In this document: positions 1 to 64,000 of the stretch, piece after piece
Layout of the letters: the number at the start of each line of letters is the position of its first letter
Position numbering within the stretch: position 1 is the stretch's first letter
Assembly (NCBI GenBank): GCA_963701775.1
Contig: CAVPBH010000018.1
Location: forward strand, 184,568-248,567
Source: an uncultured Chloroflexia bacterium
GTDB lineage: Bacteria; Chloroflexota; Anaerolineae; JAAYZQ01
Direction: 5' to 3'
Length of the DNA stretch: 64,000 nucleotides
The notes under the pieces: generated by a model
The model's database searches: none
Told to the model about the DNA's origin: nothing
What the model saw: only the letters and a program-made list of their open reading frames with translations
Made by a program: the position numbers and the translations under genes

Positions 1-93
1 GACGACCGTCGCCTCCCAGCGGCTCCCGCAGCCCGTCAGGCAAACAAGAAGGGCGACGACCAGCACACTCAGCCTTCGCACCTTGCCAGGCAT
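1..93 (-). CDS. lipoprotein, N-terminal fragment (gene runs off window start)
   Basis: Reverse complement of 1-93 reads MPGKVRRLSVLVVALLVCLTGCGSRWEATVV, a classic signal peptide with an LTGC lipobox. The ATG at 93 is preceded by GGAGGAA 7 nt upstream. It sits immediately downstream of the cytochrome gene on the minus strand. Confidence 0.45.
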   Translation of the reverse strand, partial: MPGKVRRLSVLVVALLVCLTGCGSRWEATVV

Positions 94-96
94 CTG

Positions 97-1014
97 CTAT
101 TCCTCCGACACCAGCTCGATCACGCCGGCCATCCACTGCGCCCGGCCGCGGTTGGGGAGGACGAGGACGACCTGCTGGCCCATCTGGGCCAGCACGGCGC
201 CCCTGGCTTCGACTGCGGTCAGCGTGTGCTCCGCCCCAGAGGCGTCGCGTACCAGCAGGGTGTCGAAGCCGGGATCGGCCACAATACTCTCCAGGCCCGG
301 CCCCTCGATGCGCGAGGCAGTCTTGGCCTTCCGCACCTGACCGTCGACCTCGCTGTGCAGCATGACGTCAGTCTGCTCGATCGTCGCGCTGGTCGTCGGC
401 CCCAGCAGCAGCCGGCCGATCGAGGTGCGGTAGCCATCCAGAGTGAGCGGCCTGTCCGGGCCGACGACGATGATGCGCCACACTCCTTTCAGCCAGGTGG
501 AGACGTGCAGGTTCTCCGCGGCAAACCGCACGCCGTCCACGTGGGGCAACAGAAGCGCGTCGGCAGTCAGGTTGTCCCGCTCGACGGTGATCAAGCCCTC
601 GTCGCGAGAGGCGAGGGTTACGCTCTCGAACTCGGTCACGCCCTGCCCGGCCAGAAAGTCGAGCAGCGCCACGTGGGTGCCGGGCTGGTCGCGGTAGGGC
701 AGGATCTCATTCACGGGGATGTAACCCGGCTCGGGCACGTCACCCTGCAGCAGGATCAGGTCGTCGAAGGGCACGTTGGCCATCTCTGCCGAGCCGTGAT
801 CGTCGTGGCAGGTAGCGCACGTGTGGAACTTGTCCGGTTCGTGGCACTCGACGCAGTCGTTCATCGTCTCGGCCTCTTCGGCCAGCATCGCCCACGGGAA
901 GTTGAACACGGAGCGGGCCGGAGCTGCCACTCTTGCTCCCACCACCACCGCCACCGCCGCGCCACCCACCACCAGCGCCGCCAGGACTGCCAGTATCAAC
1001 CAGGTTCTCCTCAC
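97..1014 (-). CDS. membrane-anchored dihaem c-type cytochrome with two C-terminal ~85-aa beta-rich modules
   Basis: 305-aa ORF with an N-terminal TM helix (WLILAVLAALVVGGAAVAVVV). It has two CxxCH motifs (CVECH, CATCH) followed by two copies of a module also present in the next-but-one genes. The start is GTG with GGAGAGGAGG 7 nt upstream. Confidence 0.6.
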   Translation of the reverse strand: MRRTWLILAVLAALVVGGAAVAVVVGARVAAPARSVFNFPWAMLAEEAETMNDCVECHEPDKFHTCATCHDDHGSAEMANVPFDDLILLQGDVPEPGYIPVNEILPYRDQPGTHVALLDFLAGQGVTEFESVTLASRDEGLITVERDNLTADALLLPHVDGVRFAAENLHVSTWLKGVWRIIVVGPDRPLTLDGYRTSIGRLLLGPTTSATIEQTDVMLHSEVDGQVRKAKTASRIEGPGLESIVADPGFDTLLVRDASGAEHTLTAVEARGAVLAQMGQQVVLVLPNRGRAQWMAGVIELVSEE

Positions 1015-1033
1015 TAATCAGCCTCCTCTCCTC

Positions 1034-1825
1034 TCATCTTGCCCCCAGCCACACCAAACCAGCCACGATCGACAAGAGCAGTGTCCCCAAAGCAACTCCA
1101 TCCAGCCACGTGGCATGCACCTCGCGCAGGAATGTACGCGTCGCATGCTTGCCAAAGCAGCGGCCTTCCATCGACACGGCCAGCGCATCCACCTTGCCCA
1201 ACGCCGAGACCAGCAGCGGCAGGACGAACTGCCGGGCCAGGGTCAAGAACCGGCGCGGGCTCCGCACGTCATAGCGCACGCCGCGCGCCAGTTGGGCGTT
1301 GTAGACAATCTGGCCCTCCTGCTCAAAGGTCGGCACAAGCCGCAGCGCGGTGATGAGCGCGAATCCGTAGCGGTAGGGCATCCCGGCGCGCATGAGCGCG
1401 TAGGCCAGGTCGCTGGGCTCGGTGGTCAGCACAAACAGGTAGCTCAGCAGGATCACGCTGAGGAAGCGGCCGGCGACGTAGACGCCCGCCTCCACCCCAC
1501 CGGCGGTGACGGCCAGCGACCCCACCGTAGCCCATGTGGCCCCTTCGCGCACGAACAGAACCTGGAGCAATCCCAGCAGCAGCGCCGTGCTGACGAACAG
1601 GCGCGCGCCGCGAAGGCGGACCAGCCGCACGCCGGCTATCGGGAACCCAGCCAACAGCAGCATCACCGCCCCCGCCACCGCCCACGGGCTGCGCACCACA
1701 AAGACAAGGACCGTGCCCAGGATCAGCCAGGCCGCCTTGGTAAGCGGATGCAGGCGGTGGAGGAAGGAGTTGCCGGGATGGTAGGCGATGCGTGTGGCCT
1801 GCGGCCCGGTGCGTCTAGCAGACAT
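1034..1825 (-). CDS. ecfT: ECF transporter T component (EcfT/CbiQ family)
   Basis: Polytopic membrane protein with the LHRLHPLTK motif and a C-terminal ARGVRYD signature typical of CbiQ/EcfT. The ATG at 1825 has a GGAAAGAG RBS. The longer ORF-track start at 1900 is probably a spurious extension. Confidence 0.8.
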   Translation of the reverse strand: MSARRTGPQATRIAYHPGNSFLHRLHPLTKAAWLILGTVLVFVVRSPWAVAGAVMLLLAGFPIAGVRLVRLRGARLFVSTALLLGLLQVLFVREGATWATVGSLAVTAGGVEAGVYVAGRFLSVILLSYLFVLTTEPSDLAYALMRAGMPYRYGFALITALRLVPTFEQEGQIVYNAQLARGVRYDVRSPRRFLTLARQFVLPLLVSALGKVDALAVSMEGRCFGKHATRTFLREVHATWLDGVALGTLLLSIVAGLVWLGAR

Positions 1826-1938
1826 AGGCGCTCTTTCCGAGGGCTCGCAGCTGGTCGAACGCCTGGCCGGTGGGGGCGTCGATGGCAATCGTGCCTCCAT
1901 GGAAGAAGAGCAGGCGGCTGGCGTAGCGGCGCGTGACC

Positions 1939-3273
1939 TCAGGCGCGTGGTTGACCATGATCACCGCGCCGCCCCCGCGCAACGTGTTCCCCCAGCAGGC
2001 CGAGCAGGAAAGCAGCGTTGGCGGGGTCCTGGCCGATCAGCACCTCGTCAAGCAGGATCAGGCGCGGGGCGTAGCTCAGCACCGAGAGCAGGTTCAGGCG
2101 GCGCTTCTGGCCGTAGCTGAGGCGATAGGGATGGTCTCCGCGCCGGTCGCCCAGGCCACAGCGGATCAGCAGCTCCCCGACGCGGTCCTGCGTCGCTGCG
2201 GTCAGCTTGCCGAAGTTGCGGGCGGCAAAGGTTGCCTCCTCCCACACGCTGTCGGCGAAAAGCTGGTGATCCGGGTTCTGGAAGACATAGCCCACCTGCC
2301 CGGCCATCTCCGAAACGGGCGTCTGCCGGGTGTCGTGGCCCATCACCTCGACCCGGCCCCCGCTGGGCCGGCGCAGCCCCAGCAAGCAATGCAGGAAGGT
2401 GGTCTTGCCCGAGCCGTTGTCGCCCATGATCGCCACGAACTCGCCGGGCTGCACCTCCAGCGAGAGCCCGTGCAGGACAGGGCGGCCGTTGTAGCCGGCG
2501 TCCAGGTCCTCGACCTGGACGAGGGAGGAAACGCGCGAAGGGACAAAGGGCGAACCGGCACGGGGGCCCTGCTCCTGCTCCCTGTCGCTTGGCGGCATAG
2601 CGCCATCGCGGACGATCCGGCCGTCCTCCATCTCGACCAGGCGCGGGTGGAAGCGCCGCAGGTAGTCCACCTTGTGCTCGATGACAATGACCGTGATGCC
2701 TGCTTTCTCCCGGATATGTTCGATGACGCCGAACACCTCGGCCGTGGCCGTGGGGTCCAGGTTCGAGGTCGGCTCGTCGAAAATGAGCACCTGGGGCTTG
2801 GCTGCCATCATCGCTGCGATGGCGACCTTTTGCTTTTCCCCGCCGGAGAGGGTGGCCAGTGCCCGGTCCTGCAGATGCTCCGCGCCGACGATGCCCAGCG
2901 CCCAGCTCATCCGCGCGCGGATCTCGTCGCGGGGCAGGCAGCGGTTTTCCAGGCCAAAGGCGACCTCGTCGCCCACGGTCAGGGTGCAGAACTGGGCCTC
3001 GGGGTTCTGCTGCACCAGGCCGACGATCTCGGCGGCGTCGTAGATGGGGCTGTTGCGCACATCGATCCCGCCGACGGTGACGCATCCCTCGGCCTGACCG
3101 TCGAACTGCCGGAAGAGATATCCGCCGATGGCCAGCGCCAGCGTGCTCTTGCCACAGCCCGACGGCCCGGTGACGACCAGGAACTCACCCGGCTCGACTT
3201 TCAGAGCCAGGTCGCGCAAGGCATACGTCTCGCTTCCCCGGAAGCGGAAGCTCAGCCCTTCGACGGAAATCAT
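1939..3273 (-). CDS. ecfA: ECF transporter ATPase, fused duplicated EcfA1-EcfA2
   Basis: 444 aa with two ABC ATPase domains. The Walker A motifs are GPSGCGKST and GDNGSGKTT, with LSGGEKQ and LSYGQKRR signatures and Walker B DEPTS/LLDEV. The stop overlaps the start of the next gene. Confidence 0.85.
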   Translation of the reverse strand: MISVEGLSFRFRGSETYALRDLALKVEPGEFLVVTGPSGCGKSTLALAIGGYLFRQFDGQAEGCVTVGGIDVRNSPIYDAAEIVGLVQQNPEAQFCTLTVGDEVAFGLENRCLPRDEIRARMSWALGIVGAEHLQDRALATLSGGEKQKVAIAAMMAAKPQVLIFDEPTSNLDPTATAEVFGVIEHIREKAGITVIVIEHKVDYLRRFHPRLVEMEDGRIVRDGAMPPSDREQEQGPRAGSPFVPSRVSSLVQVEDLDAGYNGRPVLHGLSLEVQPGEFVAIMGDNGSGKTTFLHCLLGLRRPSGGRVEVMGHDTRQTPVSEMAGQVGYVFQNPDHQLFADSVWEEATFAARNFGKLTAATQDRVGELLIRCGLGDRRGDHPYRLSYGQKRRLNLLSVLSYAPRLILLDEVLIGQDPANAAFLLGLLGEHVARGRRGDHGQPRA

Positions 3274-4682
3274 CGGACCTCGATGCGCTCTACCCGGGCG
3301 GCCAAGACCTCGCCGTCCATGCGGGCCAGGGCAAAGGTCACGTCGGCCTCGCCGATCACGGTGAACAAGCGCAGCTCGTCATCAGCCAACACTTCGCTCA
3401 GCGGCAGCGAGAGGAGTCCGGTACTTGTGTAAACCAAGACCGTCTCAGCCGTGCCCCGAGGTTCCATCGCCGCCAACACCTTGCCCAGGGGCACGCCCTG
3501 CAGTTTGCGCGGACCGTCGCCCATGTCGAGGCGGGTGCTGTCCATGTCGAACTGCCAGTCGTCGGGATCGTAGGGTGAAGGCGCATCCAAGGCGCCGCTC
3601 ACCTCCAATGTTGAGGCGCCGACCACGACCAATTCCTGCACACCGCGTACCCAAGCTTTGCTGTTCAGCGCGCCGACGACGTTGTACGAGGCGTCGTCGC
3701 CCTCGCCTTGGGGCGAAAGCAGCAACGCCTCGTTGTCGCGCACTTCATCGAGGCCGATGAAAAAGGCGTAGCCATCGGTGGCGTGCACCAACAGCAGCGT
3801 GGCTGCGGGCTGAGGCTGGGCAGCGGCGAGAAGCTCGCGGACAGGCACACCCTTGTACTGGCCGGTCACCTCGCGCAGCGTGCCTTCCGCCGTGGTCGTG
3901 CCCAGGTCACCGTGCTCGGTAGGATAGTCGTAGGGCGTGGCCACGGCCCCGCCAATGTGGACCGTCGCCGGGCCGCGAAGCGCGCCGCGCAGGTACACCG
4001 CCAGCACCACGGTGAGCAGGCCTGCGACGACTAGGAAGATCGGGTAGGCGCGGCGGTTCATCGGTACTGGCGCCGCATCCTTGACCACGCCGGCGCGGCG
4101 CAGGGCGCTGAGCAGCCCCCGGCTCAGCACCCCGGCAAAGAGCACGCCGGAGAGCAAGGCCACGCCCGCCACCAGCAGCATCGCCCAATAGGCCAGCGTG
4201 TCGGCCGGCACCGAGGCAAACAGCTGAAAGACGAACACATTGGAGGCCGCGGCCAATCCCCCGGCCAGGCAGTAGGCGACCAGCGAGTCCTTGTGGCGGA
4301 AGGGAAAAAAGCCGAGGTCGACCAGCATCCCGGCGACGATGTCCACCAGCACCACCAACAGGCCGTGGGTATTGCCGGTCAGCAGCTCGACGCCACCCTT
4401 GAGCAGGCCGGTGATCGTGCCTGCGCCCTGTTTGCGGGTCAGACCCACGGCCAGGGTCAGCCACAGCACATGCAGTCCGGCCGCCCACTGCGTCGTGCCC
4501 GCGAAACCGAAAACCGACTGGAATACGTCGCCGACGGCGTTGACATAGGTGCTCACCACGCCGCCGAGCGCGGCCAGGGCAGCCATCATCAACAGGTCAC
4601 GGGTGGAGTAATAGGTACGTCGCTGAATCACTTGTACCCCCCGGCGGGCTTGGGCGTGGATCAGGCCATGCTCCACGCCCAA
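3270..4682 (-). CDS. ECF S-component-like membrane protein fused to two extracytoplasmic beta-rich modules
   Basis: The N-terminal ~170 aa has 5-6 TM helices and resembles ECF S components (TTQWAAGLHVLWLTLAVGLT...). The C-terminal ~280 aa holds two copies of the module seen in the 97-1014 and 4764-6446 proteins. The likely true start is the internal Met at ~4589. Confidence 0.55.
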   Translation of the reverse strand: MGVEHGLIHAQARRGVQVIQRRTYYSTRDLLMMAALAALGGVVSTYVNAVGDVFQSVFGFAGTTQWAAGLHVLWLTLAVGLTRKQGAGTITGLLKGGVELLTGNTHGLLVVLVDIVAGMLVDLGFFPFRHKDSLVAYCLAGGLAAASNVFVFQLFASVPADTLAYWAMLLVAGVALLSGVLFAGVLSRGLLSALRRAGVVKDAAPVPMNRRAYPIFLVVAGLLTVVLAVYLRGALRGPATVHIGGAVATPYDYPTEHGDLGTTTAEGTLREVTGQYKGVPVRELLAAAQPQPAATLLLVHATDGYAFFIGLDEVRDNEALLLSPQGEGDDASYNVVGALNSKAWVRGVQELVVVGASTLEVSGALDAPSPYDPDDWQFDMDSTRLDMGDGPRKLQGVPLGKVLAAMEPRGTAETVLVYTSTGLLSLPLSEVLADDELRLFTVIGEADVTFALARMDGEVLAARVERIEVR

Positions 4683-4763
4683 GCCTTCTGCGCCGCAGCC
4701 CGGGAGCTCGCCGGCCTCGATCCCGGCGATCGGGCCAGCCGGCGCTTCCTTGGTTGCGAGTCG

Positions 4764-6446
4764 CTACTTGACCTGGATCTCGACTACACCCTTCACCTGC
4801 ACGCTGCCGGCGAAGCCGGGCAGGACGGTGCTGAAGCCGCCCTTGCTGCGGAACGAGACGATGCAGTCGGCACATGCCAGTACGTCCGCCAGCGGGACCT
4901 CGGCCGTATAGCCGTCGTCGGCGACAAAGACCAGCGTCGTGGCATCGGCGGCGGGCGCGGCCATCTCCAGCAGCTTACTCATGGAGACGCCGGTGTAGGT
5001 CTCGGTCTCGCCCGACTTGTTGGTCGACTGCGCTTCCATGGTCTCCATGGCCAGCACATCCGCCTCGAGCCAGCCGATCTCCTGGCCCACCTTGCCCGTG
5101 ATCTTGAGCGCGGCGCCCTCGGGGATGCCCCCGGCGGGCGCCTCGGCGGGGGTGCCGCCGGAGATCTGGAGCTCGACGAGGCCCTTGACCTGGAGCTTGC
5201 CGCCCTGGCTCGGCAGGACAGAGCGAAGGCCGCCCTCGGGATCGAAGGCGACGATGCAGTCGGCGCAGGCTGCTACGTCGGCCACGGGAATCTCGGCGGT
5301 GAAACCGTCACTCGCCACCAGGACGAGGGTGGCGTCCGCGGGAGTGTTGGCCGCCTCGAGCAGGATGCTCATGAGCACGCCGGTGTAGGTGGTCGTCGTG
5401 CCGTCCTTGCCGGTGTAGGGCACGTCGATCGTGCCGAGGGCCTTCAGCTCCTCCTCGGTCCAGGACAGCTCCTGCGCAGGTCCGGTGAGCTTGAGCACGG
5501 GCGCAGCGGGTGCCGGGGTGGTGCTGGCCGGTGCGCCGGGGTAGAAGAGGGACTGGCCGAATTCGTCGACGCCAAAGTCGCCGATCATGGCCTGCACATC
5601 GTCCGACAGGATCCACTCGACAAACTGCATAGCGAGATCATACTCGACGCCCGGGTGCGTGTCTGGGTTGACGGCCATGACGCCGTAGGGGTTCAGGAGC
5701 TTCTTGTCGGGGTTCTCGGTCAGGGTCGCGCCGCCGACCACGATGGTCAGGTCGGGCAGCTTGTCCTCCATCGCCAGCCAGGTTCCGCGGTCGCTGAGCG
5801 TGTAGGCCAGGCTCTCCTGCGAGAAGAGGAGCGTGTCTCCCATGCCTTGGCCGAGCGACTTGTACCAGGCCATCTCTGCCGTGGGGGTGATCGCCGCCGA
5901 GGCCCACAGGGAGATCTCCTTGTTGTTGGTGCCCGACTTGTCGCCACGGCTGGCAAAGGTCGCCTCGGCCGCCGCGATGGCCGTCAGGGCGTCCACCGAG
6001 CTGGTCATCCCGGCTACCGCGGCCGGGTCAGCCGTGGGGCCAACGAGGACAAAGTCGTTATACATGACGTCAAAACGCTCCTTGGCGTTGCCGTCGGCGA
6101 CGAACTTGTCCTCCGATTTGCGGCTGTGGACGAGCAGCACGTCGGCGTCGCCATTGGCGCCCATCTCTAGCGCCTGGCCGGTGCCCACGGCGATGTAGTC
6201 CAAGTTGCAGTCGCAGACCTCCTCAAACTGAGGCACGAGGTAGTCCAGCAGGCCGGTATCGGCCGTGCTGGTGGTGGTCGCCAGGATGAGATCGGCTTCC
6301 TCGGCTGTCGTTGGCTCGGCAGTCGGCTCGGCGACAACCGCCGTCGGCTCGATCACTTCTGGCTCCTCTGTGGCGGCCCCGCAGCCGGCAATCAGGCCGG
6401 CGAACAGGGCCAGGACGATACACAACGCAAACAGTTTCTTGGACAT
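4764..6446 (-). CDS. tupA: TupA-type tungstate/molybdate ABC substrate-binding lipoprotein with two extra C-terminal modules
   Basis: Signal peptide plus lipobox (LIAGC). The PBP-like domain carries the TupA-characteristic ATTTSTADTGLLD motif. Two tandem ~110-aa modules follow, also visible as a ~370-bp direct repeat at the DNA level. AGGAGGAAG RBS. Confidence 0.75.
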   Translation of the reverse strand: MSKKLFALCIVLALFAGLIAGCGAATEEPEVIEPTAVVAEPTAEPTTAEEADLILATTTSTADTGLLDYLVPQFEEVCDCNLDYIAVGTGQALEMGANGDADVLLVHSRKSEDKFVADGNAKERFDVMYNDFVLVGPTADPAAVAGMTSSVDALTAIAAAEATFASRGDKSGTNNKEISLWASAAITPTAEMAWYKSLGQGMGDTLLFSQESLAYTLSDRGTWLAMEDKLPDLTIVVGGATLTENPDKKLLNPYGVMAVNPDTHPGVEYDLAMQFVEWILSDDVQAMIGDFGVDEFGQSLFYPGAPASTTPAPAAPVLKLTGPAQELSWTEEELKALGTIDVPYTGKDGTTTTYTGVLMSILLEAANTPADATLVLVASDGFTAEIPVADVAACADCIVAFDPEGGLRSVLPSQGGKLQVKGLVELQISGGTPAEAPAGGIPEGAALKITGKVGQEIGWLEADVLAMETMEAQSTNKSGETETYTGVSMSKLLEMAAPAADATTLVFVADDGYTAEVPLADVLACADCIVSFRSKGGFSTVLPGFAGSVQVKGVVEIQVK

Positions 6447-6488
6447 TTCTTCCTCCTATTGGTTGGACATCTTCCGGATTCGGTCCGG

Positions 6489-7226
6489 CTAATACACCAT
6501 CTCTCCACGTACAAAGGCGGCCGTGCGCGGATCGCGCGGCGAATCGAAGAAGGTCTGGACATCCTCCGCCTCGGCGACCTGGCCGTCGAGCATGAGCACG
6601 ACGCGGTGGGCCAGGCGCCGCGCCTGGAAGACGTTGTGGGTGACCATGACCATGGTCGTGCCCTGCTCGGTGTTGAGCGTCCGCACGATATCCTCGATCA
6701 GCCCCACGTTGTAGGGGTCGAGGTTCGCCGTGGGCTCGTCCAGCAGGAGGACGTCCGGCCGCAGGACCATCGCCCGCGCCAGCGCGACGCGCTGCGCCTC
6801 GCCCCCGGAGAGGGTGCGCGCCCGCTGGCCGGGGATGCCGCCGAGGCCGACCTTTTCCAGCGTGGCCTGGACCAGGGCGCGGGTCTCGGCCCTGCGCTCG
6901 CCGCGCAACTGCAGCCCGTAGAGCACGTTGGCCCAGACGCTGCGGTTCAGAAGCAGTGGTCGCTGGAAGACCATTGTCACGCGCCGGCGCTCGGCGACCG
7001 GCGCCCCCTGGCCCGGGCCATACGCGCGGCCGAGAAAGCGGATGGTGCCGGACGAGGGCGATTCGAGGAAGTTGAGGAGACGCAGGAGAGTGGACTTGCC
7101 CGCGCCGCTGGGGCCGACCAGGCCGAGGATCTCGCCGCGCCGCACCTCCAGGGCGTCCACCCGCAGGACAGCCCGGCTGCCGTATGTCTTGGTCACTTGC
7201 TGCAGCTCGTAGACCGCATCGCTCAT
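6489..7226 (-). CDS. tupC: ABC transporter ATP-binding protein (TupC-like)
   Basis: Walker A GPSGAGKST, signature LSGGEAQR and Walker B LLLDEPT. Its position in the operon matches TupC. Confidence 0.8.
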   Translation of the reverse strand: MSDAVYELQQVTKTYGSRAVLRVDALEVRRGEILGLVGPSGAGKSTLLRLLNFLESPSSGTIRFLGRAYGPGQGAPVAERRRVTMVFQRPLLLNRSVWANVLYGLQLRGERRAETRALVQATLEKVGLGGIPGQRARTLSGGEAQRVALARAMVLRPDVLLLDEPTANLDPYNVGLIEDIVRTLNTEQGTTMVMVTHNVFQARRLAHRVVLMLDGQVAEAEDVQTFFDSPRDPRTAAFVRGEMVY

Positions 7227-7936
7227 TCGTCGAAGGTCCTTCCCTGCAGCCGCAGCATGATCACGTTGGTCAGGAACGAGATGGAGAGCAGGATGGCACC
7301 GAGAGCGATGGCCAAGTCAAACTCGCCCTGGCGCGTGCCGAGGACGATGGCGGTGGTGAGAACTCGGGTCGAGTGCTGGATGTTGCCGCCGACGAGCATC
7401 ACGGCACCGACTTCGGAGATGATGCTGCCAAAGCCGGCGATGATCGACACGATCACCCCGATGCGCGCTTCGGAGAGGATAGCCGCGGCCACCTGCCAGC
7501 GCGTCGCACCGAGAGCTTGCACCTGCTGGCGGAGAGCCGGATCGACGCCCATGACGGCGGCCATGGTGAAGCCGGCGACCAGCGGGAAGGCGATGATCGT
7601 CTGGGCAAAGATCATGGCCCCGGGCGTAAAGAGGTTGGGAATCCACGACCACCCCAGGCTGCCCAGCGGCCCGCTGCGGGAGAGGAGGAGGTAGACGAAG
7701 AGGCCGACCACGACCGGCGGGAAGCCCATGCCGGTGTAGAGGAGGGCGATGACGAGCCGCCGGCCCATGAAGCGGCTCAGCCCCATGATGACGCCCAGCG
7801 GGATGCCAATGACCGTGCTGAAGAGCAGCGCGATGCCCGACACGCGAAGGGACATCACGACGATCTCCAGCAGGTCCGGGTCCAGGTGGGCGATCAGGCG
7901 GATGGCCTCGACGAGGCCCTTCCAGATTTCCTCTAT
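7223..7936 (-). CDS. tupB: ABC transporter permease (TupB-like, ModB family)
   Basis: Binding-protein-dependent permease with EAA-like loop and GATRWQV. Conserved N-terminal sequence extends upstream of the first ATG at 7858. An AGGAG RBS precedes an in-frame ATA at 7936, with no ATG, GTG or TTG available there. The start is uncertain: 7858 or 7861 if a canonical start codon is required. Confidence 0.7.
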   Translation of the reverse strand: MEEIWKGLVEAIRLIAHLDPDLLEIVVMSLRVSGIALLFSTVIGIPLGVIMGLSRFMGRRLVIALLYTGMGFPPVVVGLFVYLLLSRSGPLGSLGWSWIPNLFTPGAMIFAQTIIAFPLVAGFTMAAVMGVDPALRQQVQALGATRWQVAAAILSEARIGVIVSIIAGFGSIISEVGAVMLVGGNIQHSTRVLTTAIVLGTRQGEFDLAIALGAILLSISFLTNVIMLRLQGRTFDE

Positions 7937-8432
7937 GGTGGTCTCCTACCCAGTCAAGCTCTTCCGTGTGCCGATCGGGCGTGTTCCATCTTCCAGGCAA
8001 CAAAAAAGCGCCTCGAAAGCGAGGCGCTGTGGCTGCCGGGATAGGCACGGATCTCCAGAAGAGTCCGTGCCTGCGGCACATGTCAGCGCATCTCCTTTCC
8101 AAGGATGGGAGGCGTGGCCGTTTCCAGCCAGGCCCTACCGGCCTCGCTCCATAGGATCCCCCGGGTCCTTCCCTGGTCCCGGAAGGAGCGCCCGTAGGCA
8201 ACGAGGCTCGGAGATGCTGCGATTTGGTTGTTCAGGAACTGTGAAAAATGTAACACGCCAGAGCGGGGATGTCAAGCGCGGCGCGGCGATTGGAGCGTGG
8301 GCCGGCTGGCACTGTGCGCACAGGTACTATGGCTGAGGATCGCTTTTTTTGGGGGAAACAATTACCGATTGAGTCACTGTGGGGATGGAGGGGATATGGA
8401 CACGGGCGATTGAATCACTGTTGATGTCTCCT

Positions 8433-8461
8433 TTGGTTTTCCGCCGGATGCAGGGTACAAT
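8433..8461 (+). promoter_or_regulatory. sigma70-like promoter TTGGTT-17-TACAAT upstream of moaA
   Basis: The hexamers and 17-nt spacing are read directly from the sequence. The predicted transcription start leaves a leader of about 115 nt before the moaA ATG. Confidence 0.4.
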
Positions 8462-8584
8462 ACGATGCTGGTTGGTGACGATAGATGCGAGATCAGGGCG
8501 CTTTCGGTGTGGGACTCGAACCGCCGTGCTATGCCGCGCAGGCACAGGCCTGGCGGGCAATGCCCCCAGGAAGAGCAGGGTTGA

Positions 8585-9814
8585 TTGCCCTTCCAGGATG
8601 ACTTTGGCCGCGCCATCAATTACCTGCGCGTTTCGGTCACCGACCGCTGCAACCTGCGCTGCGTCTACTGCATGCCGCCCGGCGGCGTGGACAAACAGCC
8701 GCACGAACATGTCCTCAGCTACGAGGAGATGGCCCTCGTCATCCGCGCCGCAGCCGAGACCGGCATCCGGAAGGTCCGGCTGACGGGCGGGGAGCCCCTC
8801 GTGCGCCTCGGCCTGGCCGAGTTCGTGCGGATGATCGCCGCCATCCCCGGCATCGACGACCTTTCCATGACGACGAACGCCACGCTCCTGGCCGGGCATG
8901 CCCGGGCGCTGGCCGACGCCGGCCTGAACCGCGTCAACATCAGCCTGGATACGCTCCAACCCGAACGCTTTGCCAGCATGACACGCCGGGGCAAGATCGA
9001 GGATGTCTGGGCAGGCGTCGAGGCGGCCCGGGCGGCGGGCCTCACCCCCATCAAGTTCAACGCCGTCGTGATCCGCGGCCTGAACGACGACGAGGTACCC
9101 AGCCTGGCCGAGAAGAGCTTGACCGACGGCTGGCACATGCGCTTCATCGAGTGGATGCCGATTGGCGACACAGCCGGCTGGGCGGCCGGCGGAGCGGTGC
9201 CGGTCGCCGAGATTCGCGCGACGATCGAGCAGCGCCTTGGTCCCCTGCAACCGGCCCCCGGCCCCAGGGGGAACGGCCCGGCGCGCTACTTCCGGCTGCC
9301 CGGAGCCACGGGCACCATCGGCTTCATCGGGGCGCTGAGCGAGCACTTTTGCGCGTCGTGCAACCGCCTCCGGCTCACCGCCGACGGACGCCTGCGGCCC
9401 TGTCTTCTGGCCGAGCAGGAGGTCGACCTGCGGCCCACGCTGCGGGCCGGCGGCGGCCTGGAAGCGGTCCGGCAGCTCCTGGCGCAGGCCATCCAGTCCA
9501 AGCCCATGTGCCACCACCTGGACGAGGCACGGGTGCCCCAGGGCCGCACGATGTCCCAGATCGGGGCTAGGGGCCGAGACGGCCCCACGAGGGGTATACT
9601 ATGCAGCTTTCCCACGTCGATGAATCGGGCCGGGCACGCATGGTGGACGTTGGCGCCAAGGCCGATACGGAGCGGGTGGCGATTGCCCAGGCGCGCGTCA
9701 CCCTGCTTCCCGCCACGCTGGCCCTCATCCGCACCAACGCCGCGGCCAAGGGCGACGTCCTGGCCGTGGCCCAAATCGCCGGCATCCAGGCCGCCAAGCG
9801 GACGCACGAGCTGA
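8585..9814 (+). CDS. moaA: GTP 3',8-cyclase MoaA (radical SAM); the C-terminus appears frameshifted
   Basis: Carries the [10 protein letters not shown] radical-SAM motif and is full-length MoaA-like up to ...GRTMSQIG. The ORF then runs on for ~80 aa, overlapping moaC. One extra G in the atcggggctag run (~9568) would give the canonical ...MSQIGG* ending at ~9574. Confidence 0.85.
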
Positions 9815-10086
9815 TCCCGCTCTGCCACCCTCTCCTGCTCACCCACATCTCGGTCGAGCTGGCGCCGGAGCAGTCCGGCGACGAGGCGTGGATCGACCTC
9901 AAGGCGACCGTCCGCACCACGGGCAAGACGGGCGTCGAGATGGAGGCGCTGACGGCCGTCAGCATCGCGGCCCTGACCGTCTACGACATGTGCAAGGCCG
10001 TGGACCGCGGCATGTGCATCACCGGCGTGCGCCTCGTCCACAAGAGCGGGGGCAAGAGCGGGGAATGGAACCGGGAGGAAGCATGA
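9601..10086 (+). CDS. moaC: cyclic pyranopterin monophosphate synthase MoaC
   Basis: 161 aa with MoaC family sequence throughout ([13 protein letters not shown]...HKSGGKSG). Confidence 0.9.
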
Positions 10087-10535
10087 GCCAGGAGGGACGA
10101 GTGCTCGCCGTGTGCACCAGCCAGAAGAAGGGCGTTCCGAAGCGGGACATCGGCCGGGCCGAGCTGCGCGCCGACTGGGGTATCGTGGGCGACGCCCATG
10201 CGGCCGACTGGCACCGCCAGGTCAGCCTGCTCGCCTGGGAAAGTATCGAGAAGATGCGCGCGCTGGGGCTCAACGTGCGCGCCGGCAGCTTTGCCGAGAA
10301 TATCACCACCACCGGCCTCTGCCTGGTCGATCTGCCCATCGGGACGCGGCTGCGGATCGGCACGGCGCTGGTGCAGGTGACGCAGATCGGCAAGGTCTGC
10401 CACGACAAGTGCGCCATCTACTACCAGGCAGGCGACTGCGTCATGCCCCGCGAGGGCATCTTTGTCGCCGTCCTCGAGGGGGGGATGGTGCAAGCCGGCG
10501 ACGCCGTGCAGGTGGTGCCGGTGACGGCCGATTGA
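10083..10535 (+). CDS. MOSC domain-containing protein
   Basis: ~150 aa beginning [13 protein letters not shown], with the [13 protein letters not shown] signature. The ATG at 10083 overlaps the moaC stop. The longer ORF-track version starting at 9888 is a spurious extension. Confidence 0.8.
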
Positions 10536-10549
10536 AGTAGGCCGCGAGA

Positions 10550-11266
10550 ATGAGCCGGACGGCGAGCTACTACGACCTGCGCGATGCGCTGGCCCTGCCG
10601 GGCTGCCCGGTGTGCCGCTTGGCTGCGCGCGACGCCGAGCGCTATCTCGACGGCCTGTTGTGGGAGCACGTCACGGATCCCGGCGTCCGGGCCAAGGTCC
10701 GCCGCGCGCAGGGCTTTTGCCGCGACCATGCGCGGCTTCTCGACCGGGCCGGCGCGGCGCTGGGCGTGGCGATCCTGATGCAAGACGTGCTGCGCGCCGT
10801 GCTGGAAACCCTGGAAGGCGCGCACTTCCAGGCCCCGCCAGCGCTCTCGCTTCGCCGCGCACAGGAAACGCTCGACCCCGGCCAACCCTCGGCCGCAACG
10901 GCCGAGCTGGTGGCACGCCTGGCGCCCGGAGAACCCTGCCCGGCCTGCGCCCGCGCGGGCGAGATGGAGACGGTCTACCTGGACACGCTGGTAGAGCAGT
11001 TGATGGGCGAAGAGGGACTGCTGGGCGCGTACGGGGTATCCGGCGGTCTGTGCCTTCCCCATCTCCGGCTGGCACTGGTCCGGCTGCGCGAGCCGGCCGT
11101 CTTTGAGGCACTGGTGAGTGCACAGCGCGACATCTGGGGACGCCTAGAGGCCGACCTGCGCGAGCAGATCCGGAAGAACGACTACCGGTTCCGCGACGAG
11201 CCGTGGGGCGACGAAAGCAATGCCTGGCTGCGGGGGCTGGCTGCCGTGAGCGGAGGGCTGCCCTAG
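10550..11266 (+). CDS. hypothetical protein with paired CPxC...C-x2-H motifs
   Basis: 238-aa ORF in the Moco operon orientation. It has two CPVC/CPAC motifs with downstream Cys/His (CRDH, CLPH), suggesting a metal-binding protein. No family could be assigned from sequence alone. Confidence 0.5.
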   Translation: MSRTASYYDLRDALALPGCPVCRLAARDAERYLDGLLWEHVTDPGVRAKVRRAQGFCRDHARLLDRAGAALGVAILMQDVLRAVLETLEGAHFQAPPALSLRRAQETLDPGQPSAATAELVARLAPGEPCPACARAGEMETVYLDTLVEQLMGEEGLLGAYGVSGGLCLPHLRLALVRLREPAVFEALVSAQRDIWGRLEADLREQIRKNDYRFRDEPWGDESNAWLRGLAAVSGGLP

Positions 11267-13950
11267 ATCGTCTTCAGCCGTGGGTTCAGAATCCGGTCCA
11301 GAGCCGATGCCAGGAGGGCAAAGCCGAGGCCTGTCAGGATGCAGAGTGCCAGCGGCTCGATGAGCGCCACGTAGTTCCCCTGCCAGACCTCGGTGCGCAG
11401 CGAGGTGTAGATCAGGTTACCCCAGGTGGGCAGGGTGCCGCTGACGCCAAAGATCGCGAGCGTCGCCTCCAGAAAGACAAAGCCAGGCACGAGGATCGCC
11501 AACTGAGGGACGATCATGGGCGCGATGCGCGGGATCATGTAGCGCAGGATGATGCGCCCGCTGCCCGCGCCATAGGCTTGGGCGGCCTCGATGTAGGAGG
11601 CCCCCCGGACCTGCAGGAAGGCCGCCCGATAGGCTTTGACCGGCGTGCCCAGCGCGCTCACGAGGACCACGCTGCCCATCACCAGCCAGAGGCTGAAGCC
11701 AAAGAGACGCTGGAGGATCACGGCGATGGCCAGGACCGGGAGGACCATCGTGGCCTCCGTCAGCCGCTGGATCAGGCCGTCGAGCCAGCCGCCGCGCCAG
11801 GCGCCCGCGGCGGCCAACCCCAAGGAGATGAGCGTAGTCACGATGCCCCCGCCCAGGCCGATGACCAGGGCGGCGGGGGCTCCCCAAAGCAGGGCAGACC
11901 AGAGGTCACCCCGCTGGTCGTCCGTCCCTGCCCACCCCCAGACGCGCCCGACCAGGATGAGCTGCGCGTCCAGATCCGATTCCGTCTCAAACCCCAGCGC
12001 GTCCAGCTCGAGGGTGTAGGTCCCACGCAGGCTCTGCCCCTTCTCGTCTAGGGGACCGGTGAAGAGCGCGGTGTAGGGGGCCAGCCCGCCCTGGCCGCCG
12101 CCGCTGCCACTGGTGCGGAACTGGCCGGCGAGGGCGTGTGACGCCAGGTAGCTGGGGGGGATATTCTCCGAGAAATCGTATGCCTCGTCGGCCACGACGC
12201 CGCGGGCCGTGAGGGGAACCTCCTGCCCTCCAGGCATGATCCACCGGGGCGTGACAAAGACCTTGGACGATCCGCGCGCAAAGAAGCGCAGGACCATCTC
12301 CTGGGGGATCCCCTGGTAGGGATAATCGAACGTGAAGGTCAGGCGCAGGTGGCGGGCCGCGCCTTCCGCCGGCAGCACTTCTTTGACCGCCTGCCCGCTG
12401 CGCGAGTCCAGCGCGATGGTGGAGGGCAGGTCGACGGAGCGGAACCAGTTGACCCACACCGGCAACGCGTTCTGGGGAGGTGGGACCTCGCCCACCGCCA
12501 CGGGCGCGCCTTCGATCGTGGCAGGGCCGCGCGGGATCGCGACCAGGGCATAGACGGACATGGCCAGCAGACCGGCGATGATGGCCAAGCCGGCGACGGC
12601 GGAGGGATCGCGCAGCAGCTCGCGGAGGAAAGCTGCCAGGCCGGCGGCGCTTCGCCGAAAAGAGTGCCAACGCTCCGCCAGCCCGGCCCTCAGATCGCCG
12701 GCACTCGGGCGCCGGAGAAGGCTCCGCCGCTTTTTCCAGGCAGGCCGCTCCGGCGAGAGCGCGCCTTGCCTCGCCCGCCGCCGGGCGGTCACACGCATGG
12801 TCTGGCCGTTCCCACCCAGGCGGATGCGCGGATCCACCATGGTGTAGATTAGGTCCAGGAGAATGACCAGGAAGCCGAGCAGGTAAGCAAAGATGACGAC
12901 CGTGCCCACGGCGACCACGATGTCGTAGGTCCACAGCGCCTGGACGTAGGCCTGGCCGATGCCCGGCCAATTGAAGAAGAACTCGAGCGCCGTCGTCATC
13001 TGCCAAAAGCCGAGGAGCGTCAAAGAGAATGAGGTAATGACGTAGGGCAGCGTCGGGCGGAGGAGGTAGCGCCGCTCCACCATGCGGGGCGCCATGCCCT
13101 GCGCCACGGCCAGCTCGACGTACTCCTCGGTGGAAAAGACCAGGAAGAACGCCCGCCAGGCGGACACGCACTGGAGGAATAGGGTGAGCAGGATGGCCGT
13201 CACCGGCAGGATCATGTGCTTGGCGATCTGGAGCGCGGCCTGTCCCCTGGTCTCGGGGGGTACCGTATCGAATAGACCGCCGAAGGGCAGCAAGTGCAGG
13301 CCAACGCCAAAGACAAAGACCAGGATGATGCCGTGCATCCAGCTCGGGATGGAGGCGAGGGGGGTCAGCCAGCCGACGATCCGGTCAGGCCATTTGCCGG
13401 GCCGGCGGGCCAGGGCGAGGGCCAGCGGAATGCCAAGCAAGAAGACGACCAGGTCGGCCAGACCTACCAGGAGCAGGGTGAGGGGCAGCCGGGAGGCAAG
13501 GATGTGCGTCACGCGAAAGCGGGTGTAGGAGGGGCCCATCAGGGCGGAGAGGCTCGTATAGGTGCTCACGTCTTCGCTGTCCTTGGCGAGCGCCTCACCC
13601 CACCGGAAAGCCAAGGCGTTGCCGAGCCAGTGCAAGTGACGCGCCAGGTAGGGTTGATGCAGGCCGGCGGCCTCCTCCATGGCCTGCTTGCGGATCTCGA
13701 CTTCCTCTGCGGAGATATCGCCCCACAACCCTGCCGCGACGCGATACTCGGCACCGTACCAGATATCGTTCGCGACGACTGTGTCGATCGCCCCGCTGCG
13801 ATTCGCCAGCACGATGGTGACAAAGACTCCGAGCACGATGGTCAGCCCGATGGTGACCAGCCTCACCAGCAGGTATCTTGCCAGCTTGAGGACTCCCCGC
13901 CCGGCCGAGGAGCCCCTTGCTCCCTCTCCGGACTCGGCTCGGCTCGTCAT
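11263..13950 (-). CDS. fused ABC permease (OppB/DppB-like N-terminal TMD plus OppC/DppC-like C-terminal TMD) with a ~400-aa extracytoplasmic insert
   Basis: Two binding-protein-dependent permease domains lie in one 895-aa protein. The ATG at 13950 has GGAGG 7 nt upstream. The ORF-track start at 14331 adds 127 spurious residues. No cognate ATPase or substrate-binding gene is nearby. Confidence 0.7.
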   Translation of the reverse strand: MTSRAESGEGARGSSAGRGVLKLARYLLVRLVTIGLTIVLGVFVTIVLANRSGAIDTVVANDIWYGAEYRVAAGLWGDISAEEVEIRKQAMEEAAGLHQPYLARHLHWLGNALAFRWGEALAKDSEDVSTYTSLSALMGPSYTRFRVTHILASRLPLTLLLVGLADLVVFLLGIPLALALARRPGKWPDRIVGWLTPLASIPSWMHGIILVFVFGVGLHLLPFGGLFDTVPPETRGQAALQIAKHMILPVTAILLTLFLQCVSAWRAFFLVFSTEEYVELAVAQGMAPRMVERRYLLRPTLPYVITSFSLTLLGFWQMTTALEFFFNWPGIGQAYVQALWTYDIVVAVGTVVIFAYLLGFLVILLDLIYTMVDPRIRLGGNGQTMRVTARRRARQGALSPERPAWKKRRSLLRRPSAGDLRAGLAERWHSFRRSAAGLAAFLRELLRDPSAVAGLAIIAGLLAMSVYALVAIPRGPATIEGAPVAVGEVPPPQNALPVWVNWFRSVDLPSTIALDSRSGQAVKEVLPAEGAARHLRLTFTFDYPYQGIPQEMVLRFFARGSSKVFVTPRWIMPGGQEVPLTARGVVADEAYDFSENIPPSYLASHALAGQFRTSGSGGGQGGLAPYTALFTGPLDEKGQSLRGTYTLELDALGFETESDLDAQLILVGRVWGWAGTDDQRGDLWSALLWGAPAALVIGLGGGIVTTLISLGLAAAGAWRGGWLDGLIQRLTEATMVLPVLAIAVILQRLFGFSLWLVMGSVVLVSALGTPVKAYRAAFLQVRGASYIEAAQAYGAGSGRIILRYMIPRIAPMIVPQLAILVPGFVFLEATLAIFGVSGTLPTWGNLIYTSLRTEVWQGNYVALIEPLALCILTGLGFALLASALDRILNPRLKTI

Positions 13951-14095
13951 TCCTTCGCCTCCGATGCTGTGCGTCTGCTGTGAAACGCCGCGGGGGCGCC
14001 GGGCGTTCAGGGACAACCGGGCGCAGGCGCGCATGCCTCGATCTTGCCACGCGGGCGCACGTATGGCAAAATGGGAAGGACCAAAGGAGGTTGTC

Positions 14096-14988
14096 ATGAA
14101 CAGGAATAAGAGGAGCGATTCGGCGTGGCCCAACTCGAAGGAGGCGCCGTCCTGGCGGCCGGGCAGCACGCCACAGCGGACGCCGCCGCGCCGCTCCTCG
14201 CCCGGCTGCGGAAGACGGCTGCGTGCCTGGTGGGACGATTCCGGCTCCATGGCCGGGCTGATCGCGCTCGGCGTGTCGATGCCGGTGAGTATCGTCCTGT
14301 GCATCGTGCTCTGGATCGCCCACAGCCGCACGAACTGGCTGGTGGGGCTGACCCTGACGCTCTTTGGGCTGCCAATTCTCGTCTACGGGCTGATGCTGAC
14401 GCGGCGCCGCAACCGGCAGGTCGCAGGGGAGGGGGGCTGCATGATGCTGGGGGGCATCCTGCTCGGAGTGGCCGCCCTCGTCTTTGCCTTCTTCGTCTTC
14501 TTCAAGCCGGAGCACCGCATCGCTGAGATGCTCATGCTCAGCTTCCAGCGGGGCGTCAAGAACAAGGACTTTACAGTCGAGCTCGCCGTGGAGCCGGCGG
14601 AATACCGGGTGGGGGAGCGCGGCGCCGTGACGGCGACATCACCAACCGGAGCGACGTCACGGTCGAGTTCTCGGAGCTGGTGCTGGGGATGCCGAAGGAC
14701 TTTTTCGACGGCTTTGTGGTGGACTTTCCGACGACGCCGCCCCACCTGGAGTACAACGAGCAGTCGATCGGCGGGGACACGATCGTGCTCTCCGGCGAGG
14801 GGACGCGCATCGCGCCCGGGGAGACTTTTACGGCGCGGGTGGAGATCGTGGCCAACCTGCCGGGCAACTACAGCGGCAAGTTCACCTTCGTGCCGGTGTT
14901 CTCCGAGGAGTCGCAGGCGCTCGGGGCGGTGCAGGTGAAGGAGAAGCTGACGGTGACGATCCTGCCGGAGCGCCGGGACAGGCCGTAA
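14096..14988 (+). CDS. membrane protein, frameshifted at ~14630
   Basis: The ATG at 14096 has an AAAGGAGG RBS. The N-terminal half has 3-4 TM helices in one frame up to ...GERGAVT. The product then continues coherently only in the +1 frame (DITNRSDVTVEFSELVLGMPKDFFDGF...) to the stop at 14988. Confidence 0.5.
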
Positions 14989-15066
14989 GGGCCGGCCGGT
15001 TTGGCCATCCTGAGGTCCAGGCGCCGCACCACTCTTTCGCAAATGAGCTGCGTGTGCAATCGAGGC

Positions 15067-15095
15067 TTGCTCTCGCGCCCGATCTGGGCTACAAT
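15067..15095 (+). promoter_or_regulatory. sigma70-like promoter TTGCTC-17-TACAAT upstream of the antitoxin gene
   Basis: Hexamers and spacing are read directly. The antitoxin ATG at 15147 has a GGAGGTGG RBS. Confidence 0.4.
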
Positions 15096-15146
15096 GACTG
15101 GGGAGCCGTAGGAACCTCAGAGGGCTGAGGGGTTGGAGGTGGCAGG

Positions 15147-15398
15147 ATGGCAAGCCGACAGATCGTAATAGACATTCCAGAGAAGGTGCTTCTCGCCGAA
15201 AAGACAGACGAGAGCGCCTTCGCGCGCGAGCTCCGCGTCCTGGCGGCCGTGAAGTTGTATGAGCTGGGCCGCCTCTCGTCCGGTCGCGCTGCCGAGCTCG
15301 CCGGGATGTCGCGTGTAGCCTTTCTGACGACTCTCGGGCAGTATAGGGTTTTTCCCCTCGAGCCGGAGCTCTTGGACCTGGAGCGGCGGCGTGCCTGA
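15147..15398 (+). CDS. UPF0175-family antitoxin
   Basis: 83 aa (IDIPEKVLLAEKTDESAFARELRVLAAVKLYELGRLSSGRAAELAGMSRVAFL), matching the UPF0175 fold that pairs with DUF3368 toxins. Its stop overlaps the start of the next gene. Confidence 0.75.
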   Translation: MASRQIVIDIPEKVLLAEKTDESAFARELRVLAAVKLYELGRLSSGRAAELAGMSRVAFLTTLGQYRVFPLEPELLDLERRRA

Positions 15399-15894
15399 CG
15401 CCATCTGCAATACCTCGCCGCTACTCTATCTCTATCGTGCCGGGGCGCTGGATTGGTTGCCGCAGTTCTTCGGCCAGATCTGGCTGCCTGGAGCCGTCGT
15501 CAGAGAACTGCGAGAAGGCCGATTGCGAGGCTTCAGCGTGCCTGACCCCGACCAGTATGCATGGCTTACCGTGGTGGAGCCTCAGGCTGTGCCTTCTGAG
15601 TGGCTGGCGCTGGACTTGGGTCCAGGGGAACTTGGTGCCATGGCATTGGCGCTCGAGGAACCCGGACCGAATCGTCCTACTCGACGACGCCCTGGCACGG
15701 CGGGTTGCACAGGCAGCCGGCCTGGAGGTGTGGGGCACCCTCCGGATCCTTCTGAGGCCAAAGCCGCCGGCCTGACGGAGAGACTGAGTCCCCTGCTCGA
15801 CCGGTTGGCAGACGCAGGTATGTGGATCTCCGCCAGCGTCCGGCAACGTGTGCTGGCCCTGGCCGGAGAGTCAGACGAGCCGCCTAGCGGCTAG
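15391..15894 (+). CDS. DUF3368 (PIN-like) toxin carrying two compensating frameshifts
   Basis: The N-terminus (CNTSPLLYLYRAGALDWLPQFF...VVRELREG) and C-terminus (AKAAGLTERLSPLLDRLADAGMWISASVRQRVLALAGE) match DUF3368. The conserved middle (RIVLLDDALARRVAQAAGLEVWGTLRILL) is readable only in another frame between ~15660 and ~15753. Confidence 0.7.
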   Translation: MPDAICNTSPLLYLYRAGALDWLPQFFGQIWLPGAVVRELREGRLRGFSVPDPDQYAWLTVVEPQAVPSEWLALDLGPGELGAMALALEEPGPNRPTRRRPGTAGCTGSRPGGVGHPPDPSEAKAAGLTERLSPLLDRLADAGMWISASVRQRVLALAGESDEPPSG

Positions 15895-15960
15895 TCCCGG
15901 TGTGGGGTCTTTGCGCCCGTCTCACTCTCTCGGCCCACGCACCGGCAAGATGGTCAATCC

Positions 15961-16412
15961 ATGGACAAGACAAACACGCTCACCAAGATCCTGGCGTTCG
16001 TTGGGACCGCGCTGGTGTGGTTCCCGATCGTGGCGCCGTTCCTGTTGTCTGCGGCTCGTCTCATCCAGGCACGCAGGTTCCTGTTCGACTACCTGATGCC
16101 GGCCGAGTTGTTCCCAGCGGTCCTGGTGGGTGGGGGCTGCTGCTGTGGGCTGCACTGCGGGCTCGCTCGCGCCGAGGGCTGATCGCCTGGGCGCTGGGCG
16201 CGGCCGTTGCCTTCCTGGCCGGCTGCATGGGCCTGGCCGAGGTATCGGGGATGGCGTCGGGCGCGATCGAGGCGAGCGGTCCGTGGTTTGTGCTGGTCGT
16301 GGCGGGGCTCATCGCCTACTGCCTGGCGGTGGTGGTGCTGGGCGTCGGCGGGGTGCTTCTGTTGCGGGACCTGTTCCGGGCAAGCCGCGTGGAGGGTGGC
16401 GGCGCCGGTTGA
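15961..16412 (+). CDS. small membrane protein, frameshift at a G-run near 16135
   Basis: MDKTNTLTKILAFVGTALVWFPIVAPFLL... continues as hydrophobic helices only in the overlapping frame (LLLWAALRARSRRGLIAWALGAAVAFLAG...). The junction lies at tgggggctg. Confidence 0.45.
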
Positions 16413-16415
16413 CGG

Positions 16416-19400
16416 CTAGAGGCGGCTGCGAATCTTGGCGCGGATCGATTCGATCTGCCTGACCAGGGCGGCGCCTCCGCTCGCGAGCGCCAGCCGGTGG
16501 GCCTCGTCGGCCAGGGACAACGCCAGGCGCGGCTGATTCATGCTCAGGCCCAGGATGAAGGCTTGGTTTGCGAGCGCGGTGGCCAGCCCTTCGTCGTCTC
16601 CCAGCTCGCGGCACAGGCGTTCCTGATCCTGGAGCACCGGCACGGCACTCGCCAGGTCGCCGCGAGCGGAGTGGATCGCTAGCTGGTTTTCGAGTGAGGC
16701 TCGCAGTCCATCCCTGTTCCCCAGCTCACGGCAGAGGCGCTCCTGCTGCTCGAGCAGCTCCAACGCCCGGTCGAGGTCGCGCCGTGCCTGGTGGATCAGT
16801 GCCTGGTTGCCCAGACAGGCCGCCAGTCCCTCTCTGTCCCCCAGCTCGCGGCACAGAGCTTCCTGCTCCTCGAGCAGCGCCATGGCTGCCTCCAGGTTTC
16901 CGGCCTCATAGAGGAGCTGCGCCTCGTTGTTGAGCGATCTCCACAGCCCGTCTTTGTCGCCCAGATCGCGACACAGCTGGTCGACCTGCCGGTGCAGTGC
17001 CGCGGCTCCCGCCGGGTCGCCGCAGGCATGGAGGATCAGCGCCTGGTTTCCGAGCGAGGCCCGCAGCCCCTGCTTGTTCCCCGTCTCGCGGCACAGGCGC
17101 TCCTCCTCTCTGTGCAGTGCCAGGGCACCGTCCAGGTCGCCGCGGGCATAGAGGATGTTCGCCTGGTTTCCGAGCGCGGCGGACAACCCATCCGTGCTGC
17201 CGATCTCGCGGCACAGGCGCTCCACCTCTTTATGCAGAGCCAGGGCCGTGTCCAGGTCGTCTCGTGCATAAAAGATCAGCCCTTGGTTGCCGAGCGAAGA
17301 TTGCAGCCCATCCTTGTCCCCCAGTTCGCGGCAAAGGCGTTCCTGCTCCTTGTAGAGCGCCATGGCAGCGTCGAGCTCGCCGCGGCGGTGGAGGTTCAAT
17401 GCCTGGTTACCGAGCGATGCGGCCAGATTGGCACGGTCGCCGGACGCGCGATTCCGCTCGACCAGGAACTCATTCAGCGACAGCGCCTCGGCCGGGTGCC
17501 CGGTATCGGTGAGTAGCTGGGCAAGCCGCCACAGGGTGCCGGAATCGTGCGCGCCGGGCGCGGACAGCACCTCGCGGTAGGCAGCGACCATGCGCAGGGG
17601 CGAGCCGGCCTCGAGCTGTGCCCAGTACGCTTTCACCTGGAAGGGATCCGCCTGCCAGGCAGCGTTGAAGAAAGGTAGGCCGGCAAGCAACGCGTAGAGC
17701 CTCTCCCAGGCCCGGGCTTGGGCGAGCTGCCACGCCTCCTCGTCCACTCGCCGTGTGTCCAACACCCCGCGCCCGTGAAAGTAGTCTGCGAGGCGCAGGT
17801 GCACTGCCCGCTGCGCCTCTGCGGAGGGCACGTATCTGCGCTCGACGGCTTGCCGCAGGTAGTCGTGGAGGAATCCGAGCAGCCCCGAGCGGTCCACCAG
17901 CGATGCCTCAGCCGCGAGGTAGAGCGGCGACCAGTGTGCGCGCGGTAACGGGCGTGCCTCCGATCCCAGAAGATCCAGGAGCTCCGCCTCAGACAAGCCG
18001 CGCCGCGCGGCCCACAGGAGCGACATCGCCTCACCGACCAGCCCCGGACGATCGCGCTCGTAATCCTCCTCGTACCGCTCCAGGATCTTTTCGTAGAGCT
18101 GCCCCACGCTGCCGGCTGCCAGGGTTTGGCCGATCCGCTCGTCCAGGCGCTCGTGCACACCGTAGAGGCGCAGCTCCTCCAGCAGCGCGCGCAGGTAAAG
18201 GGGATTGGCGCACTGCGGCGCAGCCGCCAGGCGCTCGGCGCGCTCCTGGCCCAAGGCCTTGGTGTATTGCGCCAGGTAGTCGACGATGAGCCGCCGGCGC
18301 TCACCCAGGGCCAGCGGCTGCACCTCTAGCGCGGGCCAGCCGCGCTTCGCCAGCGCATCGAGCGGCCGGCCAGGCAGTGTCGAGAGCAGCAGGCGCACAT
18401 TGGCCGGGATCGTGGGCGGCAGCCACACCAGGTCGGGTGCCTGGTCGCGGTCCTCGAGTTGGTTCAGCCCGTCGAGGACGAGCACCACGCGCCCACGCAC
18501 AGAGGCCATGCCCAGCCAGTTGGCGAAGGCAGCCCGCAGGGCATCGGGCTGGTCAGGAATTGTGCCCTCCACGCCCAGCCGGCGCTGCAGCTCGCGCATC
18601 AGGCGGCGCAGCATGGAGGCCCAGTCGGCGCTGTGGGGCGCCGCCCCGATAAAGTGCGTGAGGACCACCGCGGGCGCGCCCGGGATGCGGTCGCGGTAGC
18701 GCAGCGCCCAGTTGGCCAGGAGGGCCGACTTGCCCAGCCCAGACTCGCCCTGCACCACCAGCGGCAGGCCGTCGCCCTCCGCGTACGCATCGAGCCGCGC
18801 AAAGTAGCGCTCGCCGCCGATGTACACCCCGGCCCGGCTGCGGGCAAACGCCTCGTGCTCTGCCGCCTCGCGGTCCAGCGGGTCGGGCTCCGAGCCCTCA
18901 GGGTAGAGCCGGTCTATGACGGCCGTCAGGTCGTCGAGCACCAGCTCGCCCAACACTTGCGGCGTCGGATAGATCTCGCGCACCGGCAGACCGCCGGCCC
19001 GGATGCGCTCCTTCAGACTCTCCAGCTTGCGCCGCTTCTCCCGGGCACGGCGGTGAGCCTCGGCTGCGCCGTACCGCGCCGTCTCCTCCGGGGTGGGCTC
19101 CCGGTGCCAGGGCTGCTCTTCGACCGGCAGGGAATCGATGTAGGATGGGCTGCGAAAGTAGAAGAAGGCATGCCCGGCCATCTCGGGATCGTTGAGCACG
19201 CCGTGCAGGATCTCCAGCTCCGTGACAGAGTGGCCGAGGTGCTGCGCCAGCCAGGGCTCCTGCGCCGCCAGCTCGGTGGGGATCTCGTCCGGCACCCAGC
19301 CGTAGCGCTCGCCCAGCAGCCCGATGAAGTAAGGCCGGCAGCGTCGAATCTCAGCCAGGCAGATGGGCAGTACCCGGCCTTCGGCCGCCTGCTCGTCGGT

Positions 19401-27757: not shown

Positions 27758-28440
27758 GCAAGTCACAGACCGGCACGAGGCGCGCACTCTATCGCGGGTA
27801 TGTCTCGCAGCGGGGACACTTCGGCCGCGCCGTGCGGCTGAAATCGCCCGAAGAGGTCGCCGCCTTCCTCCGGGAGCACCTCTACGCGGAAGAGGTGCGG
27901 ATCGTCGACGCGGGCGACAACCTGCTTTTCCATGCCAGGGACGGTATCGACCTCTACTCGCGCCTGGCGGAGCTGGGGATTGACCTCCCGGCGCTGTACG
28001 ACGAAACCCGGCGCACGTGGGTAGCAGAGGCGGAACGGGCTCGGTCGGGAGACCTTCGCCCAACGCACGAGGGCGAGGGAGAGCCCGCGGCACGGGAGCC
28101 ATGGGAGGCGCTGTACGACTCTATCGGGCTGTCGTCGGGCGAGGTCTGGATGCGCCAACGGGTGAAGCGCACCTGCCGGGAGGCGCGCACGGTCGCCGAC
28201 GTGATCGAGCTGCTGGAAGGCACCTACTTCGACGCCCACTTTGAGACGGAGGACGGCCGCCGGGCTTGGGCCTACTTTGACGCGAGCGACTGCTCAGTCG
28301 AGGTGCTGCGGCCGGTCGGCGAGGATGCATGGCAGGGTGCGGACCGGCGCGTGCGGCTGGATCGGGCGGCTCGGGTGCGGCACAAGGGTTCCGGGGAGGA
28401 CGTGCACCTCTTTGTGCTGCTGGACCCGCCAGAGGGGTGA
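27754..28440 (+). CDS. hypothetical protein
   Basis: 228-aa ORF with protein-like composition. It is coupled by ATGA overlap to the aminopeptidase gene. No recognisable family. Confidence 0.55.
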   Translation: MSKSQTGTRRALYRGYVSQRGHFGRAVRLKSPEEVAAFLREHLYAEEVRIVDAGDNLLFHARDGIDLYSRLAELGIDLPALYDETRRTWVAEAERARSGDLRPTHEGEGEPAAREPWEALYDSIGLSSGEVWMRQRVKRTCREARTVADVIELLEGTYFDAHFETEDGRRAWAYFDASDCSVEVLRPVGEDAWQGADRRVRLDRAARVRHKGSGEDVHLFVLLDPPEG

Positions 28441-28481
28441 GGGGGTGTACTCCGCCACTCCACCCCTCCGGGCGGGTGTGC

Positions 28482-30455
28482 TTAAGGCAGGGCGTAGCGC
28501 AGGATGTACAGCCCGCCATCAAAATCGGCGATGTAGACGTTGGCGCCGTCGACTGCCACATCAAGCGCCCAGCCGGGCGTGTCAAACCAGCCGACCTCAA
28601 CTGGGTGCCTTGGGCGGGTGACGTCGATCACGCGCAGGCCATTGTCTCCATCAGCGATGTAGGCCAGCACCCGCCCTCCCGAGGCGTCGCCCACCGCCAG
28701 AGCCGGCGCAGGGCCCTGCGCCTGGATCCAGCCAACTTGGACCGGGTTCTTCTTGTCGGCCATGTCGAGGACATACAGCCCGTACGACGAATCGGTCACA
28801 TAGGCCACGTTGCCGCGTACCACCACGTCCATCGCCTGCCAGGGCGTTTGAAAGACGCCGATCTCGGCCGGGTTGGCCGGGTCGGACACGTCCACGATGC
28901 GCAGGCCGCCCTGTCCGGCGGCCACATAGGCGTAGCGCCCATCCACCGCCACATTTTCGGGGTTGCCGGGTAGGGCCAGGAACCCGATCTCTACCGGTTG
29001 AGCCGGCTTGTGGATGTCCACGATGCTCAGCCCAAGACCATCCTGGCCGGTGTCGGCGATGAAGGCATAGATGCCGGATATCGCCACCTGCCAGGCATGC
29101 AGGTCGGGCGTTTCGTATTGCCCCACCTTCACCGGGTTCCAGCGATCGGATACGTCGACCACCGTGAGCCCTCCCCAGCCGGCCGCGCCGTAGAGGTAGT
29201 CGCCGCGCTGCGCGACGCGAAAGTACCACTGGCCCTCTGCCATCCCGGCCAGCACCGGCTGCGCCGGGTCGGCCACATCCAGGGTGCGCGCGCCATAGCC
29301 CGACTCGCCCAGGTAGGCCCAGCCCTCCGAGGCCGCGATGCCGTCGGCTTCGGTCGCCAGGTCATAGCCGCCCACCAGCCACGGCGCGGCCGGGTCGGAG
29401 ACGTCGAGCACACGCAGCCCGTGGGCCGCATCGGCGATATAGGCATAGCCGCCAGCCACGCCGACACCCCAGCGGGCATCGATGCCATAGGAGCCCACAT
29501 GGACGGGATCGGCCGGGCTATCGACTTCGAGTATGTCTAGGCCGCCGCTGACGCCGGAGGCGACGTACGCATAGCCCTGGTCGTAAGCCGTCCAGAAGGC
29601 CCAATCAGGCGTCTGGTAGAAAGCCGCCTCGGTGGGGTTTGCCGGGTCGGAGACGTCGATGATGCGCAGGCCACCCGGACCATCGGCCACAAAGGCATAG
29701 TGGCCGACAACCGTCACGCCGAAGGCCTCGCCAGGTGTGTCGTAGGCACCCAGCTCAAAGGGGTTGTGCGGGTCGCTCACGTCGATGATACGTAGGCCAG
29801 ACAGCCTATCGGCGATGTAGGCCAGCCCGCCGCTCATTGCCACGCCGGTTGCGTCGCCGGGCGTGTCGCAGGCACCCAGCTCAATCGGATACGCCGGCTG
29901 CGTCACGTCCACGACGCGCAGGCCGGCCTCACCATCGGCCACGTAGGCGTAGGGCATCTGCAAGGCCACGCCCAGCGCATGACCCCCGGGCAGCGCGGCG
30001 CGACCTACCTGCACTGGGTGCGCCGGGTTCGTGATCTTGACGACCACCAAGCCCGCGTCGTCTACGGCGACGTAGGCATAACTCCCCGCGACGGCAGTGC
30101 TACCCGCCACACCGGGCATCGGCGCCGTCTGCCCGCGCAGCGCCGGGGCGGCTGGGTCGGCGATGTCCATCAGAAGGAGGCGTGGGCCGCTGCACATCGC
30201 GAGTAGTCCGTCTATGACGACCGGCGGGCACTGCCAGCCGCCGATCTGCCCTACCAGCGACACGTGCCACCGATTGGGAGGCGGCGATGGGGTAGGAGTA
30301 GGCGTAGGAGCAGGAGTTGGCGTGATGCTCGCTGCGCCGGTGCCGGCCGGTGCCCCATCCGAAAACACACGCAGCCGGCCCCACAGGGGACCGGCTGCCC
30401 AGACCAACACAAGAACCGATATCAGGCCCACTCGCAGGAATGGCGTGCGCTTCAT
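28482..30455 (-). CDS. secreted LVIVD-repeat beta-propeller protein
   Basis: The ATG at 30455 has an AAGGAG RBS. Signal peptide MKRTPFLRVGLISVLVLVWA, a TPTPAPTPTPTPSPPP linker, then ~14 LVIVD-type repeats (YAYVADGEAGLRVVDVTQPAYP...). The ORF-track start at 30716 is a spurious extension. Confidence 0.75.
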   Translation of the reverse strand: MKRTPFLRVGLISVLVLVWAAGPLWGRLRVFSDGAPAGTGAASITPTPAPTPTPTPSPPPNRWHVSLVGQIGGWQCPPVVIDGLLAMCSGPRLLLMDIADPAAPALRGQTAPMPGVAGSTAVAGSYAYVAVDDAGLVVVKITNPAHPVQVGRAALPGGHALGVALQMPYAYVADGEAGLRVVDVTQPAYPIELGACDTPGDATGVAMSGGLAYIADRLSGLRIIDVSDPHNPFELGAYDTPGEAFGVTVVGHYAFVADGPGGLRIIDVSDPANPTEAAFYQTPDWAFWTAYDQGYAYVASGVSGGLDILEVDSPADPVHVGSYGIDARWGVGVAGGYAYIADAAHGLRVLDVSDPAAPWLVGGYDLATEADGIAASEGWAYLGESGYGARTLDVADPAQPVLAGMAEGQWYFRVAQRGDYLYGAAGWGGLTVVDVSDRWNPVKVGQYETPDLHAWQVAISGIYAFIADTGQDGLGLSIVDIHKPAQPVEIGFLALPGNPENVAVDGRYAYVAAGQGGLRIVDVSDPANPAEIGVFQTPWQAMDVVVRGNVAYVTDSSYGLYVLDMADKKNPVQVGWIQAQGPAPALAVGDASGGRVLAYIADGDNGLRVIDVTRPRHPVEVGWFDTPGWALDVAVDGANVYIADFDGGLYILRYALP

Positions 30456-30587
30456 CGGGTCACACTCCTTTCTTCCTCTAGGACGGCGAGCAGTCCGAGA
30501 AGGTTCCCTCAGGCAGGGGCACGCACGAATGGGCACGAGGCCCTGCACCACGAGCGGGGGGACGGGCACAGCGCCCCGAAATGGAAC

Positions 30588-30616
30588 CTCCCCGAAAGCC
30601 ACAGGCTTTCGGGGAG
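30588..30616. terminator. perfect 13-bp stem hairpin CTCCCCGAAAGCC-aca-GGCTTTCGGGGAG
   Basis: Seen directly in the sequence, downstream of the minus-strand gene 30682-31266. There is no T-tract. A related hairpin lies at 33587-33615. Confidence 0.35.
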
Positions 30617-30681
30617 GTGTTACCTTCCAATCCAGGCCGGTCCTGTGCCGGTTTTGGGCAGGCACCAGGACTCTACGGCTG

Positions 30682-31266
30682 CTAGCAGACGGGGCACTCC
30701 TCACCCCCCGCAACAAGTCTTGCTTTGCCGAGCTCTATGCCCACGGCACCCAACAGCGGATCGACGCTGTCGTAATCACGACCCATGGCGGCCAGGCTGC
30801 GAGAATCGATCCTGATCCCTACGGCGCCCAGCAGCGAGTCCGTAGCGAGGGCCGCGTCACGGGCGATCTGAGATCTGAGCCTCTCGACGTAGAAGGCCGA
30901 GATGTCCGTCTGGGGCTTGGCCTGCGCCCGGAGTCTCTCAACGTAGTAAGCCGAGACATCGGTGTAGCGCAGGCCCGGGTCCACCCGGAGCGGGACGCTC
31001 GCCAGGATCAGCCCCGCAACTTCGGGGAACGGCTCTTCGCGGTCACTTTCGCTTGCGAGCACAACGCGCGCGAGGACCGGCCCCGCGACCTCGGGGAACG
31101 GCTCTTCCCGGTCGCCTTCCTGCGCGAATACTACCGAGCCCGGAAGGGATCCCAGTGGCCCCAACACCAGGGCCACGATTATGAGGGCCGCCAAGGCGAC
31201 CCACGCGTATTTGGTTCTTGGTACTTGAGCGACGTCGCTCCGACTCTGGGTTCTGCCAGTCATCAT
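30682..31266 (-). CDS. membrane-anchored protein with internal tandem repeats
   Basis: N-terminal TM helix (YAWVALAALIIVALVLGPL). The peptide repeats EGDREEPFPEVAG.., TDVSAYYVERLR.. and LLGAVGI.. each occur twice, encoded by ~45-bp and ~66-bp tandem DNA repeats at 30895-31130. Confidence 0.55.
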   Translation of the reverse strand: MMTGRTQSRSDVAQVPRTKYAWVALAALIIVALVLGPLGSLPGSVVFAQEGDREEPFPEVAGPVLARVVLASESDREEPFPEVAGLILASVPLRVDPGLRYTDVSAYYVERLRAQAKPQTDISAFYVERLRSQIARDAALATDSLLGAVGIRIDSRSLAAMGRDYDSVDPLLGAVGIELGKARLVAGGEECPVC

Positions 31267-31508
31267 TTCTTCCTCCCCTATCTAGGTTCTCAGTACTTGA
31301 TTGTCAATCAGGGCCTCGCCCTGTTTACACTAACTCTAGGATAGTTATACCTGATCGCACGGGAACGCGCATCGGCCATACTACGAGTTCTTTGACTGAG
31401 ATTCCTGCAAGTCCGTCCACGGACCTACGCAGGAATGCGTACAGACGCAGGTCAAGCCACCCGCATTTCCAACTCGCTTGACACCCCGCTGATTCCGGCC
31501 CATAATCA

Positions 31509-31539
31509 GGTGCAACGCACCGCGAAGGTGCGTCGCACC
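31509..31539. promoter_or_regulatory. near-perfect palindrome GGTGCAACGCACC-gcgaa-GGTGCGTCGCACC immediately upstream of the OYE gene RBS
   Basis: A 12/12-bp inverted repeat with one mismatch and a 5-nt spacer, ending 4 nt before AGGGAGG. The same half-site GGTGCAACGCACC occurs at 25998-26010, and GAAGGTGCGTCGCA occurs at 50108-50121. It could be an operator or an RNA hairpin. Confidence 0.35.
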
Positions 31540-31551
31540 AAGGGAGGTCGC

Positions 31552-32734
31552 ATGGCACAAGCGAACACGGCAGGCAAGGCGTTCACCCCCGGCCGCATCG
31601 GCGGGCTGGAGCTGCGCAACCGGATCATCCGCGCCGGCTGCTTCGAGGGGATGAGCCAAGGGGGACGCGTCACCCCGGCCTTGATCGAGCACCATCGCCG
31701 CGTGGCCGCCGGCGGCACGGCGATGACGACCGTGGCCTACTGCTCCGTCTCGTTCGACGGGCGCGCCTTTGGCCACGAGCTGTGGATGCGGGAGGAGATC
31801 GTGCCCGGCCTGCGCGAGCTGACGGACGCCGTGCACCGCGAAGGCGCGGCGGCGTCGATCCAGCTCGGCCACTGCGGTTTTTTCGCCAGCCCCAAGGAGA
31901 TCGGACTGCGGCCCATCGGCGCGTCGCGCAAGCTGTGCCTCTTCCGGATGTCGCGCTGCGAGGAAATGACGGAGGCGCAGATCGAGACCAAGATCGAGGA
32001 GTTTGCCCAGGCGGCCCGCTGGGCGCGGCAGGCCGGATTTGACGCGGTCGAGATCCACTCCGGGCACGGCTACCTGCTCAGCCAGTTCCTCTCGCCCTGG
32101 ACCAACCACCGCCGCGACCGCTACGGCGGCTCGTTGGAGAACCGGCTCCGCTTCCCCGCGGCGGTGGTGCGCGGCGTGCGCGCAGGCGCTCGGGCCTGGC
32201 TTCCCTGTGCTGGTGAAGATGAACCAGCGCGACGGGATGCGCGGCGGGCTGGAGATGGAGGAGGCGGTGCAAATCGCGCAGCGCTACGAGGCCGAGGGGG
32301 CCAGCGCTCTGGTGCCGAGCTGTGGCTTTACCGCCAAGACGCCGCTGTACATGATGCGCGGCGACGTCCCGACGCGGGAGATGGCACGCAACCAGGCCCA
32401 GCTCATGACGCGCATGGGGATGCTGCTTTTCGGCCGCTTCATGGTGCAGCGCTATCCGTTCGAGCCGCTCTTCCTGCTGGAGGGGGCGGTCCGCCTCCGG
32501 CAGGCGGTGTCGATCCCGGTGGTCTACGTGGGCGGCGTGCTGTCTCTGGCCGACCTGGAGCGGGCGATGGAGACAGGCTTCGAGTTTGTGGAGGTGGGCC
32601 GGGCGATCGTCAAGGACCCCGAGTTCGTACACAAGCTGCAGTCCGGCGCGCTGGAGGCGTCGGACTGCGATCACTGCAACCGGTGCATCGCGACGATGGA
32701 TGCCGGCGGGGTGTACTGCCCGACGGAGACGTAG
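31552..32734 (+). CDS. NADH:flavin oxidoreductase (Old Yellow Enzyme family), frameshift at ~32195
   Basis: The ATG at 31552 follows AGGGAGG. It is OYE-like up to ...RLRFPAAVVRGVR. The C-terminal half (QALGPGFPVLVKMNQRDGMRGG...CDHCNRCIATMDAGGVYCPTET*) is in the +1 frame. Comparison with the paralog at 35028-35888 points to one extra base in gtgcgcgcaggcgctc. Confidence 0.8.
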
Positions 32735-32743
32735 GGCGGGGCG

Positions 32744-32850
32744 ATAAAGCGCGCGAGCTCCTGGCCGGCGTCTACGCCTGGCTCACCGAAGGGCTCGACG
32801 TCCTCGACCTGGTGCAGGCGCGGGCCATGCTGGGCGGGGCGGAGGCATAG
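32744..32850 (+). pseudogene. orphan C-terminal fragment of a SARP/AAA/TPR-type regulator
   Basis: Encodes ARELLAGVYAWLTEGLDVLDLVQARAMLGGAEA*, matching the last 30 aa of the 46428-50090 gene (DEARELVAGAYAWFSEGFDLRDLAQARAML*). Nothing upstream of it is coherent. Confidence 0.45.
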
Positions 32851-33326
32851 CAGTCGAATACCCCCTACGGCCAGCGAGCCGGACGGGCTGTAGGTGCCCG
32901 GCGATGTGATGGTCAGGTAGCAGCCGCCCGAGTCGCCATGGTCGTCGGGCACCAGGTAGGCGCCGAGCGACTTCTTGAACGCCTCTGCCGCTTTGATGGG
33001 TACGACGTGCTTGCGCTCGAACCGGTCGAACTTGATGCTATGGCTCAGGTCTGACATCTCTTCCGCGACTGGCTTGCGGGCGCATCCCACAAGACCATGC
33101 TCAGTGTAGCACAGCGATAGGGAAGATCTGTGGAGAGCGCCTGGAGAAGCCGTGCAGAGTCACAACTAGGAGAGCCCTGGCCATATGACCTGGGCTCTCT
33201 CTGAGTGGTTCTCTCCTCATGCCGGGAAAACCTCTGCTGTGCCGTTCATAGAGATAGAACCCAGGTGAGAAAGGACTTGGCCGCTCACCTGCTCAAGGGG
33301 TTCAAGAACAAGGAAAGGAGGGAACG

Positions 33327-33554
33327 ATGATTATCCAGCCGATCAACCTTCAGCTCGCCGCCCAGGACCTGCGGTTCCCGGAGGTGCGCGCACGGGAAGA
33401 GGAGCGCATCCGTGCCGCCCAGGCGCAGCCGGCCAGCAGCAACTCACCGCGGCTCGTGCGCCGGCTTCTCGCCGCTCTGAACCGGGAGCTGCGCCGGAAC
33501 AAGCCGCAGGCGGCCCCGCAGGTCGCTGTGCAGCTCAAGCCGAGTGCCCGGTAG
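33327..33554 (+). CDS. small basic hypothetical protein (75 aa)
   Basis: Strong AAGGAAAGGAGGGAAC-ATG RBS. The gene sits in a lower-GC island (33100-33330) and is followed by a perfect 12-bp hairpin at 33587-33615. Confidence 0.4.
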   Translation: MIIQPINLQLAAQDLRFPEVRAREEERIRAAQAQPASSNSPRLVRRLLAALNRELRRNKPQAAPQVAVQLKPSAR

Positions 33555-33891
33555 GGGCCCGTGCAATCCAGGCAGACTCTCCCACCCTCCCCGAGGGCTC
33601 GCCGCCCTCGGGGAGCCTGTGAGGCCCCCCTCACACCGGCCGGCCACATGACCCGCAGAAGCGCGCCGCGGTCCGAGCCTGGCCCCGCACTGGCCACAGA
33701 AGGCGGGCCACATGGCAGCGCGCGGCACGCCGGGTGCGGCGCACCTTCAAGGATACTGTTGGCTAACTTTGGAGGAAAGGGAGGTCATGACCCCATTGGC
33801 CGTCTCAGCGAAGCCATCCGCGCTGGACAGTGCGCTCAATGAGACGCAGAGCTGCCTTTGGGCAGGTTCATGCCTTCCTTTCCTTCTCCTG

Positions 33892-35025
33892 CTACGCTCT
33901 CAGTGTTAGTCTCAAACTTTGTCGTTTGGCTTGATGGCGCTCTCCGGCAAGCCAGCGGGCTGCACGTCGCAGATTGACTGCTGCCCCGGTGAACAATGCC
34001 TGCAAGTGGATCTTGGCAGTGCTGACGTAGCGCCCGATGCGGATGCCATGTCCTCGGACCAAAGCCGACAGACAGCCTTCGACCCCTCCTCGATGCTGAC
34101 GATACAGTGTTTTGAACTCCGCGGTTTCTTGGCGGGTACGTGCCGCTTGCAGGGCCAGGTAGTTCCGACCCAAACTGATGTGCCGCCCACCTTTGCCTGT
34201 GCAGCACCGGGGCCGCAAAGAGCAAGCAGCGCAGACCGCCTTCGGAAAGCGGAAGACCAAACGCTTGCCTCGCTTTGTGCCGACGATTGCCTTCTGACCT
34301 GCTGGGCAGATCGCTGTGCACTCTGCCAGGTTCACTTCGAATTGCGCCAGGGTGATGCCATCGGGCAGTCGGGATTGCAGCCGATTGTCTTTTTTCGCCG
34401 GCCCGATCAGGTCGATGCCCCGCTCACCACTACCAACCAGGTTGTCCTCCGTCACATAGCCACCATCGCCCAATTGCTGTCCGGGCAGCAGGTCTCGTGC
34501 CTCGAGCCGGTTCTGGATGGCTTCCAGCGCGCGGTAGTCCGTCTCCACACTGCTGGTGATGGCGATATCCGTGAGCAGGTGTGGCTTGTCTTCGTCATCC
34601 GTCTCCGTTGCTTGCAGTTTGTAGCCTACCCAGCCCTGCCCTCTCTTCTCGCTGTAGCGGGCCTCGGGGTCGTGGGGCGTAACGATGTGCGTCCTGCCAT
34701 CATAGACCCCTGCATCCCGAGCCACCAAGTCCCCTCCCACAACCGTGAACTGCTGCTGCCACGTCGTGACCAACACCTGGACCGCAGGCAAGTCCCGCAG
34801 CTTGGCTGCATTCCCATCTGCCTCTATCCGCTCCAGGAGCCACTGCCCATCGGGTCCTACCCGCCTGGCCAGCGCCTCCCGTTCGGCTTCGGTCAGCTTC
34901 TCGATCACACACCGCTGGCCGTAGCTATCTTCCCATGTGGCCGGCACTGCCGCTCTTGTCCAGGTTTCGTCTTCTTTCAACAAAGCCTGCAAAGCCAGCC
35001 GCACAGTCTCCACCCACTGCTCCAT
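33892..35025 (-). mobile_element. IS1182/IS5-family DDE transposase, 5'-truncated
   Basis: 377 aa with DPEARYSEKRGQGWVGYKLQ, a DDE core and a C-terminal ...RYVSTAKIHLQALFTGAAVNLRR. It lacks the usual ~100-aa N-terminal HTH region. Its start codon abuts, within 2 bp, the truncated OYE paralog. No terminal inverted repeats were identified. Confidence 0.65.
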
Positions 35026-35027
35026 TC

Positions 35028-35888
35028 GACGGGCGCGCCTTTGGCCACGAGCTGTGGATGCGGGAGGAGATCGTGCCGGGCCTGCGCGAGCTGACGGATG
35101 CCGTGCACCGCGAAGGCGCGGCGGCGTCGATCCAGCTCGGCCACTGCGGTTTCTTCGCCAGCCCCAAGGAGATCGGGCGGCGGCCCATCGGCGCGTCGCG
35201 CAAGCTGTGCCTCTTCCGGATGTCGCGCTGCGAGGAGATGAACGAGGCGCAGATCGAGACGAAGATCGAGGAGTTTGCCCAGGCGGCCCGCTGGGCGCGG
35301 CAGGCAGGATTTGATGCGGCCGAGATCCACTCAGGGCACGGCTACCTGCTCAGCCAGTTCCTCTCGCCCTGGACCAACCACCGGAGGGACAGGTACGGAG
35401 GATCGCTGGAGAACCGGCTGCGCTTCCCGGCGGCGGTGATGCGCAGCGTGCGGCAGGCGCTCGGGCCGGGCTTCCCGATCCTGGTGAAGGTGAACCAGCG
35501 CGACGGGATGCGCGGGGGCGTCCCGACGCGGGAGATGGCCCGCAACCAGGCTCAACTCATGACGCGCATGGGGATGCTGCTTTTCGGCCGCTTCATGGTG
35601 CAGCGCTATCCGTTCGAGCCGCTCTTCCTGCTGGAGGGGGCGGTCCGCCTCCGGCAGGCAGTGTCGATCCCGGTGGTGTACGTGGGCGGCGTGCTGTCTC
35701 TGGCCGACCTGGAGCGGGCGATGGAGACAGGCTTCGAGTTTGTGGAGGTGGGCCGGGCGATCGTCAAGGACCCCGAGTTCGTACACAAGCTGCAGTCCGG
35801 CGCGCTGGAGGCGTCGGACTGCGATCACTGCAACCGGTGCATCGCGACGATGGATGCCGGCGGGGTGTACTGCCCGGCGGAGGAGTAG
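35028..35888 (+). pseudogene. truncated paralog of the 31552-32734 OYE gene
   Basis: Nearly identical to the first copy from FDGRAFGHELWMREEIVPGL to ...DAGGVYCPAEE*. It lacks the first ~68 codons and has an in-frame ~39-codon internal deletion. The ORF-track N-terminal extension to 34935 is antisense to the transposase. Confidence 0.65.
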
Positions 35889-35904
35889 GGGAGGCAAGAT
35901 CGGA

Positions 35905-35943
35905 CCCTCACTCCAACCCTCTCCCCCGAAGGGAGAGGGAGAA
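35905..35943. repeat. GC-rich hairpin element CCCTCACTCCAACCCTCTCCC-ccgaa-GGGAGAGGGAG (copy 2 of 2)
   Basis: Perfect 9-bp stem. It lies directly downstream of the truncated OYE paralog and pairs with the element at 24605-24645. Confidence 0.4.
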
Positions 35944-36041
35944 TGCGCCCCCATTCAGCCTCCCCCGCCGCGACAGGGGAGGGGAAAGAGGGGCGGCCCT
36001 CCGTGGCCGCCCCTTCGGTCAGGCCGGGAATGGAATCCCGG

Positions 36042-38413
36042 CTATGGGATGGTGACGGTGTCGCACGTCTCACCATTCTGGTCCGGGTCGTAGACCCAGC
36101 CGGAGAGCACCACATCCGTTATGCAGATTTTCCAGGTGCCGAGCTGGTTGAGAAGTACCTTGAAACTCGCGGCGCCCAGGGGGTTGGTCAGACTGACTTG
36201 CGCCTTCGGCCTGCCGCTGGGCGGGATCCACTCGGCCTGCACACTCGCTCCTGCCACCGGGCCGCCGCCGGCGTCCAGGACACGCACCAGGCCCCGGATC
36301 GCGAAGCGCCAGTGGCCCAGGTAGACGACCCTCAGCTTGATCCACTCCACGTGCATCGCTCCCAGCGGCGCTACCGTCACGGTCTGCTGCACAGACTCTT
36401 GCCCGCACGCGTTGCTTGCCGTCATGGTGACGGCATAGTCGCCGAAGGCGGCATAGGTGTGCGATGCCGGGTTGCCGGTGTCCGTCCCGCCGTCGCCAAA
36501 GTTCCAGGCGTAGTCGATGGGCTCACTGCCAGCGGCGGTGCCGGTGACGGTCACCACCTCGCCCATGGTCGGCGACGGGGAATCCACGTGAAGCCGGTGC
36601 CCGACACCGGCTCGAGCACCTTCAGCTGCACCGCCAGAGCCACCTGCGGCGTGTCGGGGTCGTTGCTGTTGACGAGCAGGCTGCCGGCGTAGGTGCCGGC
36701 GCCCAGCCCGGCCGAGTCAAAGGTAAGGATCACGTCCACACACTCGCCCGCGAGGAGCGTCGTGCCCGCCGGCTCCTCGGTCAGCCAGTCGAGTGCCTCC
36801 GACAGGCTCCAGACCAGGTCGGCCGTGCCGGCATTGCAGATCTGGACGGCAAGCTGCGCAGACCCGCCGGGGCAGAGCTCCGCTTCGAGCAGCGGCGCGG
36901 TCACCACGATGTTGGGGAAGGGAGGCGTCTCCACCTGGACGAGCTGGCCCAGGACCTCCACCTCGCCTTCCGCCAGCGGTGCCACGTCGTCTTCGCCCTG
37001 CCAGGCCACTAGGACCAAGTCACCGCCGGCCTGCGCGGCCAGGGCGGGCCGGCCGGCGCCGTAGGCGGGGTCGCCGTCGGGCCCGGCATCGCTGAGGCGC
37101 ACCGGGTCGCCGGCCAGGTCGCCCGTGCCTTCCAACATCTGGCAGAAGACCTCCATCTCGTCGTCGGCCAGCGGTCCGCTGCCCCAGTCGTGGTTGTCGT
37201 CGCCACGCCATGCCACCAGGTAGCGCCCGGGCGCGGCCAGGTAGGCCACAGCCGGTGCCCAGGCCCGGTAGGCCGGGTCGCCATCGGGGCCCATGCTGCT
37301 GATGCGGAAGCCGCTCACACCGACGGGGCTGCCGTCGGCTGCCAGGCGCTGTCCGTGGATCTCAATCTCACCCAGAGACAGGGCCGGCCCCCCTTCGTCG
37401 CCCGCCCAGATGACCAAGTACTCGCCGGTGTCATCGTTGTAGGCCACCGCCGGCCGGCGCGCCTGGTAGGCCGGGTCGCCGTCCGGCCCGGCGGCGCTGA
37501 TGCGAAAGCTCGGCAGCCCCACCAGGCTGCCGTCGGCGGCCAGGCGCTGGCCAAAGACCTCGTACTCGTCGTCGACCAGGGGTTCAGCGTCTGTGTCCCC
37601 CTCCCAGGCGACCAGGCATTCGCCGGCATCGCCGCACGCCAGCGCGGGCTCCTGGCCTCGGAACCCGGTATCGGCCGGGTCCGAGCCCATCTGGCTGATG
37701 GAGAAATCGTTCACGCCTACCTCGGCCGCGGCTGCATCCAGCCGCTGGCCAAAAATCTCGACGGCGTTATCCATCGAGTCGTCCCCCTGCCAGGCCACCA
37801 GGTACTCGCCCGAAACGGCGTTGTGGGCGACGGCAGGGTTGAGGGCATCGAAGGCCGGGTCGCCGTCGGGGCCCATGTCGCTGATGCGCACCGCCGATCC
37901 GAGCAGGCTACCGGCGGCGTCCAGCCGCTGGCCGTAGATCTCGAGCTCTCCGGCGGCCAGCCCGGCGGCTGCGCCGCCGGCCACCCAGACGACCAGGTAC
38001 TCGGCGGCAGCCGGGTTGTAGACCAGAGCCGGGTCGCGGGCGTAATAGGCAGGATCGCCATCCGGCCCGGTGGTGCTGATCCGGAAGCGCGCGCCCAGCA
38101 GCGTGCCGTCGCCGGAGACGCGCTGGCCGTAGATCTCGAACTCGTCATTGCCCAGCGGCGCCGCCTCGTCGTCGGCAGCCCATACCACCAGGAACTCGTC
38201 GCCGTCCGGGTTGTGCGCCACGGCCGGGTCGAGCGCGTAGAAGCGGGTATCGCCGTCGGGCCCCATCGCGCTGATGCGCAGGTCATTGGGGCCGATCTCT
38301 CCGGCGATCCCCGGCTGCGCCGCGGCCGGACCGGCCTGCCCGCCGGCCAACGCCAGCAGGACAAGGACCACCACCAGGACGCCGCAGGTCAGAGCTGTTC
38401 TTTGTCTTGCCAT
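36042..38413 (-). CDS. secreted protein: seven ~55-aa RIS-MGPDGDPA repeats, a W-SLSE/SNDPD beta-sandwich, a PKD domain and the shared C-terminal domain; frameshift at ~36586
   Basis: ATG at 38413 with a GGAGGAGG RBS. Signal peptide MARQRTALTCGVLVVVLVLLALA. The repeats read NDxRISxMGPDGDPAxxAxxPAVAxN..EYLVVW..DD......DExEIxGQRL. The PKD domain (EPIDYAWNFGDGGTD) and C-terminal domain (..GTWKICITDVVLSGWVYDPDQNGETCDTVTIP) are in the overlapping frame. Confidence 0.7.
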
Positions 38414-38488
38414 GGTTCCTCCTCCGGGCGGGGTGATCCCCGCCCCTGCGGCAGCCGGTCCGTCAAGGGCCGGCAAGCCGCAACCCGG

Positions 38489-40405
38489 CTACTTCTCTGC
38501 CTGTGCTGCGAGCAGCTCCGCCACCAGGGCCTCCAGCGCGTCCAGCCGCAGACGAAGGTCTTCGTTCTCAGCGCTCAGCCGCGCCGTCTCGGCCTGCTCG
38601 GCCTGGAGCTGACTATACAGCTCCTGGATGCCGGCCAGGGCCACGCCGTTGGCGTCCAGCGGCGCGATGTGCTTGTCGTCCGCCCCCAGACCAAAGGCGG
38701 CGTAAAAGTCCTGCGCCGTGGGCCCCATGTGGCGGGCGCTCTCCCCCTTGTAGCTCCAAGTAAAGACGGGGAGCGCGGCAATGCGCGACAGGACGGAGGC
38801 CTGGCTCACGGCGCAGAAGCTCTCCTTGCGGTTCACGTCGGAGGCTTCGGTGAGCGCGCCCTCGATCGTCAGGTTCCCGCCCAGGTCGAGGACCGCCTTG
38901 GTTGTGCCGTTTACCTTCAGCTCGAGAGGGGCGGTTCCATACGACCCGACCCCCGTCGTCGCCGTCAGGCCGCCGGCCAGGTTCATGTTGCCGGCCCCGT
39001 CCCACTGTGCCACTATCGTGGGGCCGATCCGGACATTGAGCCCAGTTTCATTATAGATCTCTGGCGTCTTGACGAAATCGGCCGTGACGCCAAAGGCCGA
39101 GAGCTCACCGTATGGCCCGAGGCTCAAGGTGCCGTTGTTGCCCAGTGTCGCCCGCGTGACACCGTTGACGACGAGCTCCAGCGGCGCATCGGTGGGCGAG
39201 CCAACCTGCGCTGCCGTGTCGGTCGCGGAGAGGAAGGCATACGCACCGTCGGTGCGATGGGCCACCACCTGAGGGTTCTCGCCGGTTCGCACCACCTCCA
39301 GGTCATACTCCGGGGACCAGGTGCCGATGCCGACGTTTCCCGTGTTCTTGAGTGTCAGGCTATTGGTGGGCGTGCCGGGCTGGATGCGGAAGGGCAGCAA
39401 GTCGCCCGCGGTCACGTCGCGCACGAAAAAGTTGGACTCGTTGCCGGAGACATCCCACACCTGGGGCGTCCAGCCACCTGATGCATCCTGGTCCAGGCGG
39501 ACGGTCGGCGTGTCCCCCCACACGCTGTGCAGGCTCTTGACAGGCGTCGATGTCCCCAGGCCAACCCGGCCCGAATCCGAGACAAAGAACGAGTTGGTCC
39601 GCGCGCCGGCCATGATCTTGAAGGGCTCCTTGCTGTTCGTCGAGTCCTGGATCTTCAGGTAGTTGGCGCCGCCCGAGCTGGAATCGTTGGCAATGATCCG
39701 CCAGTCGTTGAAGGGGAAGCCCGGCGTCGCGCTGGTATCGTCGAAGTAGATCTGGATGTTGTTCTCTTTCAGCTTGAGAGTATCAAAACCAAAGTTCTCC
39801 GATCCATCCGTAAGGCAGTCGAAACCGAGGCACTCGCTACCGGTGACGATCAGGTCGTCGGATACGACATAGTCCTCGATCTGGCCTCCACCGGTCGCTC
39901 CCGGCTCCTCGCCGCCGACGACGATCACTCCCGCCTCGATGCGAAAGTGGCCCGATGCCCGGAGGCCGCCGCCCGGGAGCTGCCCGGTTCGCTGCAGCTC
40001 GGCCACTACCTGTTCGCGCTCGGCGCTATCCGCGGCGGCATCCAATGCCGCCTGGGCCTCGGCCGACAGCCGGGGCCGGAAGGTCAGCTCGTAGCTGTAC
40101 GTGCCGTCGGTCACTGCCATGTCGTCCACATGGAAGACAGGGGACTCGCCGGCCGCGAACTCTTTCTGCCACACACTCCCGCCCGGCCCCTGCACGGTGA
40201 GCGCCGCGCCGGCCGCCTCCGCCAGCGGCTGCCAGGTGATCGACTCGGGTGTGACCGTCGCCGTAGCGACATTCTGACCACCATCCTGCGCAATGACACC
40301 TTGGGCAAGGGACGCTGCCCCCACCTGTACCTGGCCGGGGCCCGCTACCAGCGACAGCACCAGCACCACCAACAACGCACTGCCGAGAACAAGTCTTGCT
40401 TTCAT
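38489..40405 (-). CDS. secreted tail-fibre-like protein with C-terminal S74 intramolecular-chaperone domain
   Basis: Signal peptide MKARLVLGSALLVVLVLSLVA. The central part has Gly-rich beta-helix-like repeats. The C-terminus (SDVNRKESFCAVSQASVLSRIAALPVFTWSYKGESARHMGPTAQDFYAAFGL...IQELYSQL plus coiled coil) matches the S74 auto-cleaving chaperone module of phage tail fibres and endosialidases. Confidence 0.7.
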   Translation of the reverse strand: MKARLVLGSALLVVLVLSLVAGPGQVQVGAASLAQGVIAQDGGQNVATATVTPESITWQPLAEAAGAALTVQGPGGSVWQKEFAAGESPVFHVDDMAVTDGTYSYELTFRPRLSAEAQAALDAAADSAEREQVVAELQRTGQLPGGGLRASGHFRIEAGVIVVGGEEPGATGGGQIEDYVVSDDLIVTGSECLGFDCLTDGSENFGFDTLKLKENNIQIYFDDTSATPGFPFNDWRIIANDSSSGGANYLKIQDSTNSKEPFKIMAGARTNSFFVSDSGRVGLGTSTPVKSLHSVWGDTPTVRLDQDASGGWTPQVWDVSGNESNFFVRDVTAGDLLPFRIQPGTPTNSLTLKNTGNVGIGTWSPEYDLEVVRTGENPQVVAHRTDGAYAFLSATDTAAQVGSPTDAPLELVVNGVTRATLGNNGTLSLGPYGELSAFGVTADFVKTPEIYNETGLNVRIGPTIVAQWDGAGNMNLAGGLTATTGVGSYGTAPLELKVNGTTKAVLDLGGNLTIEGALTEASDVNRKESFCAVSQASVLSRIAALPVFTWSYKGESARHMGPTAQDFYAAFGLGADDKHIAPLDANGVALAGIQELYSQLQAEQAETARLSAENEDLRLRLDALEALVAELLAAQAEK

Positions 40406-40624
40406 CTGTCTTCTCCTTTTGTTGATTCCGGTCGTCTTCTGTCTTCGACTGACCTTCCAGGAAGCCGCGAGCTTCCTGGAAGGTGTCTGCCCTCATCGGG
40501 CGCCGCTCAGCGCCACGCCGGGGCGCCTCTGCTCCATCGGTACCGGGATAGACCCCTGCACTTTCTCGCCTGCAGCCCGGTCACACGCCCAGCTCGCGAG
40601 CGTCCAAAGCCGCGAGTCTGCCAC

Positions 40625-43402
40625 TCAGGGCACCGTCTTTGTGTCGCAGCTCTCATAGTTCTGAAGCGGATCATACCTGTACCCACTCTTGATGACGTTC
40701 GTCACGCACACGCGATATGTCCCGGTCTGCTTGGAGGAGACCAGGAACTTGGCCTTGCCGAGCAGGTTGGTGAGGACGACCTGCGACGTCGTCGTGCCAT
40801 TGGGGAGGGTCCAGGTAGCGTAGACAAGGGCACCCGAGACCGGCCTCCCGGCATTGTTCAAGATGGGGACCTCGCCGCTGACCTTCCAATAGGTGAACAG
40901 CCTCATCGCGCCCATCAGGATGTTGCCGACGTGCAGTGACGGCACAGCGGACGTCACCTGGATGGTCACGGTAGCGGTGTCGCACATGCCGAACGTGTCG
41001 CAAACACGGTACGTGAAACTGTCCGTGCCCGTCCAGGGAGAGGTCGGGGAGTAGGTGAAGGTGCCGTTGCCGTTGTTTACCACCGTGCCGTGGGCCGGCA
41101 CCGTGACCACCGCCGCCGTCGTGGGGTCCAGGTTGCCGTCGGGATCGACGTCGTTGGCGGTAGCATTGATCAGGACGGCTTTGCCCGTAGCGGTGGTGGC
41201 CGAATCGTCGCGGGCGTCCGGCGCCCAGTTGGCCCGCACCGTCACGGTGTTTTGCACCAGCTCCCCTCCACAGACGTTCCAGGCACTCATCGACACCAGG
41301 TGGTCGCCGGGGGCGTCATAGACGTGCACGACCGGGTTGTCGCCCTGGATAAGGCCGTCCGGCAAGGATTCCTCCGAGTCGAACGCCCAGGTGAAGACGA
41401 TTGGCGCGGAGCCTTGCGCAGAGCCCGTGAAAGTCGTCGGCTGGCCCACACTCGGCATTGCCGGATCCCAGGTGAAGGCCAGGTCGTGAAGCGGCTCGAG
41501 CACTTCCAGGTCAGCCGGAACGGTCACCTGCGACTCGTCGGGGTCGTTGCTGGAGACCTGGATGCCAGCGGAGTACTGCCCTGGCGCCAAGCCTGCCGAG
41601 TCGAAGGTCACGGTCACGTCGCGGCACTCGCCGGGTGGTATGCTCCCGCCGAGCGGCTCCTCGCGCAGCCACGAGACCGAGTCAGCGGCGACCTGACCGT
41701 CGATCCGAAAAGCCAGGTCATGCGGCCAATCGGGGCTCCCCGCCTGGACTCGCCACGAGACCCATCCCTCGTGCCCCCCACCCCAGTGGTCCATGGGGTC
41801 GATGAACTGGGCCTCCTGTCCGTTCTCCGTCGTGCCAAAGTACCAGTAGAAGGCGTCTTCCTCGAAGCTGGCGAACTCGGGGAAGAAGAGGAGCCACCAA
41901 GAGCCCGAAGGCACAGCCAGTGACCCGCCCAGGGCGGCCACGAGGTCGAGCGTGACGTCGCCGTTGTACTGCCCGCCGATGGTAACCGCCGGATCGTCGG
42001 GGGAAGTGCTCCAGCACCAGAACTCGCCGCCGATGAGTGGGTGGCCCGCCGGCACCCCGCCGGCGTCCGGGTATATGCACCAGTGAAGCGCGGAAGCGTG
42101 GCTCATGCTGCCCCACCACATGGCGCCGGGGACGAAGATCGACTCGATGCTCCACGGCTCCAAGTTCACAAAGTCGTCGGCGGAAAAATCACTCCAGCCG
42201 TCGACGGTATACATATCGGAGTGTCCGGTGTTCTGGGCGAGGGTTGATTGGTCCCAAAGGATCCCTTCCGGCCGTCCCTTCCTTTCGCCTGCCATCTCGG
42301 ACAGGATCCAGGTGAGAGCCCCGTCCCCGGTGTTGCAGACCTGGAGTGTCTGAGTGGTGGTCGTATCGGGGCACAGTGTGGCGCTGAGGGACACCGGGCT
42401 CACGTCGATGTCGGGCTCGGTCACGGTGATTGCTTGTGTCACGCTTTGCTGGCCGCAGCCATTGTCGATCGTGAGCGTCACCTGGTATGTGCCCTTAGCC
42501 GCATAGGTGTGTGTTGCCACAGAGCCGATGCCCGTATCGCCGTCGCCAAAACCCCATTCGTACTGGATCGGCTCGCTGCCCTCGCCGGTACCCCGGAAGG
42601 TGACCTGCTGGCCCACGTTCGGGCCGGCCGGCAGCCAGGTAAAGCCGGCACCATGCGCGGGATCGAGCGCGGTCAGGCTGACGGGAACCAGCAGGCGCGG
42701 CGTCTCGAAATCGTTGCCCTGCACCAGCAGGCCACCCGCGTAAGAGCCGGGTGCCAGACCTGCCGTGGTGAAGGTGACCGCCACGCTCGTTTCGTCTCCG
42801 GGAATGACCGTCCCCCCAGTCGGGTCCTCGCTCAGCCAGGGAATATCGGCCTGGGGGCCGGCATAGGCCTCCACGCGCAAGGCCTTGCCTCCCGATCCCG
42901 TATTCCAGCTATCCCCGTACCAGATGGCGGATGGCGAGTTCTCGTCTGTCGCAGCTTGGGCCCAGAACCATTGGCCATAGGGCTGGATTGCCATGTCCAT
43001 ATAGAAGATGAGCCACCAGTGGCCGGCGGGCACGGCAGCGCACTGCCGGTGGCTAGCAGCAGGTCGAGCGTAACGTCGCGCCCCGCAGTCGATCGTCACT
43101 CCCGGGGCACCGGGCGACAGGCTCAGGTTCCAGACGTCGAGCCCATCGCCCGGCACTCCGCCCGGCTGCCCGCCGGCATCGGCGTAGAGGTACCAGCGAA
43201 ACGCACTGGCGTTGGCCGGGTCGGACGAATACTCACCGCCGCCGACGATGATGCGGGAAATCTCCCACGGCTCGGCGTTGACCAGGTCCTCTGCCGAGAA
43301 GGTGCAATAGCCATAGTCGGTGAAGCACTGCGAGGCAGACGAATAGGGACCTTCCTCGAGCTGCTCCGCCAGCGCCGGCTCGGGCGGCCGCTCGGACAGC
43401 AT
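40625..43402 (-). CDS. giant secreted adhesin-like protein, fragment 4 of 4 (C-terminal)
   Basis: Contains two SQCF...GHWWL-FY...QWFW domains, two W-SLSE/SNDPD modules, PKD domains and a cadherin-like domain (ANDVDPDGN). It ends in the shared C-terminal domain (TGTYRVCVTNVIKSGYRYDPLQNYESCDTKTVP). The upstream frame is joined at a G-run near 43395. Confidence 0.6.
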   Translation of the reverse strand: MLSERPPEPALAEQLEEGPYSSASQCFTDYGYCTFSAEDLVNAEPWEISRIIVGGGEYSSDPANASAFRWYLYADAGGQPGGVPGDGLDVWNLSLSPGAPGVTIDCGARRYARPAASHRQCAAVPAGHWWLIFYMDMAIQPYGQWFWAQAATDENSPSAIWYGDSWNTGSGGKALRVEAYAGPQADIPWLSEDPTGGTVIPGDETSVAVTFTTAGLAPGSYAGGLLVQGNDFETPRLLVPVSLTALDPAHGAGFTWLPAGPNVGQQVTFRGTGEGSEPIQYEWGFGDGDTGIGSVATHTYAAKGTYQVTLTIDNGCGQQSVTQAITVTEPDIDVSPVSLSATLCPDTTTTQTLQVCNTGDGALTWILSEMAGERKGRPEGILWDQSTLAQNTGHSDMYTVDGWSDFSADDFVNLEPWSIESIFVPGAMWWGSMSHASALHWCIYPDAGGVPAGHPLIGGEFWCWSTSPDDPAVTIGGQYNGDVTLDLVAALGGSLAVPSGSWWLLFFPEFASFEEDAFYWYFGTTENGQEAQFIDPMDHWGGGHEGWVSWRVQAGSPDWPHDLAFRIDGQVAADSVSWLREEPLGGSIPPGECRDVTVTFDSAGLAPGQYSAGIQVSSNDPDESQVTVPADLEVLEPLHDLAFTWDPAMPSVGQPTTFTGSAQGSAPIVFTWAFDSEESLPDGLIQGDNPVVHVYDAPGDHLVSMSAWNVCGGELVQNTVTVRANWAPDARDDSATTATGKAVLINATANDVDPDGNLDPTTAAVVTVPAHGTVVNNGNGTFTYSPTSPWTGTDSFTYRVCDTFGMCDTATVTIQVTSAVPSLHVGNILMGAMRLFTYWKVSGEVPILNNAGRPVSGALVYATWTLPNGTTTSQVVLTNLLGKAKFLVSSKQTGTYRVCVTNVIKSGYRYDPLQNYESCDTKTVP

Positions 43403-44009
43403 CCAGATCAGGTCTGACGCCCCCGCTGTTGCCGATGGTGAGCGACTGGGTCTCTTCCGTATCGGGGCAGAGAGCCGCCTCCAGAGATGTGGGTGAGACG
43501 GTCATGTCGGCAGGGCCGAGCACCGTCACGGTGTGCTGCACGAGCGCCGCCGGGGCGCAGCCGTTGCTCACCGTCAGCGTCACCAGGTAGCTGCCGAATG
43601 TGTCATAGGCGTGGGTAGCCACTGCCCCACCGCCCCCGTACCCGTCGCCATAGTCCCAGTCGTAAATCAGGGGCTCGCTGCCCTGCGCCGTGGCGCTGAA
43701 GTGGACCTGTTCCCCTGACAGAGGCCAAGTCGGACTCCAGGTGAAGGCGGCGTCGGTCGGCGGATCGAGCACCGCCAGGCTCACCGGGACGTCCAGAACC
43801 GGCTCATCGGGGTCGTTGCTGGCGAAGGTGATTGCGCCGTCGAAGGGATCGGAGCCTGGGTCAAAGAAGCCGACGTCGAGCGAAGCGCACTCCCCGGGTG
43901 CCAGCGTGCCGGCTGCGGGGAAGATGGTCAGCCAGTCCAGGCTTTCGCTGGCGGACCATTCCAGGTCCGGCCTCGCCGGCGTTGCAGACCTGGAGGGCTT
44001 GGGTCTCAC
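43233..44009 (-). CDS. giant secreted adhesin-like protein, fragment 3 of 4
   Basis: W-SASE/SNDPD module plus a PKD domain ([10 protein letters not shown]). The coherent sequence carries on into the 40625-43402 frame. Confidence 0.55.
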
Positions 44010-44910
44010 TGCCGCCGGGGCAGAGCGTGGAAGAGAGGGACGGTGGTGTCACGGCGATGTCGGGTTCCAGGTCGCAGACGTCGCCCACGCCGTCGCCGTC
44101 AGAATCCGCCTGGTCGGGGTTTGCTACGCTCGGGCAATTGTCGCAGAGATCGCCCACACCGTCTTCGTCGCTATCCGCCTGGTCGGGGTTGTAGGTGGAG
44201 GGGCAGTTGTCGCAGGCGTCGCCCACGCCGTCCAGGTCCGCGTCCGCCTGGTCGGGGTTGTAGGTGTTGGGACAGTTGTCGCAGGCATCGCCTGCGCCGT
44301 CGCCGTCGGCGTCCGCCTGGTCGGGATTGTAGGTGCTGGGACAGTTGTCGACGGCGTCTGGCACCCCATCGCCGTCAGAGTCCGGCTGGACAGTCACTTG
44401 GTGCTGCACCACTTGCTGGCCGCACGCATTGCTCACCGTCAGCGTCACGGTGTAGCTGCCGGCGCTGGCGTAGGTGTGCCCGACCTGCGAGCCAGAGCCG
44501 GTCCCACCGTCGCCAAAGGTCCAGGAGTATGTGAAGGGCGGGCTCCCCTGCGCCGTCGCGTTGAAGGTCGCGGGTTGGCCTGCCACCGGCGCTGCCGGGC
44601 TCCAGGTGAAGGCAGGTTCGCTGGGCGGCGCGCAGCCCGAGACGACGACCACCTGGCGAGTGACCACCTGCTGCCCGCAGGAGTTGCTCACCGTCAAAGT
44701 CGCCGTGTAGGTGTCGGGCGTGGAGTAGGTGTGGACGACCTGCAAGCCGCTACCGGTCCCGCCGTCGCCAAAGGCCCACGAGTAGGTCAGCGGCGTGTTG
44801 CCCTGCGCTGTCGCATTGAAAGTTACCGGCTCGCCCGCCACCGGCTGAGCCGGACTCCAGGTAAAGTCGCCGGCACTCGGCGGCGCGAGCACCGTGAGCC
44901 CGGCCGGCAC
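43861..44910 (-). CDS. giant secreted adhesin-like protein, fragment 2 of 4
   Basis: Two PKD domains followed by four thrombospondin type-3-like Ca-binding repeats ([19 protein letters not shown]). Confidence 0.55.
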
Positions 44911-45838
44911 CGAGAATCGATGGGGTGTCCGGGTCGTTGCTCGAGACGGTAAGGCTGCCGGAGTAGCTGCCGGGCGCCACGCCGACGGAGCTGAAGGTGG
45001 CTGTCACCGAGGCACAGGCACCGGCGTCCAGCGCGCCGGACGTGGGGGCGGCGCTCAGCCACGCGAGGCTCTCGGACAGGCTCCAGGTGAGCTGCGCCGA
45101 GCCGTTATTGCAGATCTGCAGTGTCTGGCTGGTCGAGGTCTCCGGGCACTGCTGTGCCGAGAGGGAGGTAGGGCTCACGGCAATGTCGGGCTCGACGGTG
45201 ATTGTGCCCTCCAGCCGGAAGGCCTTGCCCATCCCCAGCCAAGCGTACCACGTGCCGTCCATCCCAAGCCTGGCGGGCAGCCAGGGATCGGCCCCCCCCG
45301 AATTCCAGAACCACTGCCCGTACTGCAGGATCGACATGTCCACGTAAAAGACAAGCCACCAGTGGCCGGTCGGCACGCTCAGCACGCTGCCCTGCGCCTG
45401 AACCAGATCGAGGGTGACGTCTGCCCCCGAGATCGTCACCCCCGCAGCCGTAGGCCCCCGGCTCAGGCTCCAGGCCTGGCTCCCAGGATAGCCGCCCGAA
45501 TCGGTGTACAGGCGCCAGTTGAGGGCGTTGGCGTAGACCGGACTGATCCCCCAGTCATAGCCGTCGATAAAGATCTTTTCGATTTTCCACGTCCCGCTGG
45601 TGACAAAATCGTCGGCGGTGAACGTGCATCCGTAGCCGGGATCGAGGAAGCACTGGGAAGCAGTCGCCTCGTCCCCCTGCGCAACTTGCTCGTGCAGGAT
45701 GCTGTCCAGTCCCGACGGCACTCCCTCTTCTCCCCCGCGCACGATGCGCACTGGCTCGGGGGCAGAAGCCTGGCCGGAGGCGGCCGGCACCGAAGCCAAC
45801 AACAACGCCACGACAATCAGCCAACTGAATCTGCGCAT
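44750..45838 (-). CDS. giant secreted adhesin-like protein, fragment 1 of 4 (N-terminal, signal peptide)
   Basis: Signal peptide [22 protein letters not shown], an SQCF-type domain and a W-SLSE/SNDPD module. The frame breaks after ...SSNDPDTP at ~44915. Confidence 0.6.
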
Positions 45839-45936
45839 TCTTCTCTCCTGTGGGTTCAGCTTTGGGCGTTTCCTGCGCGCCGTTTCGCACGCTTGCCATT
45901 ATGCTCACCTCAGGTCTACGGGCACCTCATCATTCA

Positions 45937-46170
45937 TCATGCAGCGCTCTCACGGGGTTCCGGAAGATCTCCCCCGCCGGCGAAGGCCTCCTCTTCCAGG
46001 AACTGTAGCAGCCCTGCCAGGCCGGCAAAGCACCGCTCATCGCCGCTCTGGACGCTGTGCACAAGGACGCGCCAAGGCGCACCCGGAGACTCGCGCCACA
46101 GGCGCAGCAGATAGCTGCGGTAGCGTTCTGGATCGGCGATGGGAACGGCGATTCGCTCGGTCTCACCCAT
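45937..46170 (-). CDS. small hypothetical protein (77 aa)
   Basis: MGETERIAVPIADPERYRSYLLRLWRESPGAPWRVLVHSVQSGDERCFAGLAGLLQFLEEEA... with a GGAAGAGA RBS. It is divergent from the regulator gene. The evidence is weak. Confidence 0.35.
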   Translation of the reverse strand: MGETERIAVPIADPERYRSYLLRLWRESPGAPWRVLVHSVQSGDERCFAGLAGLLQFLEEEAFAGGGDLPEPRESAA

Positions 46171-46427
46171 ACGTCTCTTCCATGACCCACTGGGTACGCT
46201 GTGCGAATTGTTCTGAAGGCTGCAGCAAAGCTGTCGCGACGCGTGGTGCGACAGCGTGGATCATACTCCATCGCTGTGACGAAAGTGTGACGGGACCACT
46301 GAGACGGATGAGAACGTTGAGGACACTGAGAGGTGGGAAGGATGGTGCGCCGGCGTTGACGAAATCTTGGAACTGTAGTACGATGCGGATGTACAAGACC
46401 CCGCAGTGCTGGGGAGAAAGGGCTTTA

Positions 46428-49400
46428 ATGCAGGCACGGCTGAAAATCCGCCTGCTGGGGACCTTTGACGTGGTCCTCGACGGCGCGCCCCTGGCGGGCT
46501 TCCGGTCGGCCAAGGTGCGCGCGCTGCTTGCCTACCTGGCGGTCGAGACGGACGCCCTTCATCGTCGCGAGGCCCTGGCAACCCTCCTGTGGGGCGAATT
46601 TCCCGAGCGCGACGCCCAGCGCAGCCTGAGCCAAGCGCTAAGCAACCTGCGCGGCCTGCTTGCGCCCCTCTCGCCGGAAGCGGCACCGCCGGGGCCGGGT
46701 ATGGAAACCCGACCTACGGCCTCTGCTCCTTCGGAGCCGGTGCTGGAGATCACCGGCCAGAACGTTCGCCTGCGCGTGGAGCCGGAGCGGGCGTGGGTGG
46801 ACGTGCACGCCTTTGACGCACTCCTGGGGGCTGCCGGCCTGCGCGGCGCCGCGGCGCCGGAAGGCTCCGCCCAGGCCAGGCTGCTTGCCCAGGCGATCGA
46901 TTTGTATCGCGGTCCCTTCCTTTCCGGCCTGTCGCTGCCCGACAGCCCGGAATTCGAGGAGTGGCGGCTACTCCAGCAGGAGCAGCACCACCAGGCCGCG
47001 CTGCTCGCCCTGGAGCGGATGGTCGACCACCACCTGGCGGAGGGGCACACGGACGAGGTAGAGCGTTTTGCCCGCCGGCAGCTCGGGCTCGAACCCTGGA
47101 ACGAGGTCGCCCACCAGAGCCTGATGCTTGCCCTGGCGCTCAGCGGCCGGCGGGGGGCGGCCCTCCGCCAATTTGAGACCTGCCGCAGCGTCCTGGCCGA
47201 TGAGCTGGGCGTCGAGCCCTCGGCCGAGACCGAAGCGCTGCGCAGGCAAATCCGCGATGGCACCTGGAACGATCTGGCGCCGCCTGCCCGCAGCCCGGCT
47301 GGCGCCTTCTCTGGCCTGTCTCCTTCTGCCTTTGTGTCCCGGGAGCGGGAGACGGCGCGGCTCGAGCACTTCCTCGACCTGGCGCTCGCCGGGCAGGGAC
47401 ACGTCGTCCTGGTCACCGGCGAAGCGGGGACGGGCAAGACGGCACTCCTGGCGCACTTTGCCAAGCGCGCGGTGACGGCCCACCGGAGATTGGTAGCGAC
47501 CGCCGGGCGATGTAGCGCCTTCGCCGGCCTGGGCGATCCACTCCTGCCCTTTCGCGAGATCCTCCAGGGGCTCTGCTGCGAGGCATCGAGTGTTTCTGCC
47601 GGCTCCTCCCAGAACCCGGACCACATGCGCCGGCTGTGGGCGCTCTTTCCTTCGGCAGCCCAGGCTCTGGTTGAGCACGGCCCCGACCTGGTCGGCCGCT
47701 TTGTGCCGGTCGAAGATCTGGAGGCCCGCGCCGCGACCCTGGCCCCGCCCGGGGCGTCCTGGCTGGCGCGGCTTGCCGAGCTGAAAGTGGCACGGTCAGG
47801 AGACCGGCCACAGCGAGCTGCGCTCCAGGAAGCGCTCTTTGACCAGGTGACGCGCGTCCTGCTGACCATCGCCCGCAGGCAGCCCCTGCTACTACTCATC
47901 GACGACCTACAGTGGGCCGATGCGGCCTCTCTCAGCCTACTATTTCACCTGGGGCGGCAGCTTACCGCCTCCCGCATCCTGGTCGTCGGCGCCTACCGGC
48001 CGAGCGAGGCAGTGCAAGAAGACCCTGGCAAAGACCCTACGGGTCTTCCGAGACCCCTAGGGTCTATGGCCCACGAGTTTGCCCGGCAGTGGGGCGACAT
48101 CCGCATCGACCTGGATCGGGCAGGGGGCCGGCGCTTCGTCGATGCGCTGCTGGATGCCGAGCCAAACCGGCTCGGAGAGGCCTTTCGCGAGAGGCTGACC
48201 CGCCATACCGGCGGCCACCCCCTCTTCACAGTCGAGATGCTGCGCGCCTTCCAGGAGCGGGGCGAGCTGGTGCTCGACGAGGAGGAGCGCTGGGTCGAGG
48301 GGCCGGCGCCGCACGGCGAGGGGTTGCCGGCGCGCGTCGAGGCGGTCATCGGCGAGCGCATCGACCGGCTGCCGCGCGCCTGGCGCCGGGTCCTGGAAGC
48401 GGCCTGCATCGAGGGGGAGACGTTCAGCGCCGAGGTGGCTGCCCGCGCCACCGGCACAGAGCCGGCCTGGGTGCGCGAGCTGCTGAGCGGCCCGCTCTCT
48501 GCTGAGAGCCGGCTGGTGCAGCCGCTCGGGGTGCAGCTCCTGGGGGACACGGGAGGGGCTCTGTCGCGCTATCGCTTTGGCCACGCCCTCTTCCACGAAT
48601 ACCTGTGCTGCCACATGGACGCAGTGCAGCGGTCGAGGCTGCACGCCGAGGTGGGCGGCGCCCTCGAGACACTCTGCCGGGGCGAGCAGGTCGCGCTCGC
48701 CGAGGTCAGCCCGCAACTGGCGCACCACTACGAGGAGGCTGGGCTGGCCGGCCAGGCGGCGCACTTCCTGCTCTTGGCCGGGCGCCGCGCCACACGCCTG
48801 ACGGCCTACTCGGAGGCAATCTCCCTCTATCAGCGTGGGCTGGCCCAACTGGAACAGGTGCCTGGGTCAGACGAGCGTAGCCGGCGGCAGATCGAGCTCT
48901 ACTTGGCGCTCGACACCCCCCTCTACGCCGCACGCGGCTGGGGCGCGCCCGAGCGGGCCCAGCTCCTCCACCATGCACACCGCCTAGCCCGCCGCCTGGA
49001 TGAGCCCGAGCCGCTCATGCGCGTCCTACTCCTGCTGACTGACATCCACACCTGGCTGGGGGAAGACCTCCAGGCGCTACAGTGCGCCGAGGAGCTGCTC
49101 TGCCGGGCGGAGGTCGAGCAGGACACATTCTACCTGGCAGCCGGCCACCTGGCCGCCGGGCTGAGCAATCTCCCCCAGGGGCACCTGGCCGCAGGGCGCA
49201 TTCACCTGGAGAGGGCTTGGGCGCTCGGGTCACCCGGCGCAGGGCAGCCTGCCGCCCAGGGGCCGGCGGAGCAGCGGCCGGTGCGCCCGCCGCTGCTGCC
49301 GGTTGCCGACACGGACCTGGCCGCTACCGCGCTCACCTGGCTGAGCACTACCCTGTTTTTGATGGGCTACGGCGACCAGGCCCTCTCCGCCAGCCGGCGT

Positions 49401-50090
49401 GCCCTGGCCCGCGTGGACGAGCTGGCCGATCCCCTCACCAGTCTGCTGGTGGTCATGGTAGCCGGCGCCGCCTTCCACGCGATACGCGGCGATGCGACCG
49501 CTTCGCAGGCGGAATCGGAGCGGCTTCTCGCCGTGACCGATCGCTACGGCCTGCCGCTCGGCAAGGGTTGGGCCGTCTTCTTCCGGGGTTGGGCACAGGT
49601 GGACCGGGGTGAAGAGACGGACGGCCTGGCGGCCATGCGCACCAGCCTGAAGATCGTGCATGGGGGAGGCGCGCAGGCCTTCCGGCCGATGCTCCACTGC
49701 CTCATGGCCGAGGCGCTCTTGCGTGCCGGCCAAGCCGGAGAGGGGCTGGAGGTGCTGGCCGACGTCGGCCCCCACGCCGGGCGGGTGTTCGAGGCCGAGG
49801 TGCACCGGCTGCGCGGCGAGCTGCTGCTGAAGGCAGACCATGGACCACAGACCATAGACCGGGGTCCGTCGTCCGCCGCCGAAGCCGAGGTCTGCTTCCG
49901 GCGCGCGCTGGAGGTGGCCCGCCGGCAGGAAACTCACCTCTTCGAGCTGCGCGCGGCGATGAGCCTGGCGCGGCTGTGGCAGGCGCAGGGCCGGTCGGAC
50001 GAGGCACGCGAGCTGGTGGCCGGCGCCTATGCCTGGTTCTCCGAGGGGTTCGATCTGCGCGACCTGGCGCAGGCGCGGGCGATGCTCTAG
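46428..50090 (+). CDS. SARP-family (AfsR-like) transcriptional regulator: OmpR-type wHTH, BTAD, AAA ATPase and TPR domains
   Basis: MQARLKIRLLGTFDVVLDG... winged-helix plus BTAD domain, then Walker A GEAGTGKTALL, a long TPR region and the C-terminal AYAWFSEGFDLRDLAQARAML. GGGGAGAAAGGG RBS. The ORF-track start at 45699 is a spurious 243-aa extension. Confidence 0.8.
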   Translation: MQARLKIRLLGTFDVVLDGAPLAGFRSAKVRALLAYLAVETDALHRREALATLLWGEFPERDAQRSLSQALSNLRGLLAPLSPEAAPPGPGMETRPTASAPSEPVLEITGQNVRLRVEPERAWVDVHAFDALLGAAGLRGAAAPEGSAQARLLAQAIDLYRGPFLSGLSLPDSPEFEEWRLLQQEQHHQAALLALERMVDHHLAEGHTDEVERFARRQLGLEPWNEVAHQSLMLALALSGRRGAALRQFETCRSVLADELGVEPSAETEALRRQIRDGTWNDLAPPARSPAGAFSGLSPSAFVSRERETARLEHFLDLALAGQGHVVLVTGEAGTGKTALLAHFAKRAVTAHRRLVATAGRCSAFAGLGDPLLPFREILQGLCCEASSVSAGSSQNPDHMRRLWALFPSAAQALVEHGPDLVGRFVPVEDLEARAATLAPPGASWLARLAELKVARSGDRPQRAALQEALFDQVTRVLLTIARRQPLLLLIDDLQWADAASLSLLFHLGRQLTASRILVVGAYRPSEAVQEDPGKDPTGLPRPLGSMAHEFARQWGDIRIDLDRAGGRRFVDALLDAEPNRLGEAFRERLTRHTGGHPLFTVEMLRAFQERGELVLDEEERWVEGPAPHGEGLPARVEAVIGERIDRLPRAWRRVLEAACIEGETFSAEVAARATGTEPAWVRELLSGPLSAESRLVQPLGVQLLGDTGGALSRYRFGHALFHEYLCCHMDAVQRSRLHAEVGGALETLCRGEQVALAEVSPQLAHHYEEAGLAGQAAHFLLLAGRRATRLTAYSEAISLYQRGLAQLEQVPGSDERSRRQIELYLALDTPLYAARGWGAPERAQLLHHAHRLARRLDEPEPLMRVLLLLTDIHTWLGEDLQALQCAEELLCRAEVEQDTFYLAAGHLAAGLSNLPQGHLAAGRIHLERAWALGSPGAGQPAAQGPAEQRPVRPPLLPVADTDLAATALTWLSTTLFLMGYGDQALSASRRALARVDELADPLTSLLVVMVAGAAFHAIRGDATASQAESERLLAVTDRYGLPLGKGWAVFFRGWAQVDRGEETDGLAAMRTSLKIVHGGGAQAFRPMLHCLMAEALLRAGQAGEGLEVLADVGPHAGRVFEAEVHRLRGELLLKADHGPQTIDRGPSSAAEAEVCFRRALEVARRQETHLFELRAAMSLARLWQAQGRSDEARELVAGAYAWFSEGFDLRDLAQARAML

Positions 50091-50137
50091 GCAGAAGCCG
50101 GCGCACAGAAGGTGCGTCGCATCTGATTCCGGCCCTG

Positions 50138-50899
50138 CTAGTGGGTCAGGATCTGGCTCAGGAAGAGCCGGGTGCGCTCCGACTTGGGGTTGGCAAAGAA
50201 CTCGGCGGGGGGCGCCTCTTCGACGATCACGCCCTCATCAAAGAAGACAATCCGGTCACACACCTCGCGGGCAAAGCCCATCTCGTGGGTGACCACGATC
50301 ATGGTGATGCCCGAGCGGGCCAGGCCGCGCATCACATCCAGCACCTCTTTGATCATCTCCGGATCGAGCGCCGAGGTCGGCTCGTCAAAGAGCATGATCT
50401 TGGGCTCCATCGCCAGGGCGCGGGCGATCGCCACCCGCTGCTGCTGCCCGCCCGAGAGCTGCCCAGGGAACTTGTTCGCCTGCTCGGGGATGCCCACCCG
50501 CTGCAGCAGGCGCAGCGCGGCCTCTTCGGCCTTGGCCTTGGGCCAGCGCTTTACCCAGATCGGCGCCAGCGTGATGTTCTGCACGACCGTCAGGTGGGGA
50601 AAGAGGTTGAACGACTGGAACACCATCCCGATCTCGCTGCGGACGGTGGCGATGTTGCGCACGTCGTGGGTCAGCTCGATGCCGTCGACGATGATGTCGC
50701 CCTTCTGGTGCTCCTCCAGCCGGTTGATGGTGCGGATAAAGGTCGACTTGCCCGATCCCGAAGGACCGCAGATGACGACCACCTCGCCCTTCTGGATGGT
50801 GATCGTGATGCCCTTCAGCACGTGAAAGTCGCCGAACCACTTTTCGACGTTCCGGCAGACGATGATGCCTTCGCCGGCGCCCGTTGCAGCTTCTACCAT
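50138..50899 (-). CDS. polar amino acid ABC transporter ATP-binding protein
   Basis: Walker [10 protein letters not shown], signature [15 protein letters not shown] and Walker [11 protein letters not shown]. Confidence 0.9.
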
Positions 50900-50929
50900 G
50901 GCTTGCTCCCCAGTCGAGCCCGCATCCTC

Positions 50930-52150
50930 CTATCGCTCACCCACGCCCAGCGACCGCTCCAGCCGCCGGCTGGCATACGACATGGAGAAAGTAAAGACCC
51001 AGAAGACCACCGCGATAAAGACATAGACTTCCTTGTCCAGCAGAAGCCACTGGACGTTGCTGTTGAGCACCGCCTTGCCCACCGCCAACAACTCGACCAG
51101 CCCGACGATGATCGCCAGCGTGGTGTCCATGAAGAGAGCGATGAACTGGCCGACGATGGCCGGGATGACGGCCCGCAGCGCCTGCGGCAGGACGATCAGC
51201 AGCATGGTGTGAAAGCCGCTCAGCCCGACCGCCTTGGCGGCCTCGATCTGCCCCTTGGGGATCGACTGTAGGCCTCCGCGCACATTCTCCGCCATGTAGG
51301 CGGCGGCGAAGAAGGTCATGGCCAGCATCGCGCGCAGCACGCGGTCGATCCGCACATTCTCCGGCAGGAATAGCGGCAGGATCAGCGAGAACATGAAGAG
51401 GATCGTGACGAGCGGCACGCCGCGCACGAGCTCGATGAACAGCGTGCAGAACACCTTCACCACCGGCAGCGAACTCTGGCGACCCAGCGCGAGAAGGACC
51501 CCGATCGGAAAGGAGGCGACGATTCCGACCAGCGCCAGCAGGAAGGTGAGCAGCAGCCCGCCCCACAGCCCCGTCTCCACCGCCGGCAGCAGCCGGCTGC
51601 CGGGAAGCCCGCGCAGCAGCAACAGCGTCAGGGCAAAGGAGGCCAGCCACAGGATCAAGAGCAGCCGGCTGCCCACCCATCCCCTGCTGCCCAACAGGCG
51701 GCCCAGGACGACCAGCACCGGGCAGGCGAACAGCCCCAGCCGCAGCGCCAGGTCCAGCCGGTCTGCGTTGGGCGGGTGCAGGTCGATCGGAAGCAAAGCG
51801 AGCAGCCCCAAGCCCAGTGCCAGCGCGATGGCAAAGGTCCGCACCGTGCCGCCCCACCGGCCCCAACTGATCCCCATCAGGAGGCAGACGATGCCCAGTA
51901 TCAGCCCGACCCGCCACGCCTGCTCCACTGGGTACTGGCCGAGCGCAAAGAGCTTCAGGCTCTGGAGCACCGGGGCCCAGTTCGCCCGCGAGACCCACAG
52001 GACAACGCCGCGGCCCACCCCGACGATGAAGGCCAGCGCCAGGAGGGTGAGAAGCGCGTTGGGAAGGTTCGGCGCCAGGGTCCTACGCAGCCGCCGCAGC
52101 CGCGATACGACCGGGGGCAGCCGGGAAAGAGCCGGGGAGCCGGGCGCCAT
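50930..52150 (-). CDS. amino acid ABC transporter permease
   Basis: The ATG at 52150 has a GGTGGAG RBS and overlaps the stop of the upstream permease. HisM/AapM-like permease. The ORF-track start at 53404 is an out-of-context extension. Confidence 0.85.
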   Translation of the reverse strand: MAPGSPALSRLPPVVSRLRRLRRTLAPNLPNALLTLLALAFIVGVGRGVVLWVSRANWAPVLQSLKLFALGQYPVEQAWRVGLILGIVCLLMGISWGRWGGTVRTFAIALALGLGLLALLPIDLHPPNADRLDLALRLGLFACPVLVVLGRLLGSRGWVGSRLLLILWLASFALTLLLLRGLPGSRLLPAVETGLWGGLLLTFLLALVGIVASFPIGVLLALGRQSSLPVVKVFCTLFIELVRGVPLVTILFMFSLILPLFLPENVRIDRVLRAMLAMTFFAAAYMAENVRGGLQSIPKGQIEAAKAVGLSGFHTMLLIVLPQALRAVIPAIVGQFIALFMDTTLAIIVGLVELLAVGKAVLNSNVQWLLLDKEVYVFIAVVFWVFTFSMSYASRRLERSLGVGER

Positions 52151-52152
52151 CG

Positions 52153-53349
52153 TCACCGCTCCACCAGGCGCACGCGCCGGTTGTAGAGGTTCATCACCAG
52201 CGACGTGATCAGGCTCATGGCCAGGTAGCACGACATCATCAGCACAAAAACGGGCACTGCCCGGCCTGCCTGGTTGATCGTCGTCTTGCCGACGAAAAAG
52301 AGGTCGGGATAGCCGATCAGCAGCGCCAGGCTCGAGTTCTTGGTCAGGTTCAGGTACTGGCTGATCAGCGGCGGGATGATGACCCGCAGCGCCTGGGGAA
52401 AGATCACCAGACGCAGGACCTGGAGCGGCTTCAGCCCCAGAGCCTTGGCCGCCTCCGCCTGGCCCCTCTGGACGGCCAAGATGCCGGCGCGCACCACCTC
52501 GGCGATAAAGGCCCCGGTGTAGATCACCAGGCCGGCGAGCAGGGCGGTGAACTCGGGAGTAAGCGCCAGCCCCCCGGTAAAGTTGAACTTGCCGAGCACC
52601 GGCACCGTCTTGCTGAGCGGGCTCTCGCCCACGATCAGCCACCCGGCCACCGGCAGCAGGATGAGGACGGCAGCGGCCACGGTCACGGGGTAGGTCGCCC
52701 GGCCGGTTCGGAGCTGGTAGCGCAACAGCACGGCGTGGAGCGTGCCTGATAGGACCACGCCGGCCCCCACAAAGATCATCCAGCCCCAGAAGGTGGCCGT
52801 GGGCGTCGCCCACACGGTGTAGAGCCCGCGCTGGCTGAGGTAGATCGGCCCCGGCAGCTCCAGGCTTTCCTGCACCGAGGGGAGCTGCTGGAAGACCGCA
52901 AAGTACCAGAAAAAGAGCTGGACGGCGAGGGGAATGTTGCGGATCGTCTCGATGTAGCCACCGGCGATCTTGGTCACCAGCCAGTTCGACGAAACGCGCG
53001 CCAGGGCGGCCAAGATTCCCAGGAGCGTCGCCAGGACGATGCCCACCGACGCCACCTGCAGGGTGTGCAGCAGCCCGATCAGGAAGGCAAGTCCGAAGGG
53101 CTTGGAGGGATCGTAGGGCAGGATCGACTCTGGCAGCGGGAAGCCGGCTGCCTGCTTGATGAAGCCAAACCCCAGTCCCAGGCCGCGCTCGTTCGCCGCC
53201 CGCAGGATGTTGCTTCCCAGGAGGAGGGCCACGCCGACGACCAGCACGGCGGACACGATCTGCGCCGCCCATTGCAGCACGACCGCGTCCCGCCAGAAGG
53301 GCACCCCCCGCCGGTAGAGAAGCCTGCGGAGCCGGCCTTGGCTCACCAC
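52153..53349 (-). CDS. amino acid ABC transporter permease
   Basis: 398-aa AapQ-like permease with the EAA loop IAEVVRAGILAVQRGQAEAAKALGL. Confidence 0.85.
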   Translation of the reverse strand: MVSQGRLRRLLYRRGVPFWRDAVVLQWAAQIVSAVLVVGVALLLGSNILRAANERGLGLGFGFIKQAAGFPLPESILPYDPSKPFGLAFLIGLLHTLQVASVGIVLATLLGILAALARVSSNWLVTKIAGGYIETIRNIPLAVQLFFWYFAVFQQLPSVQESLELPGPIYLSQRGLYTVWATPTATFWGWMIFVGAGVVLSGTLHAVLLRYQLRTGRATYPVTVAAAVLILLPVAGWLIVGESPLSKTVPVLGKFNFTGGLALTPEFTALLAGLVIYTGAFIAEVVRAGILAVQRGQAEAAKALGLKPLQVLRLVIFPQALRVIIPPLISQYLNLTKNSSLALLIGYPDLFFVGKTTINQAGRAVPVFVLMMSCYLAMSLITSLVMNLYNRRVRLVER

Positions 53350-53433
53350 CTCTCTGCTCTCCTCGAGTGTAGACGAGAAGCAGAGGCCTGGCAGGCGCTG
53401 CCACCCGCCAGGCTCTGCCCCAACGCGCCGTCC

Positions 53434-54546
53434 CTAGCGCAGCGGCGGCGCGTACATCAAGCCCCCATCCTTCCAGAGCTTGTTCAGCCCCCGATCCAGT
53501 GTGAAGGAGAGGCCCTCCGGTCCCATGTAGCGATCATAGATCTCGCCATAGTTGCCCATGGCCTTGATCACGTTGGCGGCAAAGTCGACCGACAGACCCA
53601 GGTCCTCCTGGCCAAAGGTGCCCTCGACGCCGAGCAGCCGCCTGATCTCGATCGACTCGCTGGCCTTCATCTCGTCGACGTTCTGCGAGGTGACGCCCAG
53701 CTCTTCGGCATTCACGAGCACCCAGGCGGTGAGCTTGACCACATCGAACCACTTGTCGTCGCCGTGCGGCACGGCAGGCGTCAGCGGCTCCTTCGACATG
53801 GTCACGTCCATGATGACGTGATCGTCCGGGTTGGCAAAGCCGCTGCGGACGGCTGCAAGCTGCGACTTGTCGCTGGTGGCGGCGTCACAGCGACCATCCT
53901 CGTAGGCGCTGTATACCGCCGACGTGTCCTCGAATGTGACGGCCGTGAACTCCAGGCCCAACTGGCGGAAGGCATCGGCCAGGTTCTTCTCGGTGGTGGT
54001 GCCGGTCGTCACACAGACGGTCGCGCCGGCCAGGTCCTCCAGCGTGGTAAAGCCGGTGTCCTTGCGCACCATCATCCCCTGGCCGTCATAGTAGGTAACC
54101 ATAGTGAAGTTACCCCACTGGATGTCACGGGTCGAGGTCCACGTCATGTTGCGGGCGACAATATCCACCTCGGCGTTCTGCAAGGCCGGCCCACGGTCGG
54201 CGGCCTGGATAGCAACAAACTCCACGGCCTCGGGGTTGTTGAAAACGGCCACGGCCACCGCCCGGCAGAAGTCGATGTCAAAGCCCAGGTTCTTGCCGTT
54301 GGCGTCCAGGTAGCCAAAGCCGGGCAGGCTGGTGTGGACGCCGCACACCACCTTACCCCGCGCACGGACGGCGTCCAGGATGCCGCCCGTAGCGGGAAGT
54401 GTCCCCGCCGCCGGACACTCTGGGCAATCCGGGCACTGGGCACAGGGGGTGGGTACGGGGCATTCGGTCTCGGCTCCGCAGGCGCTCAGCAGCAGCGCGC
54501 CCACGGTCAACAGGGTCAACAGCACGAATAAGGATCTGCGGTTCAC
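53434..54546 (-). CDS. amino acid ABC transporter substrate-binding lipoprotein
   Basis: GTG at 54546 with an AAGGAGGGAG RBS. Signal peptide with LLLSAC lipobox, a Cys-rich linker (CPVPTPCAQCPDCPECP), then a type-2 periplasmic binding-protein domain. Confidence 0.8.
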   Translation of the reverse strand: MNRRSLFVLLTLLTVGALLLSACGAETECPVPTPCAQCPDCPECPAAGTLPATGGILDAVRARGKVVCGVHTSLPGFGYLDANGKNLGFDIDFCRAVAVAVFNNPEAVEFVAIQAADRGPALQNAEVDIVARNMTWTSTRDIQWGNFTMVTYYDGQGMMVRKDTGFTTLEDLAGATVCVTTGTTTEKNLADAFRQLGLEFTAVTFEDTSAVYSAYEDGRCDAATSDKSQLAAVRSGFANPDDHVIMDVTMSKEPLTPAVPHGDDKWFDVVKLTAWVLVNAEELGVTSQNVDEMKASESIEIRRLLGVEGTFGQEDLGLSVDFAANVIKAMGNYGEIYDRYMGPEGLSFTLDRGLNKLWKDGGLMYAPPLR

Positions 54547-54847
54547 GGTTTCTCCCTCCTTGTTCCTGATCAGACGGCTGCGAAACGAACGGGGTAGTCC
54601 CTGGCAGCAGATCGTACGCCGGCGCATGCCTCCTTTCTGCAGGAATCCAGGATCCGGCGGCAGGGCCGGCCATGCCTGACCTGCGCGTCCAGTGTACCAC
54701 AGGATCGTGTTTCGCGCAACTGGACGCATCGGAGCTTTGGGGGTCCTCGGGTGCCCGTCATGTTGAGGGTGACAGGTACCTCAGTCTGGGGCACTCTTTC
54801 CGGCACCGGCGACTTGCGGTACAATCCCGCGGAAAGGACTCACACTA

Positions 54848-56563
54848 ATGCACAGCATCAACTCCGCCTTCTTCGTCCTCGCCCTGCTCCTGGGCGCCGC
54901 GTCTGCCGCATCCGGCCCGGTCCAAGCGCCTCCCCTGCCGCCGGCGCCCGACTGGACGGCCGAGGGACAGCAGGACTGGGCCCACTTTGGCCTGGCTGCC
55001 GGTAGAGCCGGCGACGTGAACGCCGACGGCTACGGTGACCTAATCGCAGGGGCGCACCTGTACGACGGCGGGCAGACGGACGAGGGCGCCGCCTTCCTCT
55101 ACCTGGGCTCGCCGGCCGGCCTGGGCGCCCAGCCCGCCTGGAGTGCCGAGGGTGACCAGGCGTATGCCTACTTCGGCCGGGCGGTGAGCGACGCCGGCGA
55201 TGTGGACGGGGATGGCTACGACGACGTCCTGGTGGGTGCGTATGGCTACGAGCGAGCGGCGAGCGAGGAGGGGCGCATCTATCTCTACCGGGGGACGGAC
55301 GGAGGCCTAACGCCTCAGCCCACCTGGAGCGCCGATGGGGGCCAGGCCTACGCCAACCTCGGCTGGTCGGTTTCGGGTGCCGGAGACCTTAACGGCGACG
55401 GCTACGACGACCTGGCGGCAGGCGCGCCCTTCTACGACAACGGTCAGGCCGACGAGGGGATAGCGTGGGTTTTCTACGGTTCACCCTCGGGGCCCTCCCC
55501 GGCGCACGGCTGGCAGGGCGAGAGCGACCAGGAGGGCGCTTTCTTTGGATTTTCGCTCGCCGGCGCCGGCGATGTGAACGGAGACGGCTACGACGACCTG
55601 CTCGTCGGCGCCTACGGCTACGACAACCCGCTGGAGCGCGAGGGGCGTGTCTACCTCTTCTACGGCTCGGCCGGCGGCCTCTCCCCGGCCGCCGGCTGGA
55701 CGGCCGAGTCAGGCCAGGCAGGCTCCTGCTACGGCCTGGCCGTGGCTGCCGCCGGCGACCTCAACGCCGACGGCTACGACGACCTGGCCGTGGGCGCCTA
55801 TCTCTACGACGGCACCCTCCAGGACGAGGGCGCGGTGCTTGTCTACCTGGGCTCGGCCTCCGGCCCCTCGGCAGAGCCAGATTGGATTGCCTACGGCGGC
55901 CAGGCATCGGCCTTCCTGGGATTTGCCCTCGGCGCCGCCGGCGATTTGGACGGGGACGGCTTTGGCGACCTGGCCGCCGGCGCGCACGCCTACGACGACG
56001 GGCAGATGGACGAGGGCCGGGCGCTGGTTTGGCTCGGATCGGCCGCCGGGCTGCGGTCAGAGCCTGACTGGGCGGCAGCCAGCGACCAGGAAGGAGCGCA
56101 TTTTGGCCGGCCGGTGCGCTCCGCCGGCGACGTGAACGGCGACGGCCGGGCCGACCTGGTCGCCGGAGCATCGAGCTGGGACGGTGGACAGGTGGACGAG
56201 GGGGCGGTGTTCGTCTACTACGGCGTGCCCGGCGAAACACTGCACCTGTCGCTCCTGAAGCTGGGCTGGAAGCCCGGACCAAAGCCCGGGACCTACGTCC
56301 TCAGCGCAGCAGCAGCGGTCCACGACGGGGACCACGCGCCGGCACCTGGCGTGCGCGTGGCGGGCACGTGGACGGCGCCCGACGGCGCGATCACGGCTCA
56401 AACCGCGCTGACCGACGCCCGGGGCCAGGTCAGGTTCCTCCTGAAGGCACGGCTGGCCGGAGCCTACCAGTTCTGCGTCACAGGCATGGCGAAGGAGGGC
56501 TACGCCGACAATCCGGCGAACGACCACAGCCCCCGCTGCAGGACGGTACAGGTGGGGGAATAG
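54848..56563 (+). CDS. secreted FG-GAP (integrin-alpha-like) repeat protein with the shared C-terminal domain
   Basis: Signal peptide MHSINSAFFVLALLLGAASAASG. About 9 FG-GAP repeats (GDVNADGYGDLIAGA..., GDVDGDGYDDVLVGA...). The C-terminus is RGQVRFLLKARLAGAYQFCVTGMAKEGYADNPANDHSPRCRTVQVGE. Confidence 0.75.
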   Translation: MHSINSAFFVLALLLGAASAASGPVQAPPLPPAPDWTAEGQQDWAHFGLAAGRAGDVNADGYGDLIAGAHLYDGGQTDEGAAFLYLGSPAGLGAQPAWSAEGDQAYAYFGRAVSDAGDVDGDGYDDVLVGAYGYERAASEEGRIYLYRGTDGGLTPQPTWSADGGQAYANLGWSVSGAGDLNGDGYDDLAAGAPFYDNGQADEGIAWVFYGSPSGPSPAHGWQGESDQEGAFFGFSLAGAGDVNGDGYDDLLVGAYGYDNPLEREGRVYLFYGSAGGLSPAAGWTAESGQAGSCYGLAVAAAGDLNADGYDDLAVGAYLYDGTLQDEGAVLVYLGSASGPSAEPDWIAYGGQASAFLGFALGAAGDLDGDGFGDLAAGAHAYDDGQMDEGRALVWLGSAAGLRSEPDWAAASDQEGAHFGRPVRSAGDVNGDGRADLVAGASSWDGGQVDEGAVFVYYGVPGETLHLSLLKLGWKPGPKPGTYVLSAAAAVHDGDHAPAPGVRVAGTWTAPDGAITAQTALTDARGQVRFLLKARLAGAYQFCVTGMAKEGYADNPANDHSPRCRTVQVGE

Positions 56564-56608
56564 AAAGCAGCGCGCCCTTTCGAGCGCGCTGCACGGTGAG
56601 CAGGAATC

Positions 56609-57258
56609 CTACGGCACGGTGATCGCGGCGCAGTCGCTCGGGTTCAGGCTGGGATCGTAGGTGAACCCGGCCTTGGTCACGTCGGTCACGCACAGGATGT
56701 ACGTTCCGGACTCCCAGTAGTTCAGCTTGAAAGCGGCAAAGCCCTGCGGGTCCTTGGTGACCCTCACGTCAGTGTAGATCGAGCCACCAGGTGTCGTCCA
56801 CTCGACATACACGGAAGCACCAGGAACCCGTGGTCCGCTCATCTCGCGGATTTGGACCTAACCGCGGACGGATACGGTGGGGATCGGGGTGTCTGGGGCA
56901 CCTTCGATTGGGAGAGCGACGTAGGACATCTTGAACTGGCTCGCGTAGATGAGGTTCTTGCTGCCCGACAGGCGGAAGGCCCAGTCGTGCTGGGACACTC
57001 CCCAGGTGGATCCTGACTGGATCGAGGTCCAGACGCCGGGGAACCCGAATCCGCCGCCAGGGTTGATCACCTGGCCGACGTAGCCGTTGGCCGTAGTCGA
57101 CAACTGCCGCCCGTACTGGCCGTAGCAAGGCTAAAATCCAGCTGCGGGTAGAACACGAGCCACCAGGTGCCCGGCGGCACTCGATCTTGCGCGGCGGTCA
57201 TGGCCACCGAAGACAGGGCCACGAGGAGGATAAGCAAAGAAACAGCCACTTTTCGCAT
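56609..57258 (-). CDS. small secreted protein with a half SQCF-type domain and the shared C-terminal domain; two frameshifts
   Basis: The ATG at 57258 has an AAAGGAG RBS. Signal peptide MRKVAVSLLILLVALSSVAMTAA. The product reads coherently across three frames (..PPGTWWLVFYPQLDFS.. / ..ANGYVGQVINPGGGFGFPGVW.. / ..GTYILCVTDVTKAGFTYDPSLNPSDCAAITVP*). Confidence 0.5.
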
Positions 57259-57435
57259 CGGACCACTCCTTTCTAGTTTCCCTCGGGGCAGCGCGCCCCA
57301 TCCTGAAAAGAAAGCGTGCAGGAACAGAGCTTGGCTTGACAGTGTCAATGGACTGTGCAGCGGCCTTGTGCGCCCCTCCAGCCCCTGAGATCGCCAGGCT
57401 GGAGCCCGGCGTTCTCCAATCCGTTCCCGAATCCG

Positions 57436-57464
57436 TTGACAGCCGCCCCGGGATGTGATAAACT
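57436..57464 (+). promoter_or_regulatory. sigma70-like promoter TTGACA-17-(TGa)TAAACT upstream of the subtilase gene
   Basis: Perfect -35 hexamer, 17-nt spacer, extended -10. Leaves a leader of about 125 nt to the ATG at 57594, which has an AAAGGAG RBS. Confidence 0.4.
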
Positions 57465-57593
57465 GGTTCCAGGGGTTGGGCAGGATCGCCCCGCCCGGAG
57501 GCCCCGTAGAAAGGAGGTGCCATAGCCGTCGAGTCTTCGCACGTCGCGTTCCCTGTTCGGAACACCCCGCAGACAAGAGAAAGGAGTATTGCC

Positions 57594-60570
57594 ATGCGAG
57601 TCCCGAAAGCGTTCTATCTGCTCTTCTGCCTGGCCCTTGTTTCGGGCGTGATGCCCCTGGCAGCAACCGCCCAGACGGCGGCGCCGATTGAGCAAGAGCT
57701 CTTGACCCGGCTGGCTGCCGAAGGCACCGCCAACTTTTTTGTCAAGATGGCCGTCGAGGCCGACCTGAGCGCCGCGTACGGCATGGACTGGGATGCCCGC
57801 GGCGCGTATGTATGGAAGGCGCTGAACGAAGTGGCCCAGGCCACCCAAGCGCCGGTCCTCGACTACTGCCGGAGGCACGGCCTGACCTGCCGGTCCTTCC
57901 TCACCACCAATGCCGTCCTGGTGCGCGCCGGGACGGCCGACCAAGCCCAGGACCTGGCCCGCCTGCCGGGCGTGGCCTACCTCCGGCTCGAGCGCATCCT
58001 CCAGATCCCCGACCCGGTGGCCGGCGCCCCCGGCGTCAACGGTTTTGTCTCGAGCAGTGCAGCCCCAACGGCCACCACCGACTGGGGCATCACAGACACC
58101 AAGGCCGACCAGGTGTGGGCTCTGGGAGTGCGCGGCCAGGGCATCAAGGTGGCCAACATCGACACCGGCGTGCAGTACAACCATCCCGCCCTCTTCCCCA
58201 ACTATGGCTGCCAGGCCACGCCGACCGATCCCTCCTGCTGGTATGACCCCAGCAACACCTGCGGCGGCAGCGTGTGCGACAACAGCGGCCACGGCACCCA
58301 TACGATGGGGACGATGGCCGCCAAGGACGATGCCGGCCTGACCTACATCGCCGGGATGGCACCGGATGCCACCTGGATCGCCTGCAAGGGCTGCGAGTCC
58401 AGCTCGTGCTCGGAAGGCTCGCTTAACGCCTGCGCCGACTGGACCCTGGCTCCTGGCGGCAACACGGCCAACCGGCCGGCGGTCGTCAACAACTCCTGGG
58501 GCGGCGGCAGCGGCGACACCTGGTACCTGGCCAAGGTCCAGGCCTGGCGTGCGGCCGGCGTCTTCCCCGCCTTTTCCGCGGGCAACAGCGGCCCGAGTTG
58601 CAGCACCTCCAACAGCCCCGGCGACTACCAGGAGAGCTTTGCCAGTGCGGCGCACGACAGCAGCCGCACCATCGCCAGCTTCTCCAGCCGCGGGCCAAGC
58701 ACCTTTGGCCACGACCCCTATACCAAGCCGAACATCAGCGCCCCCGGCGTGAGCATCTGCTCGACCGTGCCGACCAACTCCTGGAGCTGCGGCTACTCCG
58801 GCACGTCGATGGCCAGCCCGCACACCGCCGGCGCCGTCGCGCTGCTATGGCAGGCCTGCCCCGACCTGGTAGGCCAGATGGACCTGACTTTCACGACGCT
58901 CCAGAACTACTCCAACACACCCCCTGCCGGCAACTGCCTCGCCCCGCCCGACGGGCAGGGCAACTACACCTACGGCTACGGCTACCTGGACACCCTCGCC
59001 GCCGTCCAGTCGTGCATGGGCGGCCTCGAGTTCGGAAGCCTCCAGGGCTACGTCTATGACCAGGACGCCGCCCCGATCGAAGGCGCCACCGTCAGCGCGG
59101 TGCCCACCATCCAGGGCGGCCAGATCCAGGCTACGACCGATCCGACCGGCTTTTACACGATGCAGCTCGTGCCCGGCACCTACACGGCCACCGCCTCCAA
59201 GAGCGGCTACACCACGCAGTCGGTGCCCGGCATCGCCATCGTCGCCGACACCGTCAGCAGCCAGGACTTTGGCCTCACTTACCTCGGCGCCTGGACCAGC
59301 TACGGCACGCTGTGCTTCGACTGGACTCGCTTCGACGGTGAGTACTACGACGGCAAGGTTTACTTCCTGGGCGGCCGCTCCGGCACCAGCACCGACGGCA
59401 CGATCTACCGCTTTGACCCGGTGACCGGCGCCTGCGCCGCAACCGGTGCCACTATGCCCGTGCCCATCTCCAACTACACCATTGCCCTGCTGAACGACGG
59501 CACGGCCGACCTGCTGTGCACCTTCGGCGGGCGCGACAGCGCCGGCGCCCAAACGCTGGCGGTGCAGTGCTACAACCCCGTGGCCAACACTGCAACCAAC
59601 AAGGGCAACCTGCCCGCGGCGTTCACCGGCTTTGCGCCAGGCGGCGTGGAAGCAGCCAACAACAAGGCCTACATCTTTGGCGGCTTCCGCAACACCAGCG
59701 CGCCCTATCACATGACGGCCACCTACGAGTATGACCCCGTCGCCAATACCTTCACCGCCAAGGGCAACCTGGCGCTGGGCCGCGGCTACATCATCACCGC
59801 CGTGGTCGACGGCAAGGTGTACGCCTTCGGCGGGGACGTGTTTGACGGCACCAACCTCAACGCCCAGACGATCGCCGAGGTCTTTGACCCCGCGGCCGGA
59901 ACCTGGAACGACGCGGCCGTGGCCGACCTGCCGGCGGCCTCCGGCGAGGGCCGCGGCTTCGGCTTCGACACAGGCTCCGGCTACGTCTATGAGAAGCGGG
60001 TGATCCTGGCCGGCGGTGGCCTGTGGCCCAGCAACAGCCTGGAGGTCACCTCCTACGACGTGGCCACCAACAGCTACGACACGTCGTTCCCCGATCTCGA
60101 ATGCCGCGCGCCGCGACCACGCCAGCTTCTTCGTGCCGGGGAATCCCGGGCGCATGTGGGTGGTGGGCGGCTGGTACGGAGCCGACACCCCACCCTACGC
60201 CCCGGCGGAGTACTATGATGTGCCCGTGTTGGCGCCTCTGCTCAAGCTCCACCTTTTCCGCCTGCGCACGAGCTGGCAGGCCGGCCCCAACCCCGGCACC
60301 TACAAGGTCCTGGCCAACGGGACCGTCCATGACCAGGCCCACGCCGTGATCGCCGGCGTGACCGTGCATGGGGATTGGACCTACCCGAACGGCCGGGTGG
60401 TGCACCGCACCGGGATGACCAACGCGGTGGGGCGGTTCAAGCTGTCGATCCCCTCGAAGCAGGCCGGCACCTACCAGTTCTGCGTGACCGACATGGTCCG
60501 GGCCGGGTATGCCTACGATCCCGGCTCGAACCATGTGCCCGCCTGCCAGACACTGGCGGTTGGGCCGTAA
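57594..60570 (+). CDS. secreted subtilisin-like S8 serine protease with CarboxypepD_reg-like, Kelch beta-propeller and shared C-terminal domains; frameshift at ~60100
   Basis: Signal peptide with I9-like propeptide. Catalytic triad motifs [17 protein letters not shown] and GTSMASPH. Kelch-type repeats ([23 protein letters not shown]). After ...TSFPDL the protein continues in the +1 frame ([14 protein letters not shown]...[34 protein letters not shown]). Confidence 0.8.
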
Positions 60571-60579
60571 GATGCAGGA

Positions 60580-60620
60580 GGCCGGACGGGTCCTCCAACC
60601 CGTCCGGCCCGGTTTCTGGG
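60580..60620 (+). terminator. rho-independent terminator candidate GGCCGGACGGG-tcctccaa-CCCGTCCGGCC followed by GGTTTCT
   Basis: Perfect 11-bp stem 10 nt after the subtilase stop, with a short U-rich tail. Confidence 0.45.
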
Positions 60621-60710
60621 CAATGCTCCCCCGAGCGTGACCGGCATCACTTCTCCGCGAGCCGTCCCGTGGTAAGCTGCACTCCAAAGGAACAGCGGAG
60701 GGTAAGCAAG

Positions 60711-61259
60711 ATGAACGCAACAAACGAGACGCAGACGGCCACCCTGGCCGGCGGCTGTTTCTGGTGCCTGGAGGCGGTCTATGATCTCATGGCCGGCGTC
60801 GTGTCGGTCGTTTCGGGCTATTCCGGCGGCCGGCGGCCCAACCCCACCTACGAGCAGGTATGTAGCGGCGCCACCGGCCACGCCGAGGTGGTGCAGATTG
60901 CCTATGACCCGGCGGTCGTCTCCTACAGAGACCTGCTGGACGTCTTCTTTTCCATCCACGACCCCACCACCCTCAACCGCCAGGGGGCCGACGCCGGCAC
61001 GCAGTACCGCTCGGCCATCTTCTACCACGACGAGGAGCAGAAACGGATCGCCGGAGAGGTGATCCACGAGCTGGAGGCATCCGGCACCTGGAAGGGCCCC
61101 ATCGTCACCGAGGTGACGCCCTTCACCGCCTTCTACCCGGCCGAGGATTACCACCAGGAGTACTTTGCGCGCCACGGGTCGCAGCCCTACTGCCACGCCG
61201 TCATCACTCCCAAGGTGGCCAAGTTTATGAAGGCCTTTCCCCTCTCCCTCCGCCGGTAG
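60711..61259 (+). CDS. msrA: peptide methionine sulfoxide reductase MsrA
   Basis: 182 aa with the GGCFWC active site and MsrA-like sequence throughout. GGAGGG RBS. The ORF-track start at 60375 is a spurious extension. Confidence 0.9.
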
Positions 61260-61389
61260 CGCAGCCCCTTGTAGGCGTTTGCGGGTGGGGTCGATGTTGC
61301 CCACAGCACACCCCACGACAGTGATACGGTGAAACAGCAGCCGCCCTGGTTGACATTCCGCCCCCGATCCGCTATACTTGCTTCATGCT

Positions 61390-61461
61390 GCGGGAGTAGC
61401 GCAGTGGTAGCGCACCTGCCTTCCAAGCAGGCTGTCGCGGGTTCGAATCCCGTCTCCCGCT
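61390..61461 (+). tRNA. tRNA-Gly (anticodon UCC)
   Basis: Acceptor stem GCGGGAG/CTCCCGC. D-arm AGCGCAGTGGTAGCGC. Anticodon stem-loop CCTGC-CTTCCAA-GCAGG. T-arm GCGGGTTCGAATCCCGT. No encoded CCA. Confidence 0.85.
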
Positions 61462-61468
61462 CAGGGCA

Positions 61469-61501
61469 CCGGCCCCGGCCAGACTGTGTGGCCGGGGCCG
61501 G
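61469..61501 (+). terminator. perfect 12-bp GC hairpin after the tRNA (CCGGCCCCGGCC...GGCCGGGGCCGG)
   Basis: Seen directly in the sequence. There is no T-tract, so it could equally be a processing or REP-like element. Confidence 0.3.
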
Positions 61502-61531
61502 CGTACACTACCAAGGGAAAGGAGCGCCCCC

Positions 61532-61999
61532 ATGCAAGTGCAGGAGATTATGACCCGCGATGTGATCACGGTCCGGACCGAAACCAAGATCCCCGCCGTG
61601 GTCCGGCTTTTCCGCGAGCACAGCATCAGTGGCATGCCCGTCGTCGATGCCGAGGGCAACCTGATCGGCATGGTCACCGAGCTGGACCTGATCGCGCGCC
61701 ATGCCCGGCCCCACATCCCGAGTTATGTTGCCTTCCTCGACTCGATCATCTACCTGGGCAGCACCAAGCGCTACCACGAGTCGATGCGCCACATCCTGGC
61801 CACTGCCGCCGGCGAGCTGATGACCCCCGAGGTCGTCAGCGTCAGCCCCGAGATGGACGTCCAGGACCTGGCCGATCTGATGGTCGAGCGCGGCGCTAAC
61901 CCGGTCGCCGTCGTCGACGCCGACAAGCACCTGGTCGGCATCGTCAGCCACACCGACCTCCTCAAGATGATCGAGCAGGCCGAGGCCGCCGAGCCATGA
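61532..61999 (+). CDS. CBS domain-pair protein
   Basis: 155 aa with two CBS motifs (IMTRDVITV...GMPVVD and LMTPEVVSV...NPVAVVD). Confidence 0.8.
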   Translation: MQVQEIMTRDVITVRTETKIPAVVRLFREHSISGMPVVDAEGNLIGMVTELDLIARHARPHIPSYVAFLDSIIYLGSTKRYHESMRHILATAAGELMTPEVVSVSPEMDVQDLADLMVERGANPVAVVDADKHLVGIVSHTDLLKMIEQAEAAEP

Positions 62000-64000
62000 T
62001 CCCGATCGAGCTGCGCGTCCGCAACTTTATGTGCTATCGCGACGACGTGCCCCCCCTCAGCTTCGAGGGCATCCACCTCGCCTGCCTGACCGGCAGCAAC
62101 GGCCACGGCAAGTCGGCCCTGCTCGACGCCATCACCTGGGCGGTCTGGGGCAAGTCCCGCGCCAAGCACGACGACGAGCTGATCCACCAGGGCCAGGTCG
62201 AGATGGAGGTGGAGTACACCTTCGAGCTGGGCGGCACCGTCTACCGCATCCTGCGCAAGCGCGAAAGCAAGAAGCCGGGGCGCACGCTGCTCGACCTCCA
62301 GGTGCAGCATTCGGCTGGGTTCCGCTCCATCGCCGGCACGACGATCCGCGCCACCCAGTCGGCCATCGACAAGCTGCTGCGCATGGACTATGATACCTTC
62401 ACCAACTCGGCTTTCCTCCTCCAGGGCAAGGCCGACGCCTTTACCACGCGCACGCCGGCCGAGCGCAAGCAGGTCTTGGCCGACATCCTCGGCCTGGGCC
62501 TCTACGACAGCTACGAGCAGCGCGCCAAGGACCAGGGCCGCGACGTGGAGCGGCAACTGGACCAACTGGACGCCCGGCTGAAGGGGATCGACGTCGAGCT
62601 GGCCCGCCGGCCGGAGCACGAGGCGGCCCTCGCCCGCGCCGGTGCGCGCGTCGCCGAGCTGAGCGCCGCCGTGAAAGAGACAGAGGGCACCCTTCGCACC
62701 CTACAGGCGGAGCTGCACGCACTCGAGCGGCAGCAGGTAGCGCTCCAGGGCCTGGAGCGCCGGCTGGCGCAGACCGAGCGGGAGCTGGGCGAAATCGCGG
62801 CCAAGGTGAGCGAGCGCCAGGCCAGGCTCGAATCCTACGAGCAGGCGCTGGCCGAACGCGGCGAGATCGAGCAGGGCTTTGCCGCCCTGGCCGCGGCCCG
62901 CCGGGAAGAGGCCGCCTGGAACGAGCGCCTGGGCAGTGCCCGCCGGGTCGAATCCGGGCAGCGCGACGCCGAGCGTGCCGTGGCCGCCGCCCGGCAGCAA
63001 TTGGAGTTGGGTGCCGGCCGGCTCGGGGAGCGCATCCGCAGCCTGGAAAACCACTCCGGCGAGGCCGCGCGTCTCGAACGGGACCTCGGGGAAGCGGGCG
63101 CCCGGCTGGAGTACCTGGCGCGGCGCCAGCAAGAGCGCGACGCGGCCCGCGAGCGCATCCAGGCACTGGCGGAGGAGACGGCCGGCCTGAAGGCCACGAA
63201 CGAGCAGCTTCGCGCCGAGATGCAGGACCTCCGGGAGAAGCTGGATTTGCTCGAGGCCGAAGTCGGGCCAGGCGGCCTGCCCCCTGTGCGGGCAGACCGC
63301 TCACGGGCGAGCACCGGCTGGAGCTGGCGGAAGAGTACCTGGCGAGGGGCAAGGGCCAACGCGAGCAATACGATGCCAACGACGCGCGCCTGCGCGCCTG
63401 GGCTGCCGAGACGGCGCAGCTCAAGGCGCAGCTCCAGCCACTGGAGCGCGATCTCGCCGGCCAGGCCGCCGCCCAGGGCCGGCATGCCCAGCTCGTGCAT
63501 GCGCTCCAGGAGGCGCAGAAGGCGGCGGCCGAGCTTGCGCCGGCCCAGGAGGAACATGGCGCCCTGCAGCGACGGGTCCAATCGGGCGACTATGCACTCG
63601 CCGAGCAGCAGGAGCTGGCCCGCCTGGCGGCCGAGCTGAAGGCGATTGGCTACGACGCAAGAGCCCACGGCAGGACGCGCGACGAGGCCGCGACCCTTGC
63701 CCCCTTCGAAGAGCGCCACCAGCAGCTCCTGCTCGCCGGCCAGCAGGCCGAGGCCGAGAAGGCGGCACTGGAGGAACTGCGCGGCCGCCACGAGCGCTGG
63801 ACGGAGACCCTCGCCGGCGAGAGGGAACAGCGCGATGCCCTCGCGGCCGAGGTCGCCGGATTGCCCGCGCTGAGCCAGCAGGTGCGCGTCAAAGCGGCCG
63901 AGCTGGAAGAGTGGCAGAAGGAATCCCACCAGGCACAGCAGGCATGGGGTGCGGCCCGCCAGCAGGTGACCTACGCCGAGCAGATGGCAGAAGAGCGCGT
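61996..64000 (+). CDS. sbcC: DNA repair exonuclease SbcC (Rad50-like ATPase), 5' part; two 1-nt insertions around the zinc hook
   Basis: N-terminal LTGSNGHGKSALLDAI Walker A motif with a long coiled coil. Around 63270-63300 the zinc hook CPLCGQT reads only in the +1 frame. The downstream coiled coil (HRLELAEEYLARGKGQREQYDAN...) reads in the +2 frame to the window end. Confidence 0.8.

Follow-up and report, generated by a model that had tools for sequence, protein, structure and literature searches.

A locus with a Moco riboswitch in Chloroflexota combining ECF and Tup transport genes with repeated SUOX-fold modules: a candidate Mo/W-cofactor supply operon

PruR, a periplasmic protein that binds pterins, is small (~135–150 aa), secreted and Cys-less, has a truncated SUOX fold and has been characterized in Agrobacterium, Vibrio and Klebsiella (PDB 7KOS, 7KOM, 7KP2 and 7RKB), and it partners the c-di-GMP enzyme DcpA. 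The ligands known for this fold are all pterins: Moco in the enzymes, and neopterin or monapterin in PruR (PMC11194511). The Moco domains of the SUOX enzymes (SorA, YedY/MsrP, SoxC and sulfite oxidase; PF00174) have a Mo-ligating cysteine and are accompanied by a dimerisation domain. YkoEDC is a group I ECF transporter for thiamine/HMP (YkoE, 5EDL), with the gene order S-A1A2-T, a fused double ATPase and a TPP riboswitch, and TupABC importers are found under tungsten-cofactor riboswitches in Eubacterium, Geobacter and Desulfovibrio. Moco riboswitch variants without the P3 hairpin correlate with tungsten-cofactor metabolism (PMC2408646, PMC11725836). A survey of riboswitch regulons in 2013 included coenzyme uptake for B12, thiamin, riboflavin, queuosine and folate, with Moco not listed (PMC3766115), and, according to a 2026 review, the passage of pterins through bacterial membranes has yet to be explained (PMC13259868).

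We analysed a 64,000-nucleotide stretch of DNA from an uncultured Chloroflexia bacterium (the window), in which components related to all these systems occur together. On the minus strand, seven co-directional genes are arranged in the order tupB-tupC-tupA-ecfS-ecfA-ecfT-dihaem cytochrome c. The seven open reading frames had been listed in a preliminary description of this DNA; all are present where it placed them, and profile and structure matches showed its gene inventory to be right. However, the locus is longer than the seven genes then reported, as it begins with a riboswitch leader on the 5′ side and continues into an eighth gene from position 93. The genes, at least eight in number, are read as co-transcribed behind a P3-less Moco riboswitch and a terminator. 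The operon is a Mo/W-cofactor regulon, and the locus is a novel combination of known parts.

The tupBCA genes are predicted to encode a tungstate/molybdate ABC importer. The permease gene tupB (7223..7936; this and all the following features are on the minus strand unless otherwise indicated) matched NF038017 with 249 bits. The codon that opens its conserved N-terminus is ATA (7936-7934) and follows a GGAGA Shine-Dalgarno sequence; the first canonical start is at 7858, and an ATA or ATC at this position is conserved in two relatives (L011 and L012). Profile matches identified tupC (6489..7226) as encoding an ABC ATPase of 245 aa without a TOBE domain. The product of tupA (4764..6446), assigned from structure-linked and profile matches, is a lipoprotein (lipobox LIAGC) composed of a binding domain (5517-6446) and two modules (5160-5495 and 4767-5108). 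The binding domain matched the solved TupA structure (3LR1) with an E value of 2.9e-68, and the alignment included the TTTS motif ("LATTTSTADTGLL"), which we take to be the anion signature of the TupA family. TupA scored 224 bits with its equivalog HMM (cut-off 400 bits) and the TupB equivalog score of 138 bits was also under its cut-off; as both values are below the NCBIfam equivalog cut-offs, the importer may be specific for either W or Mo. The TupA domain, the TTTS motif, the TupB-type permease and the control by a P3-less riboswitch, as in E. limosum (PMC11725836), are shared with known TupABC systems, whereas the two C-terminal SUOX-fold modules of TupA and co-transcription with an ECF system are not.

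The next three genes would specify a dedicated ECF importer with an S component homologous to YkoE (thiamine/HMP type), and the group I set is complete, the T component and both A components being encoded alongside S. The S component gene (3270..4682; PF09819) probably starts with a GTG, giving a 453-aa form, and its YkoE-like six-helix core (~3978-4631) matched solved YkoE (5EDL) with an E value of 4.7e-10 over 176 residues. Unlike YkoE, the protein continues with a seventh hydrophobic helix (TM7; aa 213-231, ~3990-4046) and ~230 residues in two soluble modules (module 1, 3624-3962; module 2, 3273-3608). S components have an N-in/C-in topology, so TM7 would place these modules outside the cell. 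With the lipobox and the TM anchors, TM7 leads us to infer that the modules of the locus are extracytoplasmic. An S component extended in this way, by one helix and a pair of external domains, bears on the toppling model of ECF transport. The ecfA gene (1815..3273) encodes a fused A1A2 ATPase (ECF_ATPase_1/2), and ecfT (1034..1900), of the CbiQ family by profile matches, probably starts at the ATG at 1825. The S-A1A2-T order, the fused double ATPase and PF09819 are common to YkoEDC and the system described here, but the latter is associated with a Moco rather than a TPP riboswitch and is accompanied by genes for a cytochrome and a phosphodiesterase and by moaA.

The last complete gene (97..1014) encodes a membrane-anchored dihaem cytochrome c of 305 aa, consisting of an N-terminal TM helix (~aa 5-27), a CxxCH region (aa 54-73, ~796-855) and two modules (a divergent module 1, aa 84-186, 457-765; module 2, aa 189-305, 100-450). 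The motifs C54xxCH and C66xxCH, downstream from the TM helix, are predicted to bind haem, and 48 close homologues all retain H58, H64, H70 and H73. More distant family members carry two, one or no CxxCH motifs, so the haems are dispensable in these proteins. The eighth gene, missed in the preliminary description, starts at 93 and is clipped by the window edge; its first 31 codons (1..93; MPGKVRRLSVLVVALLVCLTGCGSRWEATVV...) encode a lipoprotein N-terminus. Its family combines one module with an alkaline-phosphatase-superfamily (NPP/PhnA-like) domain in a phosphodiesterase-like lipoprotein, and a homologue follows the cytochrome gene in all 20 loci of relatives in which the contig extends past it.

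TupA, the S component and the cytochrome each contain two copies of the module, as first described, C-terminal in all three proteins, and sequence comparison indicates that this repetition is far beyond chance. The TupA copies are 56% identical (E=2e-40), S module 1 matched the TupA modules with E values of ~1e-6, and the two S modules matched each other with an hhalign value of 95%. From the window sequence alone, the cytochrome copies were undetectable (1–2 bits). With diverse family alignments, profile-profile comparisons of cytochrome module 1 with the module family, module 2 with the module family, and module 1 with module 2 yielded probabilities of 95.6–95.9% (P ~1e-8), and an independent module HMM scored diverse cytochrome relatives at up to 16.6 bits, versus a maximum of 3.8 bits for 360 shuffles. 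The length of ~85 aa originally given for this genuine repeat must be revised, since the domain spans 110–115 aa, with a conserved core of 70–80 aa. Pfam PF00174 matched the TupA modules (E=6.6e-11) at profile positions 57–158 of 169, about two thirds of the domain, TupA module 2 was modelled by AF2 with a pLDDT of 95.8, and structure comparison revealed the SUOX Moco-binding fold. Searches with the isolated module thus led to the SUOX family, to which its resemblance to sulfite oxidase and YedY had already pointed, but the module is the minimal Moco-binding SUOX-fold domain itself and not the C-terminal beta part. The known ligands of the fold all being pterins, homology does not suggest the oxyanion-binding role that had been proposed for the module; in favour of that role, TupA-type modules are always fused or adjacent to the oxyanion-binding ModA or TupA.

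Members of the family classically combine a SUOX domain with a haem, as do SorAB, animal sulfite oxidase and MsrPQ, and some larger paralogues in relatives (such as L007_324) keep the hairpin cysteine. The modules might therefore hold Moco without a cysteine and form, with the haems, an extracytoplasmic oxidoreductase resembling a degenerate sulfite dehydrogenase. We consider this highly improbable: all six window modules, read directly, lack the Mo-ligating cysteine ahead of the xGV motif, the only cysteines being a CxxC pair later in the TupA modules. Moreover, the domain is reduced to 114 aa, it aligns by HMM to SorA ~67–222 with a shortened hairpin, and its cleft is shortened like that of PruR, in which Moco does not fit (PMC11194511). 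Neither a Tat signal nor a dimerisation domain is present, and, unlike the domains of SUOX enzymes, the modules occur in tandem on non-enzymes; the fusion to transporter subunits would be left unexplained.

Domains of this kind are known elsewhere only as the Moco-binding domains and as PruR, and the module is even smaller than PruR. The DGY tyrosine of S module 1, aligned with the pterin-stacking tyrosine of PruR, is invariant in 120 homologues, as is the tryptophan of its NSKAWVRGV motif, which we match to PruR W160 solely by its distance from the C-terminus. At the PruR Tyr104 site, a tyrosine is kept in TupA module 2 and S module 1, replaced with phenylalanine in TupA module 1 and absent from S module 2 and the cytochrome modules; at the Trp160 site (correspondence by position only), the tryptophan is kept in S module 1 and both cytochrome modules and replaced with glutamine in the TupA modules. 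An aspartate takes the place of PruR Asn102, and the Pro-Trp motif found in PruR at the former cysteine position is missing. In addition, PruR works with a c-di-GMP enzyme, whereas the modules are joined to transporters, a cytochrome and a phosphodiesterase under a Moco riboswitch, and no GGDEF/EAL gene was found in the locus.

Five proteins of differing function bear this fold (TupA/ModA, the S component, the cytochrome, the phosphodiesterase and a Peripla_BP_2 protein), and the module types are strongly diverged, with few shared invariant residues. It is therefore conceivable that the modules bind no small ligand and serve as scaffolds, docking extracytoplasmic proteins into one surface complex in a cell without an outer membrane, or holding binding proteins near the transporters. 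We regard this as improbable, because conservation within each type is highest at the canonical ligand cleft (e.g., DGY and NSKAWVRGV in S module 1), and stand-alone module lipoproteins of 150 aa, like PruR, are abundant.

The TupA-type modules have a conserved polar hairpin (STNK.GET), located where SUOX enzymes carry the Mo-ligand cysteine and PruR its tryptophan, together with a conserved CxxC. These features, and the constant association with ModA or TupA, would fit the binding of a metal species at least as well as that of a pterin. Such observations, the fusion or adjacency of modules to TupA and ModA in several lineages and the presence, in the islands of relatives, of a Mo-storage-protein homologue (E=4e-77) are consistent with the first interpretation of this locus; worked out in full, the modules would bind tungstate, molybdate or thio- or poly-oxo forms as antennae feeding TupA and the ECF transporter, the latter being a second metal importer and the cytochrome altering metal redox state or sulfidation. 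Riboswitch control would fit equally well, and, if true, this would define a new class of metal-capture domains for trace-metal acquisition in anoxic habitats. We nevertheless consider it rather unlikely, though still a serious alternative. We know of no member of the SUOX fold that binds free oxyanions, and SorA R55 and Y236 (names taken from PDB titles) and the segments of the sulfite pocket seem to lie outside the aligned span or to be shortened, assuming that the chain index equals the residue numbering. To our knowledge, ECF transporters are not oxyanion carriers; the S component is YkoE-like and not CbiM/NikM-like, and the phosphodiesterase is given no role.

The leader immediately 5′ of tupB (8225-7997), which had escaped the preliminary description, contains a Moco/Tuco riboswitch aptamer (RF01055, 8076..8225) without the P3 hairpin. 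The covariance-model match extended over the full model (1–135), with the P3 columns deleted, and scored 65.7 bits (gathering score 36; E=2.6e-14). Upstream, a sigma-70-like promoter (8247..8275; TTGACA, a 17-nt spacer and TACATT with TG) was the one site found, versus 0.2 expected, by a search for consensus matches only. An intrinsic terminator (7997..8028), with a 9-bp GC-rich stem and a T tract, separates the aptamer from tupB, and the folding z-score of the leader is −3.9. This terminator is likely to be the expression platform of a transcriptional riboswitch, with a putative OFF function. A Moco riboswitch was present directly 5′ of ecfS, or of tupB where tupB comes first, in all 13 loci of relatives scanned. 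The absence of P3 fits the tungsten-cofactor type, a correlation that would not by itself distinguish W from Mo. The link to Mo/W metabolism proposed at the outset was thus right, and control of the operon by a Moco/Tuco riboswitch strengthens it greatly.

Transporters of other nutrients can also be under tungsten-cofactor riboswitches, those of iron in E. limosum being one case (PMC11725836). The ECF system could accordingly import an unrelated nutrient needed by W/Mo enzymes (thiamine/HMP or iron) and be merely co-regulated, with the cytochrome acting, for instance, as a ferric reductase. The homology of the S core to thiamine-binding YkoE and the fusion of one cytochrome-type module to a Peripla_BP_2 binding protein (siderophore/B12 class), in a locus without Mo genes, would agree with this. 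However, the S modules belong to the same SUOX-fold family as those of TupA and ModA, the ECF genes adjoin moaA in two independent arrangements, and no TPP riboswitch or iron-regulation signal was detected in positions 1–12000, so this explanation has a low probability.

A search for co-occurrence in relatives showed the core, consisting of the S component with its two modules, A, T, the cytochrome, the phosphodiesterase and the module lipoprotein, to be conserved in ~20 Anaerolineae/Chloroflexota genomes, wherever contigs allow. The tupBCA genes adjoin this core in only about half of the relatives, and the invariant unit comprises the ECF genes, the cytochrome, the phosphodiesterase-like lipoprotein and a module lipoprotein. 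Both systems are present here, but the ECF–Tup connection was therefore overstated when the locus was described as a hybrid. In two relatives (L007 and L008), the S component stands unfused, and a single module with its own anchor is encoded beside it, next to moaA; this split arrangement would constitute Rosetta-stone support for a partnership between S and the module.

We tentatively favour, with somewhat less than even confidence, a Mo/W-cofactor supply operon that is switched off by the cofactor, in which the modules capture a Moco-related ligand and the ECF transporter imports a pterin-type precursor. The modules would act outside the membrane as tethered capture domains, and the unit formed by the ECF system, cytochrome, phosphodiesterase and module lipoprotein would import a pterin-type compound such as molybdopterin, cPMP or a cofactor dinucleotide after the phosphodiesterase has trimmed it. 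A particular redox state of the captured ligand might be maintained by the bis-His haems, the metal would be delivered by TupABC, and sufficient cofactor would lead to termination of transcription at the leader. This supply reading draws on the P3-less riboswitch and terminator, in the same position in the 13 scanned loci, and on the association of such variants with tungsten-cofactor use (PMC2408646, PMC11725836); on the matches of the S core to YkoE and of TupA to solved TupA; on the Cys-less modules, with the invariant Tyr and Trp of S module 1; on the conserved core, the S–module pairing beside moaA and the Mo-storage homologue; and on the lack of a known route for pterins across bacterial membranes (PMC13259868). 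Against it, the ligand of the modules is deduced from homology, the TupA-type modules lack the PruR tryptophan and, with STNK and CxxC, always accompany ModA or TupA, and the module of the Peripla_BP_2 protein occurs away from Mo genes. Distant cytochromes have one haem or none. Moco and molybdopterin are labile outside proteins, and, as moaA and moaC lie next to the operon, salvage would be optional. Riboswitches of this type also govern transporters of other nutrients (PMC11725836).

A narrower version, in which the invariant unit is dedicated to the uptake or salvage of an extracellular molybdopterin-type compound captured by the PruR-like modules, is more doubtful; cPMP, MPT or the Moco/Tuco dinucleotides after cleavage may be candidates. 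If true, the S component of this ECF system would include its own extracytoplasmic receptor. Full-text literature searches yielded no cofactor-type importer regulated by a Moco riboswitch, nor did the literature searched contain a bacterial importer for a non-folate pterin or Moco precursor, and such a system may therefore be the first of its kind. The locus hints at an undescribed route for the extracellular capture of a cofactor-related compound and is a concrete, conserved and riboswitch-validated candidate for pterin/cofactor uptake, the parts of which can be expressed and tested. With it, the known range of the PruR-type Cys-less SUOX domain grows from signalling in proteobacteria to include transport in Chloroflexota.

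Divergent from the operon, the moaA-moaC-MOSC genes of the preliminary description are present on the plus strand (8585..10535; moaC, 9601-10086; MOSC, 10084-10535). Two frame irregularities had not been recorded previously. As assembled, ecfA ends at 1939, its frame being shifted by a single surplus G near 1977; the restored frame runs to 1815, and the shift probably reflects a homopolymer error in the assembly. Similarly, moaA ends at ~9570 but the assembled ORF continues to 9814, and this gene is likely to carry a homopolymer frameshift.

The seven co-directional minus-strand open reading frames listed in the preliminary description were all recovered at the same positions. Profile searches identified a TupB-type permease (7223–7858; NF038017, 249 bits), an ABC ATPase (6489–7226), a lipoprotein with a TupA-type binding domain (4764–6446), an ECF S component (3270–4682; PF09819), a fused ECF A1A2 ATPase (1939–3273 as assembled) and a CbiQ-type T component (1034–1900). 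The seventh gene (97–1014) encodes the cytochrome, a 305-aa protein without a Pfam family, with an N-terminal hydrophobic helix and two CxxCH motifs. Among solved structures, the TupA part matched the Geobacter tungstate-binding protein 3LR1 (E = 2.9e-68), with the TTTS motif seen in the alignment, and the membrane core of the S component (residues 27–202) matched the thiamine/HMP S component YkoE (5EDL, E = 4.7e-10). This core is followed by a strongly hydrophobic seventh segment (aa 213–231); since both termini of S components are cytoplasmic, the additional helix would place the two modules of this protein outside. The moaA, moaC and MOSC genes lie divergently on the plus strand, and homologues assign the host to an uncultured Anaerolineae (Chloroflexota) genome.

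The two TupA modules shared 56% identity (E = 2e-40). Both were matched by S module 1 (E about 1e-6), which also matched S module 2 with an hhalign probability of 95%. The cytochrome copies were not detectable from the window sequence alone (1–2 bits), and the cytochrome family is small, with 59 representatives at E ≤ 0.001 among 1.84 billion representative proteins. Seventeen diverse members were aligned and their blocks were compared with an 84-sequence non-redundant alignment of the module. In profile-profile comparisons, block 1 (95.6%, P = 1.3e-8) and block 2 (95.9%, P = 5e-9) matched the module family, and they also matched each other (95.6%). An independent module HMM gave co-linear matches of up to 16.6 bits on diverse cytochrome relatives, and none of 360 shuffled controls exceeded 3.8 bits. 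The profile-profile matches and HMM scores thus bear out the earlier claim that TupA, the S component and the cytochrome each carry two module copies, but the domain is 110–115 aa long rather than about 85 aa. The E-values and the shuffled controls rule out a chance repeat. Pfam scans of the 17 cytochrome relatives did not reach PF00174, and profile-profile comparison alone was successful; a phmmer search of the PDB with S module 1 returned chance matches only, and an AlphaFold2 model of the whole cytochrome from a shallow alignment (pLDDT 49) was unusable.

Pfam yielded a partial Oxidored_molyb match for the TupA modules (PF00174 positions 57–158 of 169, E = 6.6e-11). The AlphaFold2 model of TupA module 2, based on a mixed-paralogue alignment, had a pLDDT of 95.8, and a Foldseek search with the module agreed, giving the same list. 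On this evidence the module, as modelled, is the Moco-binding fold of the sulfite-oxidase (SUOX) family cut down to its core. The relationship with sulfite oxidase and YedY suggested previously therefore holds for the family, but not for the C-terminal dimerisation/beta domain, as the match is to the Moco domain. All six copies lack a Cys in the stretch ahead of the xGV motif, which holds the defining Mo ligand of SUOX enzymes; this absence and the truncated cleft exclude a catalytic SUOX enzyme, and a residual Cys-less Moco enzyme is among the weaker explanations. Larger lipoproteins with two or three full-size PF00174-like domains were observed at two loci (L007, 3210–4184; L005, 6359–7795); one of their domains keeps the hairpin Cys (APNCHGTSW), they show a partial match to the 'GEGP diheme protein' model, and Moco might still be bound by them.

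The periplasmic pterin-binding protein PruR also has a Cys-less SUOX fold. Its hairpin is shortened, its cleft takes small pterins rather than Moco, and the pterin is sandwiched by Tyr104 and Trp160 and hydrogen-bonded by Asn102 (PMC11194511). The module hairpin is likewise shortened, its DGY aligns with the N-D-Y of PruR, and a Trp about 10 residues from the module C-terminus may, from its position, be the equivalent of Trp160. S module 1 shows no variation in DGY or NSKAWVRGV across 120 homologues. In the TupA-type modules this Trp is a Gln, and a CxxC and a polar hairpin (STNK.GET) in place of the former Cys/Trp are invariant. The PruR signature is present in part: the stacking pair is retained in some module copies only, and the PW motif and the DcpA partner are absent.

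A Moco riboswitch (RF01055; 8225–8076, minus strand; 65.7 bits, E = 2.6e-14) with a deleted P3 hairpin, missed in the preliminary description, precedes the operon. A promoter-like site lies upstream of it, and a putative terminator, a 9-bp GC-rich stem with a T tract (8028–7997, minus strand), is located just upstream of tupB. In all 13 of the relatives' loci scanned, ecfS or whichever transporter gene comes first is directly preceded by a Moco riboswitch. The P3-less type correlates with tungsten-cofactor metabolism and, in S. wolfei, occurs upstream of 'sulphite oxidase' genes (PMC2408646); in E. limosum it is treated as a Tuco riboswitch (PMC11725836). The S. wolfei genes may encode the same kind of protein as the module carriers. 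A parallel with iron in E. limosum would fit a co-regulated uptake of another nutrient, another of the weaker explanations. Tandem Moco riboswitches were observed upstream of a ModA-module fusion in L007 (1352–1663), and a second tandem pair was present on the opposite strand in L026 (3635–3981).

The seven genes do not make up the complete unit, as the riboswitch lies upstream and an eighth gene begins beyond the cytochrome, with an ATG at position 93. The 31 codons inside the window (MPGKVRRLSVLVVALLVCLTGCGSRWEATVV) match the beginning of a lipoprotein located 3' of the cytochrome in relatives. This lipoprotein joins one module to an NPP/PhnA-type domain of the alkaline phosphatase superfamily, in the sequence of which both the nucleophile Thr and the metal motifs are preserved. 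For the stretch to the left of the window, L011 was used as a proxy. The islands of relatives also contain an AA_kinase-family gene (L001, 19691–20518; L007, 10861–11691; L011, 12938–13759), a clear homologue of the beta subunit of the Azotobacter molybdenum storage protein (E = 3.7e-77), and by synteny with L011 such a gene probably lies just left of the window.

Scanning one genome per species yielded 22 related loci, each of them in an Anaerolineae/Chloroflexota MAG, and the window proteins were mapped onto these. The seven-gene order recurs exactly in L011, followed by the phosphodiesterase lipoprotein beyond the cytochrome, a module lipoprotein and the storage-protein homologue. The core, formed by the S component with both modules, A, T, the cytochrome, the phosphodiesterase and a module lipoprotein, is present wherever the contig permits. 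The tupBCA genes lie upstream of it in the window and L011, downstream in, for example, L012, L015, L016, L026, L031 and L032, and were not found within 10 kb in L014, L017, L018, L021, L023 and L029. Stand-alone 150-aa module lipoproteins are numerous; one is encoded directly upstream of tupA at a locus that also has a tungsten aldehyde oxidoreductase. In the more distant lineage of L007, L008 and L028, the cytochrome, the phosphodiesterase and stand-alone modules lie beside modABC, with a ModA-module fusion, and a second ECF system adjoins moaA, its S component unfused and accompanied by a separate membrane-anchored single module. Such TupA and ModA fusions, like the polar hairpin and CxxC of the TupA-type modules, would fit the main rival explanation, in which the modules bind W or Mo species directly; it accounts for neither the phosphodiesterase nor the ECF type, and we consider it rather unlikely. 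The paralogous ECF of L007 (15646–19948) has the order A1A2, T, anchored single module (161 aa) and unfused S (183 aa), followed directly by moaA; weak ecfA/ecfT paralogue matches were also seen downstream in L011, L025, L026 and L031.

As annotated from its sequence, the unit combines a cofactor-responsive leader with a TupABC-type and a YkoE-type ECF importer, and Cys-less mini-SUOX domains are found on all its extracytoplasmic proteins. The previous observation is confirmed and extended, and its interpretation as Mo/W oxyanion capture is partly supported. We suggest that the modules would serve as tethered capture domains and that a pterin-type ligand is to be favoured for the ECF branch, because all ligands of the SUOX fold known to us are pterins, because S module 1 retains the stacking Tyr and Trp, because ECF systems import vitamins and cofactor precursors, with a heteroaromatic ligand in the case of YkoE, and because the phosphodiesterase fits cPMP or dinucleotide cofactors. 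A fifth reason is that four invariant His surround the two CxxCH motifs of the cytochrome, which suggests bis-His, low-potential haems fit to keep a redox-labile ligand reduced. Tethered capture modules with a pterin-type ECF ligand provide the best explanation as a whole, a tentative one that falls somewhat short of probable, and the specific claim that the ECF branch imports a molybdopterin-type compound is doubtful. The function proposed is testable and potentially important. The parts are all from known families (the RF01055 riboswitch, a group I ECF transporter, TupABC and the SUOX fold), and the system is a novel combination of known kinds of parts. Full-text literature searches revealed neither an ECF system under a Moco riboswitch nor an S component bearing external domains, and literature searches for a Moco or pterin importer yielded nothing relevant.

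In the cytochrome family (P0241–P0295), the two modules are the constant part and haem content is variable, with two, one or no CxxCH motifs (none in P0286 and P0295) and a CX4CH in one member. A Peripla_BP_2 binding protein of the siderophore/B12 class (P0298; L009, 8001–9494) carries one C-terminal cytochrome-type module at a locus from which Mo/W genes are absent. This occurrence away from a Mo context hints at a role of the modules as a scaffold, also one of the weaker explanations.

In ecfA, one extra G in the G-run near 1977 (1970–1985), relative to L011 and L012, cuts the second ATPase domain ahead of the H-loop; in the shifted frame the H-loop region is recovered, and the gene extends to 1815 and overlaps the probable start of ecfT (1825). 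At the 3' end of moaA (9560–9570), one G is missing at about 9565 relative to L011, such that the '...MSQIGG*' end of L011 is lost, '...IGG*' becoming '...IGARGRDG...', and the ORF continues for 80 codons into moaC. The C-terminal '...IGG*' of MoaA is essential. Two homopolymer indels within 8 kb argue for assembly error rather than pseudogenes, and the ecfA frameshift is probably such an error. The conserved N-terminus of TupB (IEEIWKGLVEAIRLI) begins at an ATA codon (7934–7936) behind a GGAGA Shine-Dalgarno sequence, and in-frame ATG, GTG and TTG are all absent from the start region. L011 and L012 have an Ile codon at this position (ATA in L011), with a stop three codons upstream in L012, and the ATA looks like a conserved non-canonical start codon. 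After the MOSC gene, the 10550–14331 region contains a DUF6062 gene and, on the other strand, a gene for a 1022-aa protein with two BPD_transp_1 permease domains in one chain. A 1080-aa STAND-type protein (DUF4062, NACHT and TPR), unrelated to the operon, is encoded at 16416–19658.

Follow-up and report, generated by a model that had tools for sequence, protein, structure and literature searches.

An ECF S component with a seventh transmembrane helix and two extracytoplasmic modules, linked to the Moco/Tuco riboswitch in Anaerolineae

ECF transporters are defined by lacking a substrate-binding protein, and their S components end at helix 6 (PMC11109136). The closest described transporter is YkoEDC of Bacillus subtilis, a group-I ECF system for thiamine/HMP. 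It is a dedicated module under the control of a riboswitch, the THI-box, and consists of an S component, a fused double ATPase and a T component. Its S component, YkoE, contacts thiamine through Y46, W49, E77, Q95 and D131 (PMC5037267). Among soluble domains, the closest described one is PruR (7KOS, 7KOU, 7RKB; PMC11194511), a free protein of Proteobacteria that regulates the c-di-GMP enzyme DcpA. Its SUOX fold is small and cysteine-less, and the protein is found outside the cytoplasm. It clamps a pterin between a Tyr (Y104) and a Trp (W160), with a hydrogen bond from an Asn (PMC11194511), and its truncated cleft is already thought to be too small for whole Moco.

The locus described here lies in a window of 64,000 nucleotides, meaning the whole stretch of DNA that was analysed. 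It shares with YkoEDC the Pfam family of the S component (PF09819), the operon logic and the riboswitch control of a dedicated ECF module. However, YkoE stops after helix 6, whereas the S component studied here continues into a further transmembrane (TM) helix and two domains outside the cytoplasm. Of the residues that contact thiamine, four of five differ, a Moco/Tuco riboswitch is found instead of the THI-box, and, unlike in YkoEDC, there are extra surface partner genes. The added domains resemble PruR in their small, cysteine-less SUOX fold outside the cytoplasm, and the first of them has a conserved Tyr and a C-terminal Trp at matching motif positions. In contrast to PruR, they are shorter and occur in duplicate, a transporter is encoded in the same protein or the same operon, and control is by a Moco riboswitch. 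The P-W motif that replaces the Cys hairpin is a PruR feature, and the operon partner of PruR (a DcpA-type c-di-GMP enzyme or a sensor kinase) is absent here, the neighbours being ECF subunits, phosphoesterases and Tup genes. A conserved S component with a seventh helix and two outward domains breaks the rule by which ECF transporters are defined.

The S-component fusion gene and its topology

An uninterrupted open reading frame at 3270..4682(-) had a mechanical extent of 470 aa. The gene itself most likely starts at GTG 4631 and occupies 3270..4631(-), giving 453 aa plus the stop codon. This start was inferred from the homologues, nearly all of which were 453 aa long with a first residue corresponding to GTG 4631, and from the GGGGGG standing before it; the NCBI gene call was 439 aa. 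The gene was also supported by its PF09819 match and by an AF2 model. The full-length fusion was detected in at least 120 clusters at 90% identity and in 80 species-level genome loci, with 38-85% identity. All homologues came from metagenome-assembled genomes (MAGs) or metagenomes. Because the fusion was conserved at full length across clusters and loci, it was shown to be one gene, and a frameshift artefact, a two-gene artefact and a chance open reading frame were all ruled out.

Three parts were shown in the protein: an ECF S component with six helices, one further TM helix and a pair of beta-rich modules outside the cytoplasm. In the AF2 model (mean pLDDT 78.9), the core helices spanned residues 10-41, 46-65, 70-84, 90-108, 117-139 and 145-179. 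This core (residues 1-180, 4092..4631(-)) was followed by a basic cytoplasmic linker (residues 180-194) and by the seventh TM helix (residues 195-217, 3981..4049(-)), which was recognized both in the model and by hydropathy and a positive-inside count. The two modules came next (residues ~221-338 and 339-453), in a block with pLDDT values mostly between 80 and 97. The pTM was 0.48, and hence the placement of the modules relative to the membrane pocket was not predicted. Within the membrane part, Lys and Arg were found only at the N-terminus and in loops 66-69, 109-116 and 180-194, while loops 42-45, 85-89 and 140-144 had none. This pattern gives an N-in core, so that the seventh helix puts the modules outside. 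The outside location agrees with the presence of homologous modules in lipoproteins with lipoboxes. The only Cys of the protein, C121, lies within the membrane core, residues 180-453 being Cys-free. Helix 1 contains A17xxxA21, A20xxxG24 and G23xxxS27. The EcfT-contact motif of this helix is AxxxA in group II and S/AxxxI/VV in YkoE, and the sequence cannot tell which of the three, if any, touches EcfT.

The initial annotation had proposed, as a hypothesis from size, topology and gene context, an S-component-like domain fused to two periplasmic modules. It was to be refuted if the halves were separate genes or if the TM core belonged to another transporter family. Neither occurred, as the gene is single and conserved and its context is a dedicated ECF module, and the assignment is supported. 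The search for homologous fusions that it suggested found them at full length. The two beta-rich modules also held, and they are now identified as cysteine-less SUOX/PruR-fold domains. Several details had to be corrected: the core has ~180 aa and six helices (not ~170 aa and 5-6), the soluble part ~235 aa (not ~280 aa), the TM helix joining them had been missed, and "periplasmic" is better worded as extracytoplasmic.

PF09819 matched with 69.3 bits (gathering threshold 25.2) over residues 28-145 of the 470-aa frame, and YkoE (5EDL) was both the best structural and the best sequence match. The invariant pocket residues of the core were Q48, H54, K78, E82, H89, N131 and Q136. D105 was invariant only in a related one-module family, the two-module proteins having Asp in 67 and Glu in 8 of 75. 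The five thiamine contacts of YkoE, in the order given above, aligned to A51, H54, E82, A100 and Q136, meaning that one of five was kept. H54, E82 and Q136 were present in all 75 two-module proteins, A51 in 74 and A100 in 72. The S subunit belongs to the YkoE class, and its binding pocket, judged by this alignment, is remodelled.

An ordinary YkoEDC-type thiamine/HMP transporter with an unusual decoration would be one explanation, and JGI names the protein a thiamin/HMP permease subunit. In its favour are the PF09819 family, the 5EDL match and the ykoEDC-like gene layout. In addition, an APH-like kinase adjoins some relatives, and the APH family includes thiamine kinase. Against it stand the poorly kept thiamine contacts and the riboswitch data: Rfam scans of the window and of 16 loci detected no TPP riboswitch (THI-box), and a Moco riboswitch occupies that position. 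We consider this explanation very unlikely and reject the JGI annotation.

The extracytoplasmic modules

Module 1 (residues 221-338, 3618..3971(-)) has a cysteine-less SUOX/PruR fold with an invariant DGY and a K-A-W motif. Module 2 (residues 339-453, 3273..3617(-)) is a divergent copy of the fold, as shown by its secondary-structure pattern in the AF2 model, its BLAST register with the two modules of a TupA fusion (see below), HMM cross-hits and its invariant residues. It has neither DGY nor KxW; instead, W359 and K376-x-Q378-G were invariant. The modules qualified as a SUOX Moco-domain fold and also as the small, cysteine-less, secreted SUOX fold seen in PruR. Sequence profiles of either module found nothing significant among PDB sequences, so the link to SUOX/PruR was made through structure and through the profile of a partner lipoprotein. 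PF00174 scored the partner lipoprotein at 79-84 bits and the S fusion at 23.1 bits, above and just below the gathering threshold of 24, respectively. Module 1 was homologous to this PF00174-positive partner (hhalign 98%).

The Tyr of DGY was invariant in 75 of 75 two-module and 30 of 30 one-module proteins. The Trp of K-A-W (YWV) was invariant in the one-module family and present in 69 of the 75 two-module proteins, with Gln in the other 6. These Tyr and Trp residues stand at motif positions corresponding to those of PruR, with Asp in module 1 at the position of the PruR Asn. It is possible that DGY and KAW correspond to Y104 and W160, but this was inferred from motif position and profile alignment, and no residue-level superposition was available.

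The modules share with SUOX-family molybdoenzymes (SorA, YedY/MsrP, sulfite oxidase; PF00174) the Moco-domain fold and the motifs GV-L, DG(Y) and W-V-x-x-I. They differ in lacking a Mo-ligating Cys, Tat export and, within one chain, any domain for dimerisation or haem, and their Cys hairpin is shortened. In the alignment, an invariant Lys of the partner modules takes the place of the ligand Cys of YedY (RMRC), and by hhalign the corresponding region of module 1 falls in a stretch without Cys. Since the ligand Cys is absent and the partner proteins carry lipoprotein rather than Tat signals, a true Moco-containing oxidoreductase domain was ruled out. A generic envelope domain common in these genomes was not supported either, as no other open reading frame in ~1.2 Mb of flanking DNA, which does not cover whole genomes, carried the module outside this system.

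Operon make-up, riboswitch linkage and conserved neighbours

The stop codon of the S gene overlaps by 4 nt (ATGA) with the start of a fused, YkoD-like double ECF ATPase (1939..3273(-)). This protein had two ABC_tran domains and scored 320 bits with TIGR04520 (NCBIfam ECF_ATPase_1, cutoff 315). A CbiQ-family T component followed at 1034..1900(-) (PF02361, 102 bits), as it did after the ATPase in the other loci; its true start is likely 3' of the start of the open reading frame. The fourth gene (97..1014(-)) encodes an N-terminally anchored protein of 305 aa with two SUOX-like modules, identified by conservation, hhalign and synteny. Its dihaem motif CxxCH...CxxCH..HG was invariant in 53 sequences, and both of its modules matched the profile of the SUOX-module lipoprotein (OxMo, hhalign 94-96%).

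Upstream of the S gene lie the genes of a Tup-type transporter. The first is a TupB-like permease (7223..7858(-); NF038017 249 bits, and 138 bits, below cutoff, with the TupB model), followed by its ABC ATPase (6489..7226(-), ABC_tran). The third is a TupA-like oxyanion-binding lipoprotein (4764..6446(-); PBP_like_2 155 bits; NF041772 224 bits, below cutoff) with two SUOX-like modules of its own (PF00174, E 6.6e-11), which aligned with those of the S fusion (E 3e-6). Divergent neighbours in the window were moaA, moaC and a MOSC gene.

A Moco/Tuco riboswitch aptamer (RF01055) was found at 8076..8225(-), at the head of the operon ahead of tupBCA, with 65.7 bits (gathering threshold 36). Elsewhere, RF01055 scored 73.4, 70.5 and 66.1 bits in loci L001, L002 and L126, and in the first two it stood immediately 5' of the S gene. 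A survey model built from three copies was run on 80 species-level Anaerolineae loci. A riboswitch on the strand of the S gene was detected in 69 of them, with a median gap of 102 nt to this gene and at most 700 nt in 68. Six of the 11 negative loci (L054-L057, L060 and L074) formed one subclade at ~51-53% identity. Among one-module metagenome loci, RF01055 preceded the operon in 4 of 80 (L125, L126, L128 and L137). Linkage to the riboswitch was thus shown across lineages. No Moco riboswitch was found in the Bacillota and Asgard loci L083-L088; it is not expected in archaeal loci. The riboswitch at the operon head suggests expression when the Mo/W cofactor is short, although both the ligand response and the direction of switching are inferred. 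The gene context of the initial annotation held, with a dedicated ECF module of fused double ATPase (over the ECF_ATPase_1 cutoff) and CbiQ-type T component; the riboswitch control had been lacking and is added here.

The conserved gene order was S, ATPase, T, dihaem protein, an NPP-type lipoprotein phosphodiesterase and OxMo, complete in 38 of the 46 loci with enough downstream DNA, and the first three genes kept their order in essentially all loci. The phosphodiesterase had intact NPP catalytic motifs and a lipobox, and its N-terminal domain resembled module 2 of the S fusion (hhalign 71%, E 3.8e-5). The separate Tup-type oxyanion transporter often shared the operon. One-module versions of the system were found in Asgard archaea and Bacillota. 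In these, the position of the phosphodiesterase was taken by a non-homologous, secreted Metallophos phosphoesterase, which in L126 carried the module at its C-terminus. Some relatives adjoin cofactor genes or a Moco riboswitch: MobB followed T in L087 and L155, XdhC_C followed T in L111, and a molybdopterin oxidoreductase was adjacent in L086. A small APH/Bud32-like kinase was adjacent in 39 loci of relatives and was searched for but not found in the Anaerolineae loci. SLH-domain proteins occurred within the Bacillota clusters.

Two explanations concern the surface partners. In the first, the modules would be docking or scaffold domains for the surface components (S, TupA, dihaem protein, phosphoesterases, lipoprotein), or envelope anchors, without a ligand, and substrate would be caught only in the membrane pocket; it fits either kind of substrate. 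The module does occur on functionally unrelated partners (a substrate-binding protein, a protein resembling cytochromes and, C-terminally, the L126 Metallophos enzyme), the N-terminal domain of the phosphodiesterase resembles module 2, module 2 lacks the SUOX/PruR signature, and SLH-domain proteins are nearby in Bacillota. However, the module 1 residues kept in Anaerolineae, Asgard archaea and Bacillota (DGY and, except for Gln in 6 of 75, the C-terminal Trp) are those of the SUOX/PruR cofactor cleft and not a surface patch, and the minimal fold of PruR binds pterins. We regard this explanation as unlikely.

In the second, the system would work outward and deliver cytoplasmic cofactor to surface-located, Sec-exported SUOX-fold apo-proteins (the dihaem protein and the lipoprotein), giving an extracellular redox enzyme. 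None of the partners carries a Tat signal for its export, which means that cofactor loading, if there is any, could only take place outside, and the combination of dihaem and SUOX modules recalls SorAB and YedYZ-type enzymes. However, none of the modules has a Mo-ligating Cys, the dihaem protein is missing from one-module lineages, and ECF transporters are not known to work other than as importers. This explanation is very improbable.

Proposed substrate and comparison with known importers

We tentatively propose that the ECF system imports a compound related to Moco/Tuco, probably of the pterin type, and that the tethered domains capture it; we give this reading a probability of roughly 0.45. 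It is inferred and not backed by experiment. Inferred are the substrate (a pterin-type Moco/Tuco precursor or breakdown product, not an oxyanion), ligand binding by the modules and the hand-over. S, fused double ATPase and T form a dedicated module, all encoded in one operon as in group-I ECF systems. On the surface, the NPP-type lipoprotein phosphodiesterase, whose gene in this genome would lie just past the left edge of the window, would trim a phosphodiester- or pyrophosphate-linked cofactor, e.g. molybdopterin dinucleotide. The SUOX-fold modules on S, the free lipoprotein, the dihaem protein and TupA would bind the pterin part, and from the tethered ones the ligand would move on into the pocket of S within the membrane. 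S would then topple onto T, and ATP hydrolysis by the ATPase would reset the cycle.

The main rival, which remains possible, is that the ECF system imports an oxyanion (molybdate or tungstate), with the SUOX modules, and maybe the phosphatase-like proteins, as surface oxyanion traps, as for TupA. The usual targets of Moco riboswitches are genes for Mo/W transport and for Moco biosynthesis (RF01055 description; categories in PMC3766115). Phosphatases accommodate tungstate and molybdate in their active sites as analogues of phosphate. The two homologous modules on TupA, a tungstate-type binder, tie these domains at least as closely to oxyanion as to pterin capture, which also counts against the pterin reading. 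On the other hand, an oxyanion importer would duplicate the Tup transporter of the same operon, the nearest S component takes an organic heteroaromatic, and the pocket holds the invariant acidic E82 and an always acidic position 105 (Glu in 8 of 75 two-module proteins). In addition, two unrelated, catalytically intact phosphoesterase families and a kinase-like protein recur. An oxyanion needs neither, and these partners suggest an organic, phosphate-linked substrate. The neighbouring MobB and XdhC genes indicate the stage of the pterin cofactor and, with the Moco riboswitch linkage, speak for a pterin.

Further points weigh against the pterin reading. Module 2 lacks the Tyr/Trp signature, and the modules are small, ~115 aa and thus smaller than PruR. 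Free Moco and molybdopterin are very labile. The genome does not depend on salvage, as MoaA and MoaC are encoded next door, and the Anaerolineae loci lack the kinase-like partner.

A bolder version of the pterin reading, more probably wrong than right, is a first dedicated prokaryotic uptake (salvage) system for a molybdopterin-type cofactor, be it Moco, Tuco or a trimmed form. Surface phosphodiesterases would cut the dinucleotide or protein-released cofactor, the cysteine-less SUOX modules would act as extracellular chaperones for the oxygen-labile pterin-dithiolene, and the S component with its tethered domains would do the import. If true, the system would be common to Anaerolineae, some Bacillota and Asgard archaea. 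Nothing has been described for such cofactor scavenging, and prokaryotes are not known to have a transporter for Moco, for molybdopterin or for any pterin other than folates. How pterins cross membranes was still given as unknown in a 2026 review, and a 2013 survey of riboswitch regulons had no category for Moco uptake (PMC3766115). Our literature search turned up nothing relevant, either on a connection of ECF transporters with Moco, molybdate or tungstate or on extracytoplasmic domains in S components. The combination of Moco-riboswitch control, pterin-fold surface domains, phosphoesterases of two families and MobB/XdhC neighbours makes microbial Mo/W cofactor scavenging testable with defined genes. 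An oxyanion substrate, if true, would still make this the first ECF-type Mo/W transporter.

The fusion departs from the general S-component plan by everything beyond helix 6, and the toppling mechanism could naturally be tested on it. The Nik/Cbi ECF systems for metals (NikMN(K/L)QO, CbiMNQO) also have extra partners, but these are unrelated in fold and not fused through a seventh helix, and such systems transport cations, for which the N-terminus of the M subunit provides the binding site. The role proposed for the fused modules resembles that of the substrate-binding domains tethered to some classical ABC importers. In GlnPQ and OpuA, one or two tethered capture domains enrich the substrate locally and then deliver it to the translocator, and the same principle is proposed here. 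Those importers are of type I with PBP-fold domains, whereas the present one is of the ECF type (type III) with a SUOX fold. Unlike in GlnPQ and OpuA, the membrane-embedded S subunit of an ECF transporter is itself the high-affinity binder and must topple.

The S-component core and its topology

The open reading frame at 3270..4682 (-), predicted in the initial annotation, was real and uninterrupted (470 aa). Nearly all homologues were 453 aa long, and their first residue matched GTG 4631 in the window, which was preceded by a G-rich Shine-Dalgarno-like run. The gene is thus treated here as 3270..4631 (-) and its product as the S fusion; the NCBI call is a 439-aa version.

In an AlphaFold2 model, for which 56 homologues were used (mean pLDDT 78.9), residues 10-179 formed six membrane helices, and a basic linker (180-194) joined these to a seventh helix, TM7 (195-217). 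Two beta-rich modules (module 1, ~221-338; module 2, 339-453), the best-predicted parts of the protein, followed. The pTM was 0.48, so that inter-domain geometry was not predicted. Lys and Arg of the membrane region were confined to the N-terminus and loops 66-69, 109-116 and 180-194, with none in the alternate loops of the core. This distribution indicated an N-in/C-in core, as in solved S components, and therefore TM7 is inferred to put the modules on the extracytoplasmic side. Lipoproteins with lipoboxes carry homologous modules, which fits this location.

The membrane core had been proposed, as a hypothesis, to be an ECF S component. This held, and its class could be assigned: the core matched Pfam PF09819 (69 bits vs a cutoff of 25), the sole match of the family profile among all PDB sequences was Bacillus subtilis YkoE (5EDL, E 4.5e-12), and the Foldseek TM-score of the model to 5EDL was 0.76. 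These three results together confirm an S component of the YkoE class.

The protein search with the S fusion retrieved at least 120 clusters (71-100% identity, nearly all full length), and those with an organism name were all from Anaerolineae MAGs. When a single genome of each species was scanned, 80 loci were obtained, 38-88% identical and nearly all full length, 79 of them from Anaerolineae or Chloroflexota MAGs. A profile search found just 376 relatives among 1.84 billion cluster representatives. Three architectures occurred: a two-module fusion (~453 aa), a one-module fusion (~340-380 aa) and an unfused form (~190-210 aa). The one-module form was present in Asgard archaea (Loki/Promethearchaeota, Thor-, Hermod-, Hod-, Odin- and Kariarchaeia) and in Bacillota, e.g. 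Desulfotomaculaceae. The homologue sample consisted exclusively of MAGs or metagenomes, and all evidence presented here is computational. Database labels for the S fusion were no more specific than "ECF transporter S component" or thiamin/HMP permease.

The YkoE residues contacting thiamine, Tyr46, Trp49, Glu77, Gln95 and Asp131 (PMC5037267), aligned with Ala51, His54, Glu82, Ala100 and Gln136 in the S fusion. With only the Glu kept among these five positions, thiamine binding in the YkoE sense was rejected.

A different set of polar residues in the core (Q48, H54, K78, E82, H89, N131 and Q136) did not vary across the 75 two-module and 30 one-module proteins compared. D105, of the same set, was invariant in the one-module family; at this position, 67 of the two-module proteins had Asp and the other 8 had Glu. 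Because this pocket set is common to both architectures, they probably share one substrate class, an inference from sequence alone.

Cysteine-less modules of the SUOX/PruR fold

Module sequence profiles searched directly against the PDB gave no match. The sequence link from the modules to the SUOX/PruR fold is indirect, through a partner lipoprotein encoded by the last gene of the conserved operon. Module 1 aligned with this lipoprotein (hhalign 98%, E 2.5e-13), which in turn matched PF00174 (79-84 bits), SorA (2.7e-7), PruR (2.7e-5) and YedY (1.3e-3). The Mo-ligating Cys was absent: where YedY has the Cys of its RMRC motif, the partner modules had an invariant Lys in the alignment, and the single Cys of the S fusion, C121, lies within the membrane core.

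In module 1, DGY was invariant and a K-A-W motif was kept (73-75 species), with Gln instead of the Trp in 6 of 75 proteins; DGY and YWV were retained by the one-module family. PruR stacks the pterin ring between a Tyr, which SUOX proteins also have, and a C-terminal Trp (PMC11194511). The Tyr and Trp of module 1 may correspond to this pair, as inferred from motif position; a residue-level match of the pocket is unverified. Module 2 was a divergent copy of the module 1 fold, without the DGY and K-A-W residues.

Riboswitch control and operon context

The operon genes (7858 to 97) are all encoded on the minus strand. The operon is headed by a Moco/Tuco riboswitch (RF01055, 65.7 bits) at 8076..8225 (-), followed by genes for a TupB-like permease, an ABC ATPase, a TupA-like lipoprotein with two SUOX-like modules (4764..6446 (-)), the S fusion, a fused double ECF ATPase (AA) with its start overlapping the stop codon of S, a CbiQ-type T component (T) and, last before the window end, a 305-aa anchored dihaem protein (97..1014 (-)). 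This last protein had no Pfam match; it contained an invariant CxECH...HxCxxCHxxHG, a dihaem-c-like motif, and then two divergent SUOX-like modules. Its gene holds fourth place in the conserved S-AA-T operon, in Anaerolineae only. The two C-terminal modules of the TupA-like tungstate/molybdate-binding lipoprotein and the second module found in the L001 partner lipoprotein were nearly identical in type; even taken alone, this fusion of an oxyanion SBP with Moco-fold domains is unusual.

L003, the closest species-level relative (85% identity), had the same gene order, continued by an NPP-type phosphodiesterase lipoprotein (PDE) and the SUOX-module lipoprotein. Of the 46 genome loci that extended 5.5 kb or more downstream, 38 had exactly the order S, AA, T, dihaem protein, PDE, lipoprotein, and the other eight were small variants. 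The NPP metal and nucleophile motifs were kept in the PDE. Its gene (L001:14599-15789, L003:14553-15689) would be expected just left of window position 1, and its N-terminal domain (~130 aa) showed similarity to S-fusion module 2 (hhalign 71%, E 3.8e-5).

The divergent neighbours at 8585..10535 (+) were moaA, moaC and a MOSC-domain gene, and no second riboswitch was found ahead of them in the window. A DUF6062 protein gene (80 bits; 10550..11266 (+)) directly follows the MOSC gene. A 1022-aa ORF at 11263..14331 (-) has two BPD_transp_1 domains, i.e. a fused double ABC permease, and is unrelated to the S fusion.

At L001 and L002 (73-75% identity), RF01055 lay directly before the S gene, with no tup genes between. 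A covariance model built from three copies (window 8066-8235, L001 and L002) matched on the S strand at 69 of the 80 genome loci, with a median gap to S of 102 nt and 68 matches within 700 nt; one locus without a match had no upstream DNA. RF01055 was also upstream of four one-module operons, whose S proteins were closest to Bacillota proteins. No TPP riboswitch was seen in the window or the loci scanned.

Locus L005 had two more Moco riboswitch copies in tandem (7330-7472 and 7553-7687 (-)), on the opposite strand ~2 kb upstream of S; a divergent gene is presumably under their control. Riboswitch copies varied by a ~40-90 nt insertion, and some matches covered just ~95 nt (model positions 20-147). 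A P3-less riboswitch variant associated with the tungsten cofactor is known from the literature, and the short matches could represent this variant.

Across 83 loci of the one-module lineages, the gene upstream of S usually encoded a secreted or anchored Metallophos phosphoesterase, with weak best matches to cyclic-nucleotide phosphodiesterases and nucleotide pyrophosphatases. A SUOX-module lipoprotein (~186 aa) was often beside it, and at L126 the phosphoesterase itself bore a SUOX-like module. A small APH/Bud32-like kinase (230-270 aa) adjoined one-module S-AA-T operons at 39 loci of several lineages (e.g. L099:10506-11204, L136:4843-5637), its catalytic motifs intact and its catalytic-loop and IDxE-like motifs conserved; it was not found in Anaerolineae loci. 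MobB followed T at L087 and L155, and a molybdopterin oxidoreductase adjoined the operon at L086. At the Bacillota-like L111 (7267-9172), T was followed by a DUF364/DUF4213 'heavy-metal chelation' protein, a GGACT-family protein and an XdhC Rossmann-domain (XdhC_C) protein. By gene context, the MobB, XdhC_C and oxidoreductase neighbours point to Moco. Extracellular phosphoesterases recurred from two unrelated superfamilies, and such a non-homologous replacement, as inferred here, would be expected if the step itself is required.

Candidate substrates and the salvage reading

On this computational evidence, S-AA-T is a dedicated ECF importer under Moco-riboswitch control. Cysteine-less domains with the Moco/pterin-binding fold are present on its S subunit and on several of its surface partners. 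The substrate, binding and transport of this importer are inferred. The main rival to cofactor salvage, held less probable than salvage, is that the ECF system takes up molybdate or tungstate. It is best supported by the presence of the same modules on TupA and by the classical role of oxyanion transporters as Moco-riboswitch targets. However, it would be redundant with the co-operonic Tup system, and leaves the phosphoesterase and kinase partners unexplained. The modules could also serve as a scaffold only, which is compatible with either salvage or an oxyanion substrate.

Cofactor salvage is the best reading, held tentatively (probability ~0.45). In this reading, a phosphodiester-linked form of the cofactor would be trimmed by phosphoesterases at the cell surface, the SUOX-fold modules would bind its pterin part and pass it to the S membrane pocket, and the ECF module would import the ligand handed over. 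In the literature searched, no paper linked ECF transporters to Moco or described S components with extracytoplasmic domains, and, according to recent reviews, how pterins are transported is unknown. There is a substantial chance that the S-fusion system represents a new cofactor-salvage function. By analogy, it would parallel known cofactor salvage, in which the work of a hydrolase at the cell surface precedes uptake by a vitamin transporter. NadN and e(P4), which act ahead of PnuC, are an example.

Follow-up and report, generated by a model that had tools for sequence, protein, structure and literature searches.

The region between the uptake genes and moaA, in the 64-kb stretch of an Anaerolineae (Chloroflexota) genome analysed here (the window), is very probably a back-to-back divergent control region, in which a minus-strand Moco/Tuco riboswitch of the OFF type heads the uptake operon while moaA is served by a plain promoter and leader. 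The first-pass annotation had placed the edge of the uptake operon at 8044; coding of tupB was found to start near 7936, the true intergenic region is about 7937-8584, and it contains a terminator (8007-8028) that the earlier description omitted. That annotation had also suspected a Moco riboswitch, a suspicion borne out on the transporter side by a minus-strand match to RF01055 but not in the moaA leader, where no match was obtained at E<=10. Under the refuting conditions set out in that annotation, a riboswitch in the moaA leader is refuted and one on the transporter side is confirmed. The features that it had stressed (a direct repeat, a plus-strand promoter, a 115-nt leader and pairings around the moaA RBS) all lie outside the riboswitch. 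Related loci compared with the window are labelled L### (e.g. L049, L001 and L101), and the layout with the riboswitch facing away from moaA was observed in L049, L100, L097/L098, L001/L051, L052, L099 and L101, with RF01055 scores of 59-68 bits.

The minus-strand riboswitch and its expression platform

The reverse strand upstream of tupB, which had been proposed for a covariance search, gave a match to RF01055 at 8225..8076 (minus strand) of 65.7 bits (E = 1.4e-13), compared with a gathering score of 36 bits, and the match extended over model positions 1-135, the full length. Orthologous matches of 59-74 bits were identified in 13 related loci. The aptamer (8076..8225, minus strand) has no P3, bears a 35-nt extension hairpin on P2 and carries a GAAA tetraloop in P4. 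This tetraloop reads GGAAAC, and the receptor-like CCUACG...CCUAUGG of P2 is a one-base variant of the model's CCUAAG...UAUGG, while the cores CUCCGAGCC, GCCUCCC and GGAAAGGAG agree with the RF01055 consensus. The absence of P3 is seen as a deletion of model positions 59-75, with a P2-P4 joint of GAGGCC-GGU-AGGGC; P3 is likewise missing from all 12 orthologues and is present in L008 and L010. When the 36 predicted aptamer pairs were followed through the 12 orthologues, seven were found to change on both sides, all of them in P2 and P4, with P1 and P5 invariant. Judged by its sequence, the aptamer is an ordinary member of the known Moco/Tuco riboswitch family and belongs to the P3-lacking, proposed tungsten-cofactor subclass.

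A sigma-70-type promoter for the riboswitch and the tup operon was identified at 8247..8275 on the minus strand (TTGACA, 17 nt, TACATT, with TG before the -10), which would place the transcription start near 8240. It has 10/12 matches and was the sole match of the promoter scan in the region (0.1 expected), and both hexamers are kept in L049, L001, L052, L097, L099 and L101. At the other end of the leader an intrinsic terminator is predicted at 7997..8029 on the same strand, with a hairpin at 8028..8007 (a 9-bp stem with 7 G-C pairs and a CUUU loop) followed by UUUUUUGUU. This terminator is conserved in L049, L001, L052 and L097, with a compensatory exchange of CUCG/CGAG to CUCA/UGAG in L001, and one or two terminators occur at the corresponding place in L099 and L101-L103. 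The terminator U-tract (7997) and the tupB RBS (7947) are about 70 nt apart. The riboswitch promoter and terminator are the sole strong matches of their kind in the region, and a scan of the operon's 8.3 kb (positions 1-8300) gave no other good promoter or terminator on the minus strand.

The 3' strand of P1 and the tail that follows it (GGAGAUGCGCUG, 8084..8095, minus strand) form the predicted 5' half of an antiterminator. When the leader was folded without the 5' strand of P1, the lowest-energy structure paired the GGAGAUGCGCUG segment with CAGCGCCUC (8029-8021) and the terminator did not form; in folds of the full leader the antiterminator (-115.3 kcal/mol) and the aptamer plus terminator (-117.4 kcal/mol) were nearly equal in energy. 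The antiterminator pairing covaries between clades, with GCGCUG:CAGCGC on one side and GCGCCGU:ACGGCG (L101-L103) on the other. This covariation rests on the comparison with L101-L103, because the tail and the terminator arm are invariant in the closest clade, and the gene downstream in the L101-L103 clade differs from that of the window. Between aptamer and terminator, a strong hairpin (AGGCACGGA...UCCGUGCCU, 8043..8072, minus strand) was present in all predicted folds and lies within the loop of the predicted antiterminator; its sequence is partly kept in L001 and L052 and is absent in L099, and it may have a role in the platform.

From these elements the riboswitch is most likely a transcription-termination OFF switch. 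The promoter at 8275..8247 would start a minus-strand transcript whose first ~240 nt are the riboswitch. With cofactor bound, P1 and the tail GGAGAUGCGCUG would be held in the aptamer, the terminator at 8028..8007 would form and transcription would stop before tupB. When cofactor is scarce, the tail would pair with the 5' arm of the terminator, CAGCGCCUC, and the resulting antiterminator would permit read-through into tupB-tupC-tupA and the ECF genes; such an RNA would therefore be an OFF switch, exerting feedback on the uptake of tungstate (or molybdate) and on related uptake.

Comparison with the P3-lacking subclass described by Regulski et al. 2008 (PMC2408646) showed agreement in the presence of P1, P2, P4 and P5, the GAAA tetraloop, the conserved cores and the absence of P3, whereas P2 here bears a 35-nt extension. 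As elsewhere in the RF01055 family, the RNA stands upstream of a tungstate/molybdate transporter operon, and an intrinsic terminator is among the two kinds of platform reported in that family. Chloroflexota/Anaerolineae are not among the groups listed in that study, and the ECF-type transporter in the present operon is a gene class unmentioned in its regulon (PMC2408646). The Moco riboswitch of E. coli moaA belongs to the same RNA family and shares the OFF logic predicted here, in which cofactor represses; the E. coli RNA has P3, lies directly before moaA and hides the RBS within P1, which gives translation control (PMC2408646), whereas the RNA described here has no P3, faces away from moaA and has its terminator ~50 nt after P1, leaving moaA without an aptamer.

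The moaA leader and the spacer between the promoters

On the plus strand, the earlier reading of a TTGGTT-17-TACAAT promoter at 8433-8461 was correct as to sequence (TTGGTT at 8433-8438, 17 nt, TACAAT at 8456-8461) and its position is conserved in seven relatives, although it falls under the threshold of the scan tool. The pattern TTGAT[T/C]-17-GGGGTAGAAT was found in L049, L100, L097, L001, L052, L099 and L101. Taken from the promoter position, the leader would be ~117 nt long up to the TTG start at 8585, close to the ~115 nt claimed. moaA itself (8585..9814) is an ORF without a normal stop; all 120 of its 120 best MoaA homologues are ~328 aa, and a run at 9563-9566 has one G fewer than in L049 and L001, a frameshift that may stem from an assembly error. 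Downstream of moaA are moaC (9601-10086), then a MOSC-like and a DUF6062 gene.

Only three parts of this moaA side are conserved, namely the promoter, a 5' box (~25 nt) or stem-loop and a weak RBS hairpin. The 5' box (GGTTGGTGACGAnnnATGCGAGAT, 8470..8493, plus strand) may form a 5'-terminal stem-loop at ~8468-8496. Its first 12 nt are identical in L049, L001/L051, L052 and L097, one base differs in L100, and the box is degenerate in L099 and L101; the consensus fold of the leader includes the 5' hairpin, with one U-A to C-G exchange. Elsewhere in the window, a single match with one mismatch was found (40765), inside a 925-aa ORF. A long-range pairing of the box with GTCACCGACC in the moaA coding region was considered and discarded, as it is broken in L001 (GTGACCGAC). 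In the weak hairpin at 8566..8597, the RBS GGAAGAG (8569-8575) pairs with codons 2-4 (CCCUUCCAGG) and the TTG start (8585-8587) is at the edge of the loop. It is the only leader element present in both the single-sequence centroid and the consensus fold of seven relatives; its conservation is weak evidence, because the 3' arm is constrained by coding.

A rival account makes this leader (8468-8584) itself a riboswitch, either a divergent Moco aptamer or a new class, which would hide the RBS through GGGCAAT/ATTGCCC and CCCTTCC pairings. In E. coli (PMC2408646) and at the Chloroflexota locus L058, moaA does have a Moco riboswitch in front of it, the RBS hairpin is seen in all relatives and the 5' box is conserved. 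The search that had been suggested as a check, however, gave no plus-strand RF01055 match at E<=10 with permissive filters over 7850-8750, and none was obtained in the moaA leaders of L049, L100, L097, L001, L052, L099 and L101. The folding energy of the leader was ordinary (z = +0.73; 147/200 shuffles folded at least as well). GGGCAAT (8555-8561) and ATTGCCC (8584-8590) are indeed present, but their pairing is not kept in relatives: it is reduced to 4-5 bp in L049 and L100 with no compensation, and L001, L052 and L097 do not have the segment. Indels of 3 and 24 nt separate the leaders of close relatives, a length difference of 27 nt, and the middle cannot be aligned; with 117 nt, of which ~55 nt are conserved, it has neither the size nor the constancy needed for a cofactor aptamer. 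A riboswitch here is thus highly improbable. Another account takes the 5' box as the beginning of an upstream ORF that runs from an ATG at 8485 to a TGA at 8599-8601 and overlaps the start of moaA; its translation would be coupled to that of moaA, whose TTG start is weak. The RBS-like motif GGTGA followed after 6 nt by ATG is kept in six relatives and in the window, L049, L001 and L052 the reading frame continues without a stop as far as this TGA, yet every substitution between the window and L049 alters an amino acid, the ATG is missing in L099 and L101, and at 65% GC, frames of 30-40 codons are often open; we regard this account as improbable. On sequence grounds, the moaA leader is not a riboswitch, and moaA-moaC-MOSC would be transcribed from their own conserved promoter (8433..8461) with a ~117-nt leader of ordinary type.

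Between the two promoters lies a spacer block (8277..8432) found in one subclade, with no RNA structure and no conserved ORF. The lower-GC island noted previously was confirmed: 90-nt windows gave 49-52% GC from about 8320 to 8500 and 62-71% on the flanks. The block is present in the window, L049 and L100 (68-74% identity); L001, L052 and L097 lack it (~150 nt) while retaining both promoters, and in L099 and L101 different sequence stands in its place. The L049 spacer carries an extra tandem repeat (3.1 x 78 nt). Several candidate features of the block were examined, and most were set aside. For a structured RNA, folding z values were +0.7 and +0.3 on the two strands, the consensus fold was weak on both strands and no Rfam match was obtained at E<=10. 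A small ORF (ATG at 8331) is shifted in frame by a 2-nt indel relative to L049/L100, and its in-frame stops differ. The sigma-54-like TGGCAC at 8305-8310 has the wrong spacing to a GC element and is not conserved in L049. A candidate second promoter, TACTAT at 8325-8330, has no -35 box. A blastn-short comparison of the spacer with the window and all loci returned only chance matches of 12-13 nt.

The direct repeat reported in the block is real: CGATTGAGTCACTGT (8366..8380, plus strand) and CGATTGAATCACTGT (8407..8421, plus strand) are identical at 14/15 positions and 41 nt apart from start to start. Copy 1 is partly kept, as CGATGGAATCACTGA in L049 and CGAATGAACCACTGA in L100. The repeat and a third CACTGT (8310) could be operator sites at which a DNA-binding regulator, ModE-like or other, acts on one or both of the divergent promoters. 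A pair as good was found in only 1/300 dinucleotide shuffles of the region and the repeat is thus non-random; three of the 12 CACTGT occurrences on both strands of the 64 kb fall within 112 nt (8310-8421) on one strand; and the repeat lies between the two promoters, the end of copy 2 being 11 nt upstream of the moaA -35 box, a placement that fits an activator or a repressor. The CACTG positions at 8310 and 8375 are also kept in L049 and L100, in a block whose identity among the three genomes is 68-74%, compared with 83-93% for their MoaA proteins. Copy 2, however, is unique to the window genome, with no clear counterpart at its place in L049 or L100, and conservation does not support a ModE-like operator; in L049 any second copy lies at a spacing that differs by hundreds of nt; and L001, L052 and L097 lack the whole block despite having both promoters and the riboswitch. 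Allowing up to 2 mismatches, the 64-kb window gave no further copy (a match with 3 mismatches is at 55032), no regulator gene was found beside the locus and there was no ModE-like gene among the proteins scanned. The ModE operator of E. coli consists of TAYAT-type inverted repeats, unlike the motif found here; what is shared with ModE-type operators is only the position upstream of molybdenum-related operons, as the present repeat is direct, with copies 41 nt apart, rather than a short inverted repeat, and is not conserved in relatives. An operator function is unlikely, and a local duplication or rearrangement in this lineage is the most likely origin of the repeat, which lies within a variable, indel-prone spacer.

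The putatively regulated genes and the candidate ligand

The first gene under the predicted riboswitch control encodes a TupB-like permease (7223..7947, minus strand), with an AGGAG RBS at 7947-7943 and a probable non-canonical ATA start at 7936-7934. In a translation beginning at 7945, the alignment to the NCBIfam TupB profile opens with residue 7 on profile position 4; the stretch from the TAG at 7948 to the GTG at 7858 contains no ATG, GTG or TTG; and the ATA after the RBS is kept in L001 and L097. The putative operon continues downstream of tupB over 97..7226 (minus strand), in a gene order common to L001, L097 and L098, with the tupC ATPase (6489-7226), a tupA binding protein with extra C-terminal Oxidored_molyb-like domains (4764-6446), an ECF S component (PF09819) with two outer domains (3270-4682), an ECF A-A' ATPase (1939-3273), the ECF T component CbiQ (1034-1900) and a 305-aa protein with two CxxCH motifs (97-1014). 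The seven genes would form one transcript.

TupA and TupB were the best-scoring specific families for the window genes, with scores below the NCBIfam equivalog cut-offs (TupA, 224.3 bits against 400, E 1.7e-66; TupB, 151 against 320, E 4.4e-44); the genes are therefore called Tup-like, with tungstate or molybdate as the candidate substrate. The TupA protein has a PBP_like_2 fold and a TTTS motif (ATTTSTADTG). The family matches, fold and motif are those of the TupABC tungstate ABC transporter of the Eubacterium acidaminophilum type; the present system differs in its B-C-A order, the apparent ATA start of tupB, its sub-equivalog scores and a TupA of 560 aa, with ~250 extra C-terminal residues matching Oxidored_molyb. 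A check of ten large ORFs in the window revealed no tungsten or molybdenum enzyme.

The ECF system is complete, comprising the S component (PF09819, 4.3e-19), the A-A' ATPase (ECF_ATPase_1, 320 bits against a cut-off of 315) and CbiQ (PF02361, 4.8e-29). In these three components it corresponds to YkoEDC-type transporters (ECF group I). Outer domains are lacking in YkoE, which is under TPP riboswitch control, whereas the ECF system here is headed by a Moco/Tuco riboswitch. The structure model of the S component matched structure 5edl weakly. Its outer domains (model residues 240-470, pLDDT 74-95) were assigned to the SUOX fold by Foldseek (SorA, E = 2e-7; YedY, E = 3e-5; PruR 7rkb, E = 8e-5), with the best target coverage on PruR (7rkb and 7kom; target-normalised TM-score 0.61-0.64). 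The modelled domains thus appear to resemble the SUOX fold of the pterin-binding PruR, a periplasmic protein that binds pterins (PMC11194511). PruR is a free-standing signalling protein of Proteobacteria with no transporter part, whereas here the domains are borne on an S component. Outer domains of the SUOX/PruR pterin-binding fold would be found in the S component, in the co-regulated TupA and possibly in the 305-aa two-haem protein; the latter had no family match, and its BLASTP similarity to the S-component outer domains was marginal (E = 0.018).

In all seven of the seven other Anaerolineae loci, the P3-less riboswitch directly precedes the gene for the ECF S component. The ECF operon usually also encodes a nucleotide pyrophosphatase/phosphodiesterase.

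The association of P3-lacking RNAs with tungsten-cofactor and molybdopterin genes (Regulski et al. 2008, PMC2408646) is the basis of the Tuco assignment; it is correlative only, and the cofactor response of the family was shown genetically only, for the E. coli RNA (Regulski et al., PMC2408646). In the window, the first genes behind the riboswitch are best matched by TupB and TupA. We know of no biochemical demonstration of the Tuco assignment. A serious possibility, though one that we lean against, is that the RNA senses Moco or a metal-free molybdopterin intermediate instead of the tungsten cofactor and that the loss of P3 is a neutral structural variant. Besides the purely correlative literature basis (PMC2408646), this draws on P3-less copies in the phylum that precede moaA (L058) and an ECF operon without a known substrate, and on Tup-family assignments that lie below the curated cut-offs; because the P3-less copy of L058 directly precedes moaA, P3 loss is not a mark of tungsten-specific genes only. 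Against it, the Chloroflexota loci examined divide as described by Regulski et al., with P3-containing copies before FmdE, accompanied either by TauE or by a MOT1 molybdate transporter fusion (L008, L010), and P3-less copies before Tup-like and ECF genes. The tungsten cofactor would accordingly be the candidate ligand of the window's P3-less RNA.

A further proposal, tentative and rather unlikely in our estimation, is that the conserved target of the P3-less riboswitch is the ECF importer and not Tup, and that this importer would take up a molybdopterin-type compound (Moco, Tuco, cPMP or a breakdown product) for salvage, repressed when the cofactor pool is full. The first ORF after the riboswitch of L002 showed no homology to an ECF S component. 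A literature search found no description of a bacterial transporter for Moco, Tuco, cPMP or their breakdown products, and nothing linking ECF transporters with Moco riboswitches.

The riboswitch itself is of little importance beyond annotation, although its placement corrects a plausible but wrong assignment of a regulatory RNA to moaA. In this Anaerolineae lineage, cofactor feedback would act on the uptake genes through transcription termination, and the first biosynthetic gene, moaA, which faces the riboswitch, would be left to an ordinary promoter. The ECF transporter is an added gene class in the regulon from which the ligand of the P3-less RNAs has been argued, and the repeated, tight pairing of the P3-less riboswitch with this uncharacterised transporter offers a testable hypothesis on what it may import.

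A Moco/Tuco riboswitch on the minus strand

An Rfam scan of the whole window gave two matches. The first, to the Moco/Tuco riboswitch family (RF01055), lies on the minus strand at 8225..8076 and covers the full model with a score of 65.7 bits (E = 1.4e-13; gathering score 36 bits), while the second is a tRNA gene at 61390-61461 on the plus strand (Rfam tRNA model, 74.6 bits). The first-pass annotation had suspected a Moco riboswitch either in the moaA leader or on the reverse strand upstream of tupB; it was located at the latter site, and the plus strand of 7850-8750 gave no RF01055 match even at a permissive E<=10. The moaA leader is not recognisable as a Moco aptamer.

Alignment to the RF01055 model indicated that helix P3 (model positions 59-75) is deleted in the window aptamer and that P2 is longer by 35 nt, with a GAAA tetraloop and the cores CUCCGAGCC, GCCUCCC and GGAAAGGAG present. 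The consensus fold of 12 orthologous aptamers (a consensus was also computed on six sequences) contains 36 pairs, 7 of which, in P2 and P4, stay paired despite two-sided changes. MoaA-based searches placed the window among metagenome-assembled genomes of the Anaerolineae (Chloroflexota), and its layout is common to seven related loci, designated L049 (MoaA identity 91-93%), L100, L097/L098, L001/L051 and L052 (83-84%), L099 (77%) and L101, which was obtained via its ECF S component and has a truncated moaA. An RF01055 match of 59-68 bits is directed away from moaA in each of the seven, and their moaA leaders contain no such match. This well-supported element belongs to a known riboswitch family and is typical of it, as is its genomic context; it lies opposite the strand analysed initially.

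The only strong promoter-like site of the region, TTGACA-17-TACATT, is at 8275..8247 (minus strand), and the only strong terminator, followed by UUUUUUGUU, is at 8028..8007 (minus strand); no comparable promoter or terminator signals were detected within the gene cluster when 1-8300 was scanned. The full leader, with aptamer and terminator, folded at -117.4 kcal/mol, compared to -115.3 kcal/mol when GCGCUG (8089-8084) was forced onto CAGCGC (8029-8024). Without the 5' strand of P1 the lowest-energy fold is an antiterminator, in which GGAG..GCGCUG pairs with CAGCGCCUC around the 8043-8072 hairpin and the terminator is not formed. The antiterminator segments do not vary in the closest clade, and in L101-L103 they are GGAGAUGCGCCGU and ACGGCGUCUCC, an exchange of bases that retains 11 pairs. 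One or two terminators occupy the corresponding place in every relative, and in L001 the terminator stem carries a compensatory change. The best model is most likely a transcription-termination OFF switch, with putative transcription start, OFF direction and ligand: bound cofactor would lock P1 and the tail, whereupon the terminator would form and the uptake genes would be left untranscribed. Two tandem terminators were observed 3' of the aptamer in several relatives (L099 2895-2975, L101 975-1060, L102 and L103); the loop of the second is often of CUUUUC or CUCCUUUCC type, complementary to the conserved aptamer sequence GGAAAGGAG.

In the classification of Regulski et al. 2008 (PMC2408646), the family falls into P3-containing RNAs, linked to Moco genes, and P3-lacking RNAs (58/176), linked to tungsten-cofactor or molybdopterin genes and proposed as sensors of Tuco, the tungsten form of the cofactor. 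The window fits this split, with a P3-less RNA ahead of Tup-like genes, as do the other Chloroflexota loci fetched, in which Tup-like or ECF genes lie downstream of the P3-less copies. P3-containing copies precede an FmdE-family gene in two loci, followed in L008 (4383-4542) by a TauE-type permease and in L010 (3988-4122) by a 724-aa protein in which an MFS_MOT1 molybdate transporter is fused to MoaA. One P3-less copy, in locus L058, is directly ahead of moaA. The assignment of the ligand is correlative, with the tungsten form somewhat more likely than not.

The moaA leader and the spacer

The moaA promoter was read as TTGGTT-17-TACAAT at 8433-8461, as previously proposed, and its position is kept as TTGAT[T/C]-17-GGGGTAGAAT in seven relatives. 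Just past the -10 box is a conserved 5' box, GGTTGGTGACGAnnnATGCGAGAT (8470-8493, plus strand), the first 12 nt of which are identical in L049, L097, L001 and L052 and differ by one base in L100; L099 and L101 have a degenerate form of it. The remainder of the leader is variable and interrupted by gaps (3 and 24 nt), and the leader folded no better than shuffles (z = +0.73). Its consensus fold retains a 5'-terminal hairpin and a second hairpin in which CUUCC of codons 2-3 pairs with GGAAG of the ribosome-binding site, although conservation of the latter says little because its 3' arm is fixed by a conserved Pro-Phe-Gln. Both halves of the suggested GGGCAAT/ATTGCCC pairing are present (8555-8561 and 8584-8590), but the pairing is not kept in relatives. 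It is concluded that moaA is preceded by an ordinary promoter and a short leader bearing a conserved 5' element, and by no riboswitch.

At the 3' end of moaA (9560-9572), the G run 9563-9566 is one G shorter than in L049 and L001, where the gene ends ATC GGG GGC TAG (Ile-Gly-Gly-stop). The window moaA therefore lacks the C-terminal Gly-Gly and stop, and its ORF continues to 9814, adding 81 codons over moaC; MoaA is ~328 aa in all 120 best homologues. The missing G probably reflects an assembly error in a homopolymer; were the deletion genuine, MoaA would be impaired. In the window and relatives, moaA-moaC-MOSC is followed by a Cys-rich 238-aa gene (10550-11266, plus strand; DUF6062 according to the L100 annotation), which may belong to the same operon.

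Within the spacer, the direct repeat described in the first-pass annotation was recovered at 8366-8380 and 8407-8421 (14/15 identical, 41 nt apart), as was the low-GC island (49-52% GC over ~8320-8500 vs 62-71% around it). A repeat of this quality arose in 1/300 dinucleotide shuffles, and CACTGT, found 12 times on both strands of the 64-kb window (22 expected from shuffles), occurs three times on one strand in 8310-8421, 65 and 41 nt apart; on both grounds the repeat is real. L049 and L100 share CACTG at the first and second of these positions, and copy 1 is partly retained (CGATGGAATCACTGA in L049, CGAATGAACCACTGA in L100). Copy 2 has no clear counterpart in the aligned spacers, and neither the repeat nor the leader pairings of the first-pass annotation qualify as conserved regulatory elements. 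Alignment of seven spacers revealed that a ~150-nt block (8277-8432) is restricted to the window, L049 and L100 (68-74% identity), and no RNA-structure signal or conserved reading frame was found in it. It is replaced by ~50 nt in L001, L052 and L097, where both promoters are kept, and by unrelated sequence in L099 and L101, while L049, the closest relative, carries an inserted tandem repeat between both promoters (78 nt x 3.1, 96% matches, L049 2332-2571). The direct repeat most likely arose by local duplication within a spacer prone to indels; a lineage-specific protein-binding role is unlikely. The 78-nt unit of L049 contains inverted repeats (GTAGTGGCGA...TCGCTACTAC).

Minus-strand genes and the ECF transporter

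Position 8044, previously taken as the left boundary of the spacer, marks where a spurious plus-strand ORF ends; the permease gene begins near 7936. Its start seems to be an ATA codon 6 nt after AGGAG (within 7934-7948, minus strand): an in-frame TAG immediately precedes the conserved TupB N-terminus (IEEIWKGLVEAI...), and no canonical start occurs until 26 codons further on. ATA also lies behind a ribosome-binding site in L001 and L097, where gene callers picked an internal ATG, giving truncated 224-aa proteins.

The minus strand encodes a permease best matching TupB (7223-7936; NCBIfam, 4.4e-44), an ABC ATPase (6489-7226; Pfam) and a 560-aa binding protein best matching TupA (4764-6446; NCBIfam, 1.7e-66) with an additional C-terminal Oxidored_molyb-like region (coordinates 4764-5560). 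These are termed Tup-like because neither TupA nor TupB reaches its NCBIfam equivalog cut-off. They are followed by an ECF S component with outer domains (3270-4682; PF09819), a fused A-A' ATPase (1939-3273; ECF_ATPase_1, 320 bits vs a cut-off of 315), a CbiQ-type T component (1034-1900; PF02361) and a 305-aa protein (97-1014) whose sequence has two CxxCH haem motifs (CVECH and CATCH). By eye, repeats in this protein resemble the S-component/TupA outer domains.

A search with the S component returned hundreds of close homologues in the Anaerolineae, through which seven loci without tupBCA (L101-L107) were fetched. In 7/7, a P3-less RF01055 match of 59-74 bits is directly upstream of the S-component gene (L101 822-970, L102 3115-3265, L103 1403-1526, L104 3703-3854, L105 3691-3838, L106 3739-3863 and L107 3700-3866), and the S, A-A', T and ~305-aa genes are kept. 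In every locus except L102, whose contig does not reach that far, the next gene is of the phosphodiesterase/pyrophosphatase family (PF01663). The conserved riboswitch target looks like the ECF system rather than Tup; tupBCA lies between riboswitch and ECF operon in the window's clade. Related operons also carry a 281-aa Oxidored_molyb protein. One contig, L002, bears two P3-less riboswitches: that at 1858-2021 precedes an unrelated 252-aa ORF, an ECF A-A' ATPase, CbiQ, two small ORFs and then moaA, and that at 10411-10533 is followed by a 474-aa protein whose C-terminal part is an ABC ATPase domain.

In the AlphaFold prediction for the S component, only residues 240-470 are modelled with confidence; they match the sulfite-oxidase-family cofactor domain, with best target coverage for PruR, a periplasmic pterin-binding protein (PMC11194511). 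The S component has two outer domains of predicted sulfite-oxidase/PruR (pterin-binding) fold, and the Oxidored_molyb-like domains of TupA are similar. A literature search found no paper tying ECF transporters to an RF01055-type riboswitch, nor one on a bacterial Moco transporter. The riboswitch-ECF link and the predicted PruR-like fold lend support to a hypothesis on the transporter's substrate but do not prove it, and it is the association with the ECF operon that makes an otherwise ordinary riboswitch more interesting.

Follow-up and report, generated by a model that had tools for sequence, protein, structure and literature searches.

The window (the whole 64-kb stretch of DNA analysed here) carries about 20 one-base indels, which break or fuse about a quarter of its genes and correspond to roughly one single-base indel per 3 kb of the deposited consensus. 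Thirteen of the 20 sites are apparent insertions and seven apparent deletions; in addition, a stop codon was created by at least one substitution. Judged from the sequence comparisons described below, these indels are probably errors of the deposited assembly consensus, i.e. technical rather than mutational in nature. Their source would then be sequencing or consensus calling on an indel-prone platform, or an assembly with too little polishing or low coverage, instead of the organism. Every indel puts the sequence behind it out of frame, so that gene callers yield truncated proteins, tails read in the wrong frame, split genes and one artificial fusion.

An earlier note had listed 17 single-base frameshifts across the window. 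Fifteen of these are true one-base events, while the entries at 56850 (an in-frame TAG) and 23595 (no frameshift) did not hold. Overall the claim was borne out and proved too low, as five further sites were found: 1978, 20894, 22398 and a compensated pair at ~43040 and ~43088. Several listed positions could be refined, namely 9568 to 9563–9566, 14630 to 14633, 32195 to 32181, 57100 to 57125 and 60100 to 60098, as well as the adhesin sites 43395 to 43413–43424, 44005 to ~43967 and 44915 to 44911–44915, all three +1. The sites 15660/15753, 16135, 20970, 36586 and 63268/63297 were likewise confirmed as one-base frameshifts.

Frameshift sites and local evidence

The sites between 1978 and 16136 are as follows.

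1972–1980, minus strand: ECF-type ABC ATPase gene (3273 to 1816), +1 insertion
9563–9566, plus strand: 3′ end of moaA, G run, −1 deletion (G4, not G5)
14630–14634, plus strand: hypothetical membrane protein gene (14096–14988), −1 deletion (missing T)
15660–15670, plus strand: DUF3368/PIN-like toxin gene (15391–15894), +1 insertion, first of a compensated pair
15752–15755, plus strand: DUF3368/PIN-like toxin gene, −1 deletion, second of the compensated pair
16132–16136, plus strand: small membrane protein gene (~15961–16412), G run, −1 deletion (G5 vs. G6)

At 1978 a relative (L096, 94.6% nucleotide identity) reads GC/CG where the window reads GCGCG, and no other gap occurs in 3172 nt; the truncated ATPase product measures 444 aa against 485 aa for its cluster mates. 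Addition of one G at 9563–9566 restored the MoaA tail (...MSQIGG-stop). All four relatives L092–L095 (94–95% nucleotide identity) carry G5 at this site, L003 agrees too, and in three of the four the lesion is the sole gap over the coding stretch 8425–11078. In the membrane protein gene, the intact 296-aa homologue P0278 aligns to frame 2 of the window and then to frame 1, and the DNA alignment with JGI contig L099 at 14633 reads GTGACGG-CGAC in the window against GTGACGGTCGAC. Upon correction the toxin aligns in one piece (residues 1–160) with DUF3368 genes, and matches to the corrected query extend over 80% or more of its length in 22 plasmid records. Its Pfam DUF3368 score increased from 32.7 bits (model 10–46) to 49.1 bits (model 1–46). 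Downstream of the toxin, a 208-aa ORF of L003 is split in the window between frame 1 and frame 3, with a gap in the DNA alignment at 16136.

Four further sites lie between 20894 and 32181.

20892–20896, plus strand: LplA-DUF116 fusion gene (19759–21332), +1 insertion
20971, plus strand: LplA-DUF116 fusion gene, +1 insertion (A)
22397–22399, plus strand: FAD/GGR-like gene, inside its TAG stop, +1 insertion (C)
32179–32182, plus strand: old-yellow-enzyme gene OYE1 (31552–32734), +1 insertion

The 548-aa LplA-DUF116 ORF of L003 matches frames 1, 2 and 3 of the window in succession, and the gene stays in a single frame in four of four relatives. The insertion at 22398 destroys a TAG stop and joins the FAD/GGR-like gene in frame to the next radical SAM gene, resulting in a 709-aa ORF. 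L097 and L098 read ...GCT-AGGAGG... at this position, the sole gap in 2144 nt. Moreover, the radical SAM protein is separate in all relatives with at least 88% amino acid identity that cover its start (12, of 350–351 aa; two more are fragments), where it begins at the equivalent of residue 360 of the fusion. Natural FAD/GGR–radical SAM fusions were found only in the distant relatives L001 and L002. The extra base in OYE1 is missing from the paralogue OYE2 and from a 94% relative (L090), and its removal raised the Pfam Oxidored_FMN score from 151 to 179 bits.

At 23595, near the start of the radical SAM gene, a frameshift was rejected: L003, an Illumina-type MAG, shares both the G5 run and the frame relation, and length differences of the linker at this position are always multiples of three. 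The OYE2 copy is truncated at a transposase (IS) with a 105-nt deletion, and looks truly decayed.

Six sites fall into two surface protein genes.

36577–36586, minus strand: PKD-domain surface protein gene (38413 to 36042), −1 deletion, G4 run (plus strand)
43034–43040, minus strand: adhesin gene (45838 to 40625), −1 deletion, second of a hidden compensated pair
43081–43088, minus strand: adhesin gene (45838 to 40625), +1 insertion, first of the hidden compensated pair
43413–43424, minus strand: adhesin gene, +1 insertion within or next to a C5 run (plus strand)
43963–43971, minus strand: adhesin gene, +1 insertion
44909–44915, minus strand: adhesin gene, +1 insertion

Past 36577–36586 the PKD motif goes on in another frame, and the HSPs of the L086 adhesin change from frame −1 to frame −3 at 36578–36584. 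Between 43088 and 43040 the shifted frame encodes GRDVTLDLLLATGSAL, which matches paralogous modules of the same protein; the evidence for this hidden pair (43034–43040 and 43081–43088) is internal to the protein. The BACON-type motif IGNSG..DLIW resumes in another frame at 43413–43424, with an L086 HSP ending at 43419. Further L086 HSPs start at 43967, and correction of the junction at 43963–43971 raised the Pfam BACON_2 match across it from 17.5 to 33.1 bits. At the last of these sites, residues 1049–1151 of L086 correspond to frame −1 up to 44915 and residues 1152–1232 to frame −2 from 44913.

The remaining lesions are located between 56858 and 63297.

56858–56860, minus strand: small secreted-protein gene (57258 to 56609), in-frame TAG nonsense codon
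57122–57126, minus strand: small secreted-protein gene (57258 to 56609), −1 deletion
60097–60099, plus strand: subtilase-Kelch gene (57594–60570), +1 insertion
63264–63270, plus strand: sbcC, just 5′ of the CxxC zinc hook, +1 insertion
63294–63297, plus strand: sbcC, just 3′ of the zinc hook, +1 insertion

A 354-aa homologue of the small secreted protein in L088 matches frame −2 with residues 1–28 and 175–198 and frame −1 with residues 178–354, with a DNA gap at 57125. In the subtilase-Kelch gene, 60098 is the only gap within the coding sequence relative to L088, and the corrected 991-aa protein aligns gap-free to the intact 991-aa P0242. SbcC homologues (P0004, P0007, P0019 and others) follow frame 1 to ~63255 and frame 2 over 63257–63295, and go on in frame 3 from ~63276–63294.

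The frameshift listed at 56850 was rejected, since the frame is the same on both sides of the TAG at 56858–56860. L088 has AAG (K) in its place, and paralogous C-terminal domains as well as the L086 adhesin align straight through it. A 438-nt stretch present in L088 is missing from the gene as well, in frame. The combination of frameshift, TAG and 438-nt deletion looks like a real pseudogene.

Repair by single-base edits and comparison with relatives

The earlier note had proposed to test whether single-base edits restore full-length proteins, and 20 such edits did so, providing uninterrupted proteins colinear with their homologues. Relative to their homologues, the edited subtilase matches over 991 of 991 aa without gaps, the ATPase over 485 of 485 aa, and the hypothetical membrane protein has 297 aa against 296 aa. 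The edited LplA-DUF116 protein forms a single 522-aa HSP at 94% identity. After the edits, all same-strand frame changes coincide with stop codons, with one weak exception at ~23609.

Comparison with close relatives, likewise proposed, gave a consistent picture, in that every relative fetched is intact at the sites it covers. Short-read metagenome contigs at 94–96% nucleotide identity are intact at 1978, 9565, 14633 and 32181, and coding alignments of 2.1–3.2 kb around 1978 and 9565 show no gap other than the frameshift. Relatives at 83–90% nucleotide identity are intact at 16136, 20894, 20971, 22398, 57125 and 60098, and more distant homologues at 36580, 44911 and 63268/63296. The tally at the compared sites is thus zero lesions in relatives versus ~14 in the window.

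Lesion profile

In composition the window is an ordinary Anaerolineae chromosome with ~67% G+C. The view that several frameshifts lie in G/C homopolymer runs stands for three to six sites only; most lesions are insertions outside such runs. Four to six of the 20 sites lie in G/C runs of at least 4 nt, against ~1.2 expected. Of 135 G/C runs of at least 5 nt in the window ~3% are hit, and none of the only four runs of at least 7 nt coincides with a lesion site. No slippery motif and no long (≥7–8 nt) homopolymer or SSR tract was found at any site, the longest run being 5 nt. The verified G-run deletions are G5 to G4 and G6 to G5. The verified insertions never duplicate the neighbouring base (GC/CG to GCGCG, twice; CT/AG to CTCAG; CT/GA to CTCGA; C/G to CAG). 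By their sequence context, such insertions are not slippage products, and would be unusual for natural +1 mutations.

Indels are unevenly distributed, with five in the adhesin gene and two each in the toxin, LplA and sbcC genes; 45–57 kb is a long untouched stretch, and several genes of 3–4 kb are free of lesions. Four close pairs (≤90 nt apart) were found versus 0.5 expected (P = 0.0015), two of the four being frame-compensating. This clustering fits local low-quality stretches. Five of 19 sites tested lie in proximity to GATC, against an expectation of 1.8 (P = 0.03, without correction for the 17 motifs tested).

In the corrected frame, dN/dS downstream of the shift amounts to 0.07 over 185 codons in OYE1 and to 0.25 over 158 codons in the subtilase; the value of 0.5 for the ATPase tail is based on only 5 changes. 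Codons 3′ of the shifts thus look to be still under selection. Overall, the spectrum comprises 20 one-base indels versus one nonsense codon, and the only structural lesions in the window are the 438-nt deletion in gene 57258–56609 and the IS-truncated OYE2.

Origin of the indels

The window resembles error-ridden long-read and MAG assemblies in several respects (Kastor, PMC12007338; Polypolish, PMC8812927; PMC9262707; ARAMIS, PMC8574707): single-base indels at about one per 3 kb truncate, split and fuse ORFs, homologue-guided one-base edits restore the proteins, and some genes carry more than one error. Relatives assembled from short reads are intact. The deletions in G4–G6 runs match reports on GC-rich genomes assembled from long reads (PMC8574707; also PMC8812927, PMC9262707, PMC12007338). 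Conversely, most residual long-read errors in the literature concern homopolymer length (PMC8574707, PMC8812927), with G/C deletions prevailing in GC-rich genomes, whereas the window shows mostly insertions outside homopolymers. This insertion-rich profile is therefore no textbook match to any one platform. The contig, at only 257 kb, is another point of difference. Multiple lesions per gene and long untouched stretches count against consensus errors as well, since both are also expected of real pseudogenes, as do the two frame-compensating pairs and the triple-lesion gene 57258–56609, which resembles true decay.

These observations bear on the alternative that the affected genes are genuine, very recent pseudogenes, e.g. 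through a bottleneck, the loss of mismatch repair, or selection having been relaxed on accessory genes with surface and defence functions. The concentration of lesions in few genes would suit this scenario, as would the mostly dispensable nature of the genes hit (adhesins, secreted protease, toxin, OYE paralogue), the three kinds of lesion in gene 57258–56609, the OYE2 copy cut at the transposase, the close indel pairs that restore the frame, and the position of most indels outside homopolymers, unlike typical long-read errors. In this context, the “essential-looking” character that the earlier note gave to affected features was overstated, with moaA, lplA-like, sbcC, ECF ATPase, adhesin and toxin genes all dispensable in many bacteria. 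Still, we consider this alternative unlikely. It would break about a quarter of the genes in a free-living Anaerolineae with a large genome, in a window with one transposase in 64 kb, i.e. no IS expansion, and with undiminished coding density. Each of the 20 events would need to postdate the 4–6% divergence from intact relatives, and also to be too young to have left any decay, given downstream dN/dS of 0.07–0.25. Moreover, the ancestral peptide is still encoded between paired shifts, there is a single nonsense codon for 20 indels, none of the verified insertions is a product of slippage, and relatives have no such lesions.

Pseudogene-rich genomes under reductive evolution are known from, e.g., Mycobacterium leprae, Shigella and Sodalis. 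The window is similar in its many interrupted genes, some with several lesions, in one gene with a nonsense codon plus a large deletion, and in one IS-truncated copy. It differs in the near absence of nonsense codons, the lack of IS expansion and of a drop in coding density, downstream selection that is not relaxed, the absence of the lesions from relatives at 94–96% identity, and an environmental, free-living type. That all indels are real, i.e. that 20 or more frameshifts, non-slippage insertions and frame-compensating pairs among them, arose in 64 kb of an environmental Anaerolineae lineage over less than ~5% divergence from intact relatives, appears quite improbable. If true, the window would capture a hypermutator, or a free-living bacterium at the very onset of massive gene inactivation, and the lineage would be an unusual case of abrupt gene inactivation in free-living Chloroflexota. 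A minority of the lesions may be real, namely those of gene 57258–56609 and the IS-truncated OYE2.

Functional shifts, by programmed ribosomal frameshifting, transcriptional slippage or phase-variable surface-protein loci, are known from dnaX, prfB and homopolymer-tract adhesin genes. The window shares with such loci hits in several genes for surface or secreted proteins (adhesin, PKD protein, subtilase) and the location of a few sites within short G/C runs. Unlike these loci, it has tracts of at most 5 nt with most sites in no run at all, no slippery heptamer or stimulatory element evident at the sites, and up to five shifts of mixed sign needed in some genes. Verified frameshifts are absent from all relatives, where ORFs are uninterrupted at the tested sites, and housekeeping-type genes (moaA, ABC ATPase, lplA-like, sbcC) are hit equally. 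The sole site conserved in relatives (23595) requires no frameshift. A functional origin is thus exceedingly improbable and close to refuted. Indel errors of sequencing or assembly, which the earlier note had favoured, are still the interpretation with the most support: the lesions occur in this assembly only, the genes can be repaired by edits of one base, and no downstream decay is seen.

Gene products in the public record

Gene calls were predicted to be fragmented, and the public record indeed holds truncated, split and fused products.

Subtilase: 874 aa (intact, 991 aa)
ABC ATPase: 444 aa (intact, 485 aa)
SbcC: call ends at 547 aa (homologues reach ~1,000 aa; the window ends within the gene)
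Adhesin: pieces of 925 aa and 362 aa
Artificial fusion: 709 aa

As the truncated and fused products of the window occur verbatim in the record (NCBI and ENA, one 256,590-nt contig), the lesions sit in the deposited assembly itself. The collection holds no second assembly of the same strain; the clusters have one member, from the 256,590-nt contig.

The importance of the indels is practical, not biological, as about a quarter of the genes in the window are mis-called in the public record. Since they are most likely consensus errors, the gene calls of the window are untrustworthy, and functional, completeness or pseudogene analyses of this genome should be based on a polished assembly or on a gene caller that allows for frameshifts. 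Faulty sequences from the window already serve as cluster representatives in protein databases.

Frame-disrupting lesions in the window

Frame usage was followed over the window by GC3 phase plotting and by a Viterbi frame tracker based on codon usage, and each site was then tested against homologues. Same-strand frame changes without stop codons appeared at nearly all positions of an earlier list of about 17 frameshifts, and that observation was confirmed and extended by tracker and homologue comparison to 20 one-base indels (13 insertions, 7 deletions) plus one nonsense codon, in ~13 genes. With the 20 edits applied, all same-strand frame changes fall on stop codons, apart from a weak one at ~23609. 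As biology the frameshifts are no real feature. Technical indel errors from sequencing or assembly, which the earlier note had preferred to pseudogenisation, are the best-supported reading and, on sequence comparison, a probable one: the lesions are found in the source assembly only, decay is not seen and the lesion spectrum is lopsided.

The window has a G+C content of 67% and, by Pfam annotation, an ordinary chromosome content. MAGs and metagenome contigs of Anaerolineae (Chloroflexota) are most closely related to it, the closest from the genome collection being L003 (83–88% nt identity, syntenic with window 8.6–28.4 kb). The solute-binding protein, in a metagenome scan, led to L005 (95% aa), where synteny is confined to that gene and no site is covered.

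Pfam content of the window
ECF and ABC transporters, including an ECF-type ABC ATPase gene (3273 to 1816, −)
moaA, moaC and a MOSC-domain gene
DUF3368/PIN toxin gene (15391–15894, +) and a NACHT-TPR protein
LplA-DUF116 (19759–21332, +), FAD/GGR-like gene and two radical SAM genes, as a cluster
Glutamine synthetase, S58 peptidase and LVIVD-repeat protein
Two old-yellow-enzyme (OYE) copies, OYE1 (31552–32734) and its truncated paralogue OYE2, either side of a DDE transposase
PKD/BACON surface proteins (including the adhesin, 45838 to 40625, −), BTAD-AAA regulator and amino-acid ABC operon
FG-GAP protein, subtilase-Kelch protein (57594–60570, +), msrA, CBS protein and sbcC

Sites checked against relatives (nt identity in brackets)
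1978: L096 (94.6%); sole gap over 3172 nt
9563–9566: four short-read contigs, JGI Ga0316616 and Ga0316622 and ENA k141 (94–95%); G5 in 4/4
14633: L099 (~94%); T in L099, missing from the window
22398: L097 and L098 (88–90%); ...GCT-AGGAGG..., where the window has one more C that interrupts the TAG stop and gives the fusion
32181: L090 (94%); extra base not in L090
36578–36584 and 44913–44915: intact 1352-aa adhesin of L086 (Logan contig), as protein homologue; HSPs switch frame in the window there
60098: L088 (84%); sole gap within the subtilase coding sequence

Relative to L003, the window lacks a G at 9564/9565 and has G5 for G6 at 16136. Addition of one G at 9563–9566 yields the canonical MoaA C-terminus (...MSQIGG, then stop), and this is the sole gap across 8425–11078 in three of the four short-read contigs. 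In LplA-DUF116 an A is extra at 20971 and the L003 comparison revealed a further insertion at 20894; the 548-aa ORF is spread over three frames in the window only, and the corrected protein aligns as a single 522-aa HSP of 94% identity. At 32181, OYE1 has one base more than its own paralogue OYE2. The insertion at 22398 is, judged from the alignments, a +1 event. An ambiguous or natural fusion had been considered for it, as two distant relatives, L001 and L002, have a natural fusion of the FAD and radical SAM genes, and was dropped: all close relatives that cover the start have the TAG stop and a separate gene.

For the DUF3368/PIN toxin, residues 1–160 of the corrected protein form one continuous alignment with annotated DUF3368 genes, 22 plasmid records each cover ≥80% of the query, and the Pfam match rises from 32.7 to 49.1 bits upon correction; NCBIfam and PDB searches with it were uninformative. 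The adhesin contains a hidden compensated pair (+1 at 43081–43088, −1 at 43035–43040), the 16 intervening residues of which match paralogous modules in the shifted frame only. In sbcC, homologues move from frame 1 to 2 to 3 across the CxxC zinc hook (63255–63295). A first concatenated protein query retrieved SbcC homologues only, at ≤50% identity, and served for the sbcC sites; a second, of concatenated junction segments, gave no matches.

Four previously listed positions were revised. The true positions of 44005 and 57100 are ~43967 and 57125, the latter in the small secreted-protein gene (57258 to 56609, −). In the same gene, 56850 is no frameshift but an in-frame TAG at 56858–56860, a nonsense codon where the relative has AAG. 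Likewise, 23595 was rejected because L003 shows the identical G5 run in the identical frame relation. A TGA at 8582–8584, in a stretch that gene calls in relatives include at the start of moaA, was rejected as a nonsense mutation. It replaces CCC by three adjacent substitutions and probably lies in the 5′ UTR, the true moaA start being TTG 8585. Near the 3′ end of the second radical SAM gene, some nine codons before its stop, comparison with L097 gives a candidate at ~24566, which may be a further +1 insertion or, at the extreme end of the alignment, could be an artefact.

Deposited products

Exact-sequence look-ups placed each window product on a single contig, that of the source assembly; the broken products occur verbatim in the public collection, all on this one NCBI/ENA contig of 256,590 nt. 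The lesions are therefore part of the deposited assembly and did not arise in preparing the window. The value of the finding is as a warning on gene calls in the deposited record. Exact protein look-ups of MoaC, the glutamine synthetase ORF from ATG 24553 and P0121 gave no matches.

Public products of the broken genes
Subtilase: 874 aa, against 991 aa in intact relatives
SbcC: truncated product of 547 aa
ABC ATPase: 444 aa, against 485 aa in intact relatives
Adhesin: one gene in two fragments, of 925 and 362 aa
PKD protein: truncated product of 620 aa
LplA: 505 aa, tail out of frame
FAD-radical SAM: 709 aa, fusion

For ORFs having cluster mates from other assemblies, these mates, namely one subtilase of 991 aa, three ATPases of 485 aa and stand-alone radical SAM proteins of 350 aa, are intact. 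The single-base edits, a check proposed in the earlier note, restored full-length proteins; the corrected subtilase (991/991 aa, 88% identity) and ATPase (485/485 aa, 96%) align end to end and without gaps to an intact mate.

Technical error or genuine decay

The comparison with close relatives, also proposed earlier, found none of these lesions in the corresponding genes, where the window has ~14 testable ones, and this holds even at 4–6% DNA divergence. Uniqueness to the source assembly argues for technical error and speaks against very recent genuine pseudogenisation, which is considered unlikely. The same applies to the coding sequence 3′ of the shifts: read in the corrected frame, it gives a dN/dS of 0.07 in OYE1 (185 codons) and of 0.25 in the subtilase (158 codons), as compared to 0.0–0.07 for intact control genes and 0.13–0.38 for the 5′ parts of broken genes, and the peptides between paired shifts remain ancestral. 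This lack of decay, as well as the lopsided spectrum of 20 indels versus one nonsense codon, favours technical error over pseudogenes. Programmed frameshifting and phase variation are all but excluded, as the tracts are short, the verified frameshifts are conserved in no relative, shift signs are mixed within one gene and housekeeping-type genes are equally hit.

The sequence context of the indels bears on both remaining readings. Verified insertions never duplicate the adjoining base (GC/CG to GCGCG at 1978 and 32181; elsewhere CT/AG to CTCAG, CT/GA to CTCGA and C/G to CAG). They are not slippage products, which is unusual for natural slippage and argues for technical error. Verified deletions sit in G5 and G6 runs and match an error class known from long-read assemblies of GC-rich genomes (PMC8574707), a further argument in this direction; gene fragmentation by such errors is documented in long-read assemblies (PMC12007338, PMC8812927, PMC9262707). 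The indels are also clustered, with four pairs ≤90 nt apart where 0.5 are expected (P = 0.0015), which suits local low-quality stretches. Still, the earlier remark that several sites lie in G/C homopolymers stands only for 4–6 of the 20 (runs ≥4), the remainder lying elsewhere, and the indels touch just a few percent of the 135 runs ≥5. With its many insertions the profile is therefore no neat match to any platform, a point against technical error. Genuine pseudogenes would accommodate the gathering of lesions in few, mostly dispensable genes, the restoration of frame by two of the four close pairs, the three lesion kinds in the small secreted-protein gene and the OYE2 copy, cut at the transposase and carrying a 105-nt deletion. 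An association with methylation or restriction motifs was rejected: GATC lies ≤6 nt from 5 of the 19 sites known then (expected 1.8), and P = 0.03, uncorrected over 17 motifs, is not convincing.

Structural differences and further observations

The OYE2 truncation and the triple lesion at 57258–56609 look like real decay, albeit compatible with an error-laden consensus. At 57176/57177 an in-frame deletion has removed 438 nt from the small secreted-protein gene, corresponding to residues 29–174 of the L088 homologue, and the signal peptide is joined directly to a later segment. OYE2 (35025–35890) retains 94–97% DNA identity to OYE1; its 5′ end is cut exactly at the end of the DDE transposase ORF (33892–35025, −), and 105 nt are missing in frame between GATGCGCGG direct repeats. 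OYE2 is apparently a genuine structural pseudogene or a remnant of recombination.

In L090 and L091 (JGI contigs, ~96% identical) the amino-acid ABC operon (50134) directly adjoins 33727, and the 16.4 kb between are thus absent there. This segment (33727–50134) holds the DDE transposase, OYE2 fragment, PKD protein, a Peptidase_S74-domain protein, the 1737-aa adhesin and the BTAD-AAA regulator, and has the appearance of an island specific to the strain or of an assembly join made at the OYE repeat. In L086 (~83% nt overall), a 173-nt stretch (9346–9518) that shares 95% identity with a portion of the solute-binding-protein gene (window 53615–53787) comes directly after the equivalent of window 50306, implying the loss of ~3.3 kb of the ABC operon in L086.

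The cluster of LplA-DUF116, FAD-geranylgeranyl-reductase-like, radical SAM and second radical SAM plus BATS domain genes (19759–24593) is kept across Anaerolineae relatives (L001–L004, L097). In the second radical SAM gene, the N-terminal linker (23455–23592) is 66 nt longer than that of L003, differs by 27 nt in length from that of L097, where the gene call begins at an ATG further upstream, and holds a perfect hairpin, GGTGCCCACGC-TCTGC-GTGGGCACC. Even after all corrections, the codon-usage tracker favours another frame in this linker and changes frame at 23595, probably because the composition of the linker is atypical.

Five secreted proteins end in a common C-terminal domain of ~90–110 aa (...GTY..CVTDV...G..YDP..N...C.T.TVP*), which may be specific to the lineage and serve in sorting or anchoring. 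It also occurs in proteins of relatives, and its Pfam matches are weak (Big_1/CarboxypepD_reg).

Copies of the common C-terminal domain
36045–36310: PKD protein
40628–40970: adhesin
56240–56554: FG-GAP protein
56612–56960: small secreted protein (gene at 57258)
60286–60561: subtilase-Kelch protein

Follow-up and report, generated by a model that had tools for sequence, protein, structure and literature searches.

How did a short interval of DNA from an uncultured Chloroflexota-like bacterium come to hold two damaged copies of an oxidoreductase gene, with a cut-off transposase gene between them and an orphan piece of a regulator gene close by? An earlier note read the arrangement as a rearrangement scar in which IS-mediated duplication and deletion had shuffled gene fragments. 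We re-analyzed it in the window (the whole 64-kb stretch of DNA under study) and compared it with contigs L090, L091, L095, and others, which are short (1.5-2.5 kb) metagenome assemblies from other samples. The ingredients of that description are present, namely a duplicated OYE gene, an IS1182 remnant, and a regulator tail; an IS-mediated mechanism is not supported, given a joint internal to the element, no second IS in the window, scars that differ in age, and a dS of 0.14 between the gene copies. The interval is, in our judgment, probably a non-functional, strain-variable patch assembled by several independent events of differing age rather than by one IS-driven event, in which diverged alleles would have been joined by illegitimate recombination and then left to decay. 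The features on which the question turns are the following.

31478..31506, + strand: sigma-70-like promoter TTGACA-17-CATAAT, matching the consensus at 11/12 positions, upstream of copy A
31552..32734, + strand: OYE copy A, OYE family (PF00724), full length but in two frames
32181, + strand: extra C in copy A, at alignment column 632, which only A occupies
33731..35024, - strand: IS1182-family remnant, 1294 of ~1870 bp, right terminus intact
33731..33768, + strand: right terminal inverted repeat, CGGGTGCGGCGCACCTTCAAGGATACTGTTGGCTAACT; window/L095 homology ends at 33727|33728
33892..35025, - strand: truncated transposase ORF, 377 aa, with an ATG made by the joint (the codon's first base comes from the OYE side)
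35024..35025, no strand: illegitimate joint of codon 68 of copy B to the interior of the IS, with no microhomology at the break itself
35025..35888, + strand: OYE copy B, minus codons 1-67 and 39 internal codons
35507..35519, + strand: joint left by a 117-nt deletion in copy B (= A 32237-32353)

The duplication of the OYE gene is evident from two BLAST matches, one between 31753-32249 and 35025-35519 (93.6% identity, E = 0) and one between 32353-32736 and 35507-35890 (97.4% identity, E = 0); at 94-97% nucleotide identity, copy B forms a 0.9-kb repeat 2.3 kb from A. The second copy is N-terminally truncated and internally deleted, as had been described: codons 1-67 and an in-frame 117 nt are missing, its match to PF00724 covers positions 75-338 with a 39-aa gap inside, and its reading frame is otherwise open. 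The 117-nt segment is bounded in A, L090, L091, L092, and L010 by the direct repeat GATGCGCGG(C/G)G, of which B keeps a single copy; with repeats of 9-11 nt, the lesion has the form of a slipped-strand or short-repeat deletion. Copy A had been taken to be intact, but a 1-nt insertion at 32181 (GTGCG[C]GCAGG), present neither in copy B nor in L090, L091, L092, or L010, splits it into an N-terminal part of 210 codons and a C-terminal part of 183 codons in separate frames, the first of which covers PF00724 positions 3-213 and the second the rest (3-338 with the frames joined). That this frameshift is an assembly or base-calling error is conceivable but rather unlikely; the long ORFs elsewhere in the window show no breaks. 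Neither copy thus holds the uninterrupted full-profile PF00724 ORF of a TIM barrel, and on this basis neither should be expected to give an active TIM-barrel enzyme.

Copy A is 95% and 92% identical to P0121 and P0122, intact 393-396-aa members of the ~393-aa "2,4-dienoyl-CoA reductase-like" form of the Old Yellow Enzyme (OYE)/NADH:flavin oxidoreductase family, and both copies keep the C-terminal CxxCxxC...C motif. They depart from that family in that A is frameshifted and B lacks profile positions 1-74, 39 internal residues, and a promoter. The only promoter-like site in 31200-36200 is that of copy A, and a scan of the same interval found no promoter or 5' end trace of copy B.

With dS at 0.14 and dN/dS at 0.16 (omega 0.157), the copies differ mostly at synonymous positions; they are not recent duplicates but sequences that have diverged under purifying selection. 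Direct repeats of 0.9 kb lying 2.3 kb apart would not last long. Because the differences are mostly synonymous and close direct repeats are unstable, A and B are most likely diverged alleles of related lineages, set side by side by a recombination of which one end was illegitimate; an ancient in-place duplication of the OYE gene is less likely. A particular form of in-genome origin deserves weighing: an old duplication with both paralogues functional, an intact IS upstream of B, and then a single deletion running from the IS interior to codon 67 of B. We think this possible but not probable. One deletion would account for the 35024|35025 joint, the A-B dS is lower than that of either copy to L090 (0.23-0.25), and gene conversion between resident paralogues could be the reason why A and B differ by only 2 mismatches over the last 320 nt. 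However, repeats of this size a few kilobases apart are unstable, so that a dS of 0.14 is unlikely to have been reached while selection acted on both, and the 5' end and promoter of copy B have left no trace. The comparison with L095, given below, bears on the same point. Divergence between A and B is also uneven along the alignment (max-chi2 p = 0.047).

The element between the two copies is a member of the IS1182 family (NF033551), which includes IS1272 of Staphylococcus, and the earlier description of its transposase gene as 5'-truncated was right, although the loss amounts to ~158 aa rather than ~100 aa. The ORF aligns with positions 158-488 of the 488 in NCBIfam NF033551, its score of 191.5 bits falling under the cut-off of 270 through truncation; it shares the family's DDE_Tnp_1_6 domain (PF13751, residues 239-355, E = 4.7e-18) and is 72-78% identical to full-length metagenomic transposases of 525-539 aa. 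Full-length relatives measure ~535 aa, and the alignment to one of them (P0005, 535 aa) begins at its residue ~159. PF05598 (DUF772), present in those relatives, is absent from the window ORF. Of ~1870 bp, the right-hand 1294 remain; with the left ~576 bp, the element has lost its left inverted repeat, its 5' untranslated region, and ~158 codons including DUF772. The N-terminal part of the transposase was not found anywhere in the 64-kb window, nor was a second IS copy or fragment, and the core of the inverted repeat has a single match there, at 33750-33768, whereas full IS copies (L001-L008) carry both inverted repeats; the ~38-nt repeat is common to independent copies. Of what a functional IS1182 element needs, the remnant keeps the DDE domain and lacks a full-length transposase, DUF772, and two inverted repeats; judged from these losses, it cannot be mobile. 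A 377-aa product of exactly this sequence has a record on a single contig. The element lies in a hairpin-rich spacer 3' of genes, and IS1272 has been reported to choose stem-loops as its targets and to make no target duplications (PMC5678879).

A genuine IS insertion did occur at 33727|33728-33731, because the DNA that the window has in excess of L095 starts exactly at the right terminus of the element. Between the empty site in L095 and the insertion point there is a 3-nt ambiguity; the left IS end is missing from the window.

The other end of the remnant is of a different kind. The start of the transposase ORF abuts the OYE fragment, as had been noted, at 35024|35025, a position inside the transposase gene and ~576 bp from the expected left end of the IS. 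When a transposase makes deletions or duplications, they start from the ends of the IS, which itself stays whole; here the breakpoint is not at a terminus and the IS is not intact, and for a recombination between two IS copies the window contains no flanking or bridging copy. Because 35024|35025 falls inside the IS, transposition did not make this joint: the element is its casualty and not its shown cause, and we infer that it was a bystander that was cut through. The microhomology reported here, CYACTGCTCC, does exist as a 10-nt similarity, but it lies 1-6 nt off the joint and is borderline in significance (8-nt shared word, p ~0.02).

An exact junction scan of JGI metagenomes gave no match to the IS|OYE-B joint, and this contig is the only one to show either this joint or A and B together. 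Because the source is a contig (256,590 bp) of a metagenome-assembled genome, because similar samples contain related strains side by side (86-95% identity), and because the joint is not seen elsewhere, one might suspect a chimeric or mis-joined contig in which the locus of one strain was placed next to that of another. We hold this to be very improbable: near the joint, the IS interior and OYE have no more than 8 nt in common, too few for any assembler k-mer overlap to have made 35024|35025; copy B has a private 117-nt deletion, as expected of real decayed DNA; and two further joints of the locus are reproduced independently in other assemblies. These joints lie between copy A and the IS, among the following features.

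32749..32850, + strand: relic of a SARP-type regulator gene, last ~33 codons, joined directly to the copy A stop codon
32885..33049, - strand: orphan ORF running into the antisense of the regulator relic
33327..33554, + strand: gene for a small protein of 75 aa, conserved
33579..33623, no strand: GC-rich hairpin 3' of the small gene
35904..36020, no strand: hairpin-rich 3' region after copy B, including a REP-like element
36042-36587, - strand: convergent PKD-domain gene after the 3' region of copy B
46428..50090, + strand: full SARP-type regulator gene (Trans_reg_C/BTAD/AAA_16/TPR), with a 3' end paralogous to the relic

The orphan fragment does match the C-terminus of the regulator at 46428-50090, as proposed, with 82% nucleotide identity between 32749-32831 and 50004-50086 and 22/32 amino acids identical. 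Compared with large SARP regulators (Trans_reg_C + BTAD + AAA_16 + TPR), it is a C-terminal tail with no domain left: no Pfam match was found in it, no BTAD or ATPase domain is present, and only the last 32 aa align. It is decaying, because it differs from L095 by a 5-nt indel. For the minus-strand ORF (32880-33049 in the earlier note), no family is assignable, in line with its description as unassignable; against L095 it shows 3 synonymous and 4 non-synonymous changes and one 3-nt indel, a roughly neutral pattern, and it is probably a gene remnant or a spurious ORF. The small ORF at 33327-33554, which had been counted among the shuffled fragments, is instead a conserved real gene by its substitution pattern: it is 99.1% identical to its L095 counterpart, with 2 synonymous and 0 non-synonymous changes between flanks at 90-95%, and it has homologues at 97, 56, 55, and 47% identity with the common motif AAxDLxFxEVRAREE. 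It is the only gene in the interval expected to function now. The adjoining 33555-33727 is likewise ~99% identical to L095.

Synteny with relatives separates old scars from recent ones. L090 shares the upstream gene, the OYE gene, and the regulator-relic joint, while L095 carries, at 94.6% identity, the OYE tail, the relic, the minus-strand ORF, the small gene, and the hairpin region; both the joint of the OYE stop codon to the relic and that of the relic to the minus-strand ORF are common to the two. Because contigs from other samples (L090, L095) contain them, these joints predate the IS joint, and neither the regulator-relic joint nor the minus-strand ORF belongs to the same event as the latter. 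In L091, the OYE gene lies directly beside the ABC gene region. The window and L095 diverge unevenly (99% vs 90-95%), which, like the uneven divergence between A and B, fits frequent recombination between strains.

Beyond 33727, L095 jumps directly to the ABC gene; the IS, copy B, and ~15 kb after them are missing there, so that the window has an extra 16.4 kb relative to it, counted from the IS end. The absence of these parts as one block bounded by the IS terminus fits an acquired block better than the in-genome origin considered above. The same block invites the view that the IS1182-family element drove the duplication and deletions, by its transposase or by IS-IS recombination: the remnant sits exactly between A and B, the strain-specific 16.4-kb block starts at its terminus, and an IS-terminus-like palindrome lies at the block's other boundary, 50110. 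We consider this improbable, since the joint with copy B is ~576 bp inside the IS instead of at a terminus, the 64 kb contain a single inverted repeat and lack any further IS fragment, and the regulator and minus-ORF joints are older than the IS; the palindrome, moreover, need not be an IS relic, its family having members also at 25997 and, in the IS-free contigs L090 and L091, in front of the OYE gene.

The sequence shows the following events, to which the joining of diverged alleles is the background that we prefer. Old deletions fused the OYE stop codon to the terminal ~100 nt of a paralogue of the SARP regulator, and the relic so formed to the start of the minus-strand ORF; both joints are inherited, because related strains carry them. 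An IS1182-family element entered the hairpin-rich spacer that follows the small conserved gene, and the right end of this element is the exact point of departure from the IS-free L095. A non-homologous joint links the IS interior, at residue ~158 of the transposase, to a second OYE allele at its codon 68; after this allele come its own terminator region, the PKD-gene block, and the full SARP regulator, ~15 kb up to the ABC ATPase gene. This event destroyed both the IS and copy B. Copy B later lost its 117 nt between short direct repeats, in the pattern expected of replication slippage, and copy A gained its +1 frameshift. A search for a relative with an intact OYE gene before the PKD block returned distant matches only, and because no such relative was found, we can only infer whether copy B was imported or is a paralogue, and in which direction the event ran.

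Homology-facilitated illegitimate recombination and arrays of orphan fragments have precedents (PMC5361080, PMC3240628). The former would leave one homologous junction, one illegitimate junction at a short GC-rich microhomology, and donor DNA that differs from the recipient; here an illegitimate junction and allele-level divergence are seen, but the shared 8-nt word lies 1-6 nt from the break and not at it, so that the window is at most a candidate case. As in the system of PMC5361080, a displaced, 5'-truncated older or alternative copy lies 3' of a full-length one, with one non-homologous joint and an allele-level difference that suggests import from a related strain; unlike it, the window has no toxin-immunity logic, no sign of selection for keeping the fragment, one displaced copy only, and no homologous anchor or donor that we could find.

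The locus is ordinary genomic wreckage of an already-known kind and reveals no new mechanism. Its main value is for annotation: the ORFs of the 377-aa "transposase," the 317-aa and 471-aa "oxidoreductase," and the 139-aa minus-strand product are pseudogene or chimeric products, to be excluded from functional gene counts and metabolic reconstruction. It also serves as a worked example of how old inherited scars can be told from recent ones with short metagenome contigs, in a population that exchanges and reshuffles DNA at this locus.

Two more features are palindromes.

31508..31540, + strand: palindrome AGGTGCr.CGCACC in two adjacent copies, between the copy A promoter and the ribosome-binding site/start codon
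50110..50124, + strand: the IS-terminus-like palindrome once more, flanked by the stop codon of the regulator gene and the convergent ABC ATPase gene

The AGGTGCr.CGCACC motif is the outer tip of the IS terminus and is conserved in front of the OYE gene, with two copies in L091 and one in L090. In its ~15-23-nt form, (TC)AGGTGCr.yGCACCT(GA), it forms the tip of IS1182-type termini and occurs in IS-free relatives in the 5' leader and 3' of OYE. Homology to L091 picks up at ~50098 and to L095 at ~50134, around the 50110 palindrome. One speculative and, we think, doubtful reading is that OYE lies in a hairpin-defined recombination hot spot, with the host palindromes as the element's preferred hairpin targets or as footprints of solo ends; alternatively, the leader palindromes may be an operator for a putative repressor that the IS ends mimic. 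If real, such a hot spot could explain why OYE is cut at differing places between strains, at codon 68 in the window, in L095 at ~codon 328, with fusion to an HlyD-like gene, and at stop-codon joints in L090, L091, and L095. Copy B itself is followed by a natural-looking convergent terminator region, and the REP-like element within 35904-36020 recurs at 24604-24643.

Comparison of the window with itself showed that a gene for an Old Yellow Enzyme (OYE; PF00724) occurs twice on the same strand, with the copies 93.6% identical between 31753-32249 and 35025-35519 and 97.4% identical between 32353-32736 and 35507-35890. The two copies and the features between them are as follows.

Features of the OYE/IS locus (window coordinates; L095 is a metagenome contig from a relative)
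31552-32734, plus strand: OYE copy A
32749-32850: relic of a SARP-type regulator gene
33049 down to ~32885, minus strand: ORF whose sole homologue among 5.8 billion proteins is the orthologous ORF of L095
33327-33554: conserved small gene
33731-35024, minus strand: IS1182-family remnant, 1294 of ~1870 bp
33892-35025, minus strand: truncated transposase ORF, 377 aa, covering positions 158-488 of 488 of NF033551, with PF13751
35025-35888, plus strand: OYE copy B

As an earlier note on this DNA had claimed, the gene is duplicated and its second copy is both N-terminally truncated and internally deleted: the first codon present in copy B is codon 68, and a further 117 nt (39 codons) that copy A and all orthologues retain are missing. 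In intact genes this segment is flanked at each end by GATGCGCGG(C/G)G as a direct repeat, of which one copy is left in B, so that its loss bears the signature of slippage or short-repeat deletion. Homology between A and B stops 2 nt past the stop codon on both sides. Copy A, previously taken to be intact, is in fact frameshifted. It is split over two ORFs in different frames (31435-32850 and 32003-32734), and alignment places one surplus base at 32181 (GTGCG[C]GCAGG) that is missing from copy B and from four orthologues on other contigs (L090, L091, L092 and L010), all of which are single-frame throughout. Since the remaining long ORFs of the window, which reach 1463 aa, are uninterrupted, pervasive indel error is unlikely; a local assembly error at 32181 is possible, though less likely than a true insertion. 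Upstream of copy A lies a strong promoter-like site (TTGACA-17-CATAAT, 31478-31506), the sole such site in 31200-36200, and none was found for copy B in that interval.

Over the 287 codons shared by A and B, dS is 0.14 and dN/dS is 0.157 (dS to the L090 orthologue is 0.23-0.25), from which it follows that the copies diverged while functional and that the disabling lesions came late. The mismatches are unevenly spread: the first 531 aligned positions hold 35 of them and the final 336 hold 6 (p = 0.047 in a max-chi2 permutation test). Divergence between the window and L095 is likewise patchy, and the pattern fits recurrent recombination among related strains. Both copies are pseudogenes; the ~393-aa NADH:flavin oxidoreductase subfamily to which they belong is an ordinary one, found widely among MAGs of Chloroflexota and other anaerobes. 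The GTDB representative genomes, which do not include the source genome, yielded 80 OYE loci, the best of them from an Anaerolineae MAG (82%); none has flanking genes in common with the window, and the gene thus resides in variable contexts.

The transposase gene between the copies is 5'-truncated and of the IS1182 family, as first read, with a match to NF033551 that starts at position 158. Its nearest relatives (72-78% identity, 525-539 aa) carry an N-terminal DUF772 domain, and a gap-free alignment to one full-length relative of 535 aa (P0005) sets in only at about residue 159, so that ~158 residues are lost rather than the ~100 proposed before. In full-length relatives, nine loci of which were used to define the ends of the element, a ~38-nt inverted repeat (CAGGTGCGTTGCACCTCCGAGGATACTGTTGGCGAACT) stands at both termini; the window holds exactly one copy, at 33731-33768, ~142 nt downstream of the transposase stop, the same spacing as in the relatives. 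The N-terminal domain and the second inverted repeat were tested for and are absent, and the element is therefore a dead remnant, not a functional member of its family. On L003, a contig with a full-length relative, a 97-nt near-perfect inverted repeat (1-97 and 1888-1984) surrounds the IS and reaches well past its ends; it may reflect insertion into a long palindrome or a fold-back assembly artefact of a short contig.

By aligning the window to the IS relatives on one side and to copy A on the other, we mapped the joint between remnant and copy B to 35024|35025: IS homology extends through ...CCACCCACTGCTCCA (last base 35024), and OYE homology runs from TTCGACGGG (first base 35025). The transposase start does abut the OYE fragment, as had been noticed, and the ATG of the 377-aa ORF is produced by the joint itself. 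Transposases cut at IS termini; because this joint lies within the transposase coding sequence, it is a product of illegitimate recombination, with the IS as its victim. A rearrangement driven by the transposase or by IS-IS events is poorly supported and improbable, given the internal position of the joint and the finding of no other piece of the element in the 64 kb. The similarity around CYACTGCTCC, proposed earlier as microhomology shared with copy A, is real but is offset by 1-6 nt from the break, and there is no microhomology exactly at 35024|35025; with an 8-nt shared word found between two 30-mers in ~2% of random pairs from the window, the match is of borderline significance, and microhomology-mediated joining at this motif was rejected. 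A search of JGI metagenome contigs with the exact 29-nt junction gave 0 matches, and the joint is known from this contig alone, as an assembly chimera would predict. We nevertheless hold a chimera to be very unlikely: no k-mer usable by an assembler is common to both sides of the joint, copy B has a private deletion, and two joints recur in independent assemblies.

Those assemblies are metagenome contigs of relatives. L090 (JGI 3300033416), whose OYE product is 95% identical, is colinear with window 30588-32798 and holds a 194-aa upstream gene and an intact OYE, which is joined at its stop codon in the identical way to the regulator relic; the initial ~60 nt of the relic are present. L095 (ENA ERZ27257600) matches window 32536-33727 at 94.6% identity, spanning the OYE tail, the relic, the minus-strand ORF, the small ORF and a hairpin region, and in L091 (ENA ERZ27266254), whose OYE is intact, sequence homologous to window ~50098-50457 sets in no more than ~25 nt downstream of that gene. 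Comparison of these contigs shows the joints OYE stop|relic and relic|minus-strand ORF to be inherited, with an origin that predates the separation of the strains. Past its homologue of 33727, L095 has ~20 nt and then sequence homologous to the window from ~50134 on (the end of an ABC ATPase gene). The 16.4 kb missing from it (33728 to ~50110-50133) comprise the IS remnant, copy B, a PKD-gene block and the SARP regulator, and their left edge coincides with the IS terminus to within 3 nt. The proposal of IS-mediated duplication and deletion thus keeps in its favour this block edge and the remnant between the copies, but the joint inside the IS and the inherited relic joints speak against it. 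In L095 (reverse complement, 1-420), the last 66 OYE codons are fused in frame to an HlyD/membrane-fusion-like ORF at a common "VLSLADL" stretch, an independent truncation at another position in the same gene, and the locus is structurally variable in every strain sampled. Scanning metagenomes with the PKD protein beside copy B for an intact OYE-PKD arrangement returned relatives of only 34-42% and was uninformative.

Just upstream of the locus there is a second strain-specific indel: in L090 the homologues of 28430 and 30588 are adjacent, and the 2.16-kb stretch 28431-30587 that it lacks, in minus-strand ORF 28482-30716, encodes a secreted repeat protein (744-aa ORF). The 194-aa minus-strand ORF upstream of OYE (30682-31266), a conserved hypothetical with no Pfam match that is syntenic in L090, contains a 69-nt internal tandem duplication (30995-31113, 86% identity).

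The regulator relic was correctly recognized as an orphan 33-codon fragment: it matches the 32 C-terminal residues of the SARP-type regulator at 46428-50090 (Trans_reg_C, BTAD, AAA_16, TPR) at 22/32 aa and 82% nt, and a 5-nt indel against L095 indicates that it is decaying. Pfam and NCBIfam scans assigned no family to the minus-strand ORF or to the small ORF. The former, which differs from L095 by 3 synonymous and 4 non-synonymous changes and a 3-nt indel, is probably a remnant or a spurious ORF; it is unassignable, as had been said, but its joint is inherited in the same form in L095. Its N-terminus may resemble VTC/CYTH-type starts, a likeness on which we do not rely. The small ORF does not belong among the shuffled fragments, where it had been placed: it is 99.1% identical to L095 with synonymous changes only (flanks 90-95%), has homologues at 97, 56, 55 and 47% identity with a common motif AAxDLxFxEVRAREE, and is a real gene of 75 aa. 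The lower-GC patch reported there exists (~55% GC) but is the intergenic region upstream of this gene. The gene and the 170-nt hairpin region after it (33327-33727) are together ~99% identical to L095, amid neighbouring DNA at 90-95%, which points either to strong constraint, perhaps imposed by a structured 3' region, or to a tract of recent recombination. When 30500-36500 was compared with Rfam, all matches were below threshold and attributable to chance.

The comparisons show that old deletions created the relic joints and that an IS1182-type element inserted after the small gene; IS1272 is a precedent for hairpin-directed insertion (PMC5678879). An illegitimate joint ties the interior of the IS to a diverged OYE allele at its codon 68, with ~15 kb behind it; copy B then lost its 117 nt by short-repeat deletion, and copy A is frameshifted. 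As direct repeats of 0.9 kb at a distance of 2.3 kb would be expected to be lost before reaching a dS of 0.14, we infer as the most likely history that the copies are alleles of related lineages put in tandem by recombination with one non-homologous end, in which either half may have been the incomer. Such an event would resemble homology-facilitated illegitimate recombination, known to leave displaced gene fragments (PMC5361080; PMC3240628). A paralogue long resident in this genome, with a deletion from the IS into OYE at a later time, is plausible, if considerably less probable.

The locus is real but ordinary, and the processes invoked (hairpin-directed IS insertion, illegitimate recombination, short-repeat deletion and frameshift decay) are all textbook. 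Its chief practical value is that it flags several mis-annotatable ORFs: 31435-32850, 34935-35888 and 33892-35025 would be called genes but are chimeras. Past the shift at 32181, the wrong frame of copy A stays open for ~220 codons and by chance enters the regulator relic in the relic's own frame, giving the misleading 471-aa ORF 31435-32850; ORF 34935-35888 (317 aa) consists of 30 codons of IS antisense and copy B.

The one mildly unusual side observation is the distribution of a palindrome, AGGTGCr.yGCACCT, the outer tip of the IS1182-type terminus, which has 5 copies in the 64 kb where 0.79 would be expected (0/100 shuffles reach 5).

Copies of the palindrome
Window: 25997, 31508, 31526, 33732, 50110
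L091: 76-91, 1323-1338
L090: 1185-1200

Of the window copies, two are in the 5' leader of OYE, where they separate the -10 box from the ribosome-binding site, and another is found 3' of the locus. The IS-free relatives L090 and L091 have the palindrome too; it may be an operator, a REP-like element, a hairpin targeted by the IS or the footprint of a solo IS end. Insertion of a 15-kb block inside the IS, with the 50110 palindrome as a left-end relic, was rejected, the same palindrome being present in L090 and L091 and at 25997 and 31508/31526. A separate REP-like hairpin (CACCCTCAC.CCAACCCTCTCCC....GGGAGAGGGAGAA) occurs twice in the window (35904-35943 and 24604-24643), each time just past a gene end.
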